A DNA stretch of 64,000 nt, from NCBI GenBank assembly GCA_963665615.2, contig CAXXQE010000001.1:201151-265150 (forward strand). The letters run 5' to 3'. A model generated the notes under the pieces. That model made no database searches. It saw only the letters and a program-made list of their open reading frames with translations, and was not told where the DNA came from. Source of the DNA: Syntrophales bacterium (GTDB taxonomy: Bacteria > Desulfobacterota > Syntrophia > Syntrophales > UBA4778). The position numbers and the translations under genes were made by a program. Position 1 is the stretch's first letter. Every line of letters starts with the position of its first letter. Shown piece by piece: positions 1 to 64,000 of the stretch.

Positions 1-121
1 GGTGTTCGTTAAAGAACGCGCCGGAGGAGCTTCCGGTTGCGAGAGCCCGGAGGCCCCTCTCTATCATTTATAATTGCGGGAAGGGACCGCGTGTCCCTTC
101 CTGCCATCATTAGGAGAAGAG

Positions 122-1255
122 ATGAGGTTTCGAGTAACGATAGGATTCTTGGCATTGGCCGTCTGTCTGTGGAATGTCGTCGTATGTTCAAGTGCCGAAT
201 CACAGGACAAACTCAAGACACTGACAGACAAAAGTTTACGAAACGCATATAAGGACGTTCTTGATATCCCAGCAATGATGAGTCCGCTGGCGGAAAAAAA
301 CTGGCTTACAGGTATTGCTTTGGCAGGAGAACGTATCGTTGCAGTAGGTATTCGTGGTCATATCCTCTATTCTGACGATAAGGGAAAGACATGGGTGCAA
401 AGTAAAGTTCCAGTAAGTGTCGATTTGACGGCTGTTTATTTTCCGACGCCGAAGAAAGGCTGGGTTGTTGGGCATGATGGTCTCGTATTACACACGACGG
501 ATGGTGGGACTAGCTGGATAAAGCAGTTGGATGGTTATGGGGCTTGTCGGATTATGGGCAAGTATTATAAAGATCACGCGCTTTCCGGTAAGCTCGACAA
601 GGAGGCGGCTGATAAGCTCCGTGGCGATATACAATTCCTGGCAGAACAGGGCCCCGTTAATCCTTTTCTCGATGTTTGGTTTGAGAATGAAAATGTAGGC
701 TTCGTTATTGGCGCGTTTAATATGATTTTTCGCACGACCGACGGGGGCAAGAGTTGGGAACCGTGGTTAGACCGAACGGAAAATCCGATGAGCCTTCATT
801 TGTATTGTGTAAGGCCAGCAGGGAAAGATATTTATATATGTGGCGAGCAAGGGCTTGTCTTGAAGCTCGATCGTCAGGCAAATCGTTTCAAGCTGAAACA
901 GACACCCTATATGGGAACATACTTCGGAATATTAGGCACAGATAAGGTTCTTGTGGCTTTCGGTATGCGGGGGAATATCTATTGCAGCCGAAATGGTGGC
1001 GAAAGTTGGCAGCAGGTCAAGACAGATGTGAAGGCCGGCATTCTAGCAGGTATTCAATCTACAAATGGCGATATGATCCTGGTGGCACAGGATGGAAACA
1101 TTCTCGTGAGTCAAGATGGCGCAAAGAGCTTTATGAAGGTCAATAGTGGCGTGGCCGCTGGCTTGGGCGTTCCGCTCAATGCGGTTGTTGTCGCTGGATC
1201 TGAGACACTTGTTATGGCTAGTGCGCTTGGCGTTAAAGTTCAAAAGATTAAATGA
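122..1255 (+). CDS. Secreted Ycf48-like BNR/Asp-box beta-propeller protein
   Basis: ORF 74..1255. ATG at 122 follows AGGAG (112-116). Signal-like N-terminus MRFRVTIGFLALAVCLWNVVVCSSA. Repeated Asp-box motifs YSDDKGKTW, TTDGGTSW, TTDGGKSW, SRNGGESW, SQDGAKSF. Confidence 0.75.
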   Translation: MRFRVTIGFLALAVCLWNVVVCSSAESQDKLKTLTDKSLRNAYKDVLDIPAMMSPLAEKNWLTGIALAGERIVAVGIRGHILYSDDKGKTWVQSKVPVSVDLTAVYFPTPKKGWVVGHDGLVLHTTDGGTSWIKQLDGYGACRIMGKYYKDHALSGKLDKEAADKLRGDIQFLAEQGPVNPFLDVWFENENVGFVIGAFNMIFRTTDGGKSWEPWLDRTENPMSLHLYCVRPAGKDIYICGEQGLVLKLDRQANRFKLKQTPYMGTYFGILGTDKVLVAFGMRGNIYCSRNGGESWQQVKTDVKAGILAGIQSTNGDMILVAQDGNILVSQDGAKSFMKVNSGVAAGLGVPLNAVVVAGSETLVMASALGVKVQKIK

Positions 1256-1373
1256 GTCATCGAGACAGTCGGTAGCGATGAACGCATATCCTGAAGGCCG
1301 TTGCAGCTGATTGATGCAGCGGGTTTCGCAACGACATATTTTAGATGGTTTGGGACTTTTTGGAGAAAAAATA

Positions 1374-3764
1374 ATGATGAATACAGAACAAATCGAAGAG
1401 ATGCCGGTTATAAGCGATATAAAAGACTTCGACAAAAAATCAGGTATCCTGCTGGAGCGTTTGGTTTTCAATAATCGGATCGTCTTTATTGCTATCTGCA
1501 TGCTGCTTACAATACTGCTCGGATATCAGGCGCTCCATATCAAACTGTCGGCAAGCTTTGAGAAGATGATTCCCCATGGCCACCCCTATATCAAGAATTA
1601 TCTTGCAAACAAGGGAGAGCTGCCTGGACTCGGGAATACGGTGCGAGTTGTCGTGGAAAACACGCAAGGCGATATCATGAACCCGGACTACCTGGAAATT
1701 CTGAGACAGGTCAACGACGAGATTTTTCTGACAAAGGGCGTTGATCGGGCCTGGGTTAAGTCCATCTGGTCGCCGGCAGTACGTTGGAAGGCGCTGATTG
1801 AAGAAGGCTTTCAAGGAGGACCTGTAATGCCTCCGACATACGATGGTTCCGCCGAGAGTATTGCCCAGCTAAAAACCAATATTGGCAATGCCGGCATCAT
1901 GGGCAGTTTGATCGCCATGAACAGCAAATCAGCCTTAATTGAAGTGCCCCTGCTTGAAAGAGATCCTACCGGAAAACTCTTGGATTATTCTGAATTCTCT
2001 CAGAGTCTGGAAAAAATACGAGGCATGCAGACTGCTAAATTCAGAATACATATCATTGGCTTTGCAAAGCTGGTAGGAGATTTGATTGAAGGTCTCACGA
2101 AAGTCATATCATTTTTCGCCATCGCAATATGCATGGCGGGCGTAATCATCGCTTTCTATACGCGTTGCCTTCGTAGTACGATAACGCTTCTTTTATGTTC
2201 TCTGATAGCTGTCTGCTGGCTATTGGGCATATTGGTGACCTTCGGCTTCGAGTTGAATCCATACTCCATTTTAGTACCATTCCTCATTTTCGCTATTGGT
2301 ATCTCTCACGGCGCCCAGAAGATGAACGGCATCATGCAGGACATCGGACGTGGCACGCACCAGTTGGTCGCGGCTCGTTATACCTTTCGCAGGCTTTTTT
2401 TAGCAGGTCTGACGGCGCTGCTGGCTGATACCGTAGGGTTTGCGGTATTGATGACAATTGATATTCCGGTCATCAAGGAACTCGCATTGACGGCCAGTAT
2501 CGGTGTGGCAATTCTGATCTTTACTAACTTGCTGCTGCTGCCCGTCATGCTGTCATTTATTGGGGTCAGCCAAAGTGCTGCCGTTCGGTCGCTTCGTGAA
2601 GAATCCGATGAAAACAGCATGGTTGCCAAACTGTGTGTCAAGCTGTCGAAACTCACTGAACGTCGCTTGGCCACGAAAATCGTGCTTGCTGCGGCTGCGC
2701 TGGCTGTTGGCGGTTTTATTGTTAGTCTAAACCTTCAGATCGGTGATCTTGATCCAGGAGCCCCGGAACTTCGAAAGCACTCCAGATATAATCTGGATAA
2801 CGCTTATATTACACAGAATTATTCGCTCACCAGCGATGTGTTTGCTGTGATTGTCAAGACGCCATCGAGAGGCGGCATGGCATACCAAACGCAAATCGAA
2901 ATGGATCGTCTTGCGTGGAACCTTGAGCAGCTGTCTGGGGTACAGGCAACGACATCGGCGACGAATCAAACAAAAAATATCATCTGCGGTTTTTGTGAGG
3001 GCAGCCCCAAATGGTACACCCTTCCGCGCAACCAGAGGTCTTTAAATATCGGTACGGTGTTTACCATACAAAACGCTCCCGAACTCAGCAATCAGGATGT
3101 CTCCTTGTTGCCCGTCATTGCATACTTGAAAGACCACAAGGCGGCGACACTCAAGGAGGTTGTCTCCACGGTTGAGAATTTTGCGAAGGATCACAATACG
3201 CCGGAACGCCAATTCTTGTTGGCAGCGGGTGCCGCCGGGATAGAGGCGGCAACGAACATCGTCGTCAAGGATGCGAATCGTATCATGATGCTGTATGTTT
3301 ATCTTGCAATTATGGCGCTCTGCTTTATTACGTTCCGGAACTGGCGCGCCGTTCTCGTTGCGGTGATTCCGCTCGGCATCACGTCGATTCTCTGTGAAGC
3401 CCTGATGGTCTTTCTGGGGATAGGCGTGAAGGTTGCTACACTGCCAGTTATTGCTCTAGGCGTTGGCATTGGTGTCGACTATGCTCTGTATCTCGTGAGC
3501 GTGCAGATAAAACATCAACGTGACGGCGAGCCCCTTCACGAGGCATATTTGAGGGCCCTGCGATTTACCGGAAAGGTTGTGGCGCTGGTAGGGGTAACGC
3601 TTGCAGCCGGGGTCATCACCTGGTCATTTTCTCCCATCAAGTTCCAGGCAGATATGGGCATCCTTCTCAGTTTCATGTTTCTCTGGAACATGATTGGCGC
3701 GCTTGTCCTCATCCCTGCACTCTCTCATTTTATCATGCAGACAAAATGGATAGCCAAAAACTGA
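1374..3764 (+). CDS. RND-superfamily (MMPL-type) membrane transporter
   Basis: ORF 1311..3764. In-frame ATG at 1374 follows GGAGAAAAA. Two clusters of hydrophobic helices are each preceded by a large soluble loop, as in RND/MMPL exporters. It directly follows the BNR propeller gene, a recurrent pairing. Confidence 0.8.
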   Translation: MMNTEQIEEMPVISDIKDFDKKSGILLERLVFNNRIVFIAICMLLTILLGYQALHIKLSASFEKMIPHGHPYIKNYLANKGELPGLGNTVRVVVENTQGDIMNPDYLEILRQVNDEIFLTKGVDRAWVKSIWSPAVRWKALIEEGFQGGPVMPPTYDGSAESIAQLKTNIGNAGIMGSLIAMNSKSALIEVPLLERDPTGKLLDYSEFSQSLEKIRGMQTAKFRIHIIGFAKLVGDLIEGLTKVISFFAIAICMAGVIIAFYTRCLRSTITLLLCSLIAVCWLLGILVTFGFELNPYSILVPFLIFAIGISHGAQKMNGIMQDIGRGTHQLVAARYTFRRLFLAGLTALLADTVGFAVLMTIDIPVIKELALTASIGVAILIFTNLLLLPVMLSFIGVSQSAAVRSLREESDENSMVAKLCVKLSKLTERRLATKIVLAAAALAVGGFIVSLNLQIGDLDPGAPELRKHSRYNLDNAYITQNYSLTSDVFAVIVKTPSRGGMAYQTQIEMDRLAWNLEQLSGVQATTSATNQTKNIICGFCEGSPKWYTLPRNQRSLNIGTVFTIQNAPELSNQDVSLLPVIAYLKDHKAATLKEVVSTVENFAKDHNTPERQFLLAAGAAGIEAATNIVVKDANRIMMLYVYLAIMALCFITFRNWRAVLVAVIPLGITSILCEALMVFLGIGVKVATLPVIALGVGIGVDYALYLVSVQIKHQRDGEPLHEAYLRALRFTGKVVALVGVTLAAGVITWSFSPIKFQADMGILLSFMFLWNMIGALVLIPALSHFIMQTKWIAKN

Positions 3765-3862
3765 TATCCTAAAAATTAATAAAATGGCGCTAACTCACTT
3801 ATCGGTTGTTCTATAACGCGGTTAGCGCTTCCACGATAAGGCTTTTGTATAGGAGGAAGGTA

Positions 3863-6532
3863 ATGAAGCCCATAGCGAAGTTTATCGAATATATAGATAA
3901 AGTTTTCCAAAACCCTCTTTCTTTCGAGCATGGTGATGATGCAACTACTACCAAGGTTTTTGAGAAACTCATATCCCAGGAAGATGCAGAAATTCTCATT
4001 CATTTGACCCCGGAACTGGAGTCGCCGGAGGACTTCGCAGGAAGAATCGGGGAGGATATTGAAAAGGTAAGAGAATTGTTGGAGCGGGCTGCCCATAACG
4101 GGGTCATTTTTATGGAGTACAAAAATGATCGTCCCTTCTATCGATTGGTGCCGTGGGCGCCTGGAACCCTGGAATTCTGCATCCATCCGGAAATCATCCA
4201 GATACCGGGGATGGCCGATCTTTTATATAAGTCGTGGGAAGATACGGCGTTAGATGCCTACACCAAATTGCCTAAGGGCGTTATGCGAGTCATTCCGGTT
4301 CAAGAGACCATTGATGGCATGCCGGTAAGGATGTCCTACGAGGACGCAAAAGGGATCATTGATAGGGCCTCAGATATTGCTTGTACGAACTGCCTTTGCC
4401 GGACACTGAAAAAAATGAAGGGGGAGGGCTGCGGGCATCCTATTGAAGGGATGTGCATGTATCTGAATGAATGGGCTGATTACTTCGTGAGAACGGGACG
4501 GGGGAAAAGAATTACGAAAGATCAAGCAAAAGCGACTTTAAAAAAAGCGAATGATGCGGGTCTGGTTCATCAGGGTTTTATTATAGAGAATTTTTCACCC
4601 TTTCTTTGTAATTGCTGCGGCTGTTGCTGTATGGGTTTAAGTACCCTGACGCGATTCAATGTTCCTGCAGCCATCTTAAGATCGAATTATAAACCGCAAC
4701 TCGATAAGGACAAATGCACGGCATGCGGGGCTTGTGTTGAGCGCTGCCAATTTCAAGCGCTCAAACTCGGTGATGCCATTTGCAAGCATACAGATACTGT
4801 AGCTGATGAAGTTCTCAAGGTTAAAGACAAACGAGAAAATAGATTAAAGCGCATTGATCAAAATAGTATCCTTCGGTATGACGCAGTAAAAAGAACCGAA
4901 GGGAATAAATGGGATTATGAAGATCCCGATTACCGCGTGAGGACTATCGTAGATGAGTATGGTACGAGTGGTTGTCAGACGGAATGTCCCGCTCACATTT
5001 CCGTTCAGGGTTCTATCCGAATGGTGGCTCAGGGCAAATACAAGGAAGCCCTGGCGTTGATCAAAAAGGATAATCCTTTCCCCGCCGTTTGCAGCCGTGT
5101 CTGTCCGCATCGCTGCGAATCAGCCTGTTTCCGAAACAATGTGGACGAACCTGTGGGCATTGATCTAATCACGCGCTTCATCGCCGACCGGGATCTCAAA
5201 GCAGCGAACCGCTTTGTTCCGGAGATAAAAATAAAACGCGACGAGAAAGTGGCGGTAATTGGGGCAGGCCCTGCGGGACTGACTTGCGCCTATTACCTGG
5301 CGGTCGAGGGCTACAAAGTGACCGTATATGAGAAGCAGTCGATGCTGGGGGGCATGCTCACGATGGGGATTCCCCCCTTCCGTCTGGCTCGCGATGTGAT
5401 CGAAGCAGAAATTGACATCATCCGTCAGCTCGGCGTTGAATTTAGAACGGGCGTGAATATCGGGAAAGATATCACGATCCCGCAGTTGCGCCAAGAGGGC
5501 TATAAGGCCTTCTTCATTGCTGTAGGCGCCCAGCTTAGCAAGGACATGGGCATTGAGGGCGAAGAGGCAGAAGGCGTTATCCAGGCGATTGATTTTCTGC
5601 GGGACGTGAACCTCGGGAAGAAGGTTGCCCTAGGAAATAAGGTCGTAGTCGTTGGCGGGGGAAACGTGGCGATCGACGTGGCGCGGACGGCTTTGCGAGA
5701 GGGCGCGTCAGAAGTGGCGCTTTTCTGCTTAGAATCCCGAGATGAGATGCCAGCCTGGAAAGAGGAGTTGGAAGAAGCCATAGAAGAAGGCGTCAAGATT
5801 AATCCTTCGTGGGGAGTCAAGAGGATTCTTCAGAAGGACGGCAAAGTGTCCGGTATAGAAGTCATGAAGTGCACATCCTATTTTGATGCAGAGAAGCATA
5901 TTCATCCGACCTTTGATGAAAAAACGATCCGGACCGAGCCGGCGGATTCCATCCTGGTCTACATAGGACAGTCAACGGAATGGAGCTGCTCGAGCACTTG
6001 TCAGTTGGCGGCGTTCGGGACGATCCAGGTTGATCTGATGACCCTGCAGTCGGCCGACCCCGATATCTTCGCCGGGGGCGATGCCGTAACCGGGCCCAAG
6101 ATTGTCATCGATGCCATTGCGGCTGGCAAGGAGGCTGCAATTTCCATTCATAGGTACCTTCAGGGGCGCAACCTGAAGCTGGGGCGCGAAAGGGAATATC
6201 GGGCCATCGGTCCAGCGGAAAGCGGGGGGTTTGACCGTATTCCGCGGCAGCAGGCGCCTCATATAACTCCTCAGGAGCGAATAAAGTGCTCCGGGGAGTA
6301 CCAACAGGGGCTGACGGAAGAACAGGTGCGCAAGGAGACGGAACGTTGTCTCGGATGCGGCGTTGTTATTCTGGATGAAGATAAGTGCATGGGGTGCGGT
6401 GTATGCGTGGTTCAATGTAAATTCGAAGCCTTGAAGATGGTACCGAGGGACGAAAAATTCTATCCCCCGAAAGATGGGGAAACCTTTGTGGCGGAGGTCG
6501 CTGAATACGTGGAACAAAAAAAGGTTAAGTGA
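3863..6532 (+). CDS. Fusion protein: winged-helix/poly-Cys Fe-S module + GltD/NfnB-like NAD(P)H:FAD oxidoreductase + C-terminal 2x[4Fe-4S] ferredoxin
   Basis: ORF 3806..6532. ATG 3863 follows AGGAGGAAGG. The N-terminal ~330 aa share motifs with the 6574, 7846, 10788 and 14249 proteins (CTNCLCR...C...C, then CNCCGCCC, then CTACGACVERC). The middle has GltD-type motifs (CPAHISVQG, CSRVCPHRCESAC). There are two Rossmann motifs (VAVIGAGPAGL, VVVVGGGNVAIDVA). The C-terminus has CLGCGV..CMGCGVCVVQC. Confidence 0.8.
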   Translation: MKPIAKFIEYIDKVFQNPLSFEHGDDATTTKVFEKLISQEDAEILIHLTPELESPEDFAGRIGEDIEKVRELLERAAHNGVIFMEYKNDRPFYRLVPWAPGTLEFCIHPEIIQIPGMADLLYKSWEDTALDAYTKLPKGVMRVIPVQETIDGMPVRMSYEDAKGIIDRASDIACTNCLCRTLKKMKGEGCGHPIEGMCMYLNEWADYFVRTGRGKRITKDQAKATLKKANDAGLVHQGFIIENFSPFLCNCCGCCCMGLSTLTRFNVPAAILRSNYKPQLDKDKCTACGACVERCQFQALKLGDAICKHTDTVADEVLKVKDKRENRLKRIDQNSILRYDAVKRTEGNKWDYEDPDYRVRTIVDEYGTSGCQTECPAHISVQGSIRMVAQGKYKEALALIKKDNPFPAVCSRVCPHRCESACFRNNVDEPVGIDLITRFIADRDLKAANRFVPEIKIKRDEKVAVIGAGPAGLTCAYYLAVEGYKVTVYEKQSMLGGMLTMGIPPFRLARDVIEAEIDIIRQLGVEFRTGVNIGKDITIPQLRQEGYKAFFIAVGAQLSKDMGIEGEEAEGVIQAIDFLRDVNLGKKVALGNKVVVVGGGNVAIDVARTALREGASEVALFCLESRDEMPAWKEELEEAIEEGVKINPSWGVKRILQKDGKVSGIEVMKCTSYFDAEKHIHPTFDEKTIRTEPADSILVYIGQSTEWSCSSTCQLAAFGTIQVDLMTLQSADPDIFAGGDAVTGPKIVIDAIAAGKEAAISIHRYLQGRNLKLGREREYRAIGPAESGGFDRIPRQQAPHITPQERIKCSGEYQQGLTEEQVRKETERCLGCGVVILDEDKCMGCGVCVVQCKFEALKMVPRDEKFYPPKDGETFVAEVAEYVEQKKVK

Positions 6533-6573
6533 GCCTGTCGCAATCAATAGCCGTTGCATGAAGGAGAAAGCAA

Positions 6574-7827
6574 ATGGGTAGCTGGTTAACACCTCTGCAA
6601 GTACGAGATGCCTATGATGCGCTCACGCGCAAACTGAGGTATCCCAGTTCCGTAACACTTCGAAAGATTCTGGAGCTGGCTATGAGCTTGGAAGAAGCGG
6701 AACTTCTTCTAGCGATGCCAGGAACCGTTGATTCACTTGCCGCAAAGTTAAACCGCGACCAGAAACTTGTCAAAGGTCAGATCGACAGAATGTTCTCGGC
6801 AGGGCTCATTATGGAGTATCCGAATCCGGACGGTACGGTGACCTATACGCAGCCCACGCCGTTCTGGAGTATCGAGTCGACCAGCGACCAGATGCTTTGG
6901 GAGATTGGAGCTCGCTATATTCCAAAATCGGGACGGATTACGGCACAGGATTTATGGGGTCGGTTCGACCAGAAAACGGAGCAGCTATGTGAGCTCTGGA
7001 ACAAATTCTTTTATGAAGAGTGGTACCGGTGGCAGCGTCCGAACGAATTGGTCCATCGTAATGTGGATATGCTCGGCGGCTCGGAGGGCTTGGCGCAAAC
7101 ATTCGGAATGCTTCCTGCCGCCCTGGCTCTGGAAAAGAGCGAAGCCCTTGGAACCGAGATTTTAGAACCATTCGATATGAGAGTGTTTGCAAGACAAGGT
7201 GAGAAAGGTGGCGGAATGTATTGCCGCTGTTGCAGCTGCCGGACGAGGAATAGGGGATGTGATGTTCCACTCTGGATTTGCGGCACTTTTTGGGATGGTC
7301 AGCCTGGCAGAGAAGCCTTAATTGATCTTAATGACAGAAGGGGAACGCTCCACAAGTATTCAGCTGAAGAGTGGCTGGAAATCATGATCCGAGCGGAAGA
7401 AGATCAGATGGTTGTCCATATGGGTGATGCGTGGCTGGTTGCTTGCACCTGCTGCCGCGACTGCTGTAATTGGCTTACGCCTCTTCTCATGTATTCCGAG
7501 GAACCATGGGAGGGGGTCCAGGCTTCGCCATATCGTGCAGTGGTTAACAACGATGTATGCGAAGGATGCACGAAGAATTGTATTCCCCGCTGTGCCTTCA
7601 GGGTAATGAAGGGGGTTAAGGATCCCTCTACCGGCAAGATAAAGCCTTATGTTGATCCCGACAAGTGCGTCGGATGCGGTCAGTGCGTTATCGGATGCAG
7701 GGTTCAGGGTGCCATCAAACTGGAGGTGGCGGATAAAGCCGGCGCTCATATCCCCGAGATGTGCGGCAGGTCAAAAGTGCCGGAAAGCATTTTGGGCCCT
7801 AATCCAATCATTCCGCGTTCCCGATAA
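6574..7827 (+). CDS. Uncharacterised winged-helix / poly-cysteine / di-ferredoxin protein, paralog 1
   Basis: 417-aa ORF with AAGGAG RBS. Motifs: LEEAELLLAMPGTV (HTH-like), CRCCSCRTRNRGCDVPLWIC, CTCCRDCCNW, CEGCTKNCIPRC and CVGCGQCVIGC. Confidence 0.8.
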   Translation: MGSWLTPLQVRDAYDALTRKLRYPSSVTLRKILELAMSLEEAELLLAMPGTVDSLAAKLNRDQKLVKGQIDRMFSAGLIMEYPNPDGTVTYTQPTPFWSIESTSDQMLWEIGARYIPKSGRITAQDLWGRFDQKTEQLCELWNKFFYEEWYRWQRPNELVHRNVDMLGGSEGLAQTFGMLPAALALEKSEALGTEILEPFDMRVFARQGEKGGGMYCRCCSCRTRNRGCDVPLWICGTFWDGQPGREALIDLNDRRGTLHKYSAEEWLEIMIRAEEDQMVVHMGDAWLVACTCCRDCCNWLTPLLMYSEEPWEGVQASPYRAVVNNDVCEGCTKNCIPRCAFRVMKGVKDPSTGKIKPYVDPDKCVGCGQCVIGCRVQGAIKLEVADKAGAHIPEMCGRSKVPESILGPNPIIPRSR

Positions 7828-7845
7828 ATGACTTAAGGAGAGAAA

Positions 7846-9093
7846 ATGAGAAGTGTAATGCTGACGCCCCTTTCGGGGAGAGACGCTTATGATACTCTGA
7901 CGCGTAAACTGGATTATCCTACTTCCGTTACGCTTCGGCGAATTTTTGAGCTTGCGATGAGTCTGGAGGAAGCCGAGCTCTTGGTCGAGATGCCTGCTAC
8001 GGTTGAGGCTCTTGCAGAGAAGCTAAACAGGGAACCAAAAATCGTCAAAGAACAGATTGAGAGACTGTATTGGATTGGACTACTGATCGAGACACTGAAT
8101 CCGGACGGTTCCGTAACTTACTCGCAGCCTGTTCCAACGTGCATCGAAACCGTCAGCGACAATATGATGTATGCCATCGGGGGCAACTATGCGCCTAAGT
8201 CCGGAAAGACGACGGCGCAGGATTTGTGGAGTCGCCTGGATGATAAAACATTAAAAATATGCGATCTCTGGAATAAGTTTTTCTATGAAGAGTGGTATCG
8301 ATGGCAACGCGTTAATGAGTTGGTTCATCGCAATATCGAGATCCTCGGCGGTTCGGCGGGTTATGCTCGCGCCTTCGGAATCATGCCTGCCGCAAGGGCC
8401 TTGGAGAAAAGCGAGGCAATGGGCACCGAGATTCTTCCGGAATGGGATTTGCGTGAGATAGCGAGAAAGGGAGAAAAAGGGATATACAGCCGTGTCTGTA
8501 CTTGTCGGACCCGAGCCAAGGGATGTGATTTTCCGCTCTGGGTCTGCGGGGCATACTGGGACGGCATGCCGGGCAGAGATGTCAATACGGAAGTCCGAGC
8601 CGACAGACGGGGCCATCTCCACAAATATTCCGGTGAAGAATGGCTGGAGATAATGCTTCGCGGTGAAGAGGACATGATGATGGTCCATATGGGTGACGCA
8701 TGGATGGTTGCCTGCAACTGCTGCCGGGACTGCTGCAACTATATTGATCCTCTTAGTCGTTATGCTGAGCCATGGGAGGGCGTCCATCCGTCGCCTTATC
8801 GTGCGATTGTCAATTGCGAGGTGTGTGAAGGCTGCACCCAAGACTGTTTCCCCCGGTGTGCTTTCAAGGTCATCGAAGGGAAGAAGGATCTTTCTGACGG
8901 TGAGATAAAGCCTTATGTCGATCCCGACAAGTGTGTCGGGTGCGGCCAGTGTGTTGTTGGTTGCAAGGTGCAGGGCGCCATCAAAATGGAACTGGCGGAA
9001 AAGGCGGGGGCCCATGTTCCATTGATGGGTGGCAGGGCGAAAGTTCCGGGAAATATACCGGCCTTTAAACCTAAAATTCCACGTCCGCGATAG
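7846..9093 (+). CDS. Uncharacterised winged-helix / poly-cysteine / di-ferredoxin protein, paralog 2
   Basis: 415-aa ORF with AAGGAGAG RBS. Collinear with paralog 1 over its full length, with the same Cys motifs (CTCRTRAKGCDFPLWVC, CNCCRDCCNY, CEGCTQDCFPRC, CVGCGQCVVGC). Confidence 0.8.
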   Translation: MRSVMLTPLSGRDAYDTLTRKLDYPTSVTLRRIFELAMSLEEAELLVEMPATVEALAEKLNREPKIVKEQIERLYWIGLLIETLNPDGSVTYSQPVPTCIETVSDNMMYAIGGNYAPKSGKTTAQDLWSRLDDKTLKICDLWNKFFYEEWYRWQRVNELVHRNIEILGGSAGYARAFGIMPAARALEKSEAMGTEILPEWDLREIARKGEKGIYSRVCTCRTRAKGCDFPLWVCGAYWDGMPGRDVNTEVRADRRGHLHKYSGEEWLEIMLRGEEDMMMVHMGDAWMVACNCCRDCCNYIDPLSRYAEPWEGVHPSPYRAIVNCEVCEGCTQDCFPRCAFKVIEGKKDLSDGEIKPYVDPDKCVGCGQCVVGCKVQGAIKMELAEKAGAHVPLMGGRAKVPGNIPAFKPKIPRPR

Positions 9094-9377
9094 ACAGTAA
9101 AATGAGATTATTCATAATAAAGTTGAAATTGATTGTGAAAAATAAGTCGGATTTAAATCCTCTTTGCAAAAAATATCTCTGCGAAAAGTAACTTGCGAAC
9201 AAAAGCAAACGTCCTATGCATGTAGAGACTATCACGCAGCTTTTGAATATTCGAAATTTTCACGCCGAGAAATATCAGGCAGCGACTGTAAAGACTTTTT
9301 CGTTGCCTTGGTGTGGGGAAAGGAACGGCCGCCGGTGTGTGCCCGATGCGGTCGCATTCAATGCTCAAGAGTTCAAA

Positions 9378-10145
9378 ATGCCACCTATGAAAAAGCTTGT
9401 TGAAGAATCCGCAGAAAAATTCGGAAACAAAACTTTTCTATATTTTAAAAACCAAAAAATATCCTTCATGGAAGTCAACAGGATCTCTAATCTGGTCGCA
9501 AGCGCTTTTCAAGACAAAGGCATCCGGAAAGGGGACCGGGTGGCGTTGATGTTAACGAACCGTCCCGAGTTCATTTATCTATGGTTTGGTCTCAATAAAA
9601 TTGGGGCCAGTGTCGTGCCAATCGATACAGAATTGGCCGCATATGAAGTTGAGTACATCTTGAAGCATTCTGAGGCCAAAATGGTTGCTACGGAGGAACG
9701 CACGTTGGCAAGGATACAGGATGCTCCTAAAATTGCACCTGGTATTGATAAAGTCGTCCTCCTTGATGGCGTTGGAGAAAACAAAAAATGGGTATCATTC
9801 ACATCGTTTATTGCAGGTCAGCAGGATTCATTCGAATCGGTTGATATTGATAACAGTACTGAAGCGGCCATTTTATATACCCGTAAAACAGGTGCACTTA
9901 AAGGCTGCATTGTTGATCAGTTTTATTATTTGAATATGGGAGAGCTATATCTGCGGGTAAATAAAATAGATAAGCGACGGGGGATCATCATCACTCTGCC
10001 AGTTTCCAATTTGGATGCGCAGGGCATTCCAATAGTTGGAGCATGTCTTATCGGGGCACGTATCGTTTTGCTAGACCGCTCCCAGTCCGATACTCTGAGT
10101 AAAACTAACAGGAGAAGGGAGCTAACCAAATTAATTTCATTTTAA
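9378..10145 (+). pseudogene. Truncated AMP-dependent acyl-CoA synthetase/ligase (N-terminal ~255 aa only)
   Basis: The N-terminus matches adenylate-forming ligases (KKLVEESAEKFGNKTFLYF..ISFMEVNRISNLVA..GDRVALMLTNRPEF). The P-loop is degenerate (AAILYTRKTGALKG instead of YTSGTTGxPKG). The ORF stops after about half the usual length and is followed by IS debris. Confidence 0.6.
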
Positions 10146-10384
10146 AAAGTATCACAACGCGCCGTGGATACACGTGAGAGGAGAGAAGTTCAAGAAAGCA
10201 CAAGGCTCAAAAGATAGAATGAACTGCCAACCATACGCCACTGCAAACAATGATTGAATCTCATGTGGATCATGACACAAAAAAGACAAGTCAGACGGGA
10301 AAATGGCTACGCCCACTGAAGCGATATCCCTGGCCTCGTTTGTAAAAGATCAGTTCAACGGCATCTATTCAAATCTTTAAACAG

Positions 10385-10609
10385 TTTTGGACTCGCTGAA
10401 AGAGTGGATTGCCGAGATCAAAGCCAATCTCCCGGCCTTCGTTCATTGAGTTGGCATACAAATTCATCAAGAGGAGGCATTATCTGCGGAACTATTTCCG
10501 ATCCAAAAAAAACGATGCCATTTCTGAAGGCATCATCCATAAAATAATGCGACTCATACGAATGGCCTATGGGTTCAAGAATGTCCAATATTTAATCAAC
10601 CAATATTGA
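10385..10609 (+). mobile_element. ISL3-family transposase C-terminal remnant
   Basis: The short ORF 10409..10609 ends ..NDAISEGIIHKIMRLIRMAYGFKNVQYL. This resembles the conserved ISL3 C-terminus (..TNgxxEGxNnKIKxiKRxaYGFrNfxnf). Upstream frames are broken by stops and no intact transposase is present. Confidence 0.5.
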
Positions 10610-10636
10610 GGAGGTCTCAATCCGAGGCTTCATTTT

Positions 10637-10754
10637 GAATTCTTTAGCGAGGGCGTTCCCCGCTGCTTGAGGCGGGATAAACGAGCGCATAAGGACAAAC
10701 CATCTACCTTGGGAATCGGAGATTCGCCGGAGCTTGCGCCGGTGAGTCTTCAAT
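10637..10754 (+). repeat. 118-bp dispersed repeat, copy A
   Basis: Alignable end to end with the copies at 30848, 37428(-), 41140, 42963 and 46199. Shared blocks: GAATTCTT.AGCGAG, a GC hairpin, TAAACGAGCG, GGGAATCGGAGATT, GCCGGAGCTTGCGCCGG and GAGTCTTCAAT. It ends 33 nt before the start codon at 10788. Confidence 0.85.
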
Positions 10755-10787
10755 ACAAATGATCTGTAACTTATGAGGAGGAACTAA

Positions 10788-12039
10788 ATGAGCGGATGGC
10801 TGTCGCCCCTACCTGTTAGAGATGCGTATGATGCAATAATGCGTAAACTCGATTACCCTAGTTCTGAGACGCTTCGGAGGATTCTGGAACTATCAATGAG
10901 CCTGGAGGAAGCAGAACTGCTGCTCGCGATGCCCGGAACGGTTTCATCGCTAGCTGAGAAGGTAAATCGCGGACAGGAGGCAGTGAAAAACCAGATTGAG
11001 AGAATGTTCTGGGTTGGTTTAATTATGGAACAAGCGAATCCGGATGGCACGATTACATACTCACCGCCGTCTCCTGTATGGTGCATCGAAACGGCTAATG
11101 ATCAGATGATGTGGGCCGTTGGAGGAAACTATGCGCCCAAGTCAGGAAAGACGACGGCTCAGGATTTGTGGAGTCGTTTGGATGATATAACATTAGAAAT
11201 ATCAGATCTCTGGAATAAGTTCTTCTATGAAGAATGGTATAGATGGCAACGTACAAATGAGCTGGTGCACCGTAATGTAGATATCCTCGGGGGGGCAGCA
11301 GGCCTGGCCCGATCATATGGGCTCATGCCTGCTGCTTTATCGCTGATAAAAAGCGAAGCGCTTGGCACTGAAATTCTTCCCGACTGGGATTTGCGGGAAA
11401 TCGCAAAAAAAGCTGAAAAGGGCATCTACTGTCGTGCGTGCACCTGCCGAACCAGGAATATGGGATGCGATGTTCCCCTCTGGTTATGCTGTGCCATTTG
11501 GGATGGCATGCCGGGCAGAGATGCTGGTGTTGAAATAAAAGCGGATAGGCGGGGGCAACTCCATAAATACTCCGGTGAAGAGTGGTTGGAAATCCTCATC
11601 CGTGGCGAAGAAGAACATATGATGGTCCATACAGGTGACTCATGGATGAGTGTCTGCAATTGTTGCCGGGATTGCTGCAACTGGCTTGAGCCCCTTAGAT
11701 TATATACCGCCGAGCCATGGGAGGGGGTTCACCCTTCACCCTATCGTGCGGTTGTCAATAGAGAGGTGTGCGAAGGCTGTACCCAGGACTGTTTCCCCCC
11801 GCTGCGCATTCAAGGTGATTGAAGGCGAAAAGGATCCAGCCACCGGTAAAGTGAAACCCCATATTGATCCCGACAAGTGTGTCGGGTGCGGTCAGTGTGT
11901 CGTGGGTTGCAAGGTTCAGGGTGCCATCAAAATGGAACTGGCGGAAAAGGCGGGAGCTCGCATTCCCCTGTTGGGTGGCAGGGCAAAAGTTCCGGCAAGT
12001 ATCATTGGTCCGAGACCAAAAATTCCGAGCCGGAGATAA
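10788..12039 (+). pseudogene. Winged-helix / poly-cysteine / di-ferredoxin protein, paralog 3, broken by a +1 frameshift
   Basis: ORFs 10788..11822 and 11650..12039 together are collinear with paralog 2. The frame changes at a C6 run (11795-11800), where paralog 2 has C5. Removing one C restores ..CFPRCAFKVIEG.. and a 416-aa protein. Confidence 0.85.
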
Positions 12040-12101
12040 TTATAGGAGTCAGCAGTGACGTGGACAGATTCACTATCGCTCAGGCGTCCTCGCATTGAAG
12101 G

Positions 12102-14063
12102 ATGAGTATGGAGAAAATAATGGATTTCACAAATTTATTTTCAAGTATCAAAGTCAAAAATATTGAACTCCGTAATCGTATCGTTATGCTTCCAATGAGT
12201 ACAAACTATTTCGACGAAGACGGAACCGTTGGAGATCGGTTTATCAACTTCTTTGTAGCCAGGGCTAGAGGTGGTGTCGGGCTCATTGATATTCCTTTTA
12301 GTCCAATAGATGATGGCGCTCATAATGAACCCGGGCTTTTTCACAGCCGCTTTATTCCCGGCATTCATAACCTGACTTCCCGTATTCACGACCATGGCGC
12401 CAAGGTAGCAGCACAATTGATTATCTCTTATAAGGCGATGCTTCATAATGGCATCGCAGAAGTCATTGGCCCTTCTGCGATTTTTAATAAGATGATGCGC
12501 TGTGTTCCGAGAGAATTGACGAAGCAGGAAATTCATTCAATTGTTAAGGCATACGGCGCAGCTGCAGCACGAGCCCGTGAGGGCGGATTCGATGCAGTTG
12601 ATGTTCTTGTCGGAGCTGGCTATCTGTTGAATCGCTTCCTTTCACCAATCAGTAACAATAGGACGGATGAATATGGTGGCAATCTTGAGAACAGAATGAG
12701 AATTATCCTGGAAGTGATCAAAAGTATCAAAATGGAAGCCGGCGATGATTTCCCCATATTTTGCCGACTCAATGTGGAAGAGAAAATGCCGGGAGGACAC
12801 ACCATTGAGGATTCGAAAGAGGTTTTGAGAGAACTGGAAAGAAATGGCATTGATATGTTCATTCTTTATACCGGTTGGCACGAATCCCCCATCCCTACGG
12901 TAGGACCATTTGTTGCAAAAGGTGCTTTTTCCGACCTCGCGGAGAAGATGAAAGAGACTGTTCAATTGCCGGTTGTTGCGTCGAATAGAATCAACGATCC
13001 ATTCATCGCAGAAAAATTACTGTCAGAAGAAAAGGCAGATCTGATTGGCATGGCACGTGCGCTATTGGCAGATCCGGAATTTGCAAATAAAGCTCGTGAA
13101 GGCAGGGTTGATGAGATTGTGCCGTGCATAGCCTGTGGTGAATGTTTGGGGCAACTCTTGCAGGCTGCCTATAAGACGGAGTCATTTCAATCAACGGCAG
13201 AGAATTCATTATGCAGTGTTAATCCAATAGCAGGAATGGAAGAACAGCATAGAGGAATTAATCAAAAAACAAAGAAAACGGTTTACGTTATTGGCAGCGG
13301 TCCAGCAGGCATGACGGCTGCAATGACCGCTGCGTCCAGAGGCCATCGTGTTGAATTATTCGAAATAAATAGCAGCCCCGGCGGCAGATTGTGCTCGGCG
13401 TCGATACCGCCAAGTAAAGGAGAAATACAAAGCCTCATTAAAAGCTTATATGCACGGGCAGTGAAATCAGGAGTATCTTTTCAATTCAATACGGAATTGA
13501 TGCCGCAAGATGTCAGGAAGGAGGATACTGACGTTTTAATTATCGCACTTGGCGCAGAGCCCTTTGTCCCTCCAATTAAGGGGATTAATAGACCGAATGT
13601 CTTTCTCGCGGAAGATGTATTAACGGGAAAAGATAGGGTGAGCGGACGTATCATCGTAATCGGCGGGGGACTGGTCGGCTGCGAGACTGCTGAATATCTT
13701 GTAGAAAATGGAATAGCTGATGTTACTGTCATAGAAATGTTAGGGCGTCTGGCCGATAATGTTTCATCTGCAAACCGACCATTTCTTCTCGAGAGATTAA
13801 GAAAAGCAGGACTGAAAATGTATACCAATATTACCGTTACTGAGATTACGGATACGGGCATAGTATATGTGAGCGAGACAGGTTCAGGAACGATGCCGGC
13901 TGAATGTGTTGTTCTTGCTGCAGGCTTTAAGCCAGATATTAAGAGGGTCGAATCATTCGAAATAGATGGACCATACAAGACCATCGCAATTGGTGACTGT
14001 GTAAAAGCGCGTACTATTAAGGATGCTATTGGAGAGGGATATTCAGCTGGAGAATCAATTTAG
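12102..14063 (+). CDS. Old-yellow-enzyme / 2,4-dienoyl-CoA reductase (FadH)-like FMN + [4Fe-4S] + FAD/NAD(P) oxidoreductase
   Basis: 653 aa. The N-terminus is an OYE-type TIM barrel (IELRNRIVMLPM..., ..NRTDEYGG..). The Cys cluster is CIACGECLG...C. The C-terminus has two Rossmann motifs (VYVIGSGPAGMTAA, IIVIGGGLVGCE). This architecture matches FadH/enoate reductases. Confidence 0.85.
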   Translation: MSMEKIMDFTNLFSSIKVKNIELRNRIVMLPMSTNYFDEDGTVGDRFINFFVARARGGVGLIDIPFSPIDDGAHNEPGLFHSRFIPGIHNLTSRIHDHGAKVAAQLIISYKAMLHNGIAEVIGPSAIFNKMMRCVPRELTKQEIHSIVKAYGAAAARAREGGFDAVDVLVGAGYLLNRFLSPISNNRTDEYGGNLENRMRIILEVIKSIKMEAGDDFPIFCRLNVEEKMPGGHTIEDSKEVLRELERNGIDMFILYTGWHESPIPTVGPFVAKGAFSDLAEKMKETVQLPVVASNRINDPFIAEKLLSEEKADLIGMARALLADPEFANKAREGRVDEIVPCIACGECLGQLLQAAYKTESFQSTAENSLCSVNPIAGMEEQHRGINQKTKKTVYVIGSGPAGMTAAMTAASRGHRVELFEINSSPGGRLCSASIPPSKGEIQSLIKSLYARAVKSGVSFQFNTELMPQDVRKEDTDVLIIALGAEPFVPPIKGINRPNVFLAEDVLTGKDRVSGRIIVIGGGLVGCETAEYLVENGIADVTVIEMLGRLADNVSSANRPFLLERLRKAGLKMYTNITVTEITDTGIVYVSETGSGTMPAECVVLAAGFKPDIKRVESFEIDGPYKTIAIGDCVKARTIKDAIGEGYSAGESI

Positions 14064-14248
14064 ATGAGCAACTGGATCCAGATTTCAGTATGAACCTCCA
14101 TCGTCTGCATATAACGGCATTTCGAAGGAAGTAGAATATCACGGAATACGCAACGCGAAAGTAAAAAATACTAAGCGTCACCATATATGCGTCGTCCCGA
14201 ATTGGAAAGGAAGCAGCCTAGGCTGCAATGCATCGGAAAGGATAAGAA

Positions 14249-15292
14249 ATGCAAGAAGAAAATATCACAACGCAAAATCATGACCTCTATGTTGAGCTGG
14301 CCGCCCGGGTGAAGAGCCCTGATTCGACGATTATTCCCAAATTGTTTCATATACTGGCGGATGAGACCGATGCGAAAATTCTCCTGGCGCTTCCCGGCAA
14401 TGTCTCTGATCTATCGAGCCAATTGGGCCTTGACCCTTCCGATGTTGAAGCCAGGCTCGAAGGTCTCTTTAAAAGGGGTGTTGTTTTTCGCAACAAAAAG
14501 AAGTCCCCGGTCGTGTATAAAATGGCCAAGGACGCCATGCACCTGCATGATTGCAGCATGCAATGGCGAGGAAGTGGCAAGGCGTTCAGAGAACTCTGGC
14601 GGCAGTGGGGTGAAGAAGAGTGGCCTGAGACCGCTAAATTGGGAAAAGGCAAGAGGCCCGTCACCAGGCTTCTTGCAGCCGACATCTGGATTGACGCCCC
14701 CAAGGATAAAATTTTACCGTTCGACAGTATTCGAGAGATCATCACGCAAGCCAGGAGTCTGGCTGTTATGCCCTGTGCCTGCCGAATCAAATATGGCGGC
14801 AAGTGCGGGCACCGCATGGAGGGATGCATCGTGATGAATGGTTCCGCCGATTACAATATCGAACGGGGGACAGCGAGGAAAATAGACGCGGCAGAGGCCA
14901 TGGACATTATTGAAAAATGTGAGGAGGACGGCCTGTTGCATCTTACGGGCGCCAATTCCCAGTCGGATCCCGGTCCGATCATCTGCAATTGCTGCCCCTG
15001 TTGTTGCATAGCACTTCCCTTGATTCTGCGGGATCAATACTGGGTTGATCCGTCGCGTTTCTGCGCGCAGATAGACCGGGAGACGTGTAAAGGCGGTGAT
15101 TGCAGGCTATGTTACGAGCGCTGCTATTTTAACGCTATTGAGACAGCAGAAGATGGCAAGGCGACGGTCATCAAAGAGAAGTGTACAGGCTGCGGATTGT
15201 GCAAGAGAAAATGCCCTGCAGATGCGATTACGTGGATCGAGGAACGTACCCCGGATTTCGTGCCGAAGGTCAACAGCGAAAAACTCTATTAA
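14249..15292 (+). CDS. Divergent member of the winged-helix / poly-cysteine / di-ferredoxin family, paralog 4
   Basis: 347 aa. Motifs: ETDAKILLALPGNVSDLSSQLG (HTH-like), CACRIKYGGKCGHRMEGC, CNCCPCCC, CKGGDCRLCYERC and CTGCGLCKRKCP. Its Cys spacing matches the N-terminal module of the 3863 fusion. Confidence 0.8.
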   Translation: MQEENITTQNHDLYVELAARVKSPDSTIIPKLFHILADETDAKILLALPGNVSDLSSQLGLDPSDVEARLEGLFKRGVVFRNKKKSPVVYKMAKDAMHLHDCSMQWRGSGKAFRELWRQWGEEEWPETAKLGKGKRPVTRLLAADIWIDAPKDKILPFDSIREIITQARSLAVMPCACRIKYGGKCGHRMEGCIVMNGSADYNIERGTARKIDAAEAMDIIEKCEEDGLLHLTGANSQSDPGPIICNCCPCCCIALPLILRDQYWVDPSRFCAQIDRETCKGGDCRLCYERCYFNAIETAEDGKATVIKEKCTGCGLCKRKCPADAITWIEERTPDFVPKVNSEKLY

Positions 15293-15374
15293 TGCGGTTG
15301 CGGAGATAACCACACCATAGAATGTCGGCGGGTTGAGATGTTGAAATATGAATAGGTAACTGAGGAGGAGAAAA

Positions 15375-16481
15375 ATGGAGATTACAGCGGCGGTAGTAAG
15401 AGGTCCGGGGAAAGAAGATCCTTTTCAGATTGAAAAAATTGAACTGGAGGATCCGAGAGATCACGAAGTGCTCGTGAAAATAGCTGGGGTTGGATTGTGT
15501 CATACAGACCTGTTCGTAAAAGAAGCAATGTCATCGGCAGGGATGTTGCCCTGGGTATTAGGTCATGAAGGTTCCGGAGTGGTGGAAAAAGTTGGGAGCG
15601 CCGTGACCAAAGTCGTTCCCGGAGACCATGTCGTCATGAGCTTCAGCTATTGCGGTCAATGCAAAAATTGCAAAACCGCGTTTCCTGGGTATTGCAAGGA
15701 CTTTTTTCCACAGAATGCGGCCGGTACGCGCATGGATGGCTCGTTCACCATGCACAAAGGTAATGAGAATGTTTACGCGCATTTTTTTGGTCAGTCCTCC
15801 TTTGCCAGTCATGCTATCGCAAATGAAAGAAATATCGTTAAAGTCGATAAGAATGTCCCTATTAACTCATTAGGGCCTCTGGGTTGCGGTATTCAGACTG
15901 GAGCGGGAGCCGTTATCAATTCCCTTAAGGCGCGACCCGGAACATCCATCGCCGTTTTTGGGGCAGGAGCAGTGGGTCTAAGCGCTATTCTTGGAGCGGT
16001 TGTCTGCGGTTGCACGAAGATCATGGCGGTTGACATTCTGCCTGAGCGCTTAAAATTGGCGCAAGAATTGGGTGCGACACATTTGATTAATGGTAAAACG
16101 GCAAACGTGGTCGATGAGATCAAGAAGATTACCGACAGTCTTGGAGCCGATTATTCCGTTGAGTGTACGGGCAATCCCAATGTGATCTGTCAGGCCATCG
16201 AGTCGGTGGGAGTATTAGGCACATGCGGTTTGGTGAGCTTGATTGCCGCTGGCTTGGACATAAAACTCGATTGGACTGTCATCACCGCTGGTCGTAACGT
16301 TCGTGGTATTATAGAGGGCGACTCCATGCCTGATGTCTTTATCCCTCACATGATAGAGCTATATAAGGCAGGGCGTTTCCCGTTCGATAAGCTGATTACA
16401 TATCGGCCCCTCTCCGAAATAAACAAAGCCGTTGAAGATACCCACACAGGAAAAGCCGTTAAGGTCATACTGCTACCATAG
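15375..16481 (+). CDS. Zn-dependent aryl-alcohol (benzyl-alcohol, XylB-like) dehydrogenase
   Basis: 368 aa. Motifs: GLCHTDL, GHEGSGVVEKVGSAV, FFGQSSFA, LGPLGCGIQTGAGAV, FGAGAVGLSA and GRFPFDKLIT. From memory, these align closely with Pseudomonas XylB. Confidence 0.85.
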   Translation: MEITAAVVRGPGKEDPFQIEKIELEDPRDHEVLVKIAGVGLCHTDLFVKEAMSSAGMLPWVLGHEGSGVVEKVGSAVTKVVPGDHVVMSFSYCGQCKNCKTAFPGYCKDFFPQNAAGTRMDGSFTMHKGNENVYAHFFGQSSFASHAIANERNIVKVDKNVPINSLGPLGCGIQTGAGAVINSLKARPGTSIAVFGAGAVGLSAILGAVVCGCTKIMAVDILPERLKLAQELGATHLINGKTANVVDEIKKITDSLGADYSVECTGNPNVICQAIESVGVLGTCGLVSLIAAGLDIKLDWTVITAGRNVRGIIEGDSMPDVFIPHMIELYKAGRFPFDKLITYRPLSEINKAVEDTHTGKAVKVILLP

Positions 16482-16585
16482 TCAGAATCTGCTGAAGCCT
16501 TGAGTGAATCATATACTACTCATGACTTTTGCTGCCATGCGTTATTTTAAAATATATATAACGAAATAGAGGAGGAAGACAGCCG

Positions 16586-19240
16586 GTGAAGAAAATTACA
16601 TTCAAGGTGAATGCAGTTCCGAAGGAAGTCATGGTTGATGAAAAAGCCGTTCTCCTCGACGTGCTTCGGAAAGGGCTGCATTTTACTGGCGCGAAACAAT
16701 CTTGTGATCGCAAGGGTCAATGCGGCGCCTGTACAGTGATTGTCAACAAAAAAGCCGTTAAATCGTGCATTACAAAAATGAAGGATCTGGAAGGGGCCGA
16801 TGTCATTACTGTTGAAGGACTGGGTACGCCGGAAAACCCCCATTTAATTCAGGAGGCCTTTGTGCTGGCCGGCGCTATTCAGTGCGGTTTCTGTACGCCC
16901 GGAATGATCATGGCTGCCAAGGCCCTGCTTGATGAGAACAACAATCCTTCGGTGGAGGAGATCAAAAAGGCCTTTCGTCGCAATCTGTGCCGCTGTACCG
17001 GTTACAATATGATTATCAATGCTGTACAACTTGCAGGCCAATTCCTGCGAGGCGAGACAACACCTGATCAGCATCGTCCTGCGAAGAGCGATCCGCCCAT
17101 CGGCTTTTCCCATCCGCGGCCGTCCGGTTATGTGAAAGCATGTGGCGCGGCGAAATACACGGATGACTTCTTTGTTGAAGGGTGTCTCGAATTAGCGGCA
17201 GTGCGCAGTCCGCACTTCAATGCGAAGCTCATATCGATTGATGCTACTGACGCCGAAAAAATGCCCGGAGTGGTCGGTGTTATAACAGCCAAGGACATCA
17301 AAGGAAATAATAACGTTGGTATGCTCATTAAGGATGAGCCCATCTTCTCCACGGATGTCTTGCCGGTTCTGGGGTCGCCGATTGCTGCCGTTGTCGCCCT
17401 GACAAGAGAACAGGCGCAGGCGGCTGCGAAGGCAGTCAAAGTTGAGTATGAGGTGCTTCCGCGGATCGCCACGGCGGCTGAAGCGCTGGCCGAAGGCGCT
17501 CCGCAGATTCAACCGGATTTCCCGAACATGGTCTATCCTGTTGTACAAATCAAGGGGGATGCGGAAAAGGCGCTGGCTTCTTCTGCTCACGTCGTCGAGG
17601 CTCGTTTTTCTACGCCCCTGGTTCATCAAGCCTCTCTCGAACCGGAATCAGCGCTGGCGTATATGGATGGCGAGGGAGAAGATGCCCAGCTTGTGGTTTA
17701 CGGTCGATCAATCTGGATCCATTATCACGCGACTCTGCTTTCAGAAGCAGTCGGCTGGCCGAATGTACGCTATATTGAGCCTTATGTCGGCGGCCAGTTC
17801 GGAATTAAAAGTGATATCACTACAGAGGGGATGGCTGCAGTTGCCGCGCTTCACTTTAAACAACCCGTCCGCTATGTAGCTAGCTTGGAAGAAACCATGG
17901 TAATGACCACCAAGAGACACCCGTATGACATGACGGTCAAACTGGGGGCCGATGAAAATGGCAAATTTACTGCATTCCTGATGGATTTTATCGTCGAAAA
18001 CGGCGCCCATGCATCAACGGGTCCGGTTATTTTGGATCGCTCCATCGAGATGTTAAGCGGTGCTTATGATCTCCCAACTGTTAAGGCCAACGGAAAACTC
18101 GTTTATACGAATGATGTTTGGGGTGGTTCAGCTCGCGGTGCAGGGCCGCCACAGGCAAATTTTGCTGTGGAGGGGGCAGTCGAATTGATGGCTGCAAAGT
18201 TGAAGATGGATCCTTGTGAACTTCGGATAAAGAATCTTCTCTATCCGGGCGGTACGACGTCCACAGGCGAAACGGTCAGTGAATGGGCGGTTCGCGGGTG
18301 TTTTGAGCGCGTCAAGCCGCTCTATGAAAAGGCCTGTCAAGAGGCCAAGGCCGCAAAAAGCAATGGGATCCGCCGCGGAGTCGGGATTGCGGGCTGCAGC
18401 TTCGGTATCGGTGGCGGCAATGACACATCTCACATGGCTGTTGAGCTTGAAGAAGATGGCGGCATCACGATTTACGGTGCTGTAGCCGATCCGGGCGAAG
18501 GCAATGATTGTATGTTAACCCAGATCGGTGCGCATTGCATGAATATACCCATGGCTAAGATCAGGCTCGTTGTCCGTGACACGGAGGGGACGCCGGACGC
18601 CGGTATCGCTGCTTCCTCCCGATTGACCTATATGGGGGGGCAGGCACTGGTGAAGGCCATAGGCATGCTCAAGGAAGCCATGAAAGAAACGGGCGCCAGG
18701 ACACGCTCAGAATTGGAAAAGGCCGGCAAGCCTGCCCGCTATATGGCGGGGCACATCCTGACCCACACGGGTCTCGATAAGACAACCGGTCAAGGTCAGG
18801 CGTGGGCATCCCGTCTCCATGGCGTCCAGATGGCTGAAGTTGAGGTCAATACCGAGACGGGTGAGGTAAAGGTTATAAAAATGATAAACGCATTCGATGC
18901 AGGAACGGTTATTAATCCTCTAGCCTTTATCGGTCAGATTGAGGGCGGTGCGGATCAGGGGGCAGGGTATGCCCTTCGAGAGCACTTTGTTCTTGGGAAA
19001 ACCAAGGACTGGATTACATATAAGTTCCCCACCATGGCGACATCTTTCCCGATGGAGAATATATTGATCGAATCTCCACGGCCCGATGGTCCTGTTGGAG
19101 CGACCGGTATGGGGGAGGCGACCATGGTGGCCACGCATCCGGCTATTGCCAATGCAGTTTTTAACGCCATCGGGGTTATGATCAAGGATCTGCCCATTAC
19201 GCCGGATAAGGTTTTGACCGCATTGGGCAAGAAGAAATAA
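16586..19240 (+). CDS. Molybdopterin aldehyde oxidoreductase, single-subunit MOP type (2x[2Fe-2S] + Mo-binding domains)
   Basis: 884 aa with a GTG start after GGAGGAAG. The N-terminus has CDRKGQCGACTV...C and the second 2Fe-2S motif QCGFCTPGMIM..CRCTGY. It is followed by a xanthine-oxidase-family Mo domain. Length and order resemble the Desulfovibrio gigas aldehyde oxidoreductase. Confidence 0.85.
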   Translation: MKKITFKVNAVPKEVMVDEKAVLLDVLRKGLHFTGAKQSCDRKGQCGACTVIVNKKAVKSCITKMKDLEGADVITVEGLGTPENPHLIQEAFVLAGAIQCGFCTPGMIMAAKALLDENNNPSVEEIKKAFRRNLCRCTGYNMIINAVQLAGQFLRGETTPDQHRPAKSDPPIGFSHPRPSGYVKACGAAKYTDDFFVEGCLELAAVRSPHFNAKLISIDATDAEKMPGVVGVITAKDIKGNNNVGMLIKDEPIFSTDVLPVLGSPIAAVVALTREQAQAAAKAVKVEYEVLPRIATAAEALAEGAPQIQPDFPNMVYPVVQIKGDAEKALASSAHVVEARFSTPLVHQASLEPESALAYMDGEGEDAQLVVYGRSIWIHYHATLLSEAVGWPNVRYIEPYVGGQFGIKSDITTEGMAAVAALHFKQPVRYVASLEETMVMTTKRHPYDMTVKLGADENGKFTAFLMDFIVENGAHASTGPVILDRSIEMLSGAYDLPTVKANGKLVYTNDVWGGSARGAGPPQANFAVEGAVELMAAKLKMDPCELRIKNLLYPGGTTSTGETVSEWAVRGCFERVKPLYEKACQEAKAAKSNGIRRGVGIAGCSFGIGGGNDTSHMAVELEEDGGITIYGAVADPGEGNDCMLTQIGAHCMNIPMAKIRLVVRDTEGTPDAGIAASSRLTYMGGQALVKAIGMLKEAMKETGARTRSELEKAGKPARYMAGHILTHTGLDKTTGQGQAWASRLHGVQMAEVEVNTETGEVKVIKMINAFDAGTVINPLAFIGQIEGGADQGAGYALREHFVLGKTKDWITYKFPTMATSFPMENILIESPRPDGPVGATGMGEATMVATHPAIANAVFNAIGVMIKDLPITPDKVLTALGKKK

Positions 19241-19265
19241 TAAGCCATGCAAAAGGTTTTGTTTT

Positions 19266-19616
19266 GTGAGCGCAAACGAACCAAATACCTTTCGGGTACC
19301 TTACTTCCGAACGATAGCAGGTGTTAAGGTTCAGTTCGATGGGCAGGGGTTCTTTATGAATCCCGCCCAATGGACGGAAGAAATCTTTGAGGTATTGGCC
19401 CATGAGGCGGGAATAGAAGAGATCAGTGAAAAACACTGGGCGGTGGTTCGCTTTATTCGTAAATTCTATACGGAACGGGGAACGCCCCCTTTGAATCATC
19501 ACCTTAAAGTCGGCACTGGTTTCAGTTTGACAGAACTGGAAACATTGTTCCCCGGCGGCATAAAAGATGGCGCCCGCAAGCTTTCTGGCCTGCGGGGGCC
19601 AAAGGCTTGTAACTGA
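19266..19616 (+). CDS. TusE/DsrC-family sulfur-relay-like protein (single C-terminal Cys)
   Basis: 116 aa with a GTG start. Family hallmarks: F.DGQGFFMNPAQWTEE, HWAVVRFIRKFY and the C-terminus ..GLRGPKACN, with one Cys at the antepenultimate position. The second DsrC Cys, about 10 residues upstream, is absent. Confidence 0.75.
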   Translation: MSANEPNTFRVPYFRTIAGVKVQFDGQGFFMNPAQWTEEIFEVLAHEAGIEEISEKHWAVVRFIRKFYTERGTPPLNHHLKVGTGFSLTELETLFPGGIKDGARKLSGLRGPKACN

Positions 19617-19735
19617 TAAAGCAAAAGCTTGTCTTTCTGCTGACAGGGGATTTTGCCAAAGGCTCTATTTTCAACCTGTCGCATTTTAAGAAAAACTTAT
19701 GGTTTAGATTTTTTTGGACTACGTTGGATCATGAT

Positions 19736-20086
19736 TGGTGGAGGTGGCGGGAATCGAACCCGCGTCCGAAAATATTCCACTGGAGCGTCTACATGCTTAT
19801 CCTTCGTTTTGCATTCGCAACCGGCAGCTCCCGAAGGCGGGATTTACCGGAAACTATCCTGTAAGGGGTTCGCCTTTCCGTTTACAGGCATCGTGGATCG
19901 GCTATCCTGCAATTATGACGCCCTTTACCGGCCTTGCAGGCGAGACCGGGAGAACGTAGCCGTCTAAGCGGCTAAAGCGTAATCGTAATTTGCGCTTAAA
20001 TGTTTTCTGCCTGTTTTACGAGGCCTGGCAGCACCTCGGCATGCAACTCGCAGCTTCACTATCCCCGTCGAAACCAGTGCACCCCC
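19736..20086 (-). ncRNA. ssrA: tmRNA (SsrA)
   Basis: On the minus strand, the 5' end reads GGGGGUGCACUGGUUUCGACGGGGAUAG. The 3' end reads GGACGCGGGUUCGAUUCCCGCCACCUCCACCA. The internal tag reading frame GCA AAU UAC GAU UAC GCU UUA GCC GCU UAG encodes ANYDYALAA. It lies downstream of smpB. Confidence 0.95.
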
Positions 20087-20183
20087 ATATTTTAGAAAGT
20101 TATTCGTGGATCTTTATTATCTCAATATAAGGCAGCGGCGCGGGAAAGTCAACCCCGCCCGGCTTTAACGGAGAGGGTAAGCA

Positions 20184-20341
20184 GTCACGCGTGACAAGTT
20201 ACAAGTGACGGGTAACGATTCTGGCATATTTCCTCTTGTCTAATCCCCTCGTTCTGGAAAAACCTGGAGCCGCGACTGCGCGGGGATGACATGAAACATC
20301 AGGCTATTAATACTTGTTACTTGTAACTCGTCACTTGTTAC
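20184..20341. repeat. Composite palindromic element bounded by inverted GTNACRR heptad arrays
   Basis: 20184-20218 reads GTCACGC GTGACAA GTTACAA GTGACGG GTAACGA. 20314-20341 is the inverse array TTGTTAC TTGTAAC TCGTCAC TTGTTAC. The core contains the imperfect inverted repeat ATCCCCTCG / CGCGGGGAT. Confidence 0.8.
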
Positions 20342-20361
20342 TGCGGTGTGAGCCGCCGCAA

Positions 20362-20823
20362 CTATTTTTTCATTGCCCGATCCATTTCCCGCCTGTCTGC
20401 CTTTTCCCTGAGGGTTTCGCGCTTGTCGTGGAGTTTCTTGCCCTTGCCGACGCCGAGTTCGAGTTTGACGCGACCGTTTTTGAAGTACATCTTCAGCGGC
20501 ACCAACGCCATTCCCCTTTCGCGGGATTTGCCATAGAGCTTGTTGATCTCCCGGTTGTGCAGCAGGAGTTTGCGCGTCCGCAGAGGATCGTGATTGCCGC
20601 GATTGCCGTGGGAGTATGGGCTGATGTGGATGTCGTAGGCGAAGACCTCGCCGTGCTCGACCAGGGCATACGAATCCTTGAGATTGACCTTGCCCTCGCG
20701 GATGGCCTTGACCTCGGTTCCCGAGAGGACCATGCCGGCTTCGTAGGTTTCCTCGATGGTATAATTGAGCCGCGCTGTCTTGTTGGAAGCGATCAGTTTT
20801 TCACCGCTGTTCTTCTTTGCCAT
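20362..20823 (-). CDS. smpB: SsrA-binding protein SmpB
   Basis: 153 aa. Motifs: [40 protein letters not shown] and a basic C-terminal tail. It is adjacent to ssrA. Confidence 0.95.
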
Positions 20824-20837
20824 TTTAAAACTTTCTG

Positions 20838-21031
20838 GTGACGAGTAACGAGTAACAAGTGACGAGAAAAATATGTTTTGGGGTCATTAGGGCTGTTCTG
20901 GGGGACTTGCCGGAGAAGGCAGTGAAACAATCTGAACAACAAGATTGCTTCGTCACTCCGTTCCTCGCAATGACCGGGATATGGGTTTTGGCAAGTCCCT
21001 TACCTGTCACCCGTTACTTGTCACTTGTTAC
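20838..21031. repeat. Composite palindromic element bounded by inverted GTNACRR heptad arrays
   Basis: 20838-20865 reads GTGACGA GTAACGA GTAACAA GTGACGA. 21004-21031 is the inverse array CTGTCAC CCGTTAC TTGTCAC TTGTTAC. There is an inner inverted repeat GGGACTTGCC (20896-20905) / GGCAAGTCCC (20990-20999). The core carries one arm of the CGCAATGAC element. Confidence 0.8.
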
Positions 21032-21823
21032 TTCTTCTTTGATCATCTTCGGGCTCTGTACCCCGAACCCTGAATTCTTTCCTGCCCCCGGCATGTAATC
21101 GGGCTTCACATGATACATCGCACGAAAGATATTGTCGCGTATCTTTTGATTGCCGCGCACCTCCAACTCGTTAAGCAGTTCTTTGATTTCGTTACGCTTG
21201 GAGGTCCGGCTGGTTGGGCAGCCGTTTGTCACAATGGGGAACTCCTGCTCCCGGGCGTACTTTTTGACGAGCTCTTCGCGGATATAAGCCAGAGGACGGA
21301 TGATGCTCATCTTGCCGCCGAAGATGACCTGGTTGGGCACCATGGTGCTGATCTCCCGGCCATAGAAGAGATTGATCAGCAGGGTCTCGATCAGGTCGTC
21401 GCGATGATGGGCCAGGACGATTTTGTTGCAGTTGTGTTCATCGGCGATCTCGAAGAGCCGTTTGCGTCTCAGCCGCGCACAGAGAAAACAGGGATTCTTC
21501 TTGTTGAAGTCGCTATGGGACAGGGGGCCGATATCGGTCCGGTCGATGATGTAGTTGTAGCCCTGTTCCTTCAAATAACTTTCCAGAATGACGCTTCCAC
21601 GTCCCTCGTCGAACCCCAGGTCGATATGTGCAGCCAGCAGACTGAAATCGTTCGGGACGTGCAGCATCGAGGTGTTGAGCAGGTCCAATAGGGCCGTGCT
21701 GTCGGCTCCGCCAGAGACGCCGACGAGGAGCCGGTCCTCTGCCTTGATCATGTTGTAATCCATCGCTGCCTTCTCCAACCATTTTTTCAGATGGAGAAAG
21801 AGCTTTGTTCTCTTGCGCACCAT
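21014..21823 (-). CDS. ttcA: PP-loop ATPase, tRNA 2-thiocytidine biosynthesis protein TtcA-like
   Basis: 269 aa. PP-loop VGVSGGADSTALL and Cys pairs CFLCARLRR and NGCPTSR. The last codons (..VTSDK stop) are encoded by the heptad repeat array. Confidence 0.75.
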   Translation of the reverse strand: MVRKRTKLFLHLKKWLEKAAMDYNMIKAEDRLLVGVSGGADSTALLDLLNTSMLHVPNDFSLLAAHIDLGFDEGRGSVILESYLKEQGYNYIIDRTDIGPLSHSDFNKKNPCFLCARLRRKRLFEIADEHNCNKIVLAHHRDDLIETLLINLFYGREISTMVPNQVIFGGKMSIIRPLAYIREELVKKYAREQEFPIVTNGCPTSRTSKRNEIKELLNELEVRGNQKIRDNIFRAMYHVKPDYMPGAGKNSGFGVQSPKMIKEEVTSDK

Positions 21824-21871
21824 TATTTTGTCCAGTGTCTCTTAATAGGGTGCTACCCCCCTTAAGTCATG

Positions 21872-21995
21872 CAGGCTGTTCAAAAAGGCTCAGAGACAAG
21901 GCGCGGAAGGACCGGGAAGCGGAGCGTATAAGTCAACACGTGAAACACCACGGCCCGGAACGCAACGCAGGATATGAGCCTTTTTGAACAGCCTG
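21872..21995. repeat. Hairpin element with perfect 21-bp terminal inverted repeats
   Basis: CAGGCTGTTCAAAAAGGCTCA (21872-21892) is the exact reverse complement of TGAGCCTTTTTGAACAGCCTG (21975-21995). The spacer is 82 bp. It lies in the divergent ttcA/eno intergenic region. Confidence 0.85.
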
Positions 21996-22212
21996 GAGGT
22001 GGCACTATACTTGAAACCCCTTGCAATCGCAAGAGATAGTAAAATCAGCCTGTTTCCGTCTCGCTTGTTGATTCTTTTTTGTCTTTGGTGTAGGTTTAGT
22101 CACCATCTGGTCTTTCTATAACTTGAGTCGTTTCGTTTTTATCCGGTTACCCATCAAGCAGGCAAAGCATCATGCTGGCGATCACTTTGTATTGCTCTTA
22201 AGCGAACAATAA

Positions 22213-23565
<1,353 letters not shown>

Positions 23566-23586
23566 ACGGATCTGTTAAACGTTTTA

Positions 23587-23631
23587 CCTGCGGTCATTGT
23601 CCGCTTTGGGGAATGGCCGCAGGTTTTTTTT
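23587..23631 (+). terminator. Rho-independent terminator after eno
   Basis: Stem CTGCGGTCATT / AATGGCCGCAG (one mismatch) followed by a T9 run. Confidence 0.7.
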
Positions 23632-23665
23632 GCTTACCAATACATATGGTCAGGGGGCGGAAGGC

Positions 23666-24877
23666 ATGCTGACGGAAGGTCAGAAGCTCGAAGGCCTGAT
23701 TAATCTGGGGATTGAACTCAATCAGATTAAGGACCCCGATATCCTGATGGAGCATCTCCTTCGGGAGGCCCGGCGGTTCGTCGAAGCGGACGCGGGGTCC
23801 ATCTACAGCCGGGAAGGCGAGCGCCTCATTTTCGGTTACAGCCAGAACGACACCCTTGAGCGGCGGTTGCTGCCCGGCGAAAAACTGCCCTACCACGTTT
23901 TCAATCTTCCCATTGCCGCTGACTCCATCGCGGGGTATTGCGCTTTTACCGGAGAGATCTTCAATATTCCGGATGCCTATCGAATCGATCCTGATGCGCC
24001 TTACCGTTTCAAACCGGTCTTCGACGAGGAGGCCAGTTATCTTACCCGTTCGATTCTTGCTATGCCGCTGAAATCCCTCCGAGGAAACGTGCTGGGTGTT
24101 TTGCAGGTCATTAACCGCCAAAATGAAGACGGCAAGATTGTCGCATTCTCACGCCAAGACGAGAAGATGATGGCACATTTTTCCGGGATGGCGGCGGTGA
24201 TGCTGGAACGTGCGCAACTGATGCGCGGTATACTTATGCGGATGATCCGGATGGCGGAATTGCGCGATCCGGAAGAGACGGCTTCTCATGTGAATCGGGT
24301 GGCGAGCTATGCAGTCGAGATTTATGAGCGATGGGCGCGTCTGCACGGCCTGTCGGAATGGGAAATCAACGCCGGGCGCGATACGCTGCGCATGGCCGCC
24401 ATGCTGCATGATGTGGGCAAGATCGCCATTTCGGATACCATTTTGCGTAAGCCGGACCGGCTTACGGCTGATGAATACGAAGTGATGAAGACGCATACCT
24501 GTTTGGGAGCGGCCCTGTTTTCGATGGACGGTTCCGATTTAGACCGGGCCTCCGCGGAGGTGGCGCTTAATCACCATGAATGCTGGAACGGTTCGGGGTA
24601 TCCCGGTGTTGTTGTCGAGACGGCAGACGGATGCCGGGTACGGGGGAAAAAAGGCGAAGAAATACCGCTTTTTGGACGAATTGTTGCTCTTTGCGATGTT
24701 TACGATGCCCTTGTGAGCTGTCGCCCCTATAAAAACGCTTGGCAGGAATCCCAGGTTATTGACACCCTCAAAGCAGGTTCCGGCCGCCAGTTCGATCCCC
24801 TCCTGATAGACATTTTTCTTTCCGCATTGCCATCGATTCGGCTTCTCGGTAAGCGGTACCCTGACGAAAATCAATAA
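23666..24877 (+). CDS. GAF domain + HD-GYP domain protein (putative c-di-GMP phosphodiesterase)
   Basis: ATG 23666 follows GGGGCGGAAGG and lies downstream of the eno terminator. HD-GYP motifs: AAMLHDVGKIAISD and HHECWNGSGYP. The N-terminal half is GAF-like. Confidence 0.8.
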   Translation: MLTEGQKLEGLINLGIELNQIKDPDILMEHLLREARRFVEADAGSIYSREGERLIFGYSQNDTLERRLLPGEKLPYHVFNLPIAADSIAGYCAFTGEIFNIPDAYRIDPDAPYRFKPVFDEEASYLTRSILAMPLKSLRGNVLGVLQVINRQNEDGKIVAFSRQDEKMMAHFSGMAAVMLERAQLMRGILMRMIRMAELRDPEETASHVNRVASYAVEIYERWARLHGLSEWEINAGRDTLRMAAMLHDVGKIAISDTILRKPDRLTADEYEVMKTHTCLGAALFSMDGSDLDRASAEVALNHHECWNGSGYPGVVVETADGCRVRGKKGEEIPLFGRIVALCDVYDALVSCRPYKNAWQESQVIDTLKAGSGRQFDPLLIDIFLSALPSIRLLGKRYPDENQ

Positions 24878-25014
24878 AACATTCAATAAATCAATCTGTT
24901 CCATTGAAATAGTTTTAGTAATTTTTCTCGTAAAATACGAGTTAAAGTGTTATGCTTACACGATGTACTCTACGCTTTTGCGGTAGGGGCTAAACATACA
25001 CAGGAGTTAAGTAT

Positions 25015-27168
25015 ATGAAAAATCTTGATGGTATTTTTTCACCTAGCAGTATTGCAGTTATCGGCGCCTCAACGACCCCTGGGAAGGTGGGACACGATAT
25101 ATTTGTGAACATCATGAGGGGCGGATACAAGGGCGTTCTGTATCCGGTCAATCCGGCCACGCGGTCGATCAACAGCATCCGGTCTTATGGGAGCATTGGC
25201 GAGATTCCGGAGAGCATCGACCTGGCCATGATTATTCTTCCTCCCAAGGCTGCTTTGAAGGCAGTCGATGAGTCGATCCAGAAGGGCGCGAAAGGCGTGG
25301 TCATCGTTTCCGCCGGCTTCCGTGAAGTTGGTCCCGAAGGGCTCGCCATTGAAAATCAGGTGGCGGGTCTCTGCCGCGAGGCCGGGGTGCCGCTGGTCGG
25401 TCCCAACTGTCTCGGCGTGATCAACCCCTTGCCCCAGATCAGCATGAACGCCAGTTTCTCGGCCAGAATGCCCGCCCTCGGCAACATCTCCTTTGTTTCT
25501 CAGAGTGGTGCGCTCTGCACCTCCGTGCTCGATTTTGCGGCACACCGTGATTTCGGATTCTCTAAGTTCATTTCCATCGGCAACAAGGCCGATGTCGACG
25601 AGACCGATGTTCTCGAGTATCTGTATCACGACCCCGATACGTCGGTTGTCATGGTTTATATCGAAGAGCTGCGCGATGGCGATCGCTTTGTCGAAGTGGT
25701 TCGCAGGATGACGGCCGGTGAAAGACGCATGCCCGTTTTGGTTATCAAGTCGGGTCGTACCAGCGCTGGCGCCAAGGCTGCCGCCTCCCATACCGGTGCG
25801 ATTGCAGGGACCGAGGCCGTCTACGATGCGATCTTCAAGCAGGCTGGCGTCATTCGCGTGGATACTGTCAACGACCTCTTCGATTATGCCAATGCCTTCT
25901 CGTTCAAACAGGAGAGCCCTGTCGGCAAGGTCAAGCGCAAGCTGCCTGCGGGCAACCGCGTGGCGATCGTCACCAACGCCGGCGGTCCGGGAATCATCGC
26001 TACGGACATGACCATTTCGTCTGATCTCGAATTGGCCGAATTGTCCGAGGAGACCGTCAGCTTCCTGAAAGAGCATCTGCCTTCATCCGCCAATTTTCAC
26101 AATCCGGTGGACGTTATCGGAGACGCCGGTTATGTACGCTATGAGAAGGCCATCGAGGGCGTTCTCAAGGACGACAATGTTGACGGCGTTCTGGTCGTTC
26201 TCACCCCGCAGTCGATGACCGATGCGAAGGGGACGGCGGAGGCCGTCGTCCGTTCCGCCCGGGGAACCAACAAGCCGATCGTCTGCTCCTTTATGGGGGT
26301 TGTCGATGTATCGGAAGGCGTCCGCTACTTGCAGCAGAACGGTTATCCGGTTTACCAGTTCCCTGAAAATGCGGCGAAGTCTCTGGGCGCCCTGAATCGT
26401 TATGCTGCATGGCTCACCCGGGAGGAGCTTCCGCCGTTCGATCTGAAACACAACAAAGCGCGCGCCAAGGAAATCATTGCGAAGGCTGTCGCAGCGGGAG
26501 AATCGGCTATCGCCGGCACGGAGGCTCTGGAAGTGCTGGAGTGCTATGGCTTTAGCGTGCCGAAGTCCGGCATTGCCAAGTCCGAAGACGAAGCGGTGAG
26601 TTTGGCGAAGATGAGCGGCTATCCCGTCGTTATGAAGATCGTGTCGCCTAAGATTCTTCACAAGAGCGACATCGGCGGCGTGGTGCTGAATGTAAAGGAT
26701 GAGGCCGGTGTCCGTGAGTCTTACAAGCGCATCATGGCCAATGCCCTGAAACACGCGTCGGCCGAGGATATCGAAGGGATCCTCGTTCAAAAGATGGTTC
26801 CCCAGGGCGAGGAAGTTCTCCTGGGAATCAACCGCTACGGGATCGGCACGTTGCTCGGCTTCGGCCTCGGCGGCGTCCTGGTCGAGCTCTTCAAGGACGT
26901 TGTCTTCCGTTTGGTGCCTGTCTCCAGAACAGAGGTCGCCAGCATGATTACGGAGATTAAGGGCTACAAGCTCCTGACCGGTTTCAGGGGCAGACCGAAA
27001 GCGGACATTCTGGCCATCGAAAAGGCGCTTGTCAGTCTATCCGATCTGGCGACGGATAATCCGGAGATCCTCGAGATGGATATCAATCCGCTCATGGTTC
27101 ATCCGGAAGGCCAGGGCGCGACGGTTGCCGACTGCCGGATCATCTTCAAGGCGGAAGGCGGTCACTGA
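25015..27168 (+). CDS. ADP-forming acetyl/acyl-CoA synthetase (fused alpha+beta: CoA-binding + ATP-grasp)
   Basis: 717 aa. The N-terminus has the CoA-binding motif SIAVIGAST.PGKVGH. The succinyl-CoA-synthetase-like core contains the AASHTGA phosphohistidine motif. The C-terminus is ATP-grasp (YPVVMKIVSPKILHKSDIGGV). Confidence 0.85.
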   Translation: MKNLDGIFSPSSIAVIGASTTPGKVGHDIFVNIMRGGYKGVLYPVNPATRSINSIRSYGSIGEIPESIDLAMIILPPKAALKAVDESIQKGAKGVVIVSAGFREVGPEGLAIENQVAGLCREAGVPLVGPNCLGVINPLPQISMNASFSARMPALGNISFVSQSGALCTSVLDFAAHRDFGFSKFISIGNKADVDETDVLEYLYHDPDTSVVMVYIEELRDGDRFVEVVRRMTAGERRMPVLVIKSGRTSAGAKAAASHTGAIAGTEAVYDAIFKQAGVIRVDTVNDLFDYANAFSFKQESPVGKVKRKLPAGNRVAIVTNAGGPGIIATDMTISSDLELAELSEETVSFLKEHLPSSANFHNPVDVIGDAGYVRYEKAIEGVLKDDNVDGVLVVLTPQSMTDAKGTAEAVVRSARGTNKPIVCSFMGVVDVSEGVRYLQQNGYPVYQFPENAAKSLGALNRYAAWLTREELPPFDLKHNKARAKEIIAKAVAAGESAIAGTEALEVLECYGFSVPKSGIAKSEDEAVSLAKMSGYPVVMKIVSPKILHKSDIGGVVLNVKDEAGVRESYKRIMANALKHASAEDIEGILVQKMVPQGEEVLLGINRYGIGTLLGFGLGGVLVELFKDVVFRLVPVSRTEVASMITEIKGYKLLTGFRGRPKADILAIEKALVSLSDLATDNPEILEMDINPLMVHPEGQGATVADCRIIFKAEGGH

Positions 27169-27185
27169 TTGCAGCTAATGCCGCA

Positions 27186-27213
27186 GTGACGGGTAACGAG
27201 TGACAAGTTACAA
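27186..27213 (+). repeat. GTNACRR heptad array (solo)
   Basis: GTGACGG GTAACGA GTGACAA GTTACAA, directly upstream of a terminator hairpin. Confidence 0.75.
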
Positions 27214-27215
27214 GT

Positions 27216-27247
27216 AAAAAAGGGGCTCCGAGAGGAGCCCCTTTTTT
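27216..27247. terminator. Bidirectional rho-independent terminator
   Basis: AAAAAA GGGGCTCC GAGA GGAGCCCC TTTTTT, between convergent genes. Confidence 0.85.
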
Positions 27248-27293
27248 GTACAGGAATGGATAAACCGGATGCGGTCACATGCTTCTTTTTTGA

Positions 27294-27989
27294 TTATTCT
27301 TGCGACATCTGAAAATGGTACCAGTTTCTGGCGTTAAATAACTCCTTAACGGTTGCTGCTGCGGCCTCTACGTCGATATTTTCCATATTGATGACCACGT
27401 CGTAGTTGACGGGATCGGTGAGGTCTGCGTGAAAGTACTGGCGGATAAAGGCCCGCCGCTCTGATTCCACCTTCATGACGTTACGCCTGGCCTCTGCCTC
27501 GGAGACGGAAAAGGTTTTCATGATATTCCGGATTCTCTTTTCCAGGGGGGCCGTCACCAAGACGCGCAGACTGACGGTCTTGGGGAGGATGAATCCGGCG
27601 CCGCGTCCGACGATCACTGCATAACCATGTGCGCCGATAACGGCAATCACCGAGGTCAACTGCTGTAAATATTCATAAGACCACATATGGTCTTCGCCCA
27701 GTGCGGCGATCCATTCGTCAAAGATGGAACGATCCTGGTCGTCAAGGGTTTCAACGATCCGCTTGCTGATATGGGCGTTTTGAGAGATTTGTTCGACGAT
27801 CTCCTGATCAAACAGATCGATATGCAGATCCTCAGACAGTTTCTTGGCGAGCTCTCCGCCGTACGCACCGGGCAGTCGCGACAGGGTGATGACGGGTCTC
27901 AGGGGATTTTTGTATTTTTTCCCTTGCTCAATTTGCCATTTGTGAATCTGATCTTCAATCAGTGTTTCAAATGAAGGGTGGGAATCCAT
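27294..27989 (-). CDS. Cytidylate-kinase-like family protein
   Basis: 231 aa. ITLSRLPGAYGGELAKKLSEDLHIDLFDQEIV resembles the cytidylate-kinase-like (AAA_18/Cytidylate_kin2) family. No catalytic assignment is possible. Confidence 0.6.
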   Translation of the reverse strand: MDSHPSFETLIEDQIHKWQIEQGKKYKNPLRPVITLSRLPGAYGGELAKKLSEDLHIDLFDQEIVEQISQNAHISKRIVETLDDQDRSIFDEWIAALGEDHMWSYEYLQQLTSVIAVIGAHGYAVIVGRGAGFILPKTVSLRVLVTAPLEKRIRNIMKTFSVSEAEARRNVMKVESERRAFIRQYFHADLTDPVNYDVVINMENIDVEAAAATVKELFNARNWYHFQMSQE

Positions 27990-28036
27990 TTAATTCTCCT
28001 TTCCGGTTGAGGCACTCGGTATAAATAGGTAAGAAC

Positions 28037-29929
28037 CTATACAAACATCATTTCCATTTCGCAGATGCCGGCGATAATCCGTTTCTCGATTTTGAACCCC
28101 CCCTTCTTGAAAACATGGAGCATGGGTTCATTCTGTGCCAGCACGTCCGCCGTAAAGCCCCTGAGGCCAGCGCGTTTAGCCAAATAGGTCAGGTAGGACA
28201 GCAGCTCGTAGCCGATGCCCTGTCCCTGGTAGTCGTCTCTTACGGCAAAGGCCACCTCGGCGATTTGCCGCTCCGGATCGATATAGTAACGTCCGATTCC
28301 GATGATCGTTTCCTGCTTTTCATCTCCGATAACCGCTGCGACGGCCATCTCCCTGGAGTAGTCGATGACGATCAACTGCTGAATTCGCTCATGGGGCATA
28401 TCTTGTCTTTTTGAAATGAATCTCCGGTAAAGACTGAGGTCGGACAAATTGTGCAAGAATTCACGGTAAAGTGATTCATCGGTAATCTTCAGGGGACGGA
28501 CCAGGAATTCGAGACCCGACTTTGCCTTGCGGTACGTTTCCAGTTCCTCGGGATAAATTCCCCCCTCTCCTGGAACAATAACCTGTTCGGAGTAGACCAA
28601 ACCGGCCTTTTTGGCCTCGTCGACCAGCCAGGGCCTGAACTTCGGATGGGCAATGTTGATGAGCGCCAAGGCCCGTTCACGTATGTTTCTTCCGTGCAAA
28701 TAGGCAATGCCGTATTCAGTGACAACATAGTGTACATCGCCACGCACGAGGGTTGTGCCGGAGCCCGGCGTAAGGTGCGGTACGATCCTGGAGACAGTCT
28801 CCCCATTGGCCGTGGATCGGAGGGCGAGAATCGCCTTACCGCCTGGGGCAAGAATCGCGCCTCGCATGAAATCGGCCTGTCCGCCAACGCCACTGTAAAG
28901 CATGCGGCCAAGGGATTCCGCAGTAGACTGGCCCGTCAGATCGACTTCCAGGGCACTGTTGATGGCTGTCATGCGGTGATGCTGCGCAATGATGAGGGGG
29001 TTGTTCGTATAATCGATCGAGCGCAAATGGATAAAGGGATTGTCGTCGATGAACTTGTAGGTTTCCTCCGTTCCCATGCAGAACGTGGCGACCGTCTTGT
29101 TTCGATTAAGCGTCTTTTGGGTATTGTCGATGACGCCTTGCTTCATTAGGTCCACAACACCGTCGCTGATGAGCTCGGAATGAACGCCGAGATGTTTTTT
29201 GCCCGCCAGATTGGCGAGAATGGCGTTGGGGATAGAACCGTATCCCACCTGAATGGTATCGCCGTCTTCGACGAGTCTCGCAACATATTTCCCGAGCTGG
29301 CGAACGATGGCATCGTCCTCCTGAGGACAATACTCGAGGAGTTTTTCGTCGTGCAGGATAACGAAATCTATATCCCGGATGTTGATAAAACCGTCACCAT
29401 GCACCCGTGGCATGTTATTATTGACTTGCGCCACCACGATGCTGGCTTTCTCGACGGCAGCTTTTGCAATATCAACACTGAGGCCGAGACTCATATTGCC
29501 GTGTTTATCCGGAGGCGAGGTCTGAATCAGGGCCGTATCGACGCGGGCAACCCCTCTGTAAAAGAGTCCAGGAACCTGAGATAAAAAGATAGGGGTGTAA
29601 TCGGCGAGTCCCGTGTTAACCGCTTTGCGGACACTGTCTCCGACGAAAAAAGAGTTGTGGCGGAAATTCTGCTTGAATTTCTCTGTCGCATAGGGTGCAA
29701 TACCGAGGCTTCGTATGCTCAGAACCTGAGCGTCGAAAAAAGCCTTGGGATTGGACTGAACGTATCGGATCATGGCCGATACGAGGTACTGAGGCTCCGC
29801 GCAGGCTGAGCCGATGAAGATAGTGTCACCCCGATGAATATTGCTAAAGATAGTTTCTTCGGAGACGAATTTGTCCGGGTATTGGTCTTTCCAAGTTTCT
29901 ATAGGAATCACGACTTGCTCCAGGGTCAA
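28037..29929 (-). CDS. Acetyl-CoA hydrolase/transferase family domain fused to a C-terminal GNAT acetyltransferase
   Basis: 630 aa with an apparent TTG start. The N-terminal ~430 aa are CoA-transferase-like (..GSIPNAILANL.., ..SGVGGQADFMRGA..). The C-terminus is GNAT-like (VRDDYQGQGIGYELLSYL). Confidence 0.8.
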   Translation of the reverse strand: MTLEQVVIPIETWKDQYPDKFVSEETIFSNIHRGDTIFIGSACAEPQYLVSAMIRYVQSNPKAFFDAQVLSIRSLGIAPYATEKFKQNFRHNSFFVGDSVRKAVNTGLADYTPIFLSQVPGLFYRGVARVDTALIQTSPPDKHGNMSLGLSVDIAKAAVEKASIVVAQVNNNMPRVHGDGFINIRDIDFVILHDEKLLEYCPQEDDAIVRQLGKYVARLVEDGDTIQVGYGSIPNAILANLAGKKHLGVHSELISDGVVDLMKQGVIDNTQKTLNRNKTVATFCMGTEETYKFIDDNPFIHLRSIDYTNNPLIIAQHHRMTAINSALEVDLTGQSTAESLGRMLYSGVGGQADFMRGAILAPGGKAILALRSTANGETVSRIVPHLTPGSGTTLVRGDVHYVVTEYGIAYLHGRNIRERALALINIAHPKFRPWLVDEAKKAGLVYSEQVIVPGEGGIYPEELETYRKAKSGLEFLVRPLKITDESLYREFLHNLSDLSLYRRFISKRQDMPHERIQQLIVIDYSREMAVAAVIGDEKQETIIGIGRYYIDPERQIAEVAFAVRDDYQGQGIGYELLSYLTYLAKRAGLRGFTADVLAQNEPMLHVFKKGGFKIEKRIIAGICEMEMMFV

Positions 29930-30150
29930 AAGTTCAAAAGATAATGCCCCGTTCCTTGCTTTGGGAAGGGGATAGCAGCCAGCCGCTTATCGTTTTCAGT
30001 AAAGCGTGATTGCAAGGTTTAAGGTCGCCCGCCGCATGGACGATCTTCCAATAAGATTAAGTATAACAGATCAATCACTATATTTCATGACCAATTTCGA
30101 TATTGATACGCCATATTGATAGCTTTTTCAAGAGCGATACAAGGGATTGT

Positions 30151-30783
30151 ATGAAGATCACATCAGCCCAGTTTATCAAGAGCGCGACGGCGCTGGCCCA
30201 CTATCCGGCGGAGGAACTGCCAGAAGTTGCTTTTGCGGGGAAATCCAATGTGGGAAAATCTTCCCTGATTAACGGTCTACTCAATCGCCGGAAACTTGCG
30301 CAGACCAGTTCGACGCCGGGCCGGACCCGGTTGATTAATTTTTTTGCGGTAAATGATAAGCTCTCCTTTGTGGATCTTCCCGGATACGGTTACGCGCGCG
30401 TGCCGGAGGACATGAAGCGCCAGTGGGGGAATATGATCGAAACATACCTGCTGAATCGCACGACGCTCCGTTTGGTCATCGTGATTCTCGATGTTCGCAG
30501 AGATCTTTCGGGAGAAGATCTGGCCTTGTTGGAGTGGCTTCAATTTCACGGCATACCGCATTGTACGGTTCTAACCAAGATCGACAAGGTTTCGAAAAAC
30601 GATTTGGTGAAACGAAAAAGAAATATCCGAAAACGCCTGGGGTTGGATGCGTCTGTGCCGGTTCTCGCCTTTTCGGCATTAACCGGGGAAGGGAAGGATG
30701 AGATCTGGCAGACCATTCTACAGCGGGCCATCCCCAGACAGACGGGCAAGAAAGAGACGGCCCCTCTTCCCATTGTGCCTTAG
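30151..30783 (+). CDS. engB: Ribosome-biogenesis GTPase EngB/YsxC/YihA
   Basis: MKITSAQFIKSA.., G1 motif GKSNVGKSSLIN, G3 motif DLPGYG and G4 motif TKIDK. Confidence 0.9.
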   Translation: MKITSAQFIKSATALAHYPAEELPEVAFAGKSNVGKSSLINGLLNRRKLAQTSSTPGRTRLINFFAVNDKLSFVDLPGYGYARVPEDMKRQWGNMIETYLLNRTTLRLVIVILDVRRDLSGEDLALLEWLQFHGIPHCTVLTKIDKVSKNDLVKRKRNIRKRLGLDASVPVLAFSALTGEGKDEIWQTILQRAIPRQTGKKETAPLPIVP

Positions 30784-30847
30784 ATTTTACGACGTTCACG
30801 TATCGATTATCGATGCGCCCGAAGCTTTGATCTGCGCAGGCACTGTT

Positions 30848-30965
30848 GAATCCGGCAGCGAGCGCATTCCCCGCTACCTGCTGCGGGCTAAGCGAGCGAA
30901 TCATGTCTAAACATCTTCCTTAAGAAGCTGAAACTTGCCGGAGCTTGAGCCAGAGAGTTTTCGAT
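30848..30965 (+). repeat. 118-bp dispersed repeat, copy E (more diverged)
   Basis: Blocks: GAATCCGGCAGCGAGCGCA, hairpin CCCGC-N8-GCGGG, TAAGCGAGCG and ..GCCGGAGCTTGAGCC... It lies between the convergent engB and 30965 genes. Confidence 0.75.
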
Positions 30966-31426
30966 TATGGCTGAAGCCCATTAAATGTGCGGCTCATCAG
31001 ATCGCTTCGCAACGATTCGGGACGAACCCAGCCGACCGTCCAATCATACAAATCACCTTCCATGGTTCCTGGAAGGATCGGTTGGTAAGCGGAATCGTAA
31101 GGCGGAATACGGTTACCGAATTGATCGACGGCGTAGATGACCTTGAAGACCTTCTTGGAAAACTTTATTTCATAGAGGAGCCGGTGGGTGATGTTGTCCG
31201 GCGTATCCAGTTTCGTCCAGACCTGAATGACATCCTTGTCCTGTCGTTCAAAGGTGAAGAGCCCCAGATCGTATACTTTCATGTTAGGGAATTGGATGCT
31301 CTCTCTGTCATAATAGACTTGGGTCGTATGTTTCGGTAGCGGGATCCAGAATTCTGCGTCCGAAATGCCCATCCATGTCAGGCAAACCAGACAGAGCAAC
31401 GCTGGGCCGATCAGAATATTTTTCAT
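30965..31426 (-). CDS. Hypothetical secreted protein
   Basis: 153 aa with a signal-like N-terminus MKNILIGPALLCLVCLTWMGISDA. No recognisable motif. Confidence 0.55.
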   Translation of the reverse strand: MKNILIGPALLCLVCLTWMGISDAEFWIPLPKHTTQVYYDRESIQFPNMKVYDLGLFTFERQDKDVIQVWTKLDTPDNITHRLLYEIKFSKKVFKVIYAVDQFGNRIPPYDSAYQPILPGTMEGDLYDWTVGWVRPESLRSDLMSRTFNGLQP

Positions 31427-31686
31427 AGTAACCTCGCAGATAACCGTTTTCCATATTCTGAATCAAGTAACGTGCCATGATACGCCAGCTGGAAAAAAAT
31501 TATTAATTCCGCTGTCGTATTAATATGTTATGAATTTATTTTTAAGTTCTTAGCATAGTGGGGGTGCTTCTTCCGAAAGGCATTTTTTGCCCGGCAAGGC
31601 AGGCAGTGCATGATGTGGTGAATAAGACTCTCACAGATACAGGACGTTGGGATGTGTCGTCCCATCCGTGGGTATTTTCAGGATGG

Positions 31687-31953
31687 CTATCTGGCGTGGT
31701 GCTGGTAATGTTTTGGAAGTTCGACGTTATTGGTATCCATCGTATTCAGTATCTCGATGGCCTTGATATCTCCCTTGAACATCTTGACCTTCTTCTCGCA
31801 CTCCTGAATGGCCGCTTTGTATTTGAATCGCAAATCGACATTCAAAAATGGGTTTTGAAGCGATTCACTCATTTTATGGATCAGGAGGTTCATCTTATCG
31901 ATTTCCGTTCTTAATTTATCGATAGTTTCGTTCTGGTTTTTATTGTTGGTCAC
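31687..31953 (-). CDS. Hypothetical small protein (charged, probably coiled-coil)
   Basis: 88-aa ORF in an AT-rich segment. No recognisable motif. Confidence 0.35.
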   Translation of the reverse strand: MTNNKNQNETIDKLRTEIDKMNLLIHKMSESLQNPFLNVDLRFKYKAAIQECEKKVKMFKGDIKAIEILNTMDTNNVELPKHYQHHAR

Positions 31954-32148
31954 TTGTCCTCTCCATGACAGCGAAATATAGGCGGATGTCGGGTTATTGT
32001 GTGTTTGGGACGAGGCGACCTTTTAATTATCTGTGGTCTGCCGTGACCATGATTTATTTGGGTACGGTATTTTAATTTTCCCAAGGAGCTTGCGGCACGC
32101 GTCTAGAGAGATGCAAACCGGTTAAACGGTCTATCGAGATGTTAGACG

Positions 32149-32334
32149 CTATACCGGTTGGTCCAGCAGACCGAATTCGCGACGCAGGCGATCTACTTCC
32201 ATTGCGGGTATTTTAAGGTGCTTTCCGATTTTATAAGACTTTACGGTACCCTTTTTAGCCCAACGGTAGATCGTGACCCGGTTGATGCCGAACAATCTGG
32301 CTACTTCGGAAGTTGAATAATATGTTTTTGACAT
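32149..32334 (-). CDS. Excisionase/MerR-type helix-turn-helix DNA-binding protein
   Basis: 61 aa. YSTSEVARLFGINRVTIYRWAKKG is typical of the HTH_17 excisionase family. Confidence 0.7.
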   Translation of the reverse strand: MSKTYYSTSEVARLFGINRVTIYRWAKKGTVKSYKIGKHLKIPAMEVDRLRREFGLLDQPV

Positions 32335-32581
32335 GTTGTCCCCTTGTTGAAATCCTAATGAAACTGCCGCAACAAGTTAAGCCGATGTAACAGTTACCAT
32401 CCATATCGGCAGGGGACTGTTAAAACTTGAGAAAAAATAAGGGAGTGTCTCTGACAGAAAGGAGCGTGCTGAAGTGCAGAACTTGGCTGAGCCTTTTCAA
32501 AATATTCTTGACTTCAAAATGACTTTTTTGAAAGATGCCAGCCATGCTTTTACTAAAATCACTCCGAGGGGGAGACATTGC

Positions 32582-33073
32582 ATGAAGGTTCTGGTGACAT
32601 ATTTTTCGAAAACGGGGAATACTGAGAAGGTTGCAAAAGCCATTTATGATGCGGTGGCGACAAACCGGGAGTTGTTGCCTCTCGGAAAGGTCGACAATAT
32701 ATCCGATTGCAGTGTCATTTTTATCGGGTTTCCGGTCCATGCGCATAGTGTTCCGGCGGAGGTCGAAGCTTTTCTTAAGAAGCTGCCCGCCGGGCAGCGA
32801 GTTGCATTTTTTTCAACTCACGGATCGCTGCGTGGTGGGCAGTTGCCCAAGCAGGCATTGGAGCATGCAGTGAGCCTTAATCCGGCGGTTCAAGTATTGG
32901 GAGCCTTCGGATGTCGTGGGAAGGTCAGCGCGCATATTATCGAAGGGCTTATGGCCAGGCCTGAGCATCAGAGTTGGGCTGAGGAGGCCCGGACAGCCGA
33001 TGCGCACCCCGACGCAAATGATCTGGCGGATGCGGCTGCATTTGTCGATGAGATACTAAAAAAGACTGCCTGA
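32582..33073 (+). CDS. Flavodoxin-family protein
   Basis: ATG 32582 follows GAGGGGGAG. MKVLVTYFSKTGNTEKVAKAI is the flavodoxin FMN-phosphate loop. Confidence 0.8.
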   Translation: MKVLVTYFSKTGNTEKVAKAIYDAVATNRELLPLGKVDNISDCSVIFIGFPVHAHSVPAEVEAFLKKLPAGQRVAFFSTHGSLRGGQLPKQALEHAVSLNPAVQVLGAFGCRGKVSAHIIEGLMARPEHQSWAEEARTADAHPDANDLADAAAFVDEILKKTA

Positions 33074-33097
33074 AGAGTTTTGCTGTAGTAGCCTGCA

Positions 33098-33137
33098 ACA
33101 AAGGGAAAGGGCCGCATTCGCGGCCCTTTCCCTTTGT
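33098..33137. terminator. Bidirectional terminator hairpin
   Basis: Perfect 18-bp stem ACAAAGGGAAAGGGCCGC / GCGGCCCTTTCCCTTTGT with loop ATTC. It lies between the convergent flavodoxin and atpB genes. Confidence 0.7.
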
Positions 33138-33166
33138 TCTATGAGGGGTATTAAAGCGGTATTAAT

Positions 33167-33823
33167 TTAATGCGCTCCCTCCATGGCGCCGGCAATGTAC
33201 ATCATCGCCAGCAGCATGAAGACCAATGTCTGAATAAGAGAGGTGAAGATCATCAAAATGAAAACAGGCAGTGGTACGAGCAGCGGAACGAGGGCCAGCA
33301 CGACGCCGAGGACAATGTCCTCGCCGGCGATATTTCCGAAAAGCCGCATCGTTAGAGAAACAGGTCTTGACAGATGGCTGACGATCTCAATGGGGAGCAT
33401 CAGCGGGATCAGCCACCACACCGGTCCCAGGAACTGTTTGATATATTTAAACCCGTGGATTCTGATTCCGACGATATGTGTCATCATGAAGACCGTGACG
33501 GCCATGGATGCCGTGGTGTTTAGATTGTTGGTCGGTGAATCAAAGCCGGGGATGATGCCAATGAGGTTTGACGTTAGAATAAAGAGCCCCAGCGTGGCGA
33601 TCAGGGGGAAGAATTTCTTCCCGTGCGGTCCCATGGTATCCAATAATAGACTGTTGATGGCGTTTAGGACGACCTCCATGACGTTTTGGAATTTATTGGG
33701 GTAAATCGTGAGTTTTCTCGTGGCAAGGAAGGCCAGCAGCGCAAGAAGGCCGATAATCACCCAAGTATAGGTAACGTGAGGAGCAATATGGGGAATATTA
33801 AAAAATAAAAAAGGATGCGGCAT
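33167..33823 (-). CDS. atpB: F0F1 ATP synthase subunit a
   Basis: 218 aa, polytopic. The conserved [18 protein letters not shown] motif contains the essential Arg. Confidence 0.9.
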
Positions 33824-33824
33824 T

Positions 33825-34226
33825 TCAATGGACCTCCTTAGGGATCGGAATCAAGTTTTTTTTTGAGACCTCTAAAATCGTCGTGAGAATAATGTTCAAG
33901 ACAACGACTGAAAGACCTGCAATCAAGCCGAAAACGCTCATGGAGGTCCGGGTAATCAGGAGATATAGGATCAGTCCTGTTGCGGCGAACCGGATATAGT
34001 ATCGGACCATCAGAAAGGTCTTTGTCCGATCCGAGACGTTTTGAAAGGCCTTCCGCAGACTGTGGTTAAGCAGATAAAAGTTGGCGATGCTGATAAGGCC
34101 GCCACTAAGAAAACCGAGGGTAAAGGACAACGAAAAGAACAGGCTTCCCAGTCCCAGGACGGTCAGGATGAGCCAGTTTCGGATCTCAAGTTTTTTTTGG
34201 AACGGATCTCTTTTTATGCGGTTCAT
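33825..34226 (-). CDS. atpI: ATP synthase protein I-like membrane protein
   Basis: 133 aa with four hydrophobic segments. It lies immediately upstream of atpB. Confidence 0.55.
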
Positions 34227-34473
34227 TGTTTACGTATCTTTCGGGTTCAATGTTGTCCGGAAAGCTTCGTTTAATCAGGGTATAGATGTTTCTGAGACCG
34301 GCGCTAACCCCGATGATGAGGAATGTGAGGGTCAGCTTGTACCCTGTATTGAATTTCCGGTCCAGATAGGAACCCAGCAGGAGACTTCCGAAAATGGCAA
34401 TCACCATCGCAAAGCCGACGCTGCTTGCCAAGCCTAACTGCAGCAAGAAGTTTTTATTCTCTTCATCGTTCAT
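34186..34473 (-). CDS. AtpZ-like small membrane protein
   Basis: 95 aa with two hydrophobic helices (LGLASSVGFAMVIAIFGSLLLGSYLD..). It occupies the first position of the atp F0 gene string. Confidence 0.5.
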   Translation of the reverse strand: MNDEENKNFLLQLGLASSVGFAMVIAIFGSLLLGSYLDRKFNTGYKLTLTFLIIGVSAGLRNIYTLIKRSFPDNIEPERYVNNEPHKKRSVPKKT

Positions 34474-34566
34474 AGGCGTTGGACTTTTAACACGAATTTT
34501 CGAGCCAAGTCAATAAAAAAGCCCGGGATGGCTTACGGGGATGTGCCTGCTAATTATTTAATATCG

Positions 34567-35854
34567 CTAAGATTGCAGAGAGCGGCACACCCTTCGGCAC
34601 GTCTCGACCGTCGTCTCCAGGTCGGCGTCCGAATGGGCACAGGACAGGAAGGCCGCTTCGAACTGTGAGGGAGGCAGGTTAATGCCGCCTTCCAACATCT
34701 TTTGGAAATAAATGGCGTAACGTTTTGTGTCGCTTTTTAGTGCCGTTTCAAAATTATAGACGTCATCCGCTGTGAAAAAAAAGGTAAACATCGACCCTTG
34801 GCGGTTCAGATGGACGGGGATCCCGGCGGATTGAAAGCAGGTTGAGATGTTGCGGCAAAGCGAGTCAGTTTTCTCTGAGAGGGTTTCGTAGAGGCCTTTC
34901 TGCTGCAAGGTGCGAAGCGTAGTGATTCCCGCCGCCATTGCCAGCGGATTTCCCGATAGGGTGCCAGCCTGATAGACAGGGCCGTTCGGGGCGAGCATGT
35001 CCATGATATCCCGTCTTCCACCGAAGGCGCCGACGGGAAGGCCTCCTCCGATGATTTTTCCCAGACAGGTTAAATCCGGTCGGATTCCGAACAGGGTCTG
35101 GTAGCCACCGTAGCAGAGCCTGAACCCTGTGATGACTTCATCGAATATCAGGAGGGCGCCGGTTTCATGGGTCAACTGCCGGAGTGCCTCCAGGAAACCC
35201 GGTTGTGGGGGCACGACGCCCATGTTACCGGCGAGAGGTTCGATGATGATGCAGGCAATGTCAGAACCGTGTTCCCGGAAGAGCATACGGACGGCGTCGA
35301 TGTCATTGTAAGGTGCCGTCAGGGTCAGGGCGGCCAGTTCCGGCGGCACGCCGGGGGTGGCCGGCAGACCGAGCGTTGCCAGTCCGGAGCCGGCCTTGCT
35401 GAGTAGCGAGTCTGCATGGCCGTGGTAGCAGCCTTCGAACTTGACCAGCTTCTTCCTGCCGGTGAAGCCGCGTGCCAGACGGATCGCGCTCATGACCGCT
35501 TCCGTTCCCGAACTGACCATGCGAACCATCTCCATTGAAGGAAGGGCCGACGTGATGAGTTCAGCCATCTCGATTTCAGCAGCTGTGGGAGCGCCATAAC
35601 TGGTTCCACGGGCCGCAGCCGCTGCGATTGCATCGACGACGTCGGGGGTGGGCGTGGCCGAGAATCATCGGTCCCCACGAGCCGATATAGTCGATATATT
35701 CCCGTCCTTCCACGTCCACAATTCTGGAACCGGCCGCGCTGGCGATAAAGCGGGGTGTTCCCCCGACCGCTTTGAAAGCGCGGACCGGGCTATTGACGCC
35801 TCCAGGAATGAGTTGCGCTGCTTTGGTGAAAAGATCGATAGACGTGTTGCTCAT
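34567..35854 (-). pseudogene. hemL: Glutamate-1-semialdehyde 2,1-aminomutase with a single-base frameshift (probably an artefact)
   Basis: ORF 35576..35854 encodes the N-terminus (..[22 protein letters not shown]). ORF 34567..35568 encodes the remainder. The frames join if one G is removed from the G5 run at 35644-35648, giving [24 protein letters not shown] and a 428-aa product. Confidence 0.9.
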
Positions 35855-35894
35855 AAGGCCTCCTGTACGCGTCAGGCTGGACGGTTGTCGGACT

Positions 35895-36353
35895 TCAGAA
35901 ATATTGCATGCTGACCTTTTTTAGTTCTCTTTTCGATTGCAGGACGAGAAAGTCCTCGACACCGGCTGCGGCTGCCATTTCTGCAAGGAGAGCCTTCTGA
36001 TCGGCATTGCGAAAGTGAACCATCGTGAAGAGGTTGTATCGCCCCAGAAAGGCGGGTGTTCGTTCGTAGCAGTGTGTAACTTCTCTAAAGGCGGCGAGCG
36101 ACCGCCCCGCTTTGTTAACGGCTTCTGTAGGAACGGACCAGACCACCATGGCGTTCAGGGTATAACCGGCCAGTTGATGCCGGAGTATGGCGCCGAATCT
36201 CCGAATCATACCGGACCGAATCAAGTCGCGGAGCGTCGTGATAATGGACCATTCGTCCGAGCCGACTTGCTGGGCCAGGCCCTGAAAAGGTCGTGAGGTG
36301 AGGGGGAAATCTCCCTGGAGCGCCTTGCCTAATTCTCTCGTAAGTTGTGTCAT
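35895..36353 (-). CDS. Lrp/AsnC-like siroheme decarboxylase subunit (AhbA/AhbB, NirDL family)-like protein
   Basis: 152 aa. Motifs: [21 protein letters not shown] and [18 protein letters not shown], typical of alternative-heme-pathway Ahb proteins. It is adjacent to hemL. Confidence 0.65.
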
Positions 36354-36544
36354 TTCGGTAAGCCTGCGGACGGAGATCGCTCATGTCATACGCGTTGCGC
36401 AAACCTATAACACAGTCATTTTGACCTTGACAATTCATTTCACTGTCGATAAGAAAAACTCAAGCTGTTTAGCGCAGCCAGCCGCTTAAGGGGTACCGGT
36501 GGTTCCTGGACAGCGGAGAAAAAACTAATCAGAAAGGAGAGAAC

Positions 36545-36907
36545 ATGAAAAGAGCAGCTACATTTTTTGCAGGGTTATTGATTTCCTTCTGTACGGCCCC
36601 CTTGGCGATGGCCGCGGAGGCGGCGGTATCCGGTTCTGTCGATTATACCAAAGCGATCGTTATTGGATGCAGCCTTATCGCAGTTGGTATCGTTATGGGT
36701 CTGGGTACAATCGGAACAGGTCTCGGCATGGGGCAGGCTACCAGTGGAAGCACGAATGCCGTGGGAAGAAATCCGGATGCACAGGGTAAAGTGATGTTGA
36801 CCATGATGGTTGGTTTGGCCATGACCGAATCCATCGCCATTTATGCGCTGGTTATTTCGCTGGTCATGTTGTATGCCAATCCCCTGCTGAAACTTATTGC
36901 AGGTTAA
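36545..36907 (+). CDS. atpE: F0F1 ATP synthase subunit c with an N-terminal extension
   Basis: 120 aa. The core is GLGTIGTGLGMGQ...GRNPDAQG...GLAMTESIAIYALVISL. About 35 extra N-terminal residues form a signal-like segment FFAGLLISFCTAPLAMAAEA. Confidence 0.85.
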   Translation: MKRAATFFAGLLISFCTAPLAMAAEAAVSGSVDYTKAIVIGCSLIAVGIVMGLGTIGTGLGMGQATSGSTNAVGRNPDAQGKVMLTMMVGLAMTESIAIYALVISLVMLYANPLLKLIAG

Positions 36908-36925
36908 GACAATCTGGCATTATTT

Positions 36926-36973
36926 AAAGGGAGTGGAAGCGAATAAAAAATGAGACTTTCACTCCCTTTTTTT
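36926..36973 (+). terminator. Putative terminator after atpE
   Basis: Stem AAAGGGAGTG / CACTCCCTTT with a 24-nt loop, followed by a T-run. Confidence 0.45.
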
Positions 36974-36974
36974 A

Positions 36975-37397
36975 TCAAGATTCGGGCTGGATTGGAATTT
37001 TTACCCGCCGCTCTTTCTTTTCCGCCTGGGCGTGTTTCAATTCTAAGACTTTTTCTTTCGCCCGCTTGGAACGCTGACGTTTCTGCCGCCTGAGCTTCTC
37101 GATTCGCATCTGCTCCGCGCTCAACTTCCCCAGTTTGATCGCCTCAATTTTTTCCACCAGGATTTGCCGCGCGAGGAACCGGTTGAGCGCCTGGGAACGG
37201 GCCTTCTGCGCCTTGACTTGGATGCCGGTCGGCAGGTGGACCAGCTGCACGCAGGTGGAGGTCTTGTTGACCTTCTGACCGCCGGGCCCGGACGAGCGGA
37301 CAAAGGTTTCTTCAAGATCGCGTTCGTAGATGTCGAGCGCTTCCATTTTGGCCTTTAGGGCCTGCTCCTTTTCCGGTGATACAGTGAAGATGCTCAT
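36975..37397 (-). CDS. RF-1-domain peptidyl-tRNA hydrolase, ArfB-like ribosome rescue factor
   Basis: 140 aa. GGQ motif (SSGPGGQKVNKTSTCV) plus a long basic C-terminal tail (KLRRQKRQRSKRAKEK..). Confidence 0.75.
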   Translation of the reverse strand: MSIFTVSPEKEQALKAKMEALDIYERDLEETFVRSSGPGGQKVNKTSTCVQLVHLPTGIQVKAQKARSQALNRFLARQILVEKIEAIKLGKLSAEQMRIEKLRRQKRQRSKRAKEKVLELKHAQAEKKERRVKIPIQPES

Positions 37398-37427
37398 GGC
37401 TTAATGTGTTGTGTGTTCCGGTTCGGC

Positions 37428-37545
37428 ATTGAAGACTCACCGGAACAATCTCCAGAGACTCTCCGATTCCCAGGGAAGATGTTTAGTCCTGATTCGCTCG
37501 CTTACCCCGCGGCAAGCCACGGGCAATGCGCTCGCTGAAGAATTC
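37428..37545 (-). repeat. 118-bp dispersed repeat, copy B (inverted)
   Basis: Its reverse complement aligns end to end with the copies at 41140 and 42963. It lies 30 nt upstream of the minus-strand start codon at 37397, so its orientation relative to the downstream gene matches copies A, C and D. Confidence 0.85.
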
Positions 37546-37691
37546 AGGGTTGACAAAAGACTATTAGGCGACGGCTGTTTTTTCAATACCTAATTCGAAC
37601 ATGGGCAGCACCCTTCCCGCCCATGCCGGATACGGAATATCAGAGTCATGCACTCAAATGGGAGGGAAAGAATGGACTGCAAGCGCGTTCG

Positions 37692-38120
37692 CTACAGGTC
37701 GTAGATCTCGTCGCCCACGAGATTAATCCAGTTTTGCTGAAGAATCTCAGTCGCTCGTTCGACCCGATCGACGCCGATAATCAGGATGGTTTCTTTTCCG
37801 ATTCGATCGATCGTTGTATAGAAATAATGGATGTTGATGTCGCCGTCTCTCAGTGGTTTGACGATGGCATTCATGCCCATCGGATGCAAGGGTACCTCCA
37901 CCGCCAGAACGGGCCTGACTTCGTAGTTGTAGTGAAAGCTCTCCAGGATGGTGACGGCCTTCTGGGGATCGCTGACAATCAGGCGGACCATGCTGTCTTT
38001 GGCGACACTGGCGGCGGCAATGGCCTTTGGGGTGATGTCTTCCTTCTCCATCAGATCAACGAGCGCGGCCAGCGCGCCAGGAACGTTTTCTAGGGTGACA
38101 GAGATTTGCTGGACCGTCAT
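37692..38120 (-). CDS. ACT-domain protein
   Basis: ATG 38120 (MTVQQISVTLENVPGALAALVDLM) lies next to the stop codon of the upstream kor gamma gene (38122-38124). It has two ACT-like halves. Confidence 0.6.
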   Translation of the reverse strand: MTVQQISVTLENVPGALAALVDLMEKEDITPKAIAAASVAKDSMVRLIVSDPQKAVTILESFHYNYEVRPVLAVEVPLHPMGMNAIVKPLRDGDINIHYFYTTIDRIGKETILIIGVDRVERATEILQQNWINLVGDEIYDL

Positions 38121-38121
38121 A

Positions 38122-38679
38122 TTAATGCAACTCCTCCGGCAACGTTCCGAACAGTTCGAAGCCTGCCGCAAAGGCCCTCTTGTTGACGTCAATGATTGCC
38201 TTCTTTCGCTCCCCCATGATCCGTTTCAGACTCTTGATATAGGAATCGGGTTTCAGGATGCCTGTGACACCGAGAAAGGCGCCGAGCATAACGACGTTGA
38301 TCGTACGCTGATCTCCCATCCGTTCTGCGATTTCGCTGGCGGGAACCTCGATGACCTTGATGTCCTTACGGGTCAGGCGGTTTTCCACGATGGAGGAATT
38401 GATAAAGACCGTTCCGCTGGGTGCGACTTTGTTCTGAAAGCTATACAGAGATGGAGCGTTCAAGATCACCAGGTACTCCGGCGCGGAGGCGACAGGAGAA
38501 GCGATTTCCTCGTCGGAGATGGCGACCGTACAATTGGCCGTTCCGCCGCGAACCTCGGCACCGTAAGTAGGGTAATAGGTCGTGAAGTACCCTTCAATCA
38601 TGGCTGCGTTGGCAAGGCTGTAACCCATCATGAGAACGCCCTGACCGCCGAAACCCGCTAATATCGTCTTGATCAGCAT
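38122..38679 (-). CDS. 2-oxoacid:ferredoxin oxidoreductase gamma subunit
   Basis: 185 aa. The N-terminus reads ILAGFGGQGVLMMG. Confidence 0.85.
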   Translation of the reverse strand: MLIKTILAGFGGQGVLMMGYSLANAAMIEGYFTTYYPTYGAEVRGGTANCTVAISDEEIASPVASAPEYLVILNAPSLYSFQNKVAPSGTVFINSSIVENRLTRKDIKVIEVPASEIAERMGDQRTINVVMLGAFLGVTGILKPDSYIKSLKRIMGERKKAIIDVNKRAFAAGFELFGTLPEELH

Positions 38680-38683
38680 CTTT

Positions 38684-39424
38684 CTACTCGCTAATATCCT
38701 TGATCACGCCGAGAGGGAAGTATTTCGTCATGACCTCGTCAATCCACTGGCAGGAGTCAACAGGCGACATCTTCCAGTTGGTCGGGCACTGGGACAGGAT
38801 TTCAACCAGTGTAAAGCCGCGACCCTCAATCTGATACTGGAAGGCCTTTTTGATGGCCCGCTTTGTTTTTTGAATCAGGGCGGGCGTATGGACGGCGCAT
38901 CGCTCAATATAGGTGCTGCCTCCCAGTTGCGCGAGCAGTTCACTGATTCTGATGGGGTGTCCGTCGAGCTGCGGATTGCGTCCGGGGGGCGATGTGGTTG
39001 TCTTCTGAGTCAGCAGCGTGGTCGGCGCCATCTGGCCGCCAGTCATGCCGTAAACGGCATTATTAATAAAAATGGTCGTGAAGTTTTCCCCCCGGTTGGC
39101 CGCGTGAATGGTCTCCGCAGTTCCGATGGCCGCGAGGTCCCCGTCGCCCTGATAAGTGAAAACGATCCGGTCGGGAAGGACGCGCTTGACGCCGGTTGCC
39201 ACCGCGCAACCCCTGCCGTGCATGGCCTCAATCATATCGACGTCGAAGTAATTGTAGGCGAGAACGGCGCAGCCTGCGGGAGGGACCCCGATTGTTTTGC
39301 CGCGAATTCCCAACTCATCGATCACTTCGCAGACCAGGCGGTGTACAATGCTGTGCCCGCATCCTGAGCAGTAATGGAAGGGCGTGTCTTTGAGTGATTT
39401 GGGTCTGGCAAAAACCTGTTTCAT
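38684..39424 (-). CDS. 2-oxoacid:ferredoxin oxidoreductase beta subunit (TPP-binding)
   Basis: 246 aa. Motifs: CSGCGHSIV and GDGD..AIG...H.ANRGEN (TPP motif). Confidence 0.85.
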   Translation of the reverse strand: MKQVFARPKSLKDTPFHYCSGCGHSIVHRLVCEVIDELGIRGKTIGVPPAGCAVLAYNYFDVDMIEAMHGRGCAVATGVKRVLPDRIVFTYQGDGDLAAIGTAETIHAANRGENFTTIFINNAVYGMTGGQMAPTTLLTQKTTTSPPGRNPQLDGHPIRISELLAQLGGSTYIERCAVHTPALIQKTKRAIKKAFQYQIEGRGFTLVEILSQCPTNWKMSPVDSCQWIDEVMTKYFPLGVIKDISE

Positions 39425-40482
39425 TATTCTTTCGCTGATCCTGTTTTAAGCTGCTGCAAGATAATCCTGGAGAACTCCGCCGGCGTGGGAATGACCCCGC
39501 CGGGTCTGCCGTAGAAATCGACCTTGGCCCGGTTGCCGATGGCCAGTCGGACGTCTTCGAGCATCTGTCCGGTGCTCATTTCGAAAACGATAAATTTGGA
39601 AACGGTTTCGGCGAATTTCTGCAGGACGGCCGCCGGGAAAGGCCAGAGGGTGATCGGCCTGATAAGTCCCACCCGGATCCCCGTCTCCCTGAGGCGTTTG
39701 ATAGCACCCTTGGCAATACGCGCGGTGGTGCCGTACGCCACTACCAGAAGCTCCGCATCGTCGGCCATGAAAGTATCCCAGCGCACTTCCTGTTTTTCAA
39801 TCACACCATATTTACGGTAGAGCTTCCAGTTATGCTCTTCTTCGTGAAGGGGGTCGAGAATGAGGCCTCTGACAAAGCGGCTTTTGCCTTCTCCACACCC
39901 ATCGAGAACATGCTGCTCAGGATAGTTTCGAGGACTCGGTTTTTTGAAAATAACCGGTTCCATCATCTGGCCCATCATGCCGTCGGCAAGGATCATGACC
40001 GGGGTTCTATAGGTGTCAGCCAGATCGAAGGCGTCCATGGTGAGGTCGGCCAGTTCCTGAACGGAGGCCGGCGCCAGTACGATCACCTTGTAGTCGCCGT
40101 GGCCGCCGCCCTTGGTGGCCTGGAAATAGTCGCCCTGAGATGGAGAGATGTTGCCGAGGCCCGGGCTGCCGCGCATGATATTGACGATGACCGAGGGGAG
40201 TTCATCCGCCGCCAGCGCGGAGATCCCTTCCTGCTTCAGGGAGATGCCCGGACTGGACGAGGACGTCATGGCGCGGGCCCCCGCAACGCTGGCCCCCATG
40301 ACCATGTTGATGGAAGCGATTTCGCTTTCGCCCTGGATGAAAACACCGCCATCCACTGCGCGCATGTGCTCGGCCATGTATTCGGTGATTTCGTTCTGAG
40401 GGGTGATCGGATAGCCCGCATAGAACCGGCAGCCTGCTCTGATGGCCGCTTCTGCGATGACTTTGTTGCCTTGCATGAGCAT
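39424..40482 (-). CDS. 2-oxoacid:ferredoxin oxidoreductase alpha subunit
   Basis: The sequence is MLMQGNKVIAEAAIRAGCRFYAGYPITPQNEI... ORF 39424..40506 has alternative TTG/GTG starts that would overlap the delta gene. Confidence 0.85.
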   Translation of the reverse strand: MLMQGNKVIAEAAIRAGCRFYAGYPITPQNEITEYMAEHMRAVDGGVFIQGESEIASINMVMGASVAGARAMTSSSSPGISLKQEGISALAADELPSVIVNIMRGSPGLGNISPSQGDYFQATKGGGHGDYKVIVLAPASVQELADLTMDAFDLADTYRTPVMILADGMMGQMMEPVIFKKPSPRNYPEQHVLDGCGEGKSRFVRGLILDPLHEEEHNWKLYRKYGVIEKQEVRWDTFMADDAELLVVAYGTTARIAKGAIKRLRETGIRVGLIRPITLWPFPAAVLQKFAETVSKFIVFEMSTGQMLEDVRLAIGNRAKVDFYGRPGGVIPTPAEFSRIILQQLKTGSAKE

Positions 40483-40486
40483 CTTT

Positions 40487-40708
40487 TCAGTCACGGTACA
40501 CCTCAATGGCGACTTCCGGACAGATCAAGGCGCAAAGCGCGCACCCGGTGCACTCCCCCTTATCGTTGAAACAGGCAGGATGATAGCCTTTGGAATTGTA
40601 TTCTTTGGAGCTTTCGATCGAGGCTTTGGGGCAGACATGAAGACACAGTCCGCAGTCTTTACAAATTTCCCCGTTTATTTTGATATAACCCTTCAACGGC
40701 AACTCCAT
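40487..40708 (-). CDS. 2-oxoacid:ferredoxin oxidoreductase delta subunit (2x[4Fe-4S] ferredoxin)
   Basis: 73 aa. Cluster motifs: CKDCGLCLHVCP and CTGCALCALICP. The gene order delta-alpha-beta-gamma resembles Kor-type enzymes. Confidence 0.85.
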   Translation of the reverse strand: MELPLKGYIKINGEICKDCGLCLHVCPKASIESSKEYNSKGYHPACFNDKGECTGCALCALICPEVAIEVYRD

Positions 40709-41139
40709 GATTAGCGTTACTGGAGCTCTTATACAAATAGGATGGGAATGTCAATGAGAGATTATTCTGTGAGAGGGGATATTTTTGGTTAACCTATCCA
40801 TATGTTCGGGCAAGCGTTCGCCTTTATAACGGTCTCATAATAATGTTCTCACTAGGGGCAACATCGCGGCCTCAGAAAGTCTGATCCGACTTTCACTTCT
40901 GATGGCCCCGTAAAACGCCTACCATAAAACAAGAGGATTGCTGGACGGGTCTCGAACGCGAATTAAAGATTTTTCCGGCCCGACAGGATTGGTCGTCCGG
41001 CCCGGAACATGATGGAAAAAGATTTCTGAGCGGCAGAGAGCCATCCAGCAATCCTCATTCCCTTTGACTCATTATGGAACCAGCCTTTCGTTGCTGCACA
41101 GAACGACAAATGTGAAAACACTTATGAGACCGTTAATAT

Positions 41140-41257
41140 GAATTCTTGAGTGAGCGTATTCCCCGCGGTTTGCTGCGGGGTAAACGAGCGAGTCAAAACT
41201 GAACATCTTCCTTGGGAATCGGAGATTTGCCGGAGTTCGCTCCGGTGAGTCTTCAAT
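41140..41257 (+). repeat. 118-bp dispersed repeat, copy C
   Basis: Blocks: GAATTCTTGAGTGAGCGTA, hairpin CCCCGC-N8-GCGGGG, TAAACGAGCG, GGGAATCGGAGATT, hairpin CCGGAG-TTCG-CTCCGG and GAGTCTTCAAT. It ends 20 nt before ATG 41278. Confidence 0.9.
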
Positions 41258-41277
41258 TGACAAGGAGATTGTCCTGA

Positions 41278-42369
41278 ATGAGAATAAATTCAAACATTCC
41301 TGAACGGCATACCGTAATGATCGACGCACAATTGGTCAACGATCCCTTTGGCGATCCTGCCGTCTATGTGTCGTTTCGGCACAGGAGAGGGACTATTCTC
41401 TTTGATCTTGGAGAGATCGAGGTACTCTCTCCCCGTCAGATCCTGAAGCTCGATCATATTTTCGTTTCGCACACCCACATGGATCACTTCATTGGTTTTG
41501 ACCGTTTGTTGCGGATCTGCCTGGGACGCGACAAACACCTGCGTCTGTATGGTCCGTCGGGGTTCATTCGGAGCCTGGAAAACAAGATCAACGCCTATAG
41601 CTGGAACCTGGTCGAGAATTACACCAGCGATTTTGTGATTCATGCAACCGAGATCGATGACCAGGGGAACGCTGAAATCCGCCGATATCGTTGCCAGAAG
41701 GCGTTTCGGCGAGAAGGCGATGTGCCGGTGCCGGTGAGCCATGGCGTGATGGATACGTTGGGACTTTACGCGGATGATTTTCTTTCAGTGAGTTGCGTTT
41801 TTCTGGACCACATGATTCCCTGTCTGGCATTCCGGTTGGAGGAACGGTGTCATGTGAACATCATGAGCAACAAGTTGGAAGAGATGGGGCTTCCGGTTGG
41901 ACCGTGGCTGACGGAACTGAAAGAAAGGATTTTGTGCGGGGATCCCGGTGAGACGCTGGTACCCGTCTGGTGGCGCGAGGCCGGTCAGAGAGTGGATGCC
42001 GGCACCGTGCCATTGAAGCGGCTCATGGAGCGGGCCGTCCGAATTACGCGCGGCGAGACGCTCGCCTATGTTACGGATGCGATCTATCATCCGGACAATA
42101 TCGATCGCATCCTCGCTATCGCCCGGGACGTGGACCACCTCTTCATCGAGGGTAGTTTTTTTGAGGCCGAATCTCAAAGGGCCAAAGAGAAGTATCATCT
42201 GACGGCGGCTCAGGCGGGCAGCCTGGCGCGGCAGGCAGGCGTCAAGTGCATGACACTGTTTCACTTTTCTCCGAAACATCACGGCCAAGGGGAAAAATTG
42301 ATACAGGAGGCCCTGGCCGCGTTCAAAGGTCACGGCGGTGTTAGCCGCTTTAGTCGATCCTCTCTATAG
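41278..42369 (+). CDS. Metallo-beta-lactamase-fold hydrolase (RNase Z-like)
   Basis: 363 aa with the HxHxDH motif (VSHTHMDHFIG). An alternative start is at 41317. Confidence 0.75.
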   Translation: MRINSNIPERHTVMIDAQLVNDPFGDPAVYVSFRHRRGTILFDLGEIEVLSPRQILKLDHIFVSHTHMDHFIGFDRLLRICLGRDKHLRLYGPSGFIRSLENKINAYSWNLVENYTSDFVIHATEIDDQGNAEIRRYRCQKAFRREGDVPVPVSHGVMDTLGLYADDFLSVSCVFLDHMIPCLAFRLEERCHVNIMSNKLEEMGLPVGPWLTELKERILCGDPGETLVPVWWREAGQRVDAGTVPLKRLMERAVRITRGETLAYVTDAIYHPDNIDRILAIARDVDHLFIEGSFFEAESQRAKEKYHLTAAQAGSLARQAGVKCMTLFHFSPKHHGQGEKLIQEALAAFKGHGGVSRFSRSSL

Positions 42370-42853
42370 CGAACCCTTCCAGTTCGATGGCGACCGACCG
42401 CTGCAACAGGTCGATCGAGACCACGAAGGTGTCCTTTTTAAGATCCATTTTGAGCACCGTGCCTTCGATGCCTCTGAAGGGGCCGTCCTTGATGCGGGCT
42501 TTTTCCCCGACCTGGGGATAGGCAATCTGTTGCAATTCCACTTTGGATTCCACAAGGCGGCGAATCGCCTCGATCTGGGCATCGGGTACGGCGATGGGCT
42601 CGCCTCCGACGGGTTTACCCAGGATTCGTACAACGCCCGGCGTTGTCAGCACGCTCAGCCGTGTCTGACTGTCGGGTTTGAATTCGACAAAGAGATAGCC
42701 GGAAAAGACGGGGACCAAAATCCTCTTCTTCCGGTCCTTTCGTTTGCTCCATACTTCCATCTTCGGGAGGAACGCATTGAAAGACTTCTGAAGCAGCCCC
42801 TTGTATACGATATCTTCATGGCGGCTTTTCGTGTGAACTGCAAACCAGGGCAT
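42350..42853 (-). CDS. NusG-family paralog (RfaH/UpxY/LoaP-like specialised antiterminator)
   Basis: Start at MPWFAVHTKSRHE (NGN domain). The C-terminal KOW is GEKARIKDGPFRGIEGTV. 167 aa. Its 3' end overlaps the convergent MBL gene by 20 nt. Confidence 0.75.
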   Translation of the reverse strand: MPWFAVHTKSRHEDIVYKGLLQKSFNAFLPKMEVWSKRKDRKKRILVPVFSGYLFVEFKPDSQTRLSVLTTPGVVRILGKPVGGEPIAVPDAQIEAIRRLVESKVELQQIAYPQVGEKARIKDGPFRGIEGTVLKMDLKKDTFVVSIDLLQRSVAIELEGFAIERID

Positions 42854-42962
42854 GATACACCTTTCCAGAAAAAAGTTACCTGCTTGATACTTGCAATGCG
42901 GTCTTCTTGCAACATTTTTCTGCGCCGGGGCCGAAGCTGGTATATAATGCCGGCCAATGCCT

Positions 42963-43080
42963 GAATTCTTCAGCGAGCGCATGGCTCGCGGTGTGCCGCG
43001 GGGTAAGCGAGCGCCTCAGGACGAAACATTTTCTTTGGGAATCGGAGATTCCCCGGAGCTTGCGCCGGGAACTATTCAAT
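42963..43080 (+). repeat. 118-bp dispersed repeat, copy D
   Basis: Blocks: GAATTCTTCAGCGAGCGCA, GC hairpin, TAAGCGAGCG, GGGAATCGGAGATT and CCGGAGCTTGCGCCGG. It ends 15 nt before ATG 43096. Confidence 0.9.
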
Positions 43081-43095
43081 GAACGGAAGGGACGT

Positions 43096-44694
43096 ATGAT
43101 ACGGATTCACAATGTCCGGTTGGCGATCGGTGAGGCTGAGGCAGATCTGCCTGGACTTGTTGGCAGTCTTTTGGGGGTCAGCGTCGATGCGATTGAATCT
43201 TTTCGGGTGGTTCGAAGGTCGCTCGACGCCCGCCGGGAACGTCCGCCGGAGTTCAATTATATCGTCGAAATGTCATTTCATGACGAGCCGAGAGTCCTCA
43301 GCCAGGCGCCCCCATCCGTCAAGTACGCCGTGGTCGAGACAACTCAGCCGTCCGCGTCTTTCGCGAACCGCGCCACGAACAATCTTGCCAGGCGGCCGGT
43401 CGTCGTGGGTTGCGGACCCGCCGGACTCTTCGCGGCGCTGACCCTTGCGACGCAAGGCGTTGCGCCGATCCTGCTGGAACGAGGCCGCATCGTCGAAGAT
43501 CGTGTGAGAGATATTCGCACCTTCTGGGAAGCGGGTGTCCTCGATCCGGAGAGCAACGTGCAATTCGGCGAGGGCGGCGCCGGGACGTTTTCGGACGGCA
43601 AATTGACCACACGGACCAAGAGTGACAAGGTCGATCGGATCAAACGCACACTGGTCGAATTGGGCGCACCGGCCGAGATTCTCGTGGAGGCAAAACCGCA
43701 TATCGGTTCAGACCGGCTTCGTCCGGTTCTGATCCGACTACGCGAAAGACTGCTGGCCTTGGGATGTGAGGTGGCCTTTCAATCCAGAGTGACGGACATT
43801 CTTACAGACAAGGGATGCATCGTCGGTGTTGTGGTCAATGATCGGGACGAGATCAGGACGGATCATCTCATTTGGGCCGCAGGTCAGAGCGATGCGGCCA
43901 ATTACGAGTTGCTGGTCCGAAGGGGCATTGCTCTGGTCGCAAAGGCCTTTGCCATGGGGGTTCGGATCGAGCATCCTCAGGCGTTGATCAACCGCATGCA
44001 GTATGGCAAGTGGTGGCAGGAGGCATCGCTTCCTCCCGCGGAATACAGCCTGACGGCAATGGTAGAGGAAATGGATCGTTCGGTTTATACCTTCTGCATG
44101 TGTCCGGGCGGCTATGTGATCGGGAGCAGTTCAGAAGCGGGCGGCATTGTCACCAACGGGATGAGCGACGGGCAGCGGGATGGGGCGTATGCCAACAGCG
44201 CTGTGGTCGTGACCGTTCGTCCGGAAGACTTCCCTGTTGCGCATTCCCTGGCTGGCCTTGAATTTCGGAGAGCATGGGAGGCGCGCGCCTTTGCCGCAGC
44301 AGGCGGCGGGTATCTCGCCCCAGCCCAGAACCTCGTGGATTTCCTGGCCGCGAAGGTGTCGCGCGCGTTGCGGCCCACGACGTTTCGTCCCGGCGTGACG
44401 CCGGCGCGGCTGGATGAAGTCCTGCCGGACTTTGTCGCCCGCGCGCTCCGTTGCGGATTTGATGGGTTTGAGAAGAAGATGCCGGGTTTTATCACTAGCG
44501 ACGCAGTCCTGATCGGCATCGAAACGCGCACGTCTTCACCGGTCAGAATTCTTCGGGAGGAAAACGGGTGCAGCACGAGTGTTGCGGGATTTTATCCCTG
44601 CGGCGAAGGCAGCGGCTATGCGGGGGGAATTATCAGTTCGGCAGTGGACGGGATCAAGGCGGCGGAAAGCATCCTGAAAAGTTCGGGGTCGTGA
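43096..44694 (+). CDS. FAD-dependent protein of the COG2509 type (uncharacterised FAD-dependent dehydrogenase)
   Basis: Start at MIRIHNVRLA after GGAAGGGA. Motifs: VVVGCGPAGLFAAL and GEGGAGTFSDGKL. The upstream part of ORF 42907.. runs through the repeat and is not coding. Confidence 0.75.
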   Translation: MIRIHNVRLAIGEAEADLPGLVGSLLGVSVDAIESFRVVRRSLDARRERPPEFNYIVEMSFHDEPRVLSQAPPSVKYAVVETTQPSASFANRATNNLARRPVVVGCGPAGLFAALTLATQGVAPILLERGRIVEDRVRDIRTFWEAGVLDPESNVQFGEGGAGTFSDGKLTTRTKSDKVDRIKRTLVELGAPAEILVEAKPHIGSDRLRPVLIRLRERLLALGCEVAFQSRVTDILTDKGCIVGVVVNDRDEIRTDHLIWAAGQSDAANYELLVRRGIALVAKAFAMGVRIEHPQALINRMQYGKWWQEASLPPAEYSLTAMVEEMDRSVYTFCMCPGGYVIGSSSEAGGIVTNGMSDGQRDGAYANSAVVVTVRPEDFPVAHSLAGLEFRRAWEARAFAAAGGGYLAPAQNLVDFLAAKVSRALRPTTFRPGVTPARLDEVLPDFVARALRCGFDGFEKKMPGFITSDAVLIGIETRTSSPVRILREENGCSTSVAGFYPCGEGSGYAGGIISSAVDGIKAAESILKSSGS

Positions 44695-44702
44695 GCTGAA
44701 GA

Positions 44703-44869
44703 GTGACAAGTTACAACTGATGAACTCGTAAAAGGTCGAGTAACTCGTCATTGCGAGGAACGTAGTGACGAAGCAATCTCATAATGTCAGCTGGTTAGAT
44801 TGCTTCGCTTCGCTCGCAATGACCCGGAAACATACTTTTTACGAGACCATCACAAGTGACGGGTGACAA
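44703..44869. repeat. Composite element: heptads flanking a ~120-bp imperfect palindrome (CGCAATGAC element)
   Basis: Heptads GTGACAA GTTACAA (44703-44716) and GTGACGG GTGACAA (44856-44869). Palindrome arms: CTCGTAAAAG / CTTTTTACGAG, GTCATTGCGAG / CTCGCAATGAC and GAAGCAATCT / AGATTGCTTC (44725-44845). It lies between convergent genes. Confidence 0.8.
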
Positions 44870-44944
44870 GCCCAAAGGAGGGTTGAAAACAGAATAAGCT
44901 GGCCCCCACAGAAGTGAAGAAATTCTTTCTCGTCACTTCCGTCT

Positions 44945-46078
44945 TCACTGGCCTTGCCGATGAAGACGTGCGTCCACCACGATATCGTCGCCGCTGCGGA
45001 AGACCTTGCGGCAGTCGAGCCGGATGGCATCTTTGATCTGCGAGATGCCGAGATCCCCCACGCTGTCGATTCCCGCGCCGATGAGCCGGGGGGCGGTGAT
45101 GGCGAGCAGCCGGTCTGCCAAACTTTGTCTGAGGAAGTGGGTTGCTGTTTCTGCGCCTCCTTCGACGAGCAGAGAGGAGATCCCTTTTCCCCCAAGCATT
45201 TTCAAGAGTTCCGGCAGGTCCAACTTTCCCCACGGATCCATGTTCAGAAACAGCAGGCCAATTCCTAGCTTTTCAAGCTGGGCTGCCTTGCGTCCAGTTT
45301 TTGGCCTGTATCTCGTCACGATCAGGGTCCGTGCCTTGTTCTGCTCTTGGAGAATCATGCTGTCCAGCGGGATGCGAAGATTCGGGTCCAGGGCGATTCT
45401 GACCGGATTTCTTCCCCGCACCCGTCGCACCGTCAATTCCGGATCATCTGCCAGAACGGTTCCGATGCCCACCAGGATGGCATCGTGAAGCGCCCGCTCC
45501 CGGTGAGCCAGTTTGAGCGACGGCTCCGAACTGATCCACTTGGAATCTCCGCTTGCGGTGGCCGTCCGTCCGTCGAGGCTTTGGGCGAACTTGATCGTGA
45601 CGAAGGGCGTTGCGGTTTGCATGAACTTGAAGAACTTTTCGTTCAACGCCCGGCAGGCCGTCTCCAGAACGCCGATGCGTGTGCGGATCCCCGCCGCTTT
45701 CAGTATGGCGATGCTCCGCCCCGCGACTAGCGGATTGGGGTCCAGGGTACCAATGATAACCGCTGCCGGTTTGGCTGCCAGGATGCTGTCGATGCACGGT
45801 GGCGTCTTTCCGTGATGAGTGCAGGGTTCCAAGGTCACGTAGATGGAGGAACCTTTAATAGGCACCGTTGTGCTTCGGATGGCGTTGACTTCCGCATGAG
45901 GACCGCCGAACTTATGGTGATAACCCTCACCGATGATAGTGCCATTTTTAACGATAACGGCCCCGACCATAGGGTTGGGGCTGGTCCAGAGCGCTCCCCG
46001 CCGGGCCAGCATCAGGGCGCGACGCATGTAAAATTCATCGATGCTGTTCTGATTCGCTGTTGAGGGTGGCATCGCCAT
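44945..46078 (-). CDS. ribD: Bifunctional riboflavin biosynthesis deaminase/reductase RibD
   Basis: 377 aa. Deaminase motifs HAEVNAI and LEPCTHHGKTPPC. The C-terminus is a RibD reductase domain. Confidence 0.9.
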   Translation of the reverse strand: MAMPPSTANQNSIDEFYMRRALMLARRGALWTSPNPMVGAVIVKNGTIIGEGYHHKFGGPHAEVNAIRSTTVPIKGSSIYVTLEPCTHHGKTPPCIDSILAAKPAAVIIGTLDPNPLVAGRSIAILKAAGIRTRIGVLETACRALNEKFFKFMQTATPFVTIKFAQSLDGRTATASGDSKWISSEPSLKLAHRERALHDAILVGIGTVLADDPELTVRRVRGRNPVRIALDPNLRIPLDSMILQEQNKARTLIVTRYRPKTGRKAAQLEKLGIGLLFLNMDPWGKLDLPELLKMLGGKGISSLLVEGGAETATHFLRQSLADRLLAITAPRLIGAGIDSVGDLGISQIKDAIRLDCRKVFRSGDDIVVDARLHRQGQ

Positions 46079-46198
46079 GCTCCGAAAATAAAAAAGTTTG
46101 CAGCCTGAACCGGTCAGAGTCCATGACTACATGAAACCCCGTTCGTTTTCAATATGTTTTGTGTCTTTCCCTTTGGGCGATGAGTGGGGGAACCCCCT

Positions 46199-46309
46199 GA
46201 ATCCGGTAGCGCTCGCATTTCCCGCGGCCTGCTGCGGAGTAAGTGAGTGAATCATGTTTAAACATCAGGGATCGGTGACTTGCCGGGGCTTGCTCTTCCG
46301 AGTCTTCAA
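46199..46309 (+). repeat. 118-bp-family dispersed repeat, copy F (diverged, ~111 bp)
   Basis: Blocks: GAATCCGGTAGCGCTCGCA, hairpin CCGC-N8-GCGG, TAAGTGAGTG and ..GAGTCTTCAA. It lies ~285 bp upstream of the first pilin gene. Confidence 0.7.
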
Positions 46310-46595
46310 CATTTTTCTATTTACAGGCGAGGGGAATGTGATATATAGCCTGACACGTTATTCAACACGGATGCTCTTTTTTCTGCGCGACTTCACTTCA
46401 AGCAAGATCTTTCATTTTTTTCTGTTTGTCTTTTTTTACCTTTTCGGCTGCCTGAACAGATAGCCGCTCACGCTTATCAACACAACACTATAACTCATTG
46501 TACCTCTACAAAACGGTGAACTGCTCGTAGCGGCAGATGTGTTTATATTGTTTTGAATTCAGAACGAATGAACTTCCACAAGGGGCGAGGTCGTT

Positions 46596-47058
46596 ATGCG
46601 CTCTGATCGATTAGGATTTACACTCATAGAATTGATGATCGTCATCTCACTTCTGGGTATTGTCCTGGCCATTGCGATACCTGCCTTCATGGAGATTGTC
46701 GACGGTCTGAATTTGAGGGCTGCAGCCAGGGGGGGTGGCGTCAGATATCTTTCTGATCCGGGGGCGCGCCGTTTCTGAGAATCGCGCTTATCGAATAACC
46801 TTTACCCGGGCGGATAACACCTACCGCATCTATAAGCGCAACGACGCCGATACCGACTGGGAGGGACCGTTCCAAACCAGGTTGCTGTCTTCATTCGGCG
46901 CTGGCGTTGTCTTTGGATTTGAGGATTCGAAAAGCATCAACTTCCAGGCGCGTGGAACCGTCTCCGCCAACACAATCACTCTGCACAATAAGGATTCCGA
47001 CGCCAGCATCACCATCAATTTTGCCGGGAGGAGCTATGTCACACTCAATCAGAAATGA
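46596..47058 (+). pseudogene. FimT/GspH-like minor pilin (module 1) interrupted by a +1 frameshift in a G7 tract
   Basis: Prepilin N-terminus RLGFTLIELMIVISLLGI. The frame switches at G7 (46729-46735). Removing one G joins ORF 46596.. to ORF ..47058 (..AARGVASDIFLIRGRAVSENRAYRITF..), giving 153 aa collinear with the 52970 paralog. Confidence 0.8.
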
Positions 47059-47437
47059 TGAAGCCTTCAGTCTTATCGAGGTTCTCATTGCCCTGTCGCT
47101 CGTCTCGTTGTGCCTGTTGGGGCTTTTGTCGATGCAGCCCCAATCCTGGCAGTTGATTGGCAAGGCCGACTACCTTAGCCGAGCGGCAGGTATTCTGAAC
47201 GATGAGCTTGAAAAAACGGAGTTGATGATTCTGAATCCGGAAAATGAAGTGCCGGATGATTTGCAGACGGAGCGAGCCGTAGGGTGCGGAGAAATGACTT
47301 TTATGGTCCGAACAACTGTAAGCGGCGTTGGAGAACGCTTCTATGCCGTTACGACGCAAGTCACATGGCCCGGAAATGCCAGGGGTATTTCCGGCAGTCG
47401 CCGTATTACCCGACAGGAGACTTTCAGACCATCATGA
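47036..47437 (+). CDS. pilV: PilV-like minor pilin (module 1)
   Basis: 133 aa. N-terminus EAFSLIEVLIALSLVSL. Collinear with the 53427 paralog (..LSMQP..W...GK.D.L.RAAGIL..ELE..). It overlaps the preceding gene. Confidence 0.7.
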   Translation: MSHSIRNDEAFSLIEVLIALSLVSLCLLGLLSMQPQSWQLIGKADYLSRAAGILNDELEKTELMILNPENEVPDDLQTERAVGCGEMTFMVRTTVSGVGERFYAVTTQVTWPGNARGISGSRRITRQETFRPS

Positions 47438-48135
47438 GGCGAGAGACAGGGTTCACGCTGATAGAAGTGTTGACGGCCATGATGGTCGGCCTTTTGGCCC
47501 TCGGGATCATTTATTCTTTGATTATCGTGGGAAGAAAATCGGCTGGTGGGGTTGAACTGAAAAGCGCCGCGGATCAGGATGTACGTGCGGCACTCGAGAT
47601 CATGAGCATGGAGATTCGAATGGCATCATTCAATCCTAAACATCGATGTGGCATTTGGAAAGATTCTGTAAAACCCATGGCTTTTTTTGCGGCGTACCAG
47701 CGCTATAAAGGGATACAGGAGGCAACGCCGACGGCGCTGACCATAGAGATGGACATCAACGGCAACGGGATCATCGCTACAGGTGCAAATGACGAAACAG
47801 AGGTCATCCGCTATGAATATGTCCACACCAACGGCAATCAGTATATGACCCGGAGTACCAACGGGGGTGGAGCCCAACCCTTTCTGGGGGATCGTGCGAA
47901 TAGAAACGTTCCGAAAACCGTCCGGGTCATTAATGGGGACGCCTTGCCGATTTTTCAATATTTTGATGCCGGGGGACAGCTTATTGATCAGGATTTGGCG
48001 AGCCGCCTTGACAAGATTAGGCGGATAGAGATTACGCTGAAGGTTGAAACAGATGAAGTGTCGCCCGACACCGGAAGACGGCGGCAGATGACGTATCTCA
48101 CCAGTGTCATTCCGAGGAATCATGCAATCCCATGA
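47434..48135 (+). CDS. pilW: PilW-like minor pilin (module 1)
   Basis: 233 aa. N-terminus ETGFTLIEVLTAMMVGL. Shares QDVRAALEIMSMEIRMASFNP with the 53850 paralog. ATGA start/stop overlap with pilV. Confidence 0.7.
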   Translation: MRRETGFTLIEVLTAMMVGLLALGIIYSLIIVGRKSAGGVELKSAADQDVRAALEIMSMEIRMASFNPKHRCGIWKDSVKPMAFFAAYQRYKGIQEATPTALTIEMDINGNGIIATGANDETEVIRYEYVHTNGNQYMTRSTNGGGAQPFLGDRANRNVPKTVRVINGDALPIFQYFDAGGQLIDQDLASRLDKIRRIEITLKVETDEVSPDTGRRRQMTYLTSVIPRNHAIP

Positions 48136-48559
48136 CATGCGGGGCTTTGCCCTGATTGCAGCCCTGATCGCGGTTCTACTGCTCATGTGCGTCGGCGTCA
48201 TGGCGCTGATGCTTTCAACAGAGGACTATACCATGGGGGCGAGAATCGTCGCGGAAAAGAAAGTCTTTTCGTCCGTTCAAGAAGGGATCCATGACCTGGC
48301 CTATCATTTCGATCCATCTGCACCGACAGCGATCCCGAGGACTCCTGCGATTGACCCGGATTGCTCATATTCGGCGACCCGTCCGGTATTGTCCGATCAG
48401 CCTTACTATACGGGTGTCGGCAACGCGCCTGACAAGGCCTTTGTGCTCTATGAGTCGGATGTGCGAGGGGAATATGGAAACTCGGCGTCGAGAATCGAAG
48501 TTGCGGTGCAATTGGGCTATGGGCCCGTACAGATTACCACCAACTATGGCAACCCGTAA
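48122..48559 (+). CDS. pilX: PilX-like minor pilin (module 1)
   Basis: 145 aa. MRGFALIAALIAVLLLMCVGVMAL is a PilX N-terminal-domain-like segment. Confidence 0.6.
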   Translation: MQSHDMRGFALIAALIAVLLLMCVGVMALMLSTEDYTMGARIVAEKKVFSSVQEGIHDLAYHFDPSAPTAIPRTPAIDPDCSYSATRPVLSDQPYYTGVGNAPDKAFVLYESDVRGEYGNSASRIEVAVQLGYGPVQITTNYGNP

Positions 48560-48779
48560 CGGGCTGTTGCCCCGGGAGCGCATTCCTGGAGGGAGGTGCA
48601 ATCAGGTCCAACCTGTTCCACCGGTTCATATACTGCATTGCGCTTCTGAACTCCCCCCGAAAAAGCATCGGGGCAGGCGCATGCGCACATGCACAAAAAA
48701 GTATGCTCCCGAGCTCGTTATCCCCGACGAGCTCGGGACAAGACTGGCGCCTTGTCTCTGAACCTTTTTGAACAGCCCG
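48560..48779. repeat. ~220-bp member of the GGCTGTT...AACAGCC hairpin-element family, inserted between pilX and pilY1
   Basis: Ends: CGGGCTGTT (48560-48568) and AACAGCCCG (48771-48779). The right end CGCCTTGTCTCTGAACCTTTTTGAACAGCC matches the reverse complement of 21874-21903 with one mismatch. Internal perfect palindrome CCCGAGCTCGT-N8-ACGAGCTCGGG. Confidence 0.65.
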
Positions 48780-48917
48780 CACAAACCGGGGGAGCGTCTC
48801 GTTAGCAGATTAAGGGGGCACTACTGTTTTGACTAGGATGGTGTTTACAAAATTGTACGAAGTGAGTTGCAATTTGTCAGTCGATAGCCGTTAGCTCAAA
48901 GAAAAAGGGAGTGGATT

Positions 48918-51788
48918 ATGAATCGAGCGAGTCTGTGGTTGGTATTGCCGGCAATAGTATGGAGTCTTACCTGGTCGGCATGTCATGCCGGTGATGAGGC
49001 GCTTTTTACCTCCGGGGTTAATCCTCATGTGCTCATCATTGTCGACCTATCGATCAGCATGAAACTGGACATTGCCGGAAACGTGCCGGCGGATGAGCAT
49101 GCCTCCCGGCTGAGTTATGCCAAGGCTGCCATCCGAACTGTTCTCGATGCGGACAGGCAAAACCCCACGATCGATGAGGCCGACGAACGGGCGCTTCAAA
49201 TCGATTTCGGTTATATGCGATTTTCAGGCTGCCGTTCGGACAACCTCGATAGATGCATCGAGGTACGTGACGAAATCGGCAGCCCATATCGCGATATCTG
49301 GGACCATATCGACCGAGAAACCATCGCCGATGCGCCGCCGGGTTTTACGCCTATTGCCACGGTCCTGCAAAAAGCAAAGGCCTACTTCCAACAGTATGAA
49401 TGTCGCGGGAAACGCTGTGCCGGCAAGTATGTCCTGTTGATTACCGACGGCAATGATACGCTCGCTTGTGACGGGATGAAGGGTGTTGATCCTAGACAAG
49501 CCGAGTTCCAAAAGGATCAGTACAAGAGACGACGCGCCTCTGTTGCCGCCGCCAAGGACCTCGCCGAAGCCGGGATCAAGGTTTTTGTTGTCGGTTTTGG
49601 AGGGAAAATGAACGATTTTCAGCAGAGGGCTCTCAACTGGATAGCTTATTACGGTGGAACAGACAACCCTGCGATGAATGTCCCCGGTCTTCTTGACAAG
49701 TCCGACCCGGCGGCCTTTTACACCTCTATTGGGAATCCTTGCTCCGGTGGGGTAATTCCCGGAACCGACATTGTTTCTCCTGTGAATGACGGTTGTGGGG
49801 GGATGAGCCCCCTGTGCTTTGCAAAAAAGAATGACCCCGGAACCATTCCCCTGGAGGGCTATGCATTTCAAGCAGCCGATGCGGCGGGACTAGCGGAAGC
49901 ACTTAAAAACATCCTTGGGGTCATCCGGCCAGGGGAGTACAGTTTTACCTCTCCACAGGTATCCTGCGGCGGCGCCAACGCGGGACGGTACCTCTATGCG
50001 GCCTCCTTCGAACCTCGGGATGATGCTTTCTGGCCGGGTCATCTGAAAAAATTTCCAATTGGCGATAACGGTACAATCGGGACCCCCCTTTGGGATGCCG
50101 GGGAAATCCTTCAGCGTAATTACAATGCGCCGGGTTCCAGAACAGTCTATACAACCCGAGAGGGGATATTGACGCCCTTCCGCGTCGATACGATGTCTGC
50201 GGAGTTGCTGGCCAGTCCGGCAATCGATCGCGTGGTCGGCTATACTCGCGGTGAGGAACCGATCTACAATCCCCATAACCAGAATAAGCTTGGCGATATC
50301 GTTCACACAAACCCCGTCTGCATCGGGCAACCAACGCCCTTTTTTATCGACTTCATCGATAAGAATGTCGATCACGACGGCAAGAGGGGATTCGACCGTT
50401 TTCGGGAAGGACAGGGCGGTCGCGCCAGCGTCCTGTATGCCGGTGCCAACGACGGGCAGCTGCATGCTTTCAACGCCGAGACCGGCATGGAGCTCTGGAG
50501 TTTCATTCCCCCGAACCTTTTGCCCAGATTGCAGGAGATCACGCATAACGTTGATTCACCTGACTCGCCGGTTTTTCACCAGTATCTTGTCGATGGGCCA
50601 ATCACCGCAGCCGATGTCTGGCTGCCGTCTGCGGGCAACGTCAACGGTGGAGAGAAAAAAGACGGGGCCGAGTGGCATACCTGTTTGATTGTTGGCGAGG
50701 GACGGGGAGGCAGTCGAACCCTCTGGAGCAAAGATCCAAATTGTGGTCTCGGTTTCAATCCTCTGTATCGCTCCGACTTTCCCTATTATTGCGGCTACTA
50801 TGCCTTCGATGTCACCAATACTACCCTACCCCGTCTCAAATGGATCCTTCAACCCGGGACGTCGGATGCCCAATATTTCGGGCAACCATGGGCGAAGCCC
50901 GCGATCGGGCGGGTTCTGGACGACAACAGGGAGGTCTGGGTGGGATTTCTTGGGGGCGGTTTCAACGGGGGCAGGGGGATTTTTGCCTTCAGCATGGGTG
51001 ACGGCTCGATTTTATGGCGAAAGGCGGCGCTGTCTCATGATGTTGTGGCGACCCCGCTTCTAATCGATACAGACCAGGACGGGTTTGTCGATCGGGTTTA
51101 TGCTGCCGATCTAGGAGGCAATGTCTGGCGGTTTAAATTGTGCAAGAAGGGAGAGGTTTGCGGGCATGCGTCATGGAGTGGCGACATTTTTTTTCGTTCG
51201 TCGGATAATGAGCCTGTTTTTACCGGCCTGACTGCTGCACGGGATGCGGATGGACGCCTCTGGATCTATTGGGGAACTGGCGACAAACCAAATCCAACAG
51301 CCATGGACACGACCGATCGGTTCTATGCCGTGCAAGATGACGACGGCGCCGGAGTCGGCTTGCCTTTTCTGGGTACGATCGAGCGTTACAACGAAAGTCC
51401 CGATAGCTATAAGGGGTGGTATTACTCTTTTGCTGCGCGGGGCGAAAAAATGCTTTCCGAGCCCTCTGTCCTGAATGGCATTGTCTATTTTACGACCTAT
51501 GTGCCTCCAGATGGGATAAACGCCGATATCTGCGATCAGGTCGGTTATTCCAACTTCTATGCCTTGCACTTTGACTCTGGTCGGGGCGCTTTGGCGCAAG
51601 GAGCGCTTTACCGCAACGCAGGCGCCGGATTGGCCTCATCGGTTGCCCTTGTTCCAACCAAGACAGGTACGGTTGCCTTCTTAGCAAGGAGCCACGGTAA
51701 AGGCAGACCGGATGACCGCCTGTGGCTGCCCAGAGCGGATGCTTTGATCACAAATATTCTTTACTGGCGCGATAAGAGATTGAAATAG
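48918..51788 (+). CDS. pilY1: PilY1-like pilus tip protein with an N-terminal vWA domain (module 1)
   Basis: 956 aa with a signal peptide. vWA MIDAS elements: VLIIVDLSISM and VLLITDGND. PilY1 propeller motifs: LYAGANDGQLHAF and VYAADLGGNVWRF. Confidence 0.8.
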   Translation: MNRASLWLVLPAIVWSLTWSACHAGDEALFTSGVNPHVLIIVDLSISMKLDIAGNVPADEHASRLSYAKAAIRTVLDADRQNPTIDEADERALQIDFGYMRFSGCRSDNLDRCIEVRDEIGSPYRDIWDHIDRETIADAPPGFTPIATVLQKAKAYFQQYECRGKRCAGKYVLLITDGNDTLACDGMKGVDPRQAEFQKDQYKRRRASVAAAKDLAEAGIKVFVVGFGGKMNDFQQRALNWIAYYGGTDNPAMNVPGLLDKSDPAAFYTSIGNPCSGGVIPGTDIVSPVNDGCGGMSPLCFAKKNDPGTIPLEGYAFQAADAAGLAEALKNILGVIRPGEYSFTSPQVSCGGANAGRYLYAASFEPRDDAFWPGHLKKFPIGDNGTIGTPLWDAGEILQRNYNAPGSRTVYTTREGILTPFRVDTMSAELLASPAIDRVVGYTRGEEPIYNPHNQNKLGDIVHTNPVCIGQPTPFFIDFIDKNVDHDGKRGFDRFREGQGGRASVLYAGANDGQLHAFNAETGMELWSFIPPNLLPRLQEITHNVDSPDSPVFHQYLVDGPITAADVWLPSAGNVNGGEKKDGAEWHTCLIVGEGRGGSRTLWSKDPNCGLGFNPLYRSDFPYYCGYYAFDVTNTTLPRLKWILQPGTSDAQYFGQPWAKPAIGRVLDDNREVWVGFLGGGFNGGRGIFAFSMGDGSILWRKAALSHDVVATPLLIDTDQDGFVDRVYAADLGGNVWRFKLCKKGEVCGHASWSGDIFFRSSDNEPVFTGLTAARDADGRLWIYWGTGDKPNPTAMDTTDRFYAVQDDDGAGVGLPFLGTIERYNESPDSYKGWYYSFAARGEKMLSEPSVLNGIVYFTTYVPPDGINADICDQVGYSNFYALHFDSGRGALAQGALYRNAGAGLASSVALVPTKTGTVAFLARSHGKGRPDDRLWLPRADALITNILYWRDKRLK

Positions 51789-51989
51789 AGTCGGGACCCA
51801 GAGTAGAAAAAGGTGTCTTTTGTCCTGGCGATTTCATAATGCGCCTGCTTGTCTTTGATCCTTCCCTCCCCCCTTTTTTTTCTGTGTGATGTCAGATAGG
51901 ATTAATCAGCCTTCAGGTCGAGGTCGAAGCGCCTCACTATTCGTGGGATATTTTTGTCTAACTCTCCAAATAAATGAGATATTTTTTAT

Positions 51990-52005
51990 TGTGACCACCG
52001 TCACA
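51990..52005. promoter_or_regulatory. Perfect TGTGA-N6-TCACA palindrome (CRP/FNR-type half-sites) upstream of pilD
   Basis: TGTGACCACCGTCACA sits in AT-rich flanks, ~158 bp upstream of ATG 52163. It can also be read as TTGTGAC-CACC-GTCACAA and so contains two GTNAC cores. Confidence 0.4.
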
Positions 52006-52162
52006 AAATAAATAAAAGTCTGTTAAGGTTGTGCGCGCGATGACCGATAACAGGCATTGAAGGGCACCCACAAGTGGTTTTCTGTGTGGCCTTGGTAGAA
52101 CGAAAGCGAGCCCCAAAAAGATGATAGATTGTATCTACTTAAAATGATTAAAGGATATTGAA

Positions 52163-52930
52163 ATGCAGATTGTGTCCGCTATCCTGATTTTTCTGTTTGG
52201 TGCTGCGATCGGCAGTTTCCTTAATGTCTGCATCTACCGGATTCCCGAGGGGAAATCGATCATTCAACCTGGGTCGGCCTGTCCAAAGTGCGGTAAACCC
52301 GTTCGTGCTTACGACAACATTCCAATCCTGAGCTACATCATGCTCAAGGGGAAATGCCGCGACTGTGGGGAGCCCATTTCCTTCCGCTATGTCATCGTTG
52401 AGGCCTTGACAGGCGGAATGCTTCTGGCTCTCTATCTGAAATATGGTTTGTCATTGTCGCTTGCCGCTACTTTTCTCTTTACGGCGGCTTTGATTGTCAT
52501 CACCTTCATTGATCTCGATCACCAAATCATTCCAGATGTGATCTCGCTGCCCGGCATCCCGGTCTTTTATCTGGCGGCCGTATTCGTCATGAAACTGAAC
52601 TACCTCGATGCGCTGCTGGGGATGGTGATCGGCGGCGGAGCGCTTTTTCTGATCTCTTACGGTTATCGGCTCTTCACCAAGCGGGACGGCATGGGAATGG
52701 GCGACGTGAAGCTCCTGGCGATGCTGGGGGCCTTTTTGGGTTGGAAGTCGCTGATCTTTATCCTTTTCGTCAGTTCTTTTTTCGGGTCTCTGATCGGGGT
52801 GACCATTATTTTGATAAAAAAAGGCAATATGAAGTATGCGATTCCGTATGGTCCATTTTTATCTGTGGCCGCGATAGCGTATTTATTCTTGGGGCAAAAG
52901 ATTGTCGGGTTTCTTTTTAGGGGATATTGA
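52163..52930 (+). CDS. pilD: Prepilin peptidase / N-methyltransferase (A24 family)
   Basis: 255 aa. Cys motifs: CPKCGKPV and CRDCGEPI. The protein is polytopic, with the catalytic region GMGMGDVKLLA. Confidence 0.9.
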   Translation: MQIVSAILIFLFGAAIGSFLNVCIYRIPEGKSIIQPGSACPKCGKPVRAYDNIPILSYIMLKGKCRDCGEPISFRYVIVEALTGGMLLALYLKYGLSLSLAATFLFTAALIVITFIDLDHQIIPDVISLPGIPVFYLAAVFVMKLNYLDALLGMVIGGGALFLISYGYRLFTKRDGMGMGDVKLLAMLGAFLGWKSLIFILFVSSFFGSLIGVTIILIKKGNMKYAIPYGPFLSVAAIAYLFLGQKIVGFLFRGY

Positions 52931-52969
52931 GTCGTGAGCGGTATGTTTTCCAATAACAGGTGGAGTGAC

Positions 52970-53449
52970 ATGAAGAGGCGCTTGAAATCTGAAGGAGGGT
53001 TCTCTCTTGTTGAGATAATAGTTGCTATCGCTCTGCTTGCGATAGTCTTGGGAATTGCAGTGCCTGCGTATCAAACTTACATCCAGAATGCTAACTTGAA
53101 AACGGCGACGAGACAGATTACCTCGGATATCGCTATGTTGAAGACGCGGGCGCTAGCAGATAGACGCCAGTACCGCATCAGTTTTCCAGCGATTCCCGGA
53201 ACGACCTATACTATAGAACAGGGGACGTCAACGGGGGAACCCTATAACGCCATTCAAACAAGAGATCTGATAACTGATGCACCCGGCGTGGCTATTAGCG
53301 CTTCGACCTTTGACAATAACCGCATTGTATTTCAGATGCGCGGCATTTGTTCGAACGGTGCGCTCACTTTAATGAATATCAGAAATTCATCGGCCAATAT
53401 CAGCTCCAGTATTACGGGGAGGATCAATGTCACTTATACAATGCAATAA
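52970..53449 (+). CDS. FimT/GspH-like minor pilin (module 2)
   Basis: ATG 52970 follows AGGTGGAG. N-terminus EGGFSLVEIIVAIALLAI. ORF 52934.. has a possible upstream GTG. Confidence 0.7.
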   Translation: MKRRLKSEGGFSLVEIIVAIALLAIVLGIAVPAYQTYIQNANLKTATRQITSDIAMLKTRALADRRQYRISFPAIPGTTYTIEQGTSTGEPYNAIQTRDLITDAPGVAISASTFDNNRIVFQMRGICSNGALTLMNIRNSSANISSSITGRINVTYTMQ

Positions 53450-53846
53450 GGGTTCAACCCTGATCGAGATAATGGTCGCTATCATGCTTACGTCCATTGC
53501 GATTATGGCGGTCATGTCTATGCAACCGGTGGCCTGGGGGGTGGCAGGTAAAACGGATCACCTGGGGAGGGCAGCGGGAATTCTGAAGAGTGAACTGGAG
53601 AGACTAGAATTGTCCATTATGGATCCGGACAACGCTGTTGTTAATGGGACATCGGCTTACACAGTATATTCCAGCGGGCAATCGAGTTCCAATCAGTCCG
53701 TAGATTTTCCCTATACGGTTACATCAACGATCGGCAACATCAACACCAACAGTTGGTGGATTACCGTTGTTGTAAGGTGGCCGGGGAACGCAACGGGCAT
53801 AACTGGAGGGGTTGTGGTTGCCAGACAAGATGTTTTCGGGTCATAA
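53427..53846 (+). CDS. pilV: PilV-like minor pilin (module 2)
   Basis: 139 aa. N-terminus KGSTLIEIMVAIMLTSI. Paralogous to the 47036 gene. Confidence 0.7.
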   Translation: MSLIQCNKGSTLIEIMVAIMLTSIAIMAVMSMQPVAWGVAGKTDHLGRAAGILKSELERLELSIMDPDNAVVNGTSAYTVYSSGQSSSNQSVDFPYTVTSTIGNINTNSWWITVVVRWPGNATGITGGVVVARQDVFGS

Positions 53847-53849
53847 CGC

Positions 53850-54527
53850 ATGAAAACGGAAAAAGGTTTTACACTCATTGAAATATTAATCGCGATGGCG
53901 GTCGGCTTCATTGTCCTTGGCGCCATCTATGCCTCCATGACAACAGGGCAAAGATCGTCGGCTGCCATTGAGCAGCGGATCAGTACGCACCAGGATGCCA
54001 GAACGGCGCTTGAGATCATGGCAGCTGAGATTCGGATGGCATCGTACAATCCAAACGGTGCTGAAAACATCTGGATCGATCTTAGCGGCACGGTCAATCA
54101 GTCCCATAAAGGGATACAATTGGCCTCTTCGACGGCTCTAGGGATAGAGATGGATATGAACGGTAGCGGAGGGATTGAAACGACCGGTAACACGACGGAA
54201 GTGATTACCTATCGGTACGATTCGGACAATCAGCTAATCACGAGGAGTGCCAATTTTGCGGCGCCACAGGAATTTTTGGGGGATACATCGGCGGCACGAG
54301 TGCTTCGGGTAGTCAATGGCGCTACCCCAGTCTTCCGGTATTTCGACGGGGCGGGAAATCCTATTGCTGATCTGGTCAACGATATCCCAAAAATTAAACG
54401 AATTCAGATCACCCTAATCGTTGAAACGAGTCAGAGCTCTCCCATGACTGGGCAGCCAGTTCGGACCATTTATTCAACCAGTATTATTCCGAGGAATCAT
54501 GGAATCGCTAGTGCAACATCACCCTAA
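53850..54527 (+). CDS. pilW: PilW-like minor pilin (module 2)
   Basis: 225 aa. N-terminus EKGFTLIEILIAMAVGF. Shares QDARTALEIMAAEIRMASYNP with the module 1 copy. Confidence 0.7.
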   Translation: MKTEKGFTLIEILIAMAVGFIVLGAIYASMTTGQRSSAAIEQRISTHQDARTALEIMAAEIRMASYNPNGAENIWIDLSGTVNQSHKGIQLASSTALGIEMDMNGSGGIETTGNTTEVITYRYDSDNQLITRSANFAAPQEFLGDTSAARVLRVVNGATPVFRYFDGAGNPIADLVNDIPKIKRIQITLIVETSQSSPMTGQPVRTIYSTSIIPRNHGIASATSP

Positions 54528-55011
54528 TTTTAAAAAAGTGGCTCGCCGTCCCCGCGGACAAAGGGGGTTTGCTCTCATAGCGGCCTTACTCGTTACGATG
54601 ATCCTAATGGCCGTGGGAGTAATGGTGTTGCAACTGACCGGACAGGATATTCAGACGAGCGCCGCCGTTGTGGCTGATGTGAAAGCCACGGCCGCCGCCG
54701 AGGCGGGGGTCCATCAGTTGACACTGACCTTTAACCCCAAAAATGCAGGTGGGGCGCTTGTGAGCAACCAACAGGCGCATCCCTACGATACCGGTGGGCA
54801 ATACACGATCAGTGCTGAACCGCATCAACCGAACCCTAATTTGGGGGAGACAATGGGAGCAACGGCGAGGCTTCCAGGCTTCAGCGGTTGGACCATGCAT
54901 CGATATGTCAAAGGCGAGGTTACGGGAACAAATACCGCATCGAGCAGTACGACGGGGATTGAGGTCGGACTGGGGGTCGTCAGTCCACCGAACAACACAG
55001 AGGGACAGTAG
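54499..55011 (+). CDS. pilX: PilX-like minor pilin (module 2)
   Basis: 170 aa. N-terminus QRGFALIAALLVTMILMAVGVMVL. Confidence 0.6.
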   Translation: MESLVQHHPNFKKVARRPRGQRGFALIAALLVTMILMAVGVMVLQLTGQDIQTSAAVVADVKATAAAEAGVHQLTLTFNPKNAGGALVSNQQAHPYDTGGQYTISAEPHQPNPNLGETMGATARLPGFSGWTMHRYVKGEVTGTNTASSSTTGIEVGLGVVSPPNNTEGQ

Positions 55012-55078
55012 GGGGATGGTATCGTCTCTGCAGTGTGCCTGAAAGTTTACCGTTGATGAGAGAAAGGAACTGATAAAC

Positions 55079-58027
55079 ATGAATCACAAGTTTCTCTATA
55101 AGGCCATTTGTTTTCTGATCGTCGGAATGATCAGCCTGATTTATTCCGGTGCCAGTATGGCCGATGATGAGGAAGGGCTCTTCACGTCCGTGGCGCCGGA
55201 TGCCTTGATTATTCTGGATCTGTCCGGGAGTATGGCATGGAATCCAGCAGCAAGCACCAATATCTGGTCAGATTCGACCTGCACGGGAACTTATTATAGC
55301 TCCTCAGGGGGAACCCATACGACCAACTGCAGCCGGTTGGCCATTGCAAAGAGGGCCATTTTTAAAATTTTCGATGACAACGGTGATGGGACAATCAGCA
55401 ACGCTGACGAAACCCGACTCAATATCCGGTTTGGTTATATGCGTTTTTACAATGGCGATGATACGGCTGGAAATTATAGCAGCGGCAATATCCAGCTGAT
55501 CAAAGGGATCGGTACGCATTACAGCACGATATATTGCGCGAACTCGACGAGTTGTACGATAACCAGCGGCTCTGCTTCCTCCAACTGCGTCAATGGCGAA
55601 TCCGCCAGTGGCGGTACCCCGCTCGCGTCTGCATTCGGCGAGGCCAAATCCTATCTTGACTACCATAAGAGTCAAGATACGGCAAAAGACTGCCGCCAGA
55701 AATTCGTGATCGTGATCACGGACGGAGCGGATACCTATGCGTGCAGCGGCGATGGATCTGAAACGCAAACCACCATGTACAAGCGCAGAAGAGAGACGGT
55801 GGCCAGGGTGAAGGCGCTGGCTGATGCGGGCTACAAGGTTTTCGTCATCGGATTTGGGGCCAGTATGCCCGATTACCTGGAAAATACACTGAACTGGATG
55901 GCTTATTACGGATCGACGGATAATCCGGATGTGGCCAATGCAGGGAATACGTCTGCTTTCACGCCTCCGACGGTGGGTACCTGCACCAGTTCAACTACGA
56001 CGGGAACCTGTGACGGCAGTCATACGAATTGCTATGCCACGTCAAATGATCCCGGAAACACCGTGTTGAGCGGTTATGCCTTCTTGGCCGCAAGCGCCGG
56101 CGATCTGTCTGATGCCCTGAAGTCCACCATCGATGTCATTCGGCAGGCCAATTATTCATTTTCCCAGGCATCAATCCAGGTGTCTCGGTTGAGCAGCGAA
56201 AACTTTCTTTTTGAGGGTTCCTTTGAGCCCCTTAACAACGAGCCTTCATGGATCGGCCATTTAAAAAAGTATCAGATCAATAACGATGGTTCCGTCGGCA
56301 ACGTCTTGTGGGATGCTGGGACGATTCTGCAGAATACGGCTTCGACTTCCCGCAATGTGCTGACTTCCCGTAATGGCTCGATGGTCACGTTTAACAACGT
56401 GAATGTGTCCCAGGCCGATGCGACCGTTTCGACGGCGGCGGCGCTTAATCTGGTTATAGGTTATCTCACCGGAGATACGACTTATAATATCGAGAACTGG
56501 AAACTCGGAGATGTCTTCCGGTCGACACCCATCACGATTTCAACGCCATCGATCGATTACTATGATGCACGCGACACCAATCAGGCGTTTGCCTCTTTCC
56601 GGAGTTCCAATTCCAGAACATCCGACAATGGTAAGAGAATGATTGTCGTTGGTGCCAACGATGGGCAACTCCATGCCTTTAAAACAGGGACAGGCGCCGA
56701 GTCGTGGAGTATTGTTCCCCCCAACCTCATTCCCAAACTGAAGTATATTGCCCACAACACGCATCCCACGGCGTTGCAGCATCAGTATTTTGTCGATGGC
56801 CAGCTCAATGTGGCGGATGTCTGGCTCGGGACCGGCAGCGGAAGCGCCAAATCAGCTTCAGACTGGAAGACGCTTCTGGTGATGGGGGAAGGCAGGGGCG
56901 GGACCAGCTACCTATGGAGTTCGTCAGCCTATTGTAATTCGGACTTCACTGCCAATTATTCGACAACTTATCCCTATTATTGTGGCATTTACGCATTCGA
57001 CGTGACAACACCCATCTCACCGACTTATAAGTGGCATCTGAATCCTACGGTGTCTCAGGCCCCCTATCTCGGCGATCCCTGGGGCAAGATGCGAATCAGC
57101 AAGGTTCTTATAAATGGTTATGAGAAGTGGGTCGGTTTTGTCGGGGCTGGCTACAACGCATCTGATTGTGCCGGCGCGTCATGTGATACGTCCGGAAAGG
57201 GATTCCTGGTGGTAGATCTTTCCAACGGGGACATCCTCTGGAGTTATACTCATGCGGATAATTCCAGTCTGGTTTACAGCATGCCAGCAACTCCGCTTTA
57301 TGTAGATAGCGATCTCGATGATTTTGTCGATACGGTTTACATCGGGGATATGGGGGGTAATATTTGGCGATTCAAATTCTGCAAGGCCTCGGACGGCACC
57401 TCCTGTAATACGTCAAGCTGGGCGGGAGGGCTTTTTTACAACGCCGCTGGAACGGGCAGACCGATCTATACGACACCAACTGCGACTTGGGATGTCAACA
57501 AGAACTTTTGGATTCACTGGGGGACGGGGGATAAGTCCGATCCGACTACAGCGAACGCCAATGAGAAAATATTCGGACTGAGGGATAATGACCGTTCCTC
57601 AACTTACACAATCAGCAATTTGGATAACATTACGTCGACGACGTATAACATCAATTCGAGTCAGCAGGGTTGGTATGTCAGTCTCAATGGCGAGAAGGTA
57701 CTGGCGGATCCAACAGTTTATGGCGGGGTTCTTTATTTTACAACCTATGCTGATCCAGTCAGTAACAACGTTTGCGATCAATCCGGTTCGGCTTACCTGT
57801 ATGGGATCAATTATATCACTGGTGCTGGCGCCCTTAGCAGCGGCGCCAGAAAGCAAGGGATCGGGTCAGGCATCGCTGCCGCGCCTCTCGTTTCACAGGG
57901 ACCTAACGGGCAAACGGGGCTTTATATCAAAACCAGCAGCGGGTCGACCGGCCTGAGCAATGTTACGCTCAACACGCCAAAAAATTACAACAATATTCTC
58001 TATTGGAAGGATAAGAGACTGGAGTAG
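55079..58027 (+). CDS. pilY1: PilY1-like pilus tip protein with an N-terminal vWA domain (module 2)
   Basis: 982 aa with a signal peptide. vWA motifs: LIILDLSGSM and VIVITDGADT. PilY1 motifs: VVGANDGQLHAF and VYIGDMGGNIWRF. Confidence 0.8.
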   Translation: MNHKFLYKAICFLIVGMISLIYSGASMADDEEGLFTSVAPDALIILDLSGSMAWNPAASTNIWSDSTCTGTYYSSSGGTHTTNCSRLAIAKRAIFKIFDDNGDGTISNADETRLNIRFGYMRFYNGDDTAGNYSSGNIQLIKGIGTHYSTIYCANSTSCTITSGSASSNCVNGESASGGTPLASAFGEAKSYLDYHKSQDTAKDCRQKFVIVITDGADTYACSGDGSETQTTMYKRRRETVARVKALADAGYKVFVIGFGASMPDYLENTLNWMAYYGSTDNPDVANAGNTSAFTPPTVGTCTSSTTTGTCDGSHTNCYATSNDPGNTVLSGYAFLAASAGDLSDALKSTIDVIRQANYSFSQASIQVSRLSSENFLFEGSFEPLNNEPSWIGHLKKYQINNDGSVGNVLWDAGTILQNTASTSRNVLTSRNGSMVTFNNVNVSQADATVSTAAALNLVIGYLTGDTTYNIENWKLGDVFRSTPITISTPSIDYYDARDTNQAFASFRSSNSRTSDNGKRMIVVGANDGQLHAFKTGTGAESWSIVPPNLIPKLKYIAHNTHPTALQHQYFVDGQLNVADVWLGTGSGSAKSASDWKTLLVMGEGRGGTSYLWSSSAYCNSDFTANYSTTYPYYCGIYAFDVTTPISPTYKWHLNPTVSQAPYLGDPWGKMRISKVLINGYEKWVGFVGAGYNASDCAGASCDTSGKGFLVVDLSNGDILWSYTHADNSSLVYSMPATPLYVDSDLDDFVDTVYIGDMGGNIWRFKFCKASDGTSCNTSSWAGGLFYNAAGTGRPIYTTPTATWDVNKNFWIHWGTGDKSDPTTANANEKIFGLRDNDRSSTYTISNLDNITSTTYNINSSQQGWYVSLNGEKVLADPTVYGGVLYFTTYADPVSNNVCDQSGSAYLYGINYITGAGALSSGARKQGIGSGIAAAPLVSQGPNGQTGLYIKTSSGSTGLSNVTLNTPKNYNNILYWKDKRLE

Positions 58028-58074
58028 CTGCAGTGGGAATTTAACCTGGACATTTTTTTGGTGTTTATCCTTTT

Positions 58075-58106
58075 AAAAGTTGGCCCTTCGAGGCCAACTT
58101 TTTTTA
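58075..58106 (+). terminator. Rho-independent terminator after pilY1 (module 2)
   Basis: AGTTGGCC CTTCGA GGCCAACT followed by T7. Confidence 0.8.
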
Positions 58107-58255
58107 TGTCCGAAAGACGATTTCCATACAGGAGGAGGAAGTTGTTGTGTTCGCAACATTTCTTGGAGATTTGTTTCAGCGATAAATGAGGGTGATCGAA
58201 TCCGGTTTTTGTGCTATAAACCGCCCACTTCTCCTTAAAAGCATTGGGATGACAT

Positions 58256-59923
58256 ATGAAAAAACAGATTATCGACATGCTTCAGGAATCGATTCTGCTT
58301 TGTGCAGAGCGGGGTCTCCTGCCTTTGGCGGACTTCCGTGGAACGATCGACCTGGAAAATACCAAAGATTCTGCCTTCGGCGACTACGCCTCCAATCTCG
58401 CAATGGTGCTGGCTTCGGTGGCCAAGGACAAGCCTCGTAAGATCGCTGAGACGCTGATCGCCCAGCTTCAGGACAGAGACGGGATCCTAGAGAAGGTCGA
58501 GATTGCGGGCCCCGGCTTCATCAATTTTTTCGTACGTGATCGCATCTGGGCTGCGCTGCTCGCCGACATCCATCGTCTGGGCGAAGGCTACGGCCAATCG
58601 GATTTCGGCACCGGCAAGCGCGTTCAGGTGGAATTCGTCAGTGCGAACCCGACGGGACCGCTCCACATTGGCCATGCCCGCGGGGCGGTGATCGGAGATG
58701 TCGTTGCCAATATCTTGACCGCCGCAGGCTTCGATGTTTTGAAAGAATACTATATCAATGATGTCGGCAAGCAGATGAATACCCTAGGTCGTTCGGTGCT
58801 GCTGCGCTACCGGGAAATCTGCGGCCGGACAATCGAATTTCCCGCCGATCACTATCAGGGCGATTACATTGCCGATCTGGCCCGTGAGATCCTTCAGAAA
58901 GAGGGTGAGGTCTTTCTGGACAAGGAAGAAAAGGAAATTCTAGGTTACTTCACCAAGTATGCCGCCGACTCGATCATGGACGGGATCAAGGCAGATCTGG
59001 CGTCCTTCGGTGTCACCTTCGACAACTACTTCAGCGAACGCGACCTTTACAAGGACAACGGGGTACTGGGACTCCTTGATCGGTTAAAAAGCAAAGATGT
59101 TGTTTATCAGGAGGGCGACACTCTCTGGTTTCGAACGACGGCCTTTGGCGATGAGAAGGATCGGGTTGTCATTCGTGAGACCGGGGAGCCAACCTATTTT
59201 GCGGCGGACATTGCTTACCACAAAAACAAGTTCGAACGCGGCTTCGACGCCGTCGTCGATATCTGGGGCGCGGATCATCACGGCTATATTCCGCGAGTGA
59301 AGGCTGCGATTGCTGCTGTGGGCAACGATCCGGAGGCTCTCAAGATCATTCTGGTGCAGTTGGTCAGCCTGCTCAGAGGCGGTAAGCCCGTAGCCATGTC
59401 CACCAGGGCGGGCGAATTCGTTACCCTGCGCGAGGTTGTCGATGAGGTCGGCAAGGACGCGGCCCGTTACAACTTCCTCATGCGGCGTTCGGACAGCCAC
59501 CTTGATTTCGATTTGGAGTTGGCCAAGAAACAGTCCAACGAAAACCCAGTCTATTACGTTCAGTATGCTCATGCGCGGATCTGCAGTATCGCACGCATGG
59601 CGGCAGAAAAAGGGTTGAAATTGCCGATGCTCGAAGAAGTCGACCTGAGCCTTTTGACGGTCCCGGAGGAACTTCAACTGATCAAGACGATCACGCGTTA
59701 TCCGGAGATCGTCGAACAGAGCGCGCGACTCCTCGAACCCCACCGGTTTACTTTCTATCTCAACGATTTAGCCGCGATCTTCCACAGCTACTACAACAAA
59801 AACAAGGTCGTTTCGGAGGAGTTGGACCTCAGCAGGGCGCGGCTTTTCCTGATGCTGTGTATCGGGACGGTGCTGCGAAATGCACTGCATATTCTAGGCG
59901 TACAGGCACCGGAGAAGATGTAG
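58256..59923 (+). CDS. argS: Arginine--tRNA ligase
   Basis: 555 aa. Class I HIGH motif region [15 protein letters not shown] and an arginyl-tRNA-synthetase-like C-terminal anticodon-binding domain. Confidence 0.95.
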
Positions 59924-59972
59924 GCCGCACCAGCTGTGCGTTATTCCTTCTTTTGTGTGAGAGGGTCTCGTT

Positions 59973-60692
59973 ATGTTTATCGGTCCTAGGGGTACGGACG
60001 GTTTTGAGTTTAGACTAGGTAAACTGGGGCTAACCCTTTTTGTTGTCGGGATGGCCTGCCTCGTCTTTGCCGCCTTTCAGTGTGGCGTCATGGTGGGAAA
60101 GGATATGGAGGCCTATCCGGAAAAGGCCGTTGAGGGACTCCCCGGCTTCATTAAAAATAAAATCGCGGCCGAAAACCGGATGCCGGCGCCTCCCGTCGTA
60201 AAAGAGCAGGACACGTATGACAAACCGTCGGACAAGTCGGACGTGGACTTGACCTTTTATGATACCTTGGGAGGGAAAAAGCCGGAGCCCGGTATAACGC
60301 CGCCTGTCGAAAGCGTTGCTAAACAACCAGTTGCGGAACCGGTCAAAGAGCAGTTGAAAGAGCAGCCGATCAAGCCCGTCAAGAAAGAAGAAACCGAAAA
60401 GTCTAAAGTCGCGGGCAAGAAAGAGGATGCGGAAAAGCCAAAGTCCGAGATCCGAAAAGGGGACTTTGTCGTTCAAGTCGTTTCCATGAAGGATGAGAAA
60501 AAGGCCAGGGAAATTTCCCAGCGCCTCAAGGACGGCGGCTATCGCTCTGAGGTTGATGCAACGGAGATCGATGGCAAGAAGATGTATCGTGTCCGCATCC
60601 CCGGATTTGCTTCCCGGGACGAGGCCAACAAGGCGGCAACTGCGATCGAAAAGAAAAATCAATATAAGTGCCTGGTGCATGAAGTAAAATAG
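59973..60692 (+). CDS. SPOR-domain protein
   Basis: 239 aa. N-terminal TM segment, Pro/Lys/Glu-rich linker and C-terminal SPOR-like FVVQVVSMKDEKKAREISQRLKDGGY...YRVRIPGFASRDEANKAA. Confidence 0.75.
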   Translation: MFIGPRGTDGFEFRLGKLGLTLFVVGMACLVFAAFQCGVMVGKDMEAYPEKAVEGLPGFIKNKIAAENRMPAPPVVKEQDTYDKPSDKSDVDLTFYDTLGGKKPEPGITPPVESVAKQPVAEPVKEQLKEQPIKPVKKEETEKSKVAGKKEDAEKPKSEIRKGDFVVQVVSMKDEKKAREISQRLKDGGYRSEVDATEIDGKKMYRVRIPGFASRDEANKAATAIEKKNQYKCLVHEVK

Positions 60693-60709
60693 CATGATGG
60701 AGCGCGTTG

Positions 60710-62044
60710 ATGTTTGAGAATCTAACCGAACGGCTGGACGGCATTTTCAGAAAGCTCAAGGGGCACGGACGCCTCGACGAGGAGAATGTCAACGCCGCGT
60801 TGAAGGATATTCGCATGGCCTTGTTGGAGGCGGATGTCAATTTCAAGGTTGTCAAGAAATTCATAGAGGATATTCGCAGCCGGGCGATCGGTCAGGACGT
60901 ACTCGCGTCGCTCACCCCCGGTCAGCAGATCGTCAAGATCGTCCATGATCGGCTGATCGAACTGATGGGGGGGGGAGCAAACCATCTAAAGCTCTCGGGA
61001 CGCTTTCCGGCCCCGGTGATGATGGTCGGCTTGCAGGGATGCGGAAAGACGACGACGACGGCGAAGCTCGCCAAGTATCTTATGGCGCAGGGAAAGCGGG
61101 TGTCGCTGGTTTCCGTCGACGTGTACCGGCCGGCCGCCATGGAACAACTCAAGATCCTGGCCAATGAGATCGGGGCGGGCATTTATGACGCACAGGAGAT
61201 TACCGATCCGCTCAAACGCTGCAACGAGGCCATCAAGACGGCTTCGTCGGGTGGTTACGACACCCTTCTTATCGATACGGCCGGTCGTCTCCACATCGAC
61301 GAGGAGATGATGGATGAACTCAAACGGATTCAAGCGGCCGTCCATCCCTCCGAGGTCATCCTGACGGCGGACGCCATGACCGGTCAGGATGCCGTCTCCA
61401 TCGCCGAGAAGTTTAACGACCTCCTCGGTATTGACGGGATTGTACTGACCAAGATGGACGGCGATGCGCGCGGCGGCGCGGCCCTTTCCATCCGCGAGGT
61501 GACAGGCAAGCCCATCAAGTTCATCGGTGTGGGCGAAAAACTCGACGCCTTGGAGGTCTTTCATGCTGAACGAATGGCTTCACGCATCCTCGGTATGGGG
61601 GATATCCTTACTCTGGTTGAAAAGGCCCAGAACGCGATCGACGAAAAGGCCGCGCGGGAACTTGAGAAAAAAATCCGGAAGGACTCCTTTACCCTGGAGG
61701 ATTTTCGCGATCAGTTGACTCAGATTCGGAAGATGGGGTCACTCAAGGACATCCTGTCGATGATTCCCGGCTTTAGCAAGGTCAAGGCCCTCAAGGATAT
61801 CAATCCGGACGAAAAGGAACTGGTTCGGACGGCAGCCATTATAGACTCGATGACCAGGAAAGAACGTCAGAATTATCTGATCATCGACGGCCAGCGGCGT
61901 AAGCGGATTGCGAAGGGCAGTGGCACAACGGTTCAGGATGTGAACCGGCTTTTAAAGAGCTACGCTGAGATGCTCAAGATGATGAAGCGGATGTCCAAGG
62001 GGGGGATGAAATCATTTCGCGGCGGCAGATTCCCCTTTCAATGA
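60710..62044 (+). CDS. ffh: Signal recognition particle protein Ffh
   Basis: MFENLTERLDGIF.., GTPase motifs GLQGCGKTTT and DTAGRL, and a Met-rich M domain. Confidence 0.95.
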   Translation: MFENLTERLDGIFRKLKGHGRLDEENVNAALKDIRMALLEADVNFKVVKKFIEDIRSRAIGQDVLASLTPGQQIVKIVHDRLIELMGGGANHLKLSGRFPAPVMMVGLQGCGKTTTTAKLAKYLMAQGKRVSLVSVDVYRPAAMEQLKILANEIGAGIYDAQEITDPLKRCNEAIKTASSGGYDTLLIDTAGRLHIDEEMMDELKRIQAAVHPSEVILTADAMTGQDAVSIAEKFNDLLGIDGIVLTKMDGDARGGAALSIREVTGKPIKFIGVGEKLDALEVFHAERMASRILGMGDILTLVEKAQNAIDEKAARELEKKIRKDSFTLEDFRDQLTQIRKMGSLKDILSMIPGFSKVKALKDINPDEKELVRTAAIIDSMTRKERQNYLIIDGQRRKRIAKGSGTTVQDVNRLLKSYAEMLKMMKRMSKGGMKSFRGGRFPFQ

Positions 62045-62103
62045 TAAAAATAATGTGTTAAATCTAAACTTTAAAAAATGTCTTGGAGGTATGGAACAAA
62101 AGA

Positions 62104-62361
62104 ATGGCTCTTAAAATCAGACTGACCCGCATGGGCGCCACGAAGAAACCATTTTACAGGATCATTGTCACTGAATCCGAATCCCCACGCGATGGGCGTT
62201 TTATTGAGATTCTGGGCAATTACGATCCCAAAAAGAACCCCGTAGAGATCAATGTAAAGAAGGACCGCGTTATCGAATGGCTTTCCAAGGGTGCCAAACC
62301 GACCCTTACGGTTTCGCATTTATTAGAAAAATCAGGTGTTTCCGTAAAACAAGCCCGTTAA
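62104..62361 (+). CDS. rpsP: 30S ribosomal protein S16
   Basis: [22 protein letters not shown].. starting at the internal ATG 62104 of ORF 62083... Confidence 0.95.
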
Positions 62362-62421
62362 ACCGCCTTTAAGTTTCTTTTCAGAAGAAGCGTGCTCATA
62401 AAACGTGAGGAGGTTGTGGCT

Positions 62422-62652
62422 ATGAAGGATTTGATCAAGTACATCGCTGAAGCGCTCGTTGACCGTCCAGAGGAAGTTGATGTGGTCGAGGTGCAGGGTG
62501 AGCAAACGACCGTCATTGAACTGCGCGTTTCCAAGGAAGATCTCGGAAAGGTGATCGGCAAACAGGGAAAGACTGCCAAAGCGATGAGGACAATCCTCAG
62601 CGCCGCCTCAGCGAAGGTAAAAAAGAGGGCCGTCCTGGAAATTATCGAATAG
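62422..62652 (+). CDS. KH-domain RNA-binding protein (YlqC/UPF0109)
   Basis: [19 protein letters not shown]...[18 protein letters not shown]. It sits at the conserved position between rpsP and rimM. Confidence 0.85.
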
Positions 62653-62653
62653 C

Positions 62654-63151
62654 GTGAAACACCTCCTGGAGATTGGGAAAATCGTGAGACCTCACGGCCT
62701 CAAAGGCGCCGTGAAGGTCTCTTCTTATCTTGAGTCGAATGAGATCGTCGGCAGACTCGAAGAAGTTTTCATTAAAACGCAACAAGGTCTTGAAGCGTTT
62801 CGTCTCAAAAAAGCCAAACTCACTAACAAGGGGTTTCTCTTGGAACTGGTCGGCGTGGAAGATGCGACAGCGGCCGAGCAAATCATCGGCTGCGAGATTC
62901 TGATGCGAGCCGAAGATCTCGACGTTTTGCCGGAAGGGGAATACTACTGGAAGGATCTGATCGGTCTTGCCGTCGAGGATGCAAGTGGCAAGCCTCTGGG
63001 CGTCATTGAGTCCATTTTCCCGACGGGCAGCAACGATGTTCTTGTATGTCGCGGGGATCGAGAGATCCTCCTGCCTGCCATTGCCGAAGTTGTGAGGGAA
63101 ATCGATATCGAAAAAGGCAGAATGATTGTCAACCTGCTGGAAGGTCTGTGA
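62654..63151 (+). CDS. rimM: 16S rRNA processing protein RimM
   Basis: 165 aa with a GTG start. Motifs: IGKIVRPHGLKGAVKV and a PRC-barrel C-terminus. Confidence 0.9.
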   Translation: MKHLLEIGKIVRPHGLKGAVKVSSYLESNEIVGRLEEVFIKTQQGLEAFRLKKAKLTNKGFLLELVGVEDATAAEQIIGCEILMRAEDLDVLPEGEYYWKDLIGLAVEDASGKPLGVIESIFPTGSNDVLVCRGDREILLPAIAEVVREIDIEKGRMIVNLLEGL

Positions 63152-63157
63152 GAGGGG

Positions 63158-63895
63158 ATGATCCGCTTTGACATTCTATCGCTTTTCCCTGAGATGTTCG
63201 TCTCACCGTTCGACGCCAGTCTGATTAAGAAGGCGCGGGAAAAGAAAATCCTTGAAATCAATGTGATCGATATCCGCGCTTTTGCTGAAGACAAGCACAA
63301 GATGGCGGACGATTATCCTTACGGTGGCGGCCACGGCATGGTCATGAAGATCGAGCCGGTCTCCCGGGCGATCGCCTCGCTCGATCCCCAGGAAGGCGAT
63401 CCCGTCATCCTTCTGACCCCTCAGGGCGAATCCTTCAATCACAAGATTGCCGTGGAATTGTCGGCATATTCGCGCCTCATCCTTCTCTGCGGCCACTATG
63501 AGGGGGTGGATGAACGGATTCGAGAGCACCTGGTTACGCGGGAAATCTCCATCGGGGACTATGTCCTCACCGGCGGCGAAATTCCCGCCATGATCCTCGT
63601 GGACAGCATCGCCAGACTGGTGCCCGGCGTACTCGGCAATGCAGGGTCGGCCCTTGGTGATTCCTTTTCCGAAGGGCTGCTGGAATATCCGCAATATACC
63701 CGCCCCGCCGAATACAGGGGCTGGCGGGTTCCTGAAGTTCTTCTCTCCGGCCATCACCGTGAAATCGAGCTTTGGCGCAAACGGGAGTCGTTGAAACGCA
63801 CCCTTGCCCGAAGACCGGAGCTAATCGAGGCGGCGGAACTATCCGACGAAGACAGGAAGATCCTGGAGGCAATAAAGAAAAACGATATCTCGTAG
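63158..63895 (+). CDS. trmD: tRNA (guanine37-N1)-methyltransferase TrmD
   Basis: 245 aa. Motifs: [25 protein letters not shown] and [10 protein letters not shown]. Confidence 0.95.
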
Positions 63896-63921
63896 CAAAT
63901 CGAGGTTAAGGACAGGGAAAC

Positions 63922-64000
63922 GTGTATTCCGCTTCTGTCTACATTGCACTCATGCACTTTCCCGTTTACAACCGTAACGGCCAGGTTGTGACGACAGCGG
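63922..64000 (+). CDS. 5' fragment of a probable SAM-dependent RNA methyltransferase-like gene (truncated by the window edge)
   Basis: A GTG-initiated frame encodes VYSASVYIALMHFPVYNRNGQVVTTA. This resembles, from memory, the N-terminus of the small RNA methyltransferase family often found after trmD. Only 26 codons are visible. Confidence 0.3.
   Translation, partial: MYSASVYIALMHFPVYNRNGQVVTTA

Follow-up and report, generated by a model that had tools for sequence, protein, structure and literature searches.

A large, uncharacterised family of cysteine-rich ferredoxin-domain proteins, represented by five modules in a Syntrophales gene cluster

What is the function of a cysteine-rich protein module that occurs five times between positions 3863 and 15292 of the window, the 64,000-nucleotide stretch of Syntrophales DNA analysed here? 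The initial annotation described an HTH-like segment, two cysteine blocks (ii and iii) and two ferredoxin motifs, and proposed an undescribed redox system with a catalytic or electron-transfer role. We tentatively favour an electron carrier or adaptor function. The modules, called c1 to c5, and the other genes of the cluster are as follows.

3863..6532, + strand: c1 (P0169), 889-aa fusion, residues 1-~335 being the module
6574..7827, + strand: c2, stand-alone module, 417 aa, from the 415-aa subfamily characterised by the NKFFYEEWYRWQR insertion; starts 41 nt after c1
7846..9093, + strand: c3, 415-aa stand-alone module; starts 18 nt after c2
9216..10780, + strand: AMP-forming acyl-CoA ligase pseudogene, intact for 309 aa, then remnants over three frames
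10788..12039, + strand: c4, module broken by a +1 frameshift, otherwise intact; 417 aa once corrected
12102..14063, + strand: FadH/NCR-type Old Yellow Enzyme (OYE) family Fe-S flavoenzyme, 653 aa, FMN domain and FAD/NAD domain
14249..15292, + strand: c5, stand-alone module, 347 aa; its subfamily is the most widespread
15375..16481, + strand: co-directional gene of the same cluster, which from its translation we take to be Zn-dependent alcohol dehydrogenase-like
16586..19240, + strand: MOP-type molybdenum aldehyde oxidoreductase, 2x[2Fe-2S] and MoCo in one chain
19266..19616, + strand: TusE/DsrC-family protein; starts 25 nt after the Mo enzyme

Five homologous modules in one cluster

All five modules were recovered in an ORF check where the initial annotation had placed them, all on the + strand, and pairwise alignment showed that they can be aligned over their full length. 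Mutual identity of c2, c3 and c4 is 67-74%, and DNA repeats of 62-78% also pick out these three copies, while c1 and c5 share 19-28% identity with the other modules. A Cys-rich-domain profile scored the c1 fusion at E=3.3e-42; since this profile contained c1's own segment, the independent evidence for homology of c1 is its alignment to c5, at 27.5% identity. No sixth copy was found within the window by a motif scan of all six frames; outside it, the same 831-kb contig encodes a sixth paralogue, P0042, which shares 87% identity with c5. The frameshift already noticed in c4 goes back to a run of C at 11795-11800, which counts six C where c3 has five; with the surplus C removed, the 417-aa protein is intact and has all cysteines in place. 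The three copies c1, c2 and c3 form one tight operon. Orthologues of c2 (78% identical) and c3 (79%) are found in the same order in another organism (L083), which suggests non-redundant partners.

Domain anatomy of the module

The module is made of an ArsR/MarR-like winged helix, an alpha/beta domain of ~170 residues with nine cysteines, and a 2x[4Fe-4S] ferredoxin domain. The order of blocks proposed initially was retained, except that c1 has one ferredoxin motif instead of two, and the HTH-like segment has a winged-helix fold. In c5, the winged helix spans residues ~28-95 and the nine-cysteine domain residues ~96-272; block ii is encoded by nt 14774-14827, block iii by nt 14984-15007 and the 2x[4Fe-4S] domain by nt 15086-15214.

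The Fer4 clan is marked by two CxxCxxCxxxC(P)-type motifs in ~55 residues; two ferredoxin motifs, the first non-canonical, are present in each of c2 to c5, with Fer4_6, Fer4 and Fer4_21 matches over the Pfam cut-offs. The first motif of c5 reads C-x4-C-x2-C-x3-C, and not C-x2-C-x3-C-x3-C as had been proposed for the pair with a canonical motif; the sole one of the c1 module is CTACGACVERC. The C-terminal domain of the c5 model superposes on the 2x[4Fe-4S] domains of PorD, OorD, HdrA and HydB (Foldseek, rmsd 1.2-1.9 Å). Compared with 2x[4Fe-4S] ferredoxins (PorD, OorD, the HdrA C-terminal domain, RnfB and the FwdF polyferredoxin), the last ~60 residues of the family, with their two Cys motifs, show 30-39% identity at this same rmsd range. 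Like these ferredoxins, the family is acidic and soluble, has many paralogues per genome and gives Pfam Fer4 matches. However, the ferredoxin part accounts for only about a sixth of the protein, nothing in those proteins corresponds to the ~270 residues in front of it, and polyferredoxin repeats are lacking.

The N-terminal domain raises the possibility of a redox-sensing transcription factor, whose winged helix would bind DNA and whose Fe-S clusters would sense redox, neighbouring catabolic operons being controlled. Its winged helix-turn-helix fold was matched by Foldseek to CzrA, MarR, AbfR2 and 1sfx (probability 0.92-1.0), with a probability of 1.0 and TM to target values of 0.54-0.61 for the ArsR/MarR/CzrA fold. 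Residues ~28-95 of c5 share the fold of ArsR/SmtB and MarR regulators (CzrA 1r1u, MarR 3voe), and the family signature LF.MLAD.T.A.ILLAL is ArsR-like. Weak TrmB and ArsR profile matches, and neighbourhoods as variable as those of regulators, also speak for this role. Nevertheless, the c5 scores lie under the curated cut-offs (TrmB 19.7 versus 25.6, HTH_metalloreg 21.2 versus 55), and c1 to c4 gave no match to profiles of these types. Across 90 members, the mean net charge is -1.3 for the winged-helix domain and -6.9 for the whole protein, and the recognition-helix (helix-3) segment averages -0.4, being positive in only 22%; this acidity argues against a regulator. In contrast to ArsR/SmtB and MarR proteins, the winged helix is here joined to Fe-S domains, with a flavoenzyme in addition in c1. 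Three copies in a tight operon with an enzyme fusion, the recurrence of the NADPH flavoprotein fusion, and the module's own TetR regulator, often co-transcribed directly upstream, are also at odds with such a role. To our knowledge, Fe-S sensors carry far fewer than four or more clusters. We consider a transcription factor very unlikely, and the acidic winged helix may rather serve in docking or have a structural role. On this point the initial argument against a plain regulator was borne out by the acidic winged helix, the tight operon and the recurring fusion; as to the choice between catalysis and electron transfer, our preference is an inference.

A nine-cysteine domain without known relatives

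The nine-cysteine domain combines C-x-C-R..C..C (block ii) with C-x-C-C-x2-C-C (block iii), and each of these cysteines is 96-100% conserved among 412 homologues. Together with the eight of the two ferredoxin motifs, they make 17 conserved cysteines. Block ii exists as first described, with a spacing of C-x-C-R-x5-9-C-x6-7-C instead of x6-10. For block iii, given earlier as either C-x-C-C-x2-C-C or C-x-C-C-x-C-C-C, five cysteines are family-wide, and the additional one of CNCCPCCC is present in 82% of homologues. Two other residues are well conserved among the 412 homologues, the Arg that follows C-x-C, in 98%, and a Glu located in a helix (Glu225 of c5), in 91%. His231, Arg206, Gly207 and Asp101 reach at least 90% in a 90-sequence alignment, but the first three fall below 85% in the larger set.

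Neither Pfam nor NCBIfam matched the domain, even at E<=5, and a profile search gave no PDB sequence match. The c5 AlphaFold2 model is confident (pLDDT 92.8, pTM 0.89), and Foldseek found no PDB or BFVD fold match for its nine-cysteine domain: as modelled, the Cys-rich core is a fold without known counterpart. Since no family could be assigned and the cysteines are conserved, the claim that blocks ii and iii lie outside the characterised families stands.

HdrB CCG domains and the catalytic subunit of ferredoxin:thioredoxin reductase (FTR) resemble the family in their clustered cysteines, C-x-C motifs and vicinal pairs beside electron-transfer clusters, with more Cys than one cubane needs. The spacing differs, however, and neither CX31-39CCX35-36CXXC nor CPC...CPC...CHC is found. 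Both candidates were rejected, the HdrB/GlcF CCG domain for lack of the CXnCCGXmCXXC motif in the alignments and of a Pfam CCG match even at E<=5, and the FTR subunit for lack of CPC..CPC..CHC, of a Pfam FeThRed_B match and of a PDB fold match.

The main alternative to a carrier is that the nine-cysteine domain is a catalytic site, fed with electrons by the ferredoxin domain and reducing or oxidising a small molecule or a protein thiol or persulfide, with a chemistry that might, by analogy, resemble that of a cluster beside vicinal cysteines, as in HdrB of heterodisulfide reductase or in FTR. Block iii packs five cysteines, with two vicinal pairs, into eight residues, and one cubane cannot take all of them as ligands; the polar residues listed above (Arg after C-x-C, helix Glu, His231, Arg206-Gly207, Asp101) would suit an active site, and a TusE/DsrC-family protein is encoded in the cluster (TIGR03342, 61 bits, over the cut-off of 53.5). 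On the other hand, no Pfam match to CCG, FTR or other catalytic Fe-S families was obtained. Taken with the genomic evidence below, a catalytic role is possible, although we hold it to be rather unlikely.

A more far-reaching proposal is that the domain binds a new kind of metallocluster, either two Fe-S clusters that are fused or of a non-cubane type, or one that contains Ni, the latter being a candidate because hypA-hypB neighbours recur. The family would then add a class of its own to the low-potential redox proteins, and in the window the NADPH-oxidising c1 fusion, c2 and c3 together would be the missing physiological donor system for ATP-independent FadH/NCR-type enoyl-CoA/aryl-CoA reductases, possibly via flavin-based bifurcation. 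The natural electron donor of these reductases is still not known in the literature (PMC13365417, PMC12016498). We regard this proposal as improbable.

Fusion of c1 to a GltD/NfnA-like flavoprotein

The c1 module comprises the winged helix, the nine-cysteine domain, which shows CLCR...C...C and, at nt 4607, CNCCGCCC, and one CxxCxxCxxxC motif. It is followed by Fer4_20 (2x[4Fe-4S], residues 369-446), FAD/NAD(P)H Pyr_redox_2 (462-755) and a C-terminal Fer4 (834-865). Fer4_20 (70 bits) and Pyr_redox_2 (100 bits) exceed the Pfam cut-offs, which confirms the reported fusion to a flavoprotein; the NCBIfam model NF009410 scored 477 bits, under its cut-off of 516. A two-cluster Fer4_20 domain preceding Pyr_redox_2 is the arrangement that defines the GltD/NfnB type. 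The closest solved relatives are NfnA of NfnABC (9bov_A), 9n5u_A, StnC (8oh5_C) and NfnB (5jca_L), with 356, 337, 320 and 241 bits, respectively.

Residues 369-755 of c1 thus have the Fer4_20 plus FAD/NAD(P) architecture of NfnA (NfnABC), StnC (StnABC) and NfnB (NfnSL), from which c1 differs by the nine-cysteine module fused at its N terminus and the small Fer4 domain at its C terminus. Also in contrast with these complexes, no NuoE/NuoF-like or PyrK-like partner genes were found in the window. In these enzymes, electrons from NADPH enter an Fe-S wire through the GltD/NfnB-like module (PMC11829005, PMC10482914). The flavoprotein fusion recurs in other lineages and occurs in three distinct protein clusters, those of c1, P0271 (834 aa) and P0319 (Syntrophobacter); in L087 a GltD-like gene, here separate, stands upstream of a c3-type module.

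The fusion bears on both main readings. For a catalytic site, the nine-cysteine domain comes last in the chain that runs from NAD(P)H over FAD and Fer4_20 to the Fd motif, the usual place of an active site. For a carrier, electrons from NAD(P)H would pass through the GltD/NfnA-like FAD and the Fer4_20 clusters to c1's own module.

Distribution and gene context of the family

The family is large, widespread and uncharacterised, and the cluster in the window is one instance of it: it comprises ~3,150 clusters at 50% identity, always annotated generically as "4Fe-4S binding protein". The proposed redox system is therefore uncharacterised as claimed, but not specific to the window. A genome scan gave at least 547 loci, mostly Desulfobacterota among those listed, and several copies are clustered in 11-17 of 82 loci elsewhere. 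Members mostly occur singly and retain 40-55% identity across orders, which is what an enzyme with its own function would show; some lie among housekeeping genes (argG, argH, HPPK, tal).

Gene context is heterogeneous; recurring neighbours are GltD/NfnA-like flavoproteins, a Mo/W-bisPGD enzyme, acyl-CoA dehydrogenases (ACAD), OYE enzymes and hypA-hypB. OYE and GltD-like genes, whose co-occurrence the initial annotation had suggested looking for, are thus among the recurring neighbours. Of 80 loci anchored on c5-type genes, only 12 have a member of the flavo- and Mo-enzyme classes tested for within ~6 kb. Interleaving with an OYE/FadH-type gene, seen in the window between c4 and c5, is likewise not general (OYE near c5-type genes in 2 of 80 loci). 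In L012, L024 and L015, tight operons place the Mo/W-bisPGD enzyme between two modules, the gaps being 7-28 nt, and the same enzyme adjoins a module in the isolates Desulfonema ishimotonii and Desulfosarcina alkanivorans. This enzyme is cytoplasmic and uncharacterised, its best PDB match being FdhF (142 bits). In L001 and L002 an ACAD or HpaB-like flavoenzyme gene is directly upstream of the module. L086-L088 share a conserved operon (module, SDR, gene of no assigned family, MinD-like gene, ACAD), whose order recurs in L083 with the ACAD replaced by an SDR. In L096 and L092 a TetR regulator, the module, a Rieske protein and an OYE are found together.

Four-cluster subunits of the NrfC, PsrB and DmsB type also flank a Mo/W-bisPGD catalytic subunit, with a similar plausible cluster number, whereas the family has a different fold, an added winged helix and an uncharacterised Mo/W enzyme as associate. 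A NrfC/DmsB-type four-cluster protein was rejected, as only two ferredoxin motifs and no Fer4_11 or NrfC-type profile match were seen; the NrfC protein 2vpw_B matches the Fd part only, at E=0.028.

These data weigh further on a catalytic role: over 90 loci yielded no conserved pathway context or candidate substrate, and several divergent paralogues per genome, together with the flanking of a Mo/W enzyme, fit subunits better. They also bring in a scaffold, carrier or maturation factor for metalloclusters, whose Cys-rich domain would carry Fe-S or Ni-containing clusters for a time before passing them to other enzymes. In 8 of 80 loci, which come from several lineages, family members have bona fide hypA and hypB immediately upstream or alongside, each scoring over its curated cut-off; MinD/Mrp-like P-loop ATPases recur (c3-type operons, L010, L017, L020), and the Desulfonema copy has a cobW-type GTPase in its vicinity. 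Yet by NCBIfam the ATPases are generic MinD-like, not CooC or ApbC, and 90% of the loci have no maturation genes nearby. We know of no scaffold with a permanent ferredoxin domain or an NADPH flavoprotein fusion, and rate delivery of clusters as very improbable.

Electron carriers or adaptor subunits as the proposed explanation

The best explanation, which we put forward tentatively, is that these are soluble, acidic, multi-cluster Fe-S proteins with the role of a ferredoxin-like electron carrier or of an adaptor subunit. They have many paralogues in each genome, their context varies and they are acidic, a pattern expected of ferredoxins and flavodoxins. The 17 conserved cysteines, the recurring NADPH-flavoprotein fusion and the Mo/W-bisPGD, ACAD/HpaB-like and Rieske/OYE neighbours point the same way. 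Against it stand the scarcity of the tested enzyme classes nearby (the 12 of 80 loci above, most members being alone), an extra body of 270 residues whose strongly conserved non-Cys residues a carrier does not obviously need, and the hypA-hypB linkage, for which it does not account.

In the proposed mechanism, the C-terminal ferredoxin domain would hold two [4Fe-4S] clusters, and the nine invariant cysteines of the alpha/beta domain would bind one or more additional Fe-S centres, probably two clusters close together. With c2 and c3 presumably co-transcribed with c1, these two and c5 would exchange low-potential electrons, in either direction, with neighbouring cytoplasmic oxidoreductases. Candidate partners are the product of the gene at 12102, a FadH/NCR-type reductase, and that of the gene at 16586, a MOP-type aldehyde oxidoreductase that is FAD-less. 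The best PDB matches of the former are NCR 6qkg (313 bits) and FadH 1ps9 (309 bits). The latter scored E=2e-221 and 737.6 bits with NF045668, under the curated cut-off of 1100, and its surroundings showed no FAD-subunit gene. Finally, a homologue of the gene at 15375..16481 (57% identity) comes after a c3-type module in L090.

Five modules of one architecture

All five modules, c1 to c5, lie in a co-directional gene string on the forward strand, which runs from 74 to 19616 in the ORF listing.

Features of the 74-19616 gene string (modules from the ORF listing)
74-3764, +, Ycf48-like BNR-repeat protein, then HAE3/MMPL-type RND transporter, at the start of the cluster
3863-6532, +, c1, module fused to a GltD/NfnA-like flavoprotein
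6574-7827, +, c2
7846-9093, +, c3
9216-10780, +, decayed AMP-forming acyl-CoA ligase, between c3 and c4
10788-12039, +, c4, in two ORFs
14249-15292, +, c5
16586-19616, +, MOP-type molybdenum aldehyde oxidoreductase, then TusE/DsrC-family protein

The initial annotation had proposed five homologous modules with the same order of parts. Alignment with MAFFT, after repair of c4 and trimming of c1 at residue 345, recovered a single architecture common to all five: winged helix, middle domain with nine cysteines, ferredoxin domain. Pairwise identity is 67-74% among c2, c3 and c4, which are direct repeats at the DNA level (62-78%), and 19-28% for c1 or c5 against the others. Intergenic gaps are short (41 nt between c1 and c2, 18 nt between c2 and c3), and promoter and terminator scans gave no signal above chance level. 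A six-frame motif scan detected no additional copy in the window; a sixth paralogue, sharing 87% identity with c5, is located outside it on the same 831-kb contig.

The frameshift reported in c4 was traced to a homopolymer with one surplus C (C6 at 11795-11800, where c3 has C5). Since the repaired protein retains all conserved cysteines, the break either arose in sequencing or reflects a very recent inactivation. The neighbouring acyl-CoA ligase is intact over 309 aa and thereafter present as remnants across three frames; along with the frameshift in c4, this decay points to erosion of this part of the cluster. Between c4 and c5 sits a FadH/NCR-type OYE, so that the copies are indeed interleaved with such a reductase; it starts at 12102 and resembles naphthoyl-CoA reductase (6qkg) and dienoyl-CoA reductase (1ps9) to the same degree. 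The gene after c5 presumably encodes a Zn-alcohol dehydrogenase. The MOP-type enzyme further on is a single chain with 2x[2Fe-2S] plus MoCo, and no FAD-subunit gene was seen near it at 16586. The TusE/DsrC-family, sulfur-relay-like protein starts 25 nt past it, an unusual pairing.

Conserved cysteines and family size

In c5 numbering, block ii (C-x-C-R..C..C) comprises C176, C178, C186 and C193, and block iii (C-x-C-C-x2-C-C) C246, C248, C249, C252 and C253; the two ferredoxin motifs follow at C280, C285, C288, C292 and at C312, C315, C318, C322. Some details of the motifs first described had to be amended. The block ii pattern stands, with a spacing of x5-9, then x6-7; c1 has only one of the two ferredoxin motifs ascribed to every copy; and the first motif, given as C-x2-C-x3-C-x3-C, reads C-x4-C-x2-C-x3-C in c5. 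Whether the Cys blocks are invariant, a check suggested with the initial annotation, was assessed by aligning 412 homologues to the HMM of the domain: each of the nine cysteines is 96-100% conserved, as is the Arg following C-x-C in 98%, and a tenth cysteine, C251, is found in 82%.

With a profile of the middle domain, a search of 1.84 billion representatives returned 3,156 clusters at E<=1e-3, of which 1,929 reached E<=1e-10. Among the best 150 of the 3,156, most proteins are 320-380 aa long with the middle domain in a constant position, and the shorter ones resemble fragments. At least 547 loci were confirmed when one genome per GTDB species was scanned with a degenerate pattern. The 80 of these that were listed belong mainly to Desulfobacterota (Desulfobacterales, Desulfomonilaceae, Syntrophaceae/Smithellaceae, Desulfarculales), with Actinomycetota, Pelotomaculum, Ca. 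Abyssobacteria and Poribacteria also represented; Chloroflexota occur among the protein matches, and isolates such as Desulfosarcina alkanivorans and Desulfonema ishimotonii carry members. The 415-aa subfamily of c2 to c4, with its conserved NKFFYEEWYRWQR insertion, is rare (41 proteins, 8 metagenome loci). Every source annotation is either generic or misleading (examples being "4Fe-4S binding protein", "PreA subunit", "RnfB" and "PorD").

The middle domain matched no fold in the PDB or BFVD

Pfam and NCBIfam matches were limited to the C-terminal Fer4 motifs of the modules and to Fer4_20, Pyr_redox_2 and Fer4 in c1, the last three establishing the flavoprotein fusion proposed for one copy. 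Residues 1-270 matched no family of either database in any of the copies; TrmB and ArsR matches of c5 were below threshold. The AlphaFold2 model of c5, built on an alignment of 90 sequences, was compact and confident (pLDDT 92.8, pTM 0.89). In Foldseek searches against the PDB, residues ~28-95 of the model matched ArsR/MarR/CzrA winged helices, and residues ~270-335 the 2x[4Fe-4S] domains of PorD, OorD, HdrA and HydB (rmsd 1.2-1.9 A). That the modules are DNA-binding regulators is unlikely: both the winged helix and, within it, the recognition helix are acidic, the profile scores fall under the cut-offs, and the module often shares a predicted transcript with a TetR regulator.

Because the winged helix and the ferredoxin domain were all that Foldseek matched in the full-length model, a separate model was built of the middle domain, residues 96-272 of c5 (pLDDT 88, pTM 0.85). 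Strands alternate with helices in this model, and the Cys blocks are placed at strands or just past them. Foldseek returned no match for it among PDB folds (best E=2.5, TM<0.2) or in BFVD. Single sequences retrieved only ferredoxin domains from the PDB sequences. The sole profile match there, to designed PPR repeats, was rejected as a repeat-summing artefact, because every stretch had an i-Evalue >100. Pfam searched at E<=5 with 33 isolated nine-Cys domains yielded scattered single chance matches, none recurrent. Blocks ii and iii, which the initial annotation was unable to place in a characterised family, thus stayed unplaced after profile, PDB sequence and PDB fold searches.

The ferredoxin domain, the winged helix and the GltD-like domain of c1 each belong to a known family; the nine-Cys domain fell outside CCG, FTR and NrfC-type proteins, Pfam, NCBIfam, and PDB sequences and folds, and no description of the family was found in the searchable literature. 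A paper on the benzene "Magic" cluster proved unrelated, and the family is not a known part of naphthoyl-CoA reductase clusters, which list NuoEFG-like genes instead (PMC6849830). We class the family as multi-cluster Fe-S redox proteins with a domain of predicted novel fold, a finding that applies to the family as a whole, beyond the window. It comprises thousands of sequence clusters from strictly anaerobic bacteria; 17 of its cysteines are invariant, and Pfam, NCBIfam and the PDB all lack its core domain. At minimum it merits a domain definition, as the annotations "PreA subunit", "RnfB" and "4Fe-4S binding protein" mislead.

Gene neighbourhoods in other genomes

Neighbourhoods of 82 phylogenetically interrelated loci were compared by codon-model gene calls and BLAST clustering. 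No single conserved partner gene emerged across 80 genome loci, the neighbours being heterogeneous. Of 80 loci anchored on c5-type modules, the most widespread subfamily, only 12 had, within about 6 kb, a flavo- or Mo-enzyme belonging to one of the classes tested. More than one family member was present in 11 of 80 loci by tblastn, and in about 15-17 by clustering. One Desulfobacteraceae lineage has purely housekeeping surroundings.

One recurrent association is with a cytoplasmic Mo/W-bisPGD enzyme of 730-750 aa, found between two modules in the tight operons of L012, L024 and L015, and adjoining a module in the isolates D. alkanivorans and D. ishimotonii. It has an N-terminal Fe4S4 domain, lacks a signal peptide, has a family member on one or both sides, and finds its top PDB match in FdhF (142 bits). 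This enzyme family may itself represent a new Mo/W enzyme system.

Mo/W-bisPGD enzyme with flanking family members (locus coordinates)
L012, 2292-6725
L024, 3682-8072
L094, 8001-11484
L092, 8001-12546

The nickel-metallochaperone genes hypA (8 of 80 loci) and hypB (7 of 80), with matches exceeding curated cut-offs, were found in several lineages directly upstream of or beside family members (L013, L036, L062, L055, L060, L067, L070 and L079; e.g. L062 474-2764). Some of these loci also carry a 745-aa cytoplasmic Mo/W-bisPGD enzyme and a TetR regulator, and five Syntrophaceae-type loci show all or some of the arrangement hypA, hypB, Mo/W enzyme, TetR, module, divergent module. Modules resembling c3 head an operon in L086-L088 (module, SDR, unknown gene, MinD-like ATPase, ACAD), whose order is kept in L083 with an SDR replacing the ACAD. 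A scaffold or maturation role is retained because of these hypAB and MinD-like neighbours, for which no other reading accounts; we consider it very improbable. The ATPase showed only generic MinD/Mrp similarity, and its assignment as a CooC-type Ni-insertion ATPase was not supported.

The unknown gene, always between SDR and MinD-like ATPase, encodes in L086-L088 and L083 a conserved acidic helical protein of 227-235 aa with a basic C-terminal tail (e.g. L088 8484-9191); it had no Pfam or NCBIfam match and no homologue in the window.

Elsewhere, an acyl-CoA dehydrogenase or HpaB-like flavoenzyme lies directly upstream of the module (L001, L002), and TetR, module, Rieske protein and classical OYE, or NMO, co-occur in some loci. 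L083 carries c2 and c3 orthologues in the same order, with OYE, BcrAD/HGD-D, AOR and XDH-type genes as neighbours. It also has DUF1302 and DUF1329 genes; its window counterpart opens with the Ycf48-like BNR protein and RND transporter. Sets of BNR-repeat, RND transporter, DUF1302 and DUF1329 genes are often seen in degraders of hydrophobic substrates.

Electron carriers or a catalytic site

A GltD-like flavoprotein is fused to the module in c1 and in two further proteins (P0271, P0319), and is encoded by a separate upstream gene in L087. The nearest relatives of the c1 flavoprotein part are the modules that serve as NADPH input in NfnABC and StnABC (PMC11829005, PMC10482914). Judged from this relationship, the fusion would wire NAD(P)H into a module, delivering its electrons there. 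The nine-Cys site would then stand at the terminal position of the c1 wire. This argues for its being catalytic, as do several conserved polar residues and the five cysteines in eight residues, with two vicinal pairs, which a single cubane cannot all use. Catalysis at this site is the main rival, and a rather doubtful one.

Ferredoxin-type carriers typically have many paralogues, variable context and acidity; now and then one is fused to an NADPH flavoprotein or shares an operon with redox enzymes. Because the family's pattern agrees with this expectation, we tentatively prefer to read its members as ferredoxin-type electron carriers. If they are dedicated carriers, they could be the link, in sulfate reducers and syntrophs, between the NAD(P)H pool and three groups of enzymes, namely cytoplasmic Mo/W enzymes, acyl-CoA dehydrogenases and FadH/NCR-type reductases, and could bear on the in vivo reductant of ATP-independent aryl-CoA reductases. 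Should an unusual cluster be bound at the nine-Cys site, it would offer Fe-S biochemistry a new cofactor-binding fold. The five-fold expansion in the window is a good natural test bed for the family, since an NADPH input, three modules predicted to be co-transcribed and two candidate partner enzymes lie within 16 kb.

Other features of the window

The GC content of the 74-19616 cluster (0.45-0.53) is lower than that of most of the remaining window (mostly 0.50-0.58). A tmRNA gene (ssrA; 19736-20086, -; tag peptide ANYDYALAA) has its 3' end towards the cluster, possibly a genomic island that entered at ssrA. A search of 1-21000 revealed no repeat of the tmRNA 3' end; the far boundary of such an island would therefore be upstream of the window. 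Two very large PilY1-domain proteins, of 956 and 982 aa, are encoded 3 kb apart at 48918-51788 (+) and 55079-58027 (+).

Follow-up and report, generated by a model that had tools for sequence, protein, structure and literature searches.

Palindrome-associated transposable elements (PATEs) are transposase-less derivatives of IS200/IS605-type elements that were first catalogued in Haloquadratum, and they are described by the absence of inverted terminal repeats, palindromes near the termini, the absence of a target duplication, and a length too short for a transposase (PMC3119063). Mobile elements also tend to target one another (PMC3119063). Cleavage of IS608 occurs 19 nt 5′ of the palindrome at its left end and, at its right end, at TCAA, 10 nt 3′ of the palindrome there (PMC3201880). 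The REP and BIME sequences, which are associated with RAYT (Y1) transposases, are intergenic, strand-specific, GC-rich hairpins without terminal inverted repeats or duplications; they are often co-transcribed and are able to affect mRNA stability. REPs are single palindromes of 20–40 nt that have a conserved 5′ tetranucleotide and occur in inverted pairs (BIME/REPIN).

The BOX repeats of pneumococcus and the ERIC/IRU repeats of enterobacteria are about 100–130 bp long, intergenic, often transcribed, located near gene starts or ends, and endowed with a stable RNA fold. BOX is modular, with conserved end modules, a variable middle, and A and C modules that are partly complementary, and an ERIC repeat consists of a single long, imperfect palindrome whose ends are inverted. 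Classical MITEs (Correia/NEMIS, RUP) are short non-autonomous repeats near genes that sometimes alter expression. Apart from those of model bacteria and haloarchaea, small palindrome-ended repeats are poorly catalogued.

All four of the descriptive properties of PATEs are found in a repeat of ∼118 bp that is dispersed in the window analyzed here, a 64-kb stretch of DNA from a Syntrophales-like bacterium. Our sample was eight copies in all, and at 81–125 bp these are too short for any protein or transposase gene. Searches of the window with an HMM and a covariance model placed six copies at the coordinates and on the strands given by the earlier note (Table 1), five of them inside 15.5 kb. All six were recovered by nhmmer with an HMM of these copies (E 7.5e-37 to 2e-28) and scored 99–136 bits with the covariance model when filters were off. 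No seventh copy was detected in the window by nhmmer or by cmsearch with filters off: the only two other HMM matches with E < 0.01 (0.0055 and 0.007) coincided with copies D and A, read on the other strand, and each remaining covariance-model match with E < 0.05 overlapped one of the six copies.

Five of the six copies are exactly 118 bp, as first described, and copy F is shorter through an internal deletion of 6–7 nt. The order of the shared blocks was also described correctly as GAATTCTTCAGCGAGCGCA, hairpin 1, TAAGCGAGCG, GGGAATCGGAGAYT, hairpin 2, and GAGTCTTCAAT, the element beginning with GAATTCTTCAGCG at its 5′ end and finishing with GAGTCTTCAAT at its 3′ end. The hairpin letters ascribed to individual copies were inconsistent; for example, CCGGAG-TTCG-CTCCGG belongs to the copy at 41140. 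Pairwise identity is 78–83% among copies A, C, D, and E, 71–75% for copy B, and 63–72% for copy F. Because the copies differ by 17–37%, the activity that dispersed them may be ancient.

Table 1. Copies of the repeat and neighboring features, in positions of the 64-kb window
Feature	Coordinates	Strand	Description
Copy A	10637..10754	+	118 bp; 33 nt, then ATG 10788; covariance model 123.8 bits
Copy B	30848..30965	+	118 bp; "CCGG" subtype; between convergent genes, upstream of no start codon
Copy C	37428..37545	-	118 bp; 30 nt, then arfB-like gene start 37397 (-); 136.1 bits
Copy D	41140..41257	+	118 bp; stem-loop 1 core 41161-41180, stem-loop 2 41221-41254
Copy E	42963..43080	+	118 bp; 15 nt, then ATG 43096 of FAD-dependent protein gene
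Copy F	46199..46310	+	111-112 bp; internal deletion; most diverged of the copies
Extended -10-like site TGGTATATAAT	42938..42948	+	14 nt 5′ of copy E; putative promoter element
Promoter-like TTTACA-N16-TATATA site	46320..46350	+	3′ of copy F; conserved in L126; putative promoter
ISL3-family transposase C-terminal remnant	10409..10609	+	PF01610 positions 184-238 of 240, E 5.6e-8
Unrelated ∼309-bp element	40827..41135		14-bp perfect terminal inverted repeats TAACGGTCTCATAA / TTATGAGACCGTTA

Beyond the window, a 20-base pattern matched four loci in metagenome contigs, of which one alone was real. This is a further full-length copy in an unrelated context on contig L122. The pattern CGAGCGN{15,35}GGGAATCGGAGA was too loose for genome contigs, where it gave at least 118 chance matches with no real copy among the matches listed. 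The viral contigs scanned gave nothing except one chance match in a phage coding region, and blastn against plasmids gave no match to the repeat.

The ends of the element were compared across copies. There are no significant terminal inverted repeats: in seven of the eight copies, local alignment of the first 28 nt with the reverse-complemented final 28 nt was no better than for shuffled sequences. Nor was a consistent flanking direct repeat of 3–10 nt, as expected of a target-site duplication, found within 4 nt on either side of the boundaries. The base at position -1 is T in all eight copies and position -2 is a pyrimidine in seven; the left flank is otherwise variable, and no conserved target tetranucleotide is evident beyond this T, unless the element's conserved 5′-edge TGAA(T) itself serves as the target.

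Two different stem-loops are present, one near each end, as imperfect palindromes in asymmetric positions. The foot of stem-loop 1 lies 21 nt from the 5′ end, with its core starting at nt 22, and TGAGTCT-TCAA-T follows the core of stem-loop 2, which stops at nt 105. Pairing in the stem-loops is kept in 89.7% of cells, compared with 33–49% when the partners are slid. The preservation of the stems that had been noticed earlier is due largely to C/U changes on one side only, which produce G-U pairs; a two-sided change is seen in only 5 of 25 pairs. That number of two-sided pairs was reached by 11 of 500 shuffles, and the covariation score by 18 of 500, with only seven sequences available to the test. 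The consensus fold has an energy of -32.4 kcal/mol on the forward strand versus -13.8 on the reverse, and in single copies the forward strand is better by 5–16 kcal/mol in six of the seven full-length copies, copy B being equal. Based on these energies and on the presence of G-U pairs in 12 columns versus C-A mismatches in 5, the fold of the copies is strand-specific, an asymmetry (G-U/G-T) that is equally expected under RNA-level selection.

This layout resembles that of IS608, as the left hairpin is ∼19–21 nt away from the left junction and TCAA lies within ∼10 nt after the right hairpin. Like PATEs, the repeat is dispersed in many copies and stands beside other mobile elements. Unlike them, it has a bacterial host, a scan of the window proteins (about 0–47 kb) revealed no cognate IS200/IS605 element and no Y1 transposase, and no clear 4–5-nt target motif is seen except the invariant T (or TGAAT). 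It has no sequence similarity to any described family. The repeat shares with REP/BIME sequences its intergenic location, GC-rich hairpins, strand specificity, and lack of terminal inverted repeats or duplications; it differs from REPs, and from the REP/REPIN class as such, in being a 118-nt unit whose two hairpins are unlike each other but share one orientation and whose unpaired center is conserved. The repeat resembles BOX and ERIC/IRU in size, in its intergenic positions near gene starts or ends, and in its stable fold, but we know of no sequence relation between the repeat and BOX or ERIC.

Comparison with relatives bears on how the copies arose. Sites C, D, and E are empty in the syntenic contigs of the closest relatives (L126 and L119; 77–86% protein identity), and site C is empty as well in L124, L125, L128–L130, and L135. 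At site E, the alignment with the empty locus is consistent with a clean insertion, its flanks being too diverged for an exact boundary. No recognizable copy was found at site F of L126 by nhmmer or cmsearch, and a global alignment there (z 2.6) is only suggestive of a degenerate copy. At site B, L126 carries an 81-nt variant (673–753) that has the same 5′ and 3′ termini with a different hairpin interior, which suggests a modularity like that of BOX. The conserved parts of the element are its termini, a 5′ stretch of ∼33 nt and a 3′ stretch of ∼14 nt. Because these are kept unchanged in the variant while the interior varies, the pattern is the one expected if a trans-acting transposase reads the ends. 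Judged by these sequence comparisons, the repeat is a lineage-restricted insertion and not a conserved leader.

We favor, with a probability of roughly 0.6, the reading that the repeat is not a classical MITE but a palindrome-ended (PATE/REP-like) mobile element that is non-autonomous and restricted to its lineage. The ends of such an element would be recognized by a transposase supplied in trans. The most likely mover would be an HUH/Y1-type transposase that acts strand-specifically on single-stranded DNA, as for IS200/IS605 and REP elements, and whose gene lies elsewhere in the genome; neither a Y1/HUH transposase nor a full-length parent element was found among the window proteins scanned. 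Insertion would have been recent and into permissive intergenic spacers, several of the landing sites probably lying between an existing promoter and ribosome-binding site. An element landing there would be transcribed together with otherwise unrelated genes and form most of their 5′ UTRs. If it influenced mRNA stability or translation, this would be a by-product of its stable hairpins and not the reason for its existence.

The genes 3′ of the copies are indeed functionally unrelated (hypothetical Fe-S-like, arfB-like, MBL-fold, and FAD-dependent). The earlier note placed four copies 15–33 nt before start codons, which stands for copies A (33 nt), C (30 nt), and E (15 nt), the starts at 37397 and 43096 being confirmed by homologues. 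The fourth case, copy D, is doubtful; ATG 41278 follows it after 20 nt, and five homologues of the MBL-fold protein begin at the residue that matches ATG 41317, a start 59 nt past the element. Copy B lies between an engB-like GTPase gene (30103–30783, +) and a conserved 153-aa gene (30965–31426, -), its last base overlapping the stop codon of the latter. Copy C lies 146 nt after the stop codon of an ACT-domain gene, and copy E is flanked by the FAD-dependent protein gene and, in divergent orientation, by a NusG-like gene (start about 42853, -). Copy F has ribD (start 46078, -) on one side and the promoter-like site of a pilin-like operon on the other, and it is about 285 nt from the start codon of this next operon. 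With six to seven copies, the proposed preference for the space just upstream of ribosome-binding sites is indistinguishable from chance placement within short gaps between genes (Fisher p 0.28 under conservative and 0.03 under liberal assumptions).

Candidate promoters flank two of the copies. TGGTATATAAT is conserved as TGGTATAGT in L126, which is without the element, so copy E would sit inside a 5′ UTR. The conserved promoter-like site 3′ of copy F would place that copy upstream of a promoter and not in its leader. It is very likely that the element is transcribed within 5′ UTRs at A, C, D, and E, and an effect on these mRNAs is possible.

These positions could instead reflect a structured cis-regulatory RNA leader (of the riboswitch, thermometer, or protein-binding type) that controls downstream translation and for which the repeat is maintained. 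The forward fold, far better than the reverse and rich in G-U pairs, is consistent with such a leader, as is the sense orientation of A, C, and E before validated start codons, with E 3′ of a conserved -10. The single-stranded center of the repeat is also CU-rich (CUUCCUU, anti-Shine-Dalgarno-like) and precedes two GGA motifs. In copy D this center is predicted to pair with AAGGAG before ATG 41278, but ribosome-binding-site pairing is predicted in that copy only. The covariation is weak (the 5 pairs above), and the stems are no more conserved than the unpaired regions. An Rfam search matched only a tmRNA in the window, and copies D and E gave no match even at E ≤ 10. The element is missing 5′ of the orthologues in every relative examined (L119, L124–L126, L128–L130, and L135), and neither B, between convergent genes, nor F, upstream of its promoter, nor the L122 copy, antisense to its following gene, is placed as a leader would be. 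Given these absences, the unrelated downstream genes, and the Rfam result, the suggestion that the repeat is a conserved cis-regulatory RNA is not supported, and a leader in the wider sense is unlikely.

Equally unlikely is a classical MITE, that is, an internally deleted, DDE-type insertion sequence moved by cut-and-paste, with the ISL3-family element by copy A as a possible parent. The C-terminal remnant of an ISL3 transposase directly adjoins copy A, its stop codon lying 27 nt 5′ of the repeat; MITEs typically combine conserved termini with a variable interior; and copy A shows a 4–5-bp terminal complementarity, (T)TGAA...TTCA(A). The repeat nevertheless differs from classical MITEs in lacking both terminal inverted repeats, which are no better than shuffled sequence in seven of eight copies, and target duplications, neither 8-bp nor other consistent ones being present. 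ISL3 ends begin with GG, and the ends of the element do not. A search for homologues of the reconstructed ISL3 remnant gave none, and so no ends to compare, and the identification of the element as an ISL3 end was rejected for the absent inverted repeats and duplications. The earlier description of a "MITE/REP-like" dispersed element is upheld by the four sites that are empty or without a recognizable copy in relatives and by the same-ended variant. The adjacency at copy A has a counterpart at copy D, where the ∼309-bp element ends 4 nt 5′ of the repeat and is absent at site D in L126, so that two copies adjoin other mobile-element remnants.

A less probable reading still is that a structured RNA module derived from transposon ends puts unrelated genes under one post-transcriptional regulator, with the orientation and position bias being selected. 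Such a mobile module would be comparable to the right-end RNA of IS200/IS605, its landings being in sense orientation and between promoter and ribosome-binding site. The regulator might be, for example, a protein that binds GGA or CU motifs or an RNA-guided factor resembling TnpB.

It is very improbable that the repeat is a mobile promoter, in which an outward-facing promoter within the element drives the gene directly 3′. The short distance to the start codon at A, C, and E leaves no room for a promoter between them, so transcription starts either inside or upstream of the element. A consensus scan found no promoter inside any copy, its sole match, at D, having a -10 that overlaps the start codon. 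No TGnTATAAT-type or GG-N10-GC motif is conserved, although such -10 sites adjoin E and F, and sites for sigma-70, sigma-54, or IHF were absent from the element by eye and by consensus scan. With the promoter-like sites outside the element (5′ at E, where the ancestral -10 is upstream, and 3′ at F), the proposal that the repeat carries a promoter is not supported. A multicopy family of small-RNA genes, with every copy its own transcription unit, would fit the stable forward structure (z-scores down to -4.0 for window copies and -4.65 for L122) but is scarcely credible for copies that have no promoter and, apart from a chance T-run in F, no terminator following stem-loop 2, that lie directly against coding starts or stops, and that are absent from relatives.

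If the repeat is a palindrome-ended mobile element, it would represent a previously undescribed family in an uncultured Syntrophales-like lineage, although the kind of genomic parasite is familiar, and the finding opens no long-standing question. Should the whole genome show a high copy number (there are 6 copies per 64 kb here), the lineage would be one with active or recently active single-strand transposition, and its copies would provide a natural test of how stable hairpins inserted into 5′ UTRs affect expression. Such repeats also mislead gene callers, two start codons beside copies having been called differently from their homologues, and break metagenome assemblies.

The orientation of the copies was described as fixed relative to genes, which is not absolute because the L122 copy is inverted relative to pyrR, its 5′ end lying 21 nt from the pyrR start codon. 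In the window, the structured strand is on the + strand in five of the six copies, a bias that is not significant (p 0.11) and is confounded with gene orientation. The + strand is the G-rich, leading-sequence strand across the whole window, and it is the lagging-strand template. The orientation of copy C follows its gene and not the replication strand.

Alignment confirmed the block order that the earlier note had proposed for six intervals and places them in a single repeat family, in which five copies are indeed exactly 118 bp long and copy F has an internal deletion of 6-7 nt. An HMM built from the six copies recovered them with E values of 7.5e-37 to 2e-28, and the only other matches with E < 0.01 were two on the opposite strand (0.0055 and 0.007), which lie over copies D and A themselves because of internal hairpins. 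When a covariance model was run over the whole window with filters off, the six copies scored 99-136 bits, and every further hit with E < 0.05 overlapped a known copy. Copies A, C, D, and E share 78-83% pairwise identity, and the values are 71-75% for copy B and 63-72% for copy F; the 5' variant GAATCCGG is common to B and F, and the remaining copies have GAATTCTT. As had been suspected, the repeat is not a recognised Rfam family: the tmRNA gene was the sole match in an Rfam search of the window, and copies D and E had no match even at E ≤ 10. Sequence searches of plasmids and phages did not recover the family, and literature searches returned no description of it. Elements of this kind are well known (see below); the sequence family itself is new.

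Coordinates of the repeat copies and of other features in the window
Feature	Position	Strand	Context
Copy A	10637-10754	+	end 33 nt before ATG 10788 (GGAGG ribosome-binding site); 5' side adjoins ISL3 remnant, which comes after truncated AMP-binding gene
Copy B	30848-30965	+	start 64 nt past engB-like stop; last base within stop codon of convergent 153-aa gene
Copy C	37428-37545	-	between two co-directional genes; end 30 nt before arfB-like start
Copy D	41140-41257	+	end 20 nt before ATG 41278, 59 nt before 41317; ∼309-bp element 4 nt away on 5' side
Copy E	42963-43080	+	between divergent genes; end 15 nt before confirmed ATG 43096
Copy F	46199-46310	+	between ribD and conserved TTTACA-N16-TATATA site
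ISL3-family transposase, C-terminal remnant	10409-10609, with 9216-10145	+	PF01610, E 5.6e-8
∼309-bp element	40827-41135		perfect 14-bp terminal inverted repeats TAACGGTCTCATAA
33-nt AGATTGCTTCGTCACTCCGTTCCTCGCAATGAC pair	20942-20974, 44747-44779	opposite	97% identity; intergenic
35-nt TGCAGGCTGTTCAAAAAGGCTCAGAGACAAGGCGC pair	21870-21904, 48747-48781	inverted	94% identity; in or at edge of intergenic DNA
GTNACNN runs	20184-20206, 20311-20342, 20838-20860, 21001-21046, 27193-27220, 44696-44718		just outside gene ends
4Fe-4S paralogues	6574-7827, 7846-9093, 10788-12039		third lies downstream of copy A
Pilin-like clusters	46596-51788, 53850-58027		first begins past copy F
arfB-like gene	36975-37397	-	123 aa in protein database
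MBL-fold gene	41278-42369	+	363 aa in protein database

Orthologous positions were examined in contigs of relatives (L119, L125, and L126, which are syntenic and derive from one ENA sample, plus L124, L128-L134, and L135), the closest of which have 77-86% protein identity at most. In their source records, homologues of two neighbouring proteins are assigned to Syntrophales, Syntrophus, or Deltaproteobacteria. Position C is covered in all of these contigs, positions D, E, and F in L119 and L126, and position B in L125 and L126. No copy at sites C, D, E, or F of these relatives was detected by nhmmer or cmsearch. At site E, the alignment of the window with L126 extends up to a common extended -10 (TGGTATATAAT in the window, TGGTATAGT in L126) and resumes at the start codon, and in the window the element lies between the two. 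The presence of this -10 at both the filled and the empty site indicates that the putative promoter is older than the insertion, and that most of the 5' UTR consists of copy E. Where the window has copy B, L126 carries an 81-nt element whose first ∼33 nt and last ∼14 nt are unchanged and whose interior is a different single hairpin (21.5 bits with the covariance model). A sequence beginning TGAAGCCGGTATCG at site F of L126 (alignment z 2.6) may be a decayed copy, which would agree with the view that B and F are the oldest copies. In a single strict scan of metagenomes, a further full-length copy (125-126 nt, E 1e-22, 110 bits) was identified on the metagenome contig L122, between the lepB terminator and pyrR. 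This copy is inverted, with its 5' end 21 nt from the pyrR start, so the fixed orientation relative to genes that the earlier note described is not absolute.

Three findings show that the repeat is a mobile, non-autonomous element: orthologous sites are empty, a variant exists in which the same ends enclose a different interior, and one copy lies in unrelated surroundings. For the same reasons a conserved regulatory leader was set aside. The earlier suggestion of a MITE/REP-like element therefore holds as to mobility, but the repeat is not a classical MITE, as it has neither defining feature: when the ends of the copies were compared, terminal inverted repeats did not exceed chance, and the check for target-site duplications found no flanking direct repeats. 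Palindrome-associated transposable elements (PATEs), transposase-less derivatives of IS200/IS605, are described as lacking inverted terminal repeats, having palindromes near their termini, making no target duplication, and being too short for a transposase (PMC3119063), and all four features are found in the repeat. Its end geometry is similar to that of IS608, in which left-end cleavage takes place 19 nt 5' of the left palindrome (PMC3201880) and the top strand alone is active, inserting into the lagging-strand template (PMC3201880; PMC5027513). All eight copies are immediately preceded by T, and the 3' end of the repeat is ...TCTTCAAT, with TCAA in 6 of 8.

The RNAalifold consensus fold of the forward strand has two predicted stem-loops, namely a GC hairpin lengthened by pairing between two AGCGAGCG blocks, and a 13-bp hairpin of GGAGAYTYGCCGG, a loop, and CCGGTGAGTCTTC. 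In this fold 89.7% of cells are able to pair, compared with 33-49% when partners are slid by 1-3 columns, and there are G-U pairs in 12 columns and C-A mismatches in 5. Covariation in the hairpins is weak for seven related sequences: two-sided changes occur at 5 pairs, a number reached in 11 of 500 shuffles. The structure is strand-specific (consensus energy of -32.4 kcal/mol forward versus -13.8 reverse), with a single-copy difference of 5-16 kcal/mol in 6 of the 7 full-length copies and equal values in copy B. We infer that single-strand, HUH-type mobilisation in trans would most likely be the mechanism that moves the element; a matching transposase was not among the window proteins scanned (about 0-47 kb).

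GC skew is positive across the whole window, which identifies the + strand as leading-sequence and hence as the lagging-strand template. This strand carries five of the six copies in the window (p 0.11), gene and replication direction being confounded here, and the orientation of copy C follows its gene. Sense orientation is found in 4 of the 5 copies directly preceding a start codon (p 0.19). When each insertion was taken as uniform within its own intergenic gap, closeness to the flanking start codon gave a Fisher p of 0.28 with conservative gaps and 0.03 with liberal gaps. The placement just before start codons reported earlier stands for copies A, C, and E, but the distance of copy D depends on which start is used, copy B has no start codon after it, and copy F is upstream of a promoter-like site, with the next start ∼285 nt off. 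The arfB-like start at copy C is confirmed by N-termini (MSIF) identical in L124 and L126, five homologues of the MBL-fold gene at copy D start at the methionine encoded at 41317, and the convergent gene beside copy B is kept in L126. Copies A, C, D, and E are very likely transcribed as 5' UTR, because a promoter would not fit on their 3' side; for copy E, the conserved -10 located 5' of it leads to the same conclusion. Sequestration of the ribosome-binding site by a CU-rich centre is predicted in copy D only; a regulatory effect of the element on downstream genes is possible.

The database start codons beside copies C and D look misplaced when compared with homologues, which support 140 aa for the arfB-like protein and begin 13 codons later than the MBL-fold protein. 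The engB-like gene in L126 (42-700) is split into fragments, of which just a 61-aa piece is called; either frameshift errors in a metagenome assembled from long reads are the probable cause, or the gene is a pseudogene. The 4Fe-4S paralogues (62-78% DNA identity) encode proteins of ∼415 aa that have a 4Fe-4S motif at the C terminus; the third has 344 aa with the motif cut and appears frame-shifted near its 3' end. The two paralogous clusters contain type IV pilin/pseudopilin-like genes (N_methyl, GspH), and the first gene past copy F (start 46596, MRSDRLGFTLIELM) stops after 60 codons and resumes in another frame at 46735-47058, which suggests a frameshift or assembly error.

The window also contains other mobile or repeated sequences. 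The ISL3 remnant, which ends 27 nt from copy A and has further frame-shifted pieces upstream, comes after an AMP-binding gene whose product ends at 309 aa and thus looks like a decayed insertion by which this gene was cut short. The ∼309-bp element, present once in the window and missing at the same site in L126, has an internal 13-14-bp inverted repeat (GAGGATTGCTGGA / TCCAGCAATCCTC) and is probably a true MITE. The 33-nt pair is another small dispersed repeat family and the 35-nt pair a third, and the heptad-like GTNACNN runs (e.g. TACTTGTTACTTGTAACTCGTCACTTGTTACT) occur around smpB/tmRNA and past two other genes.
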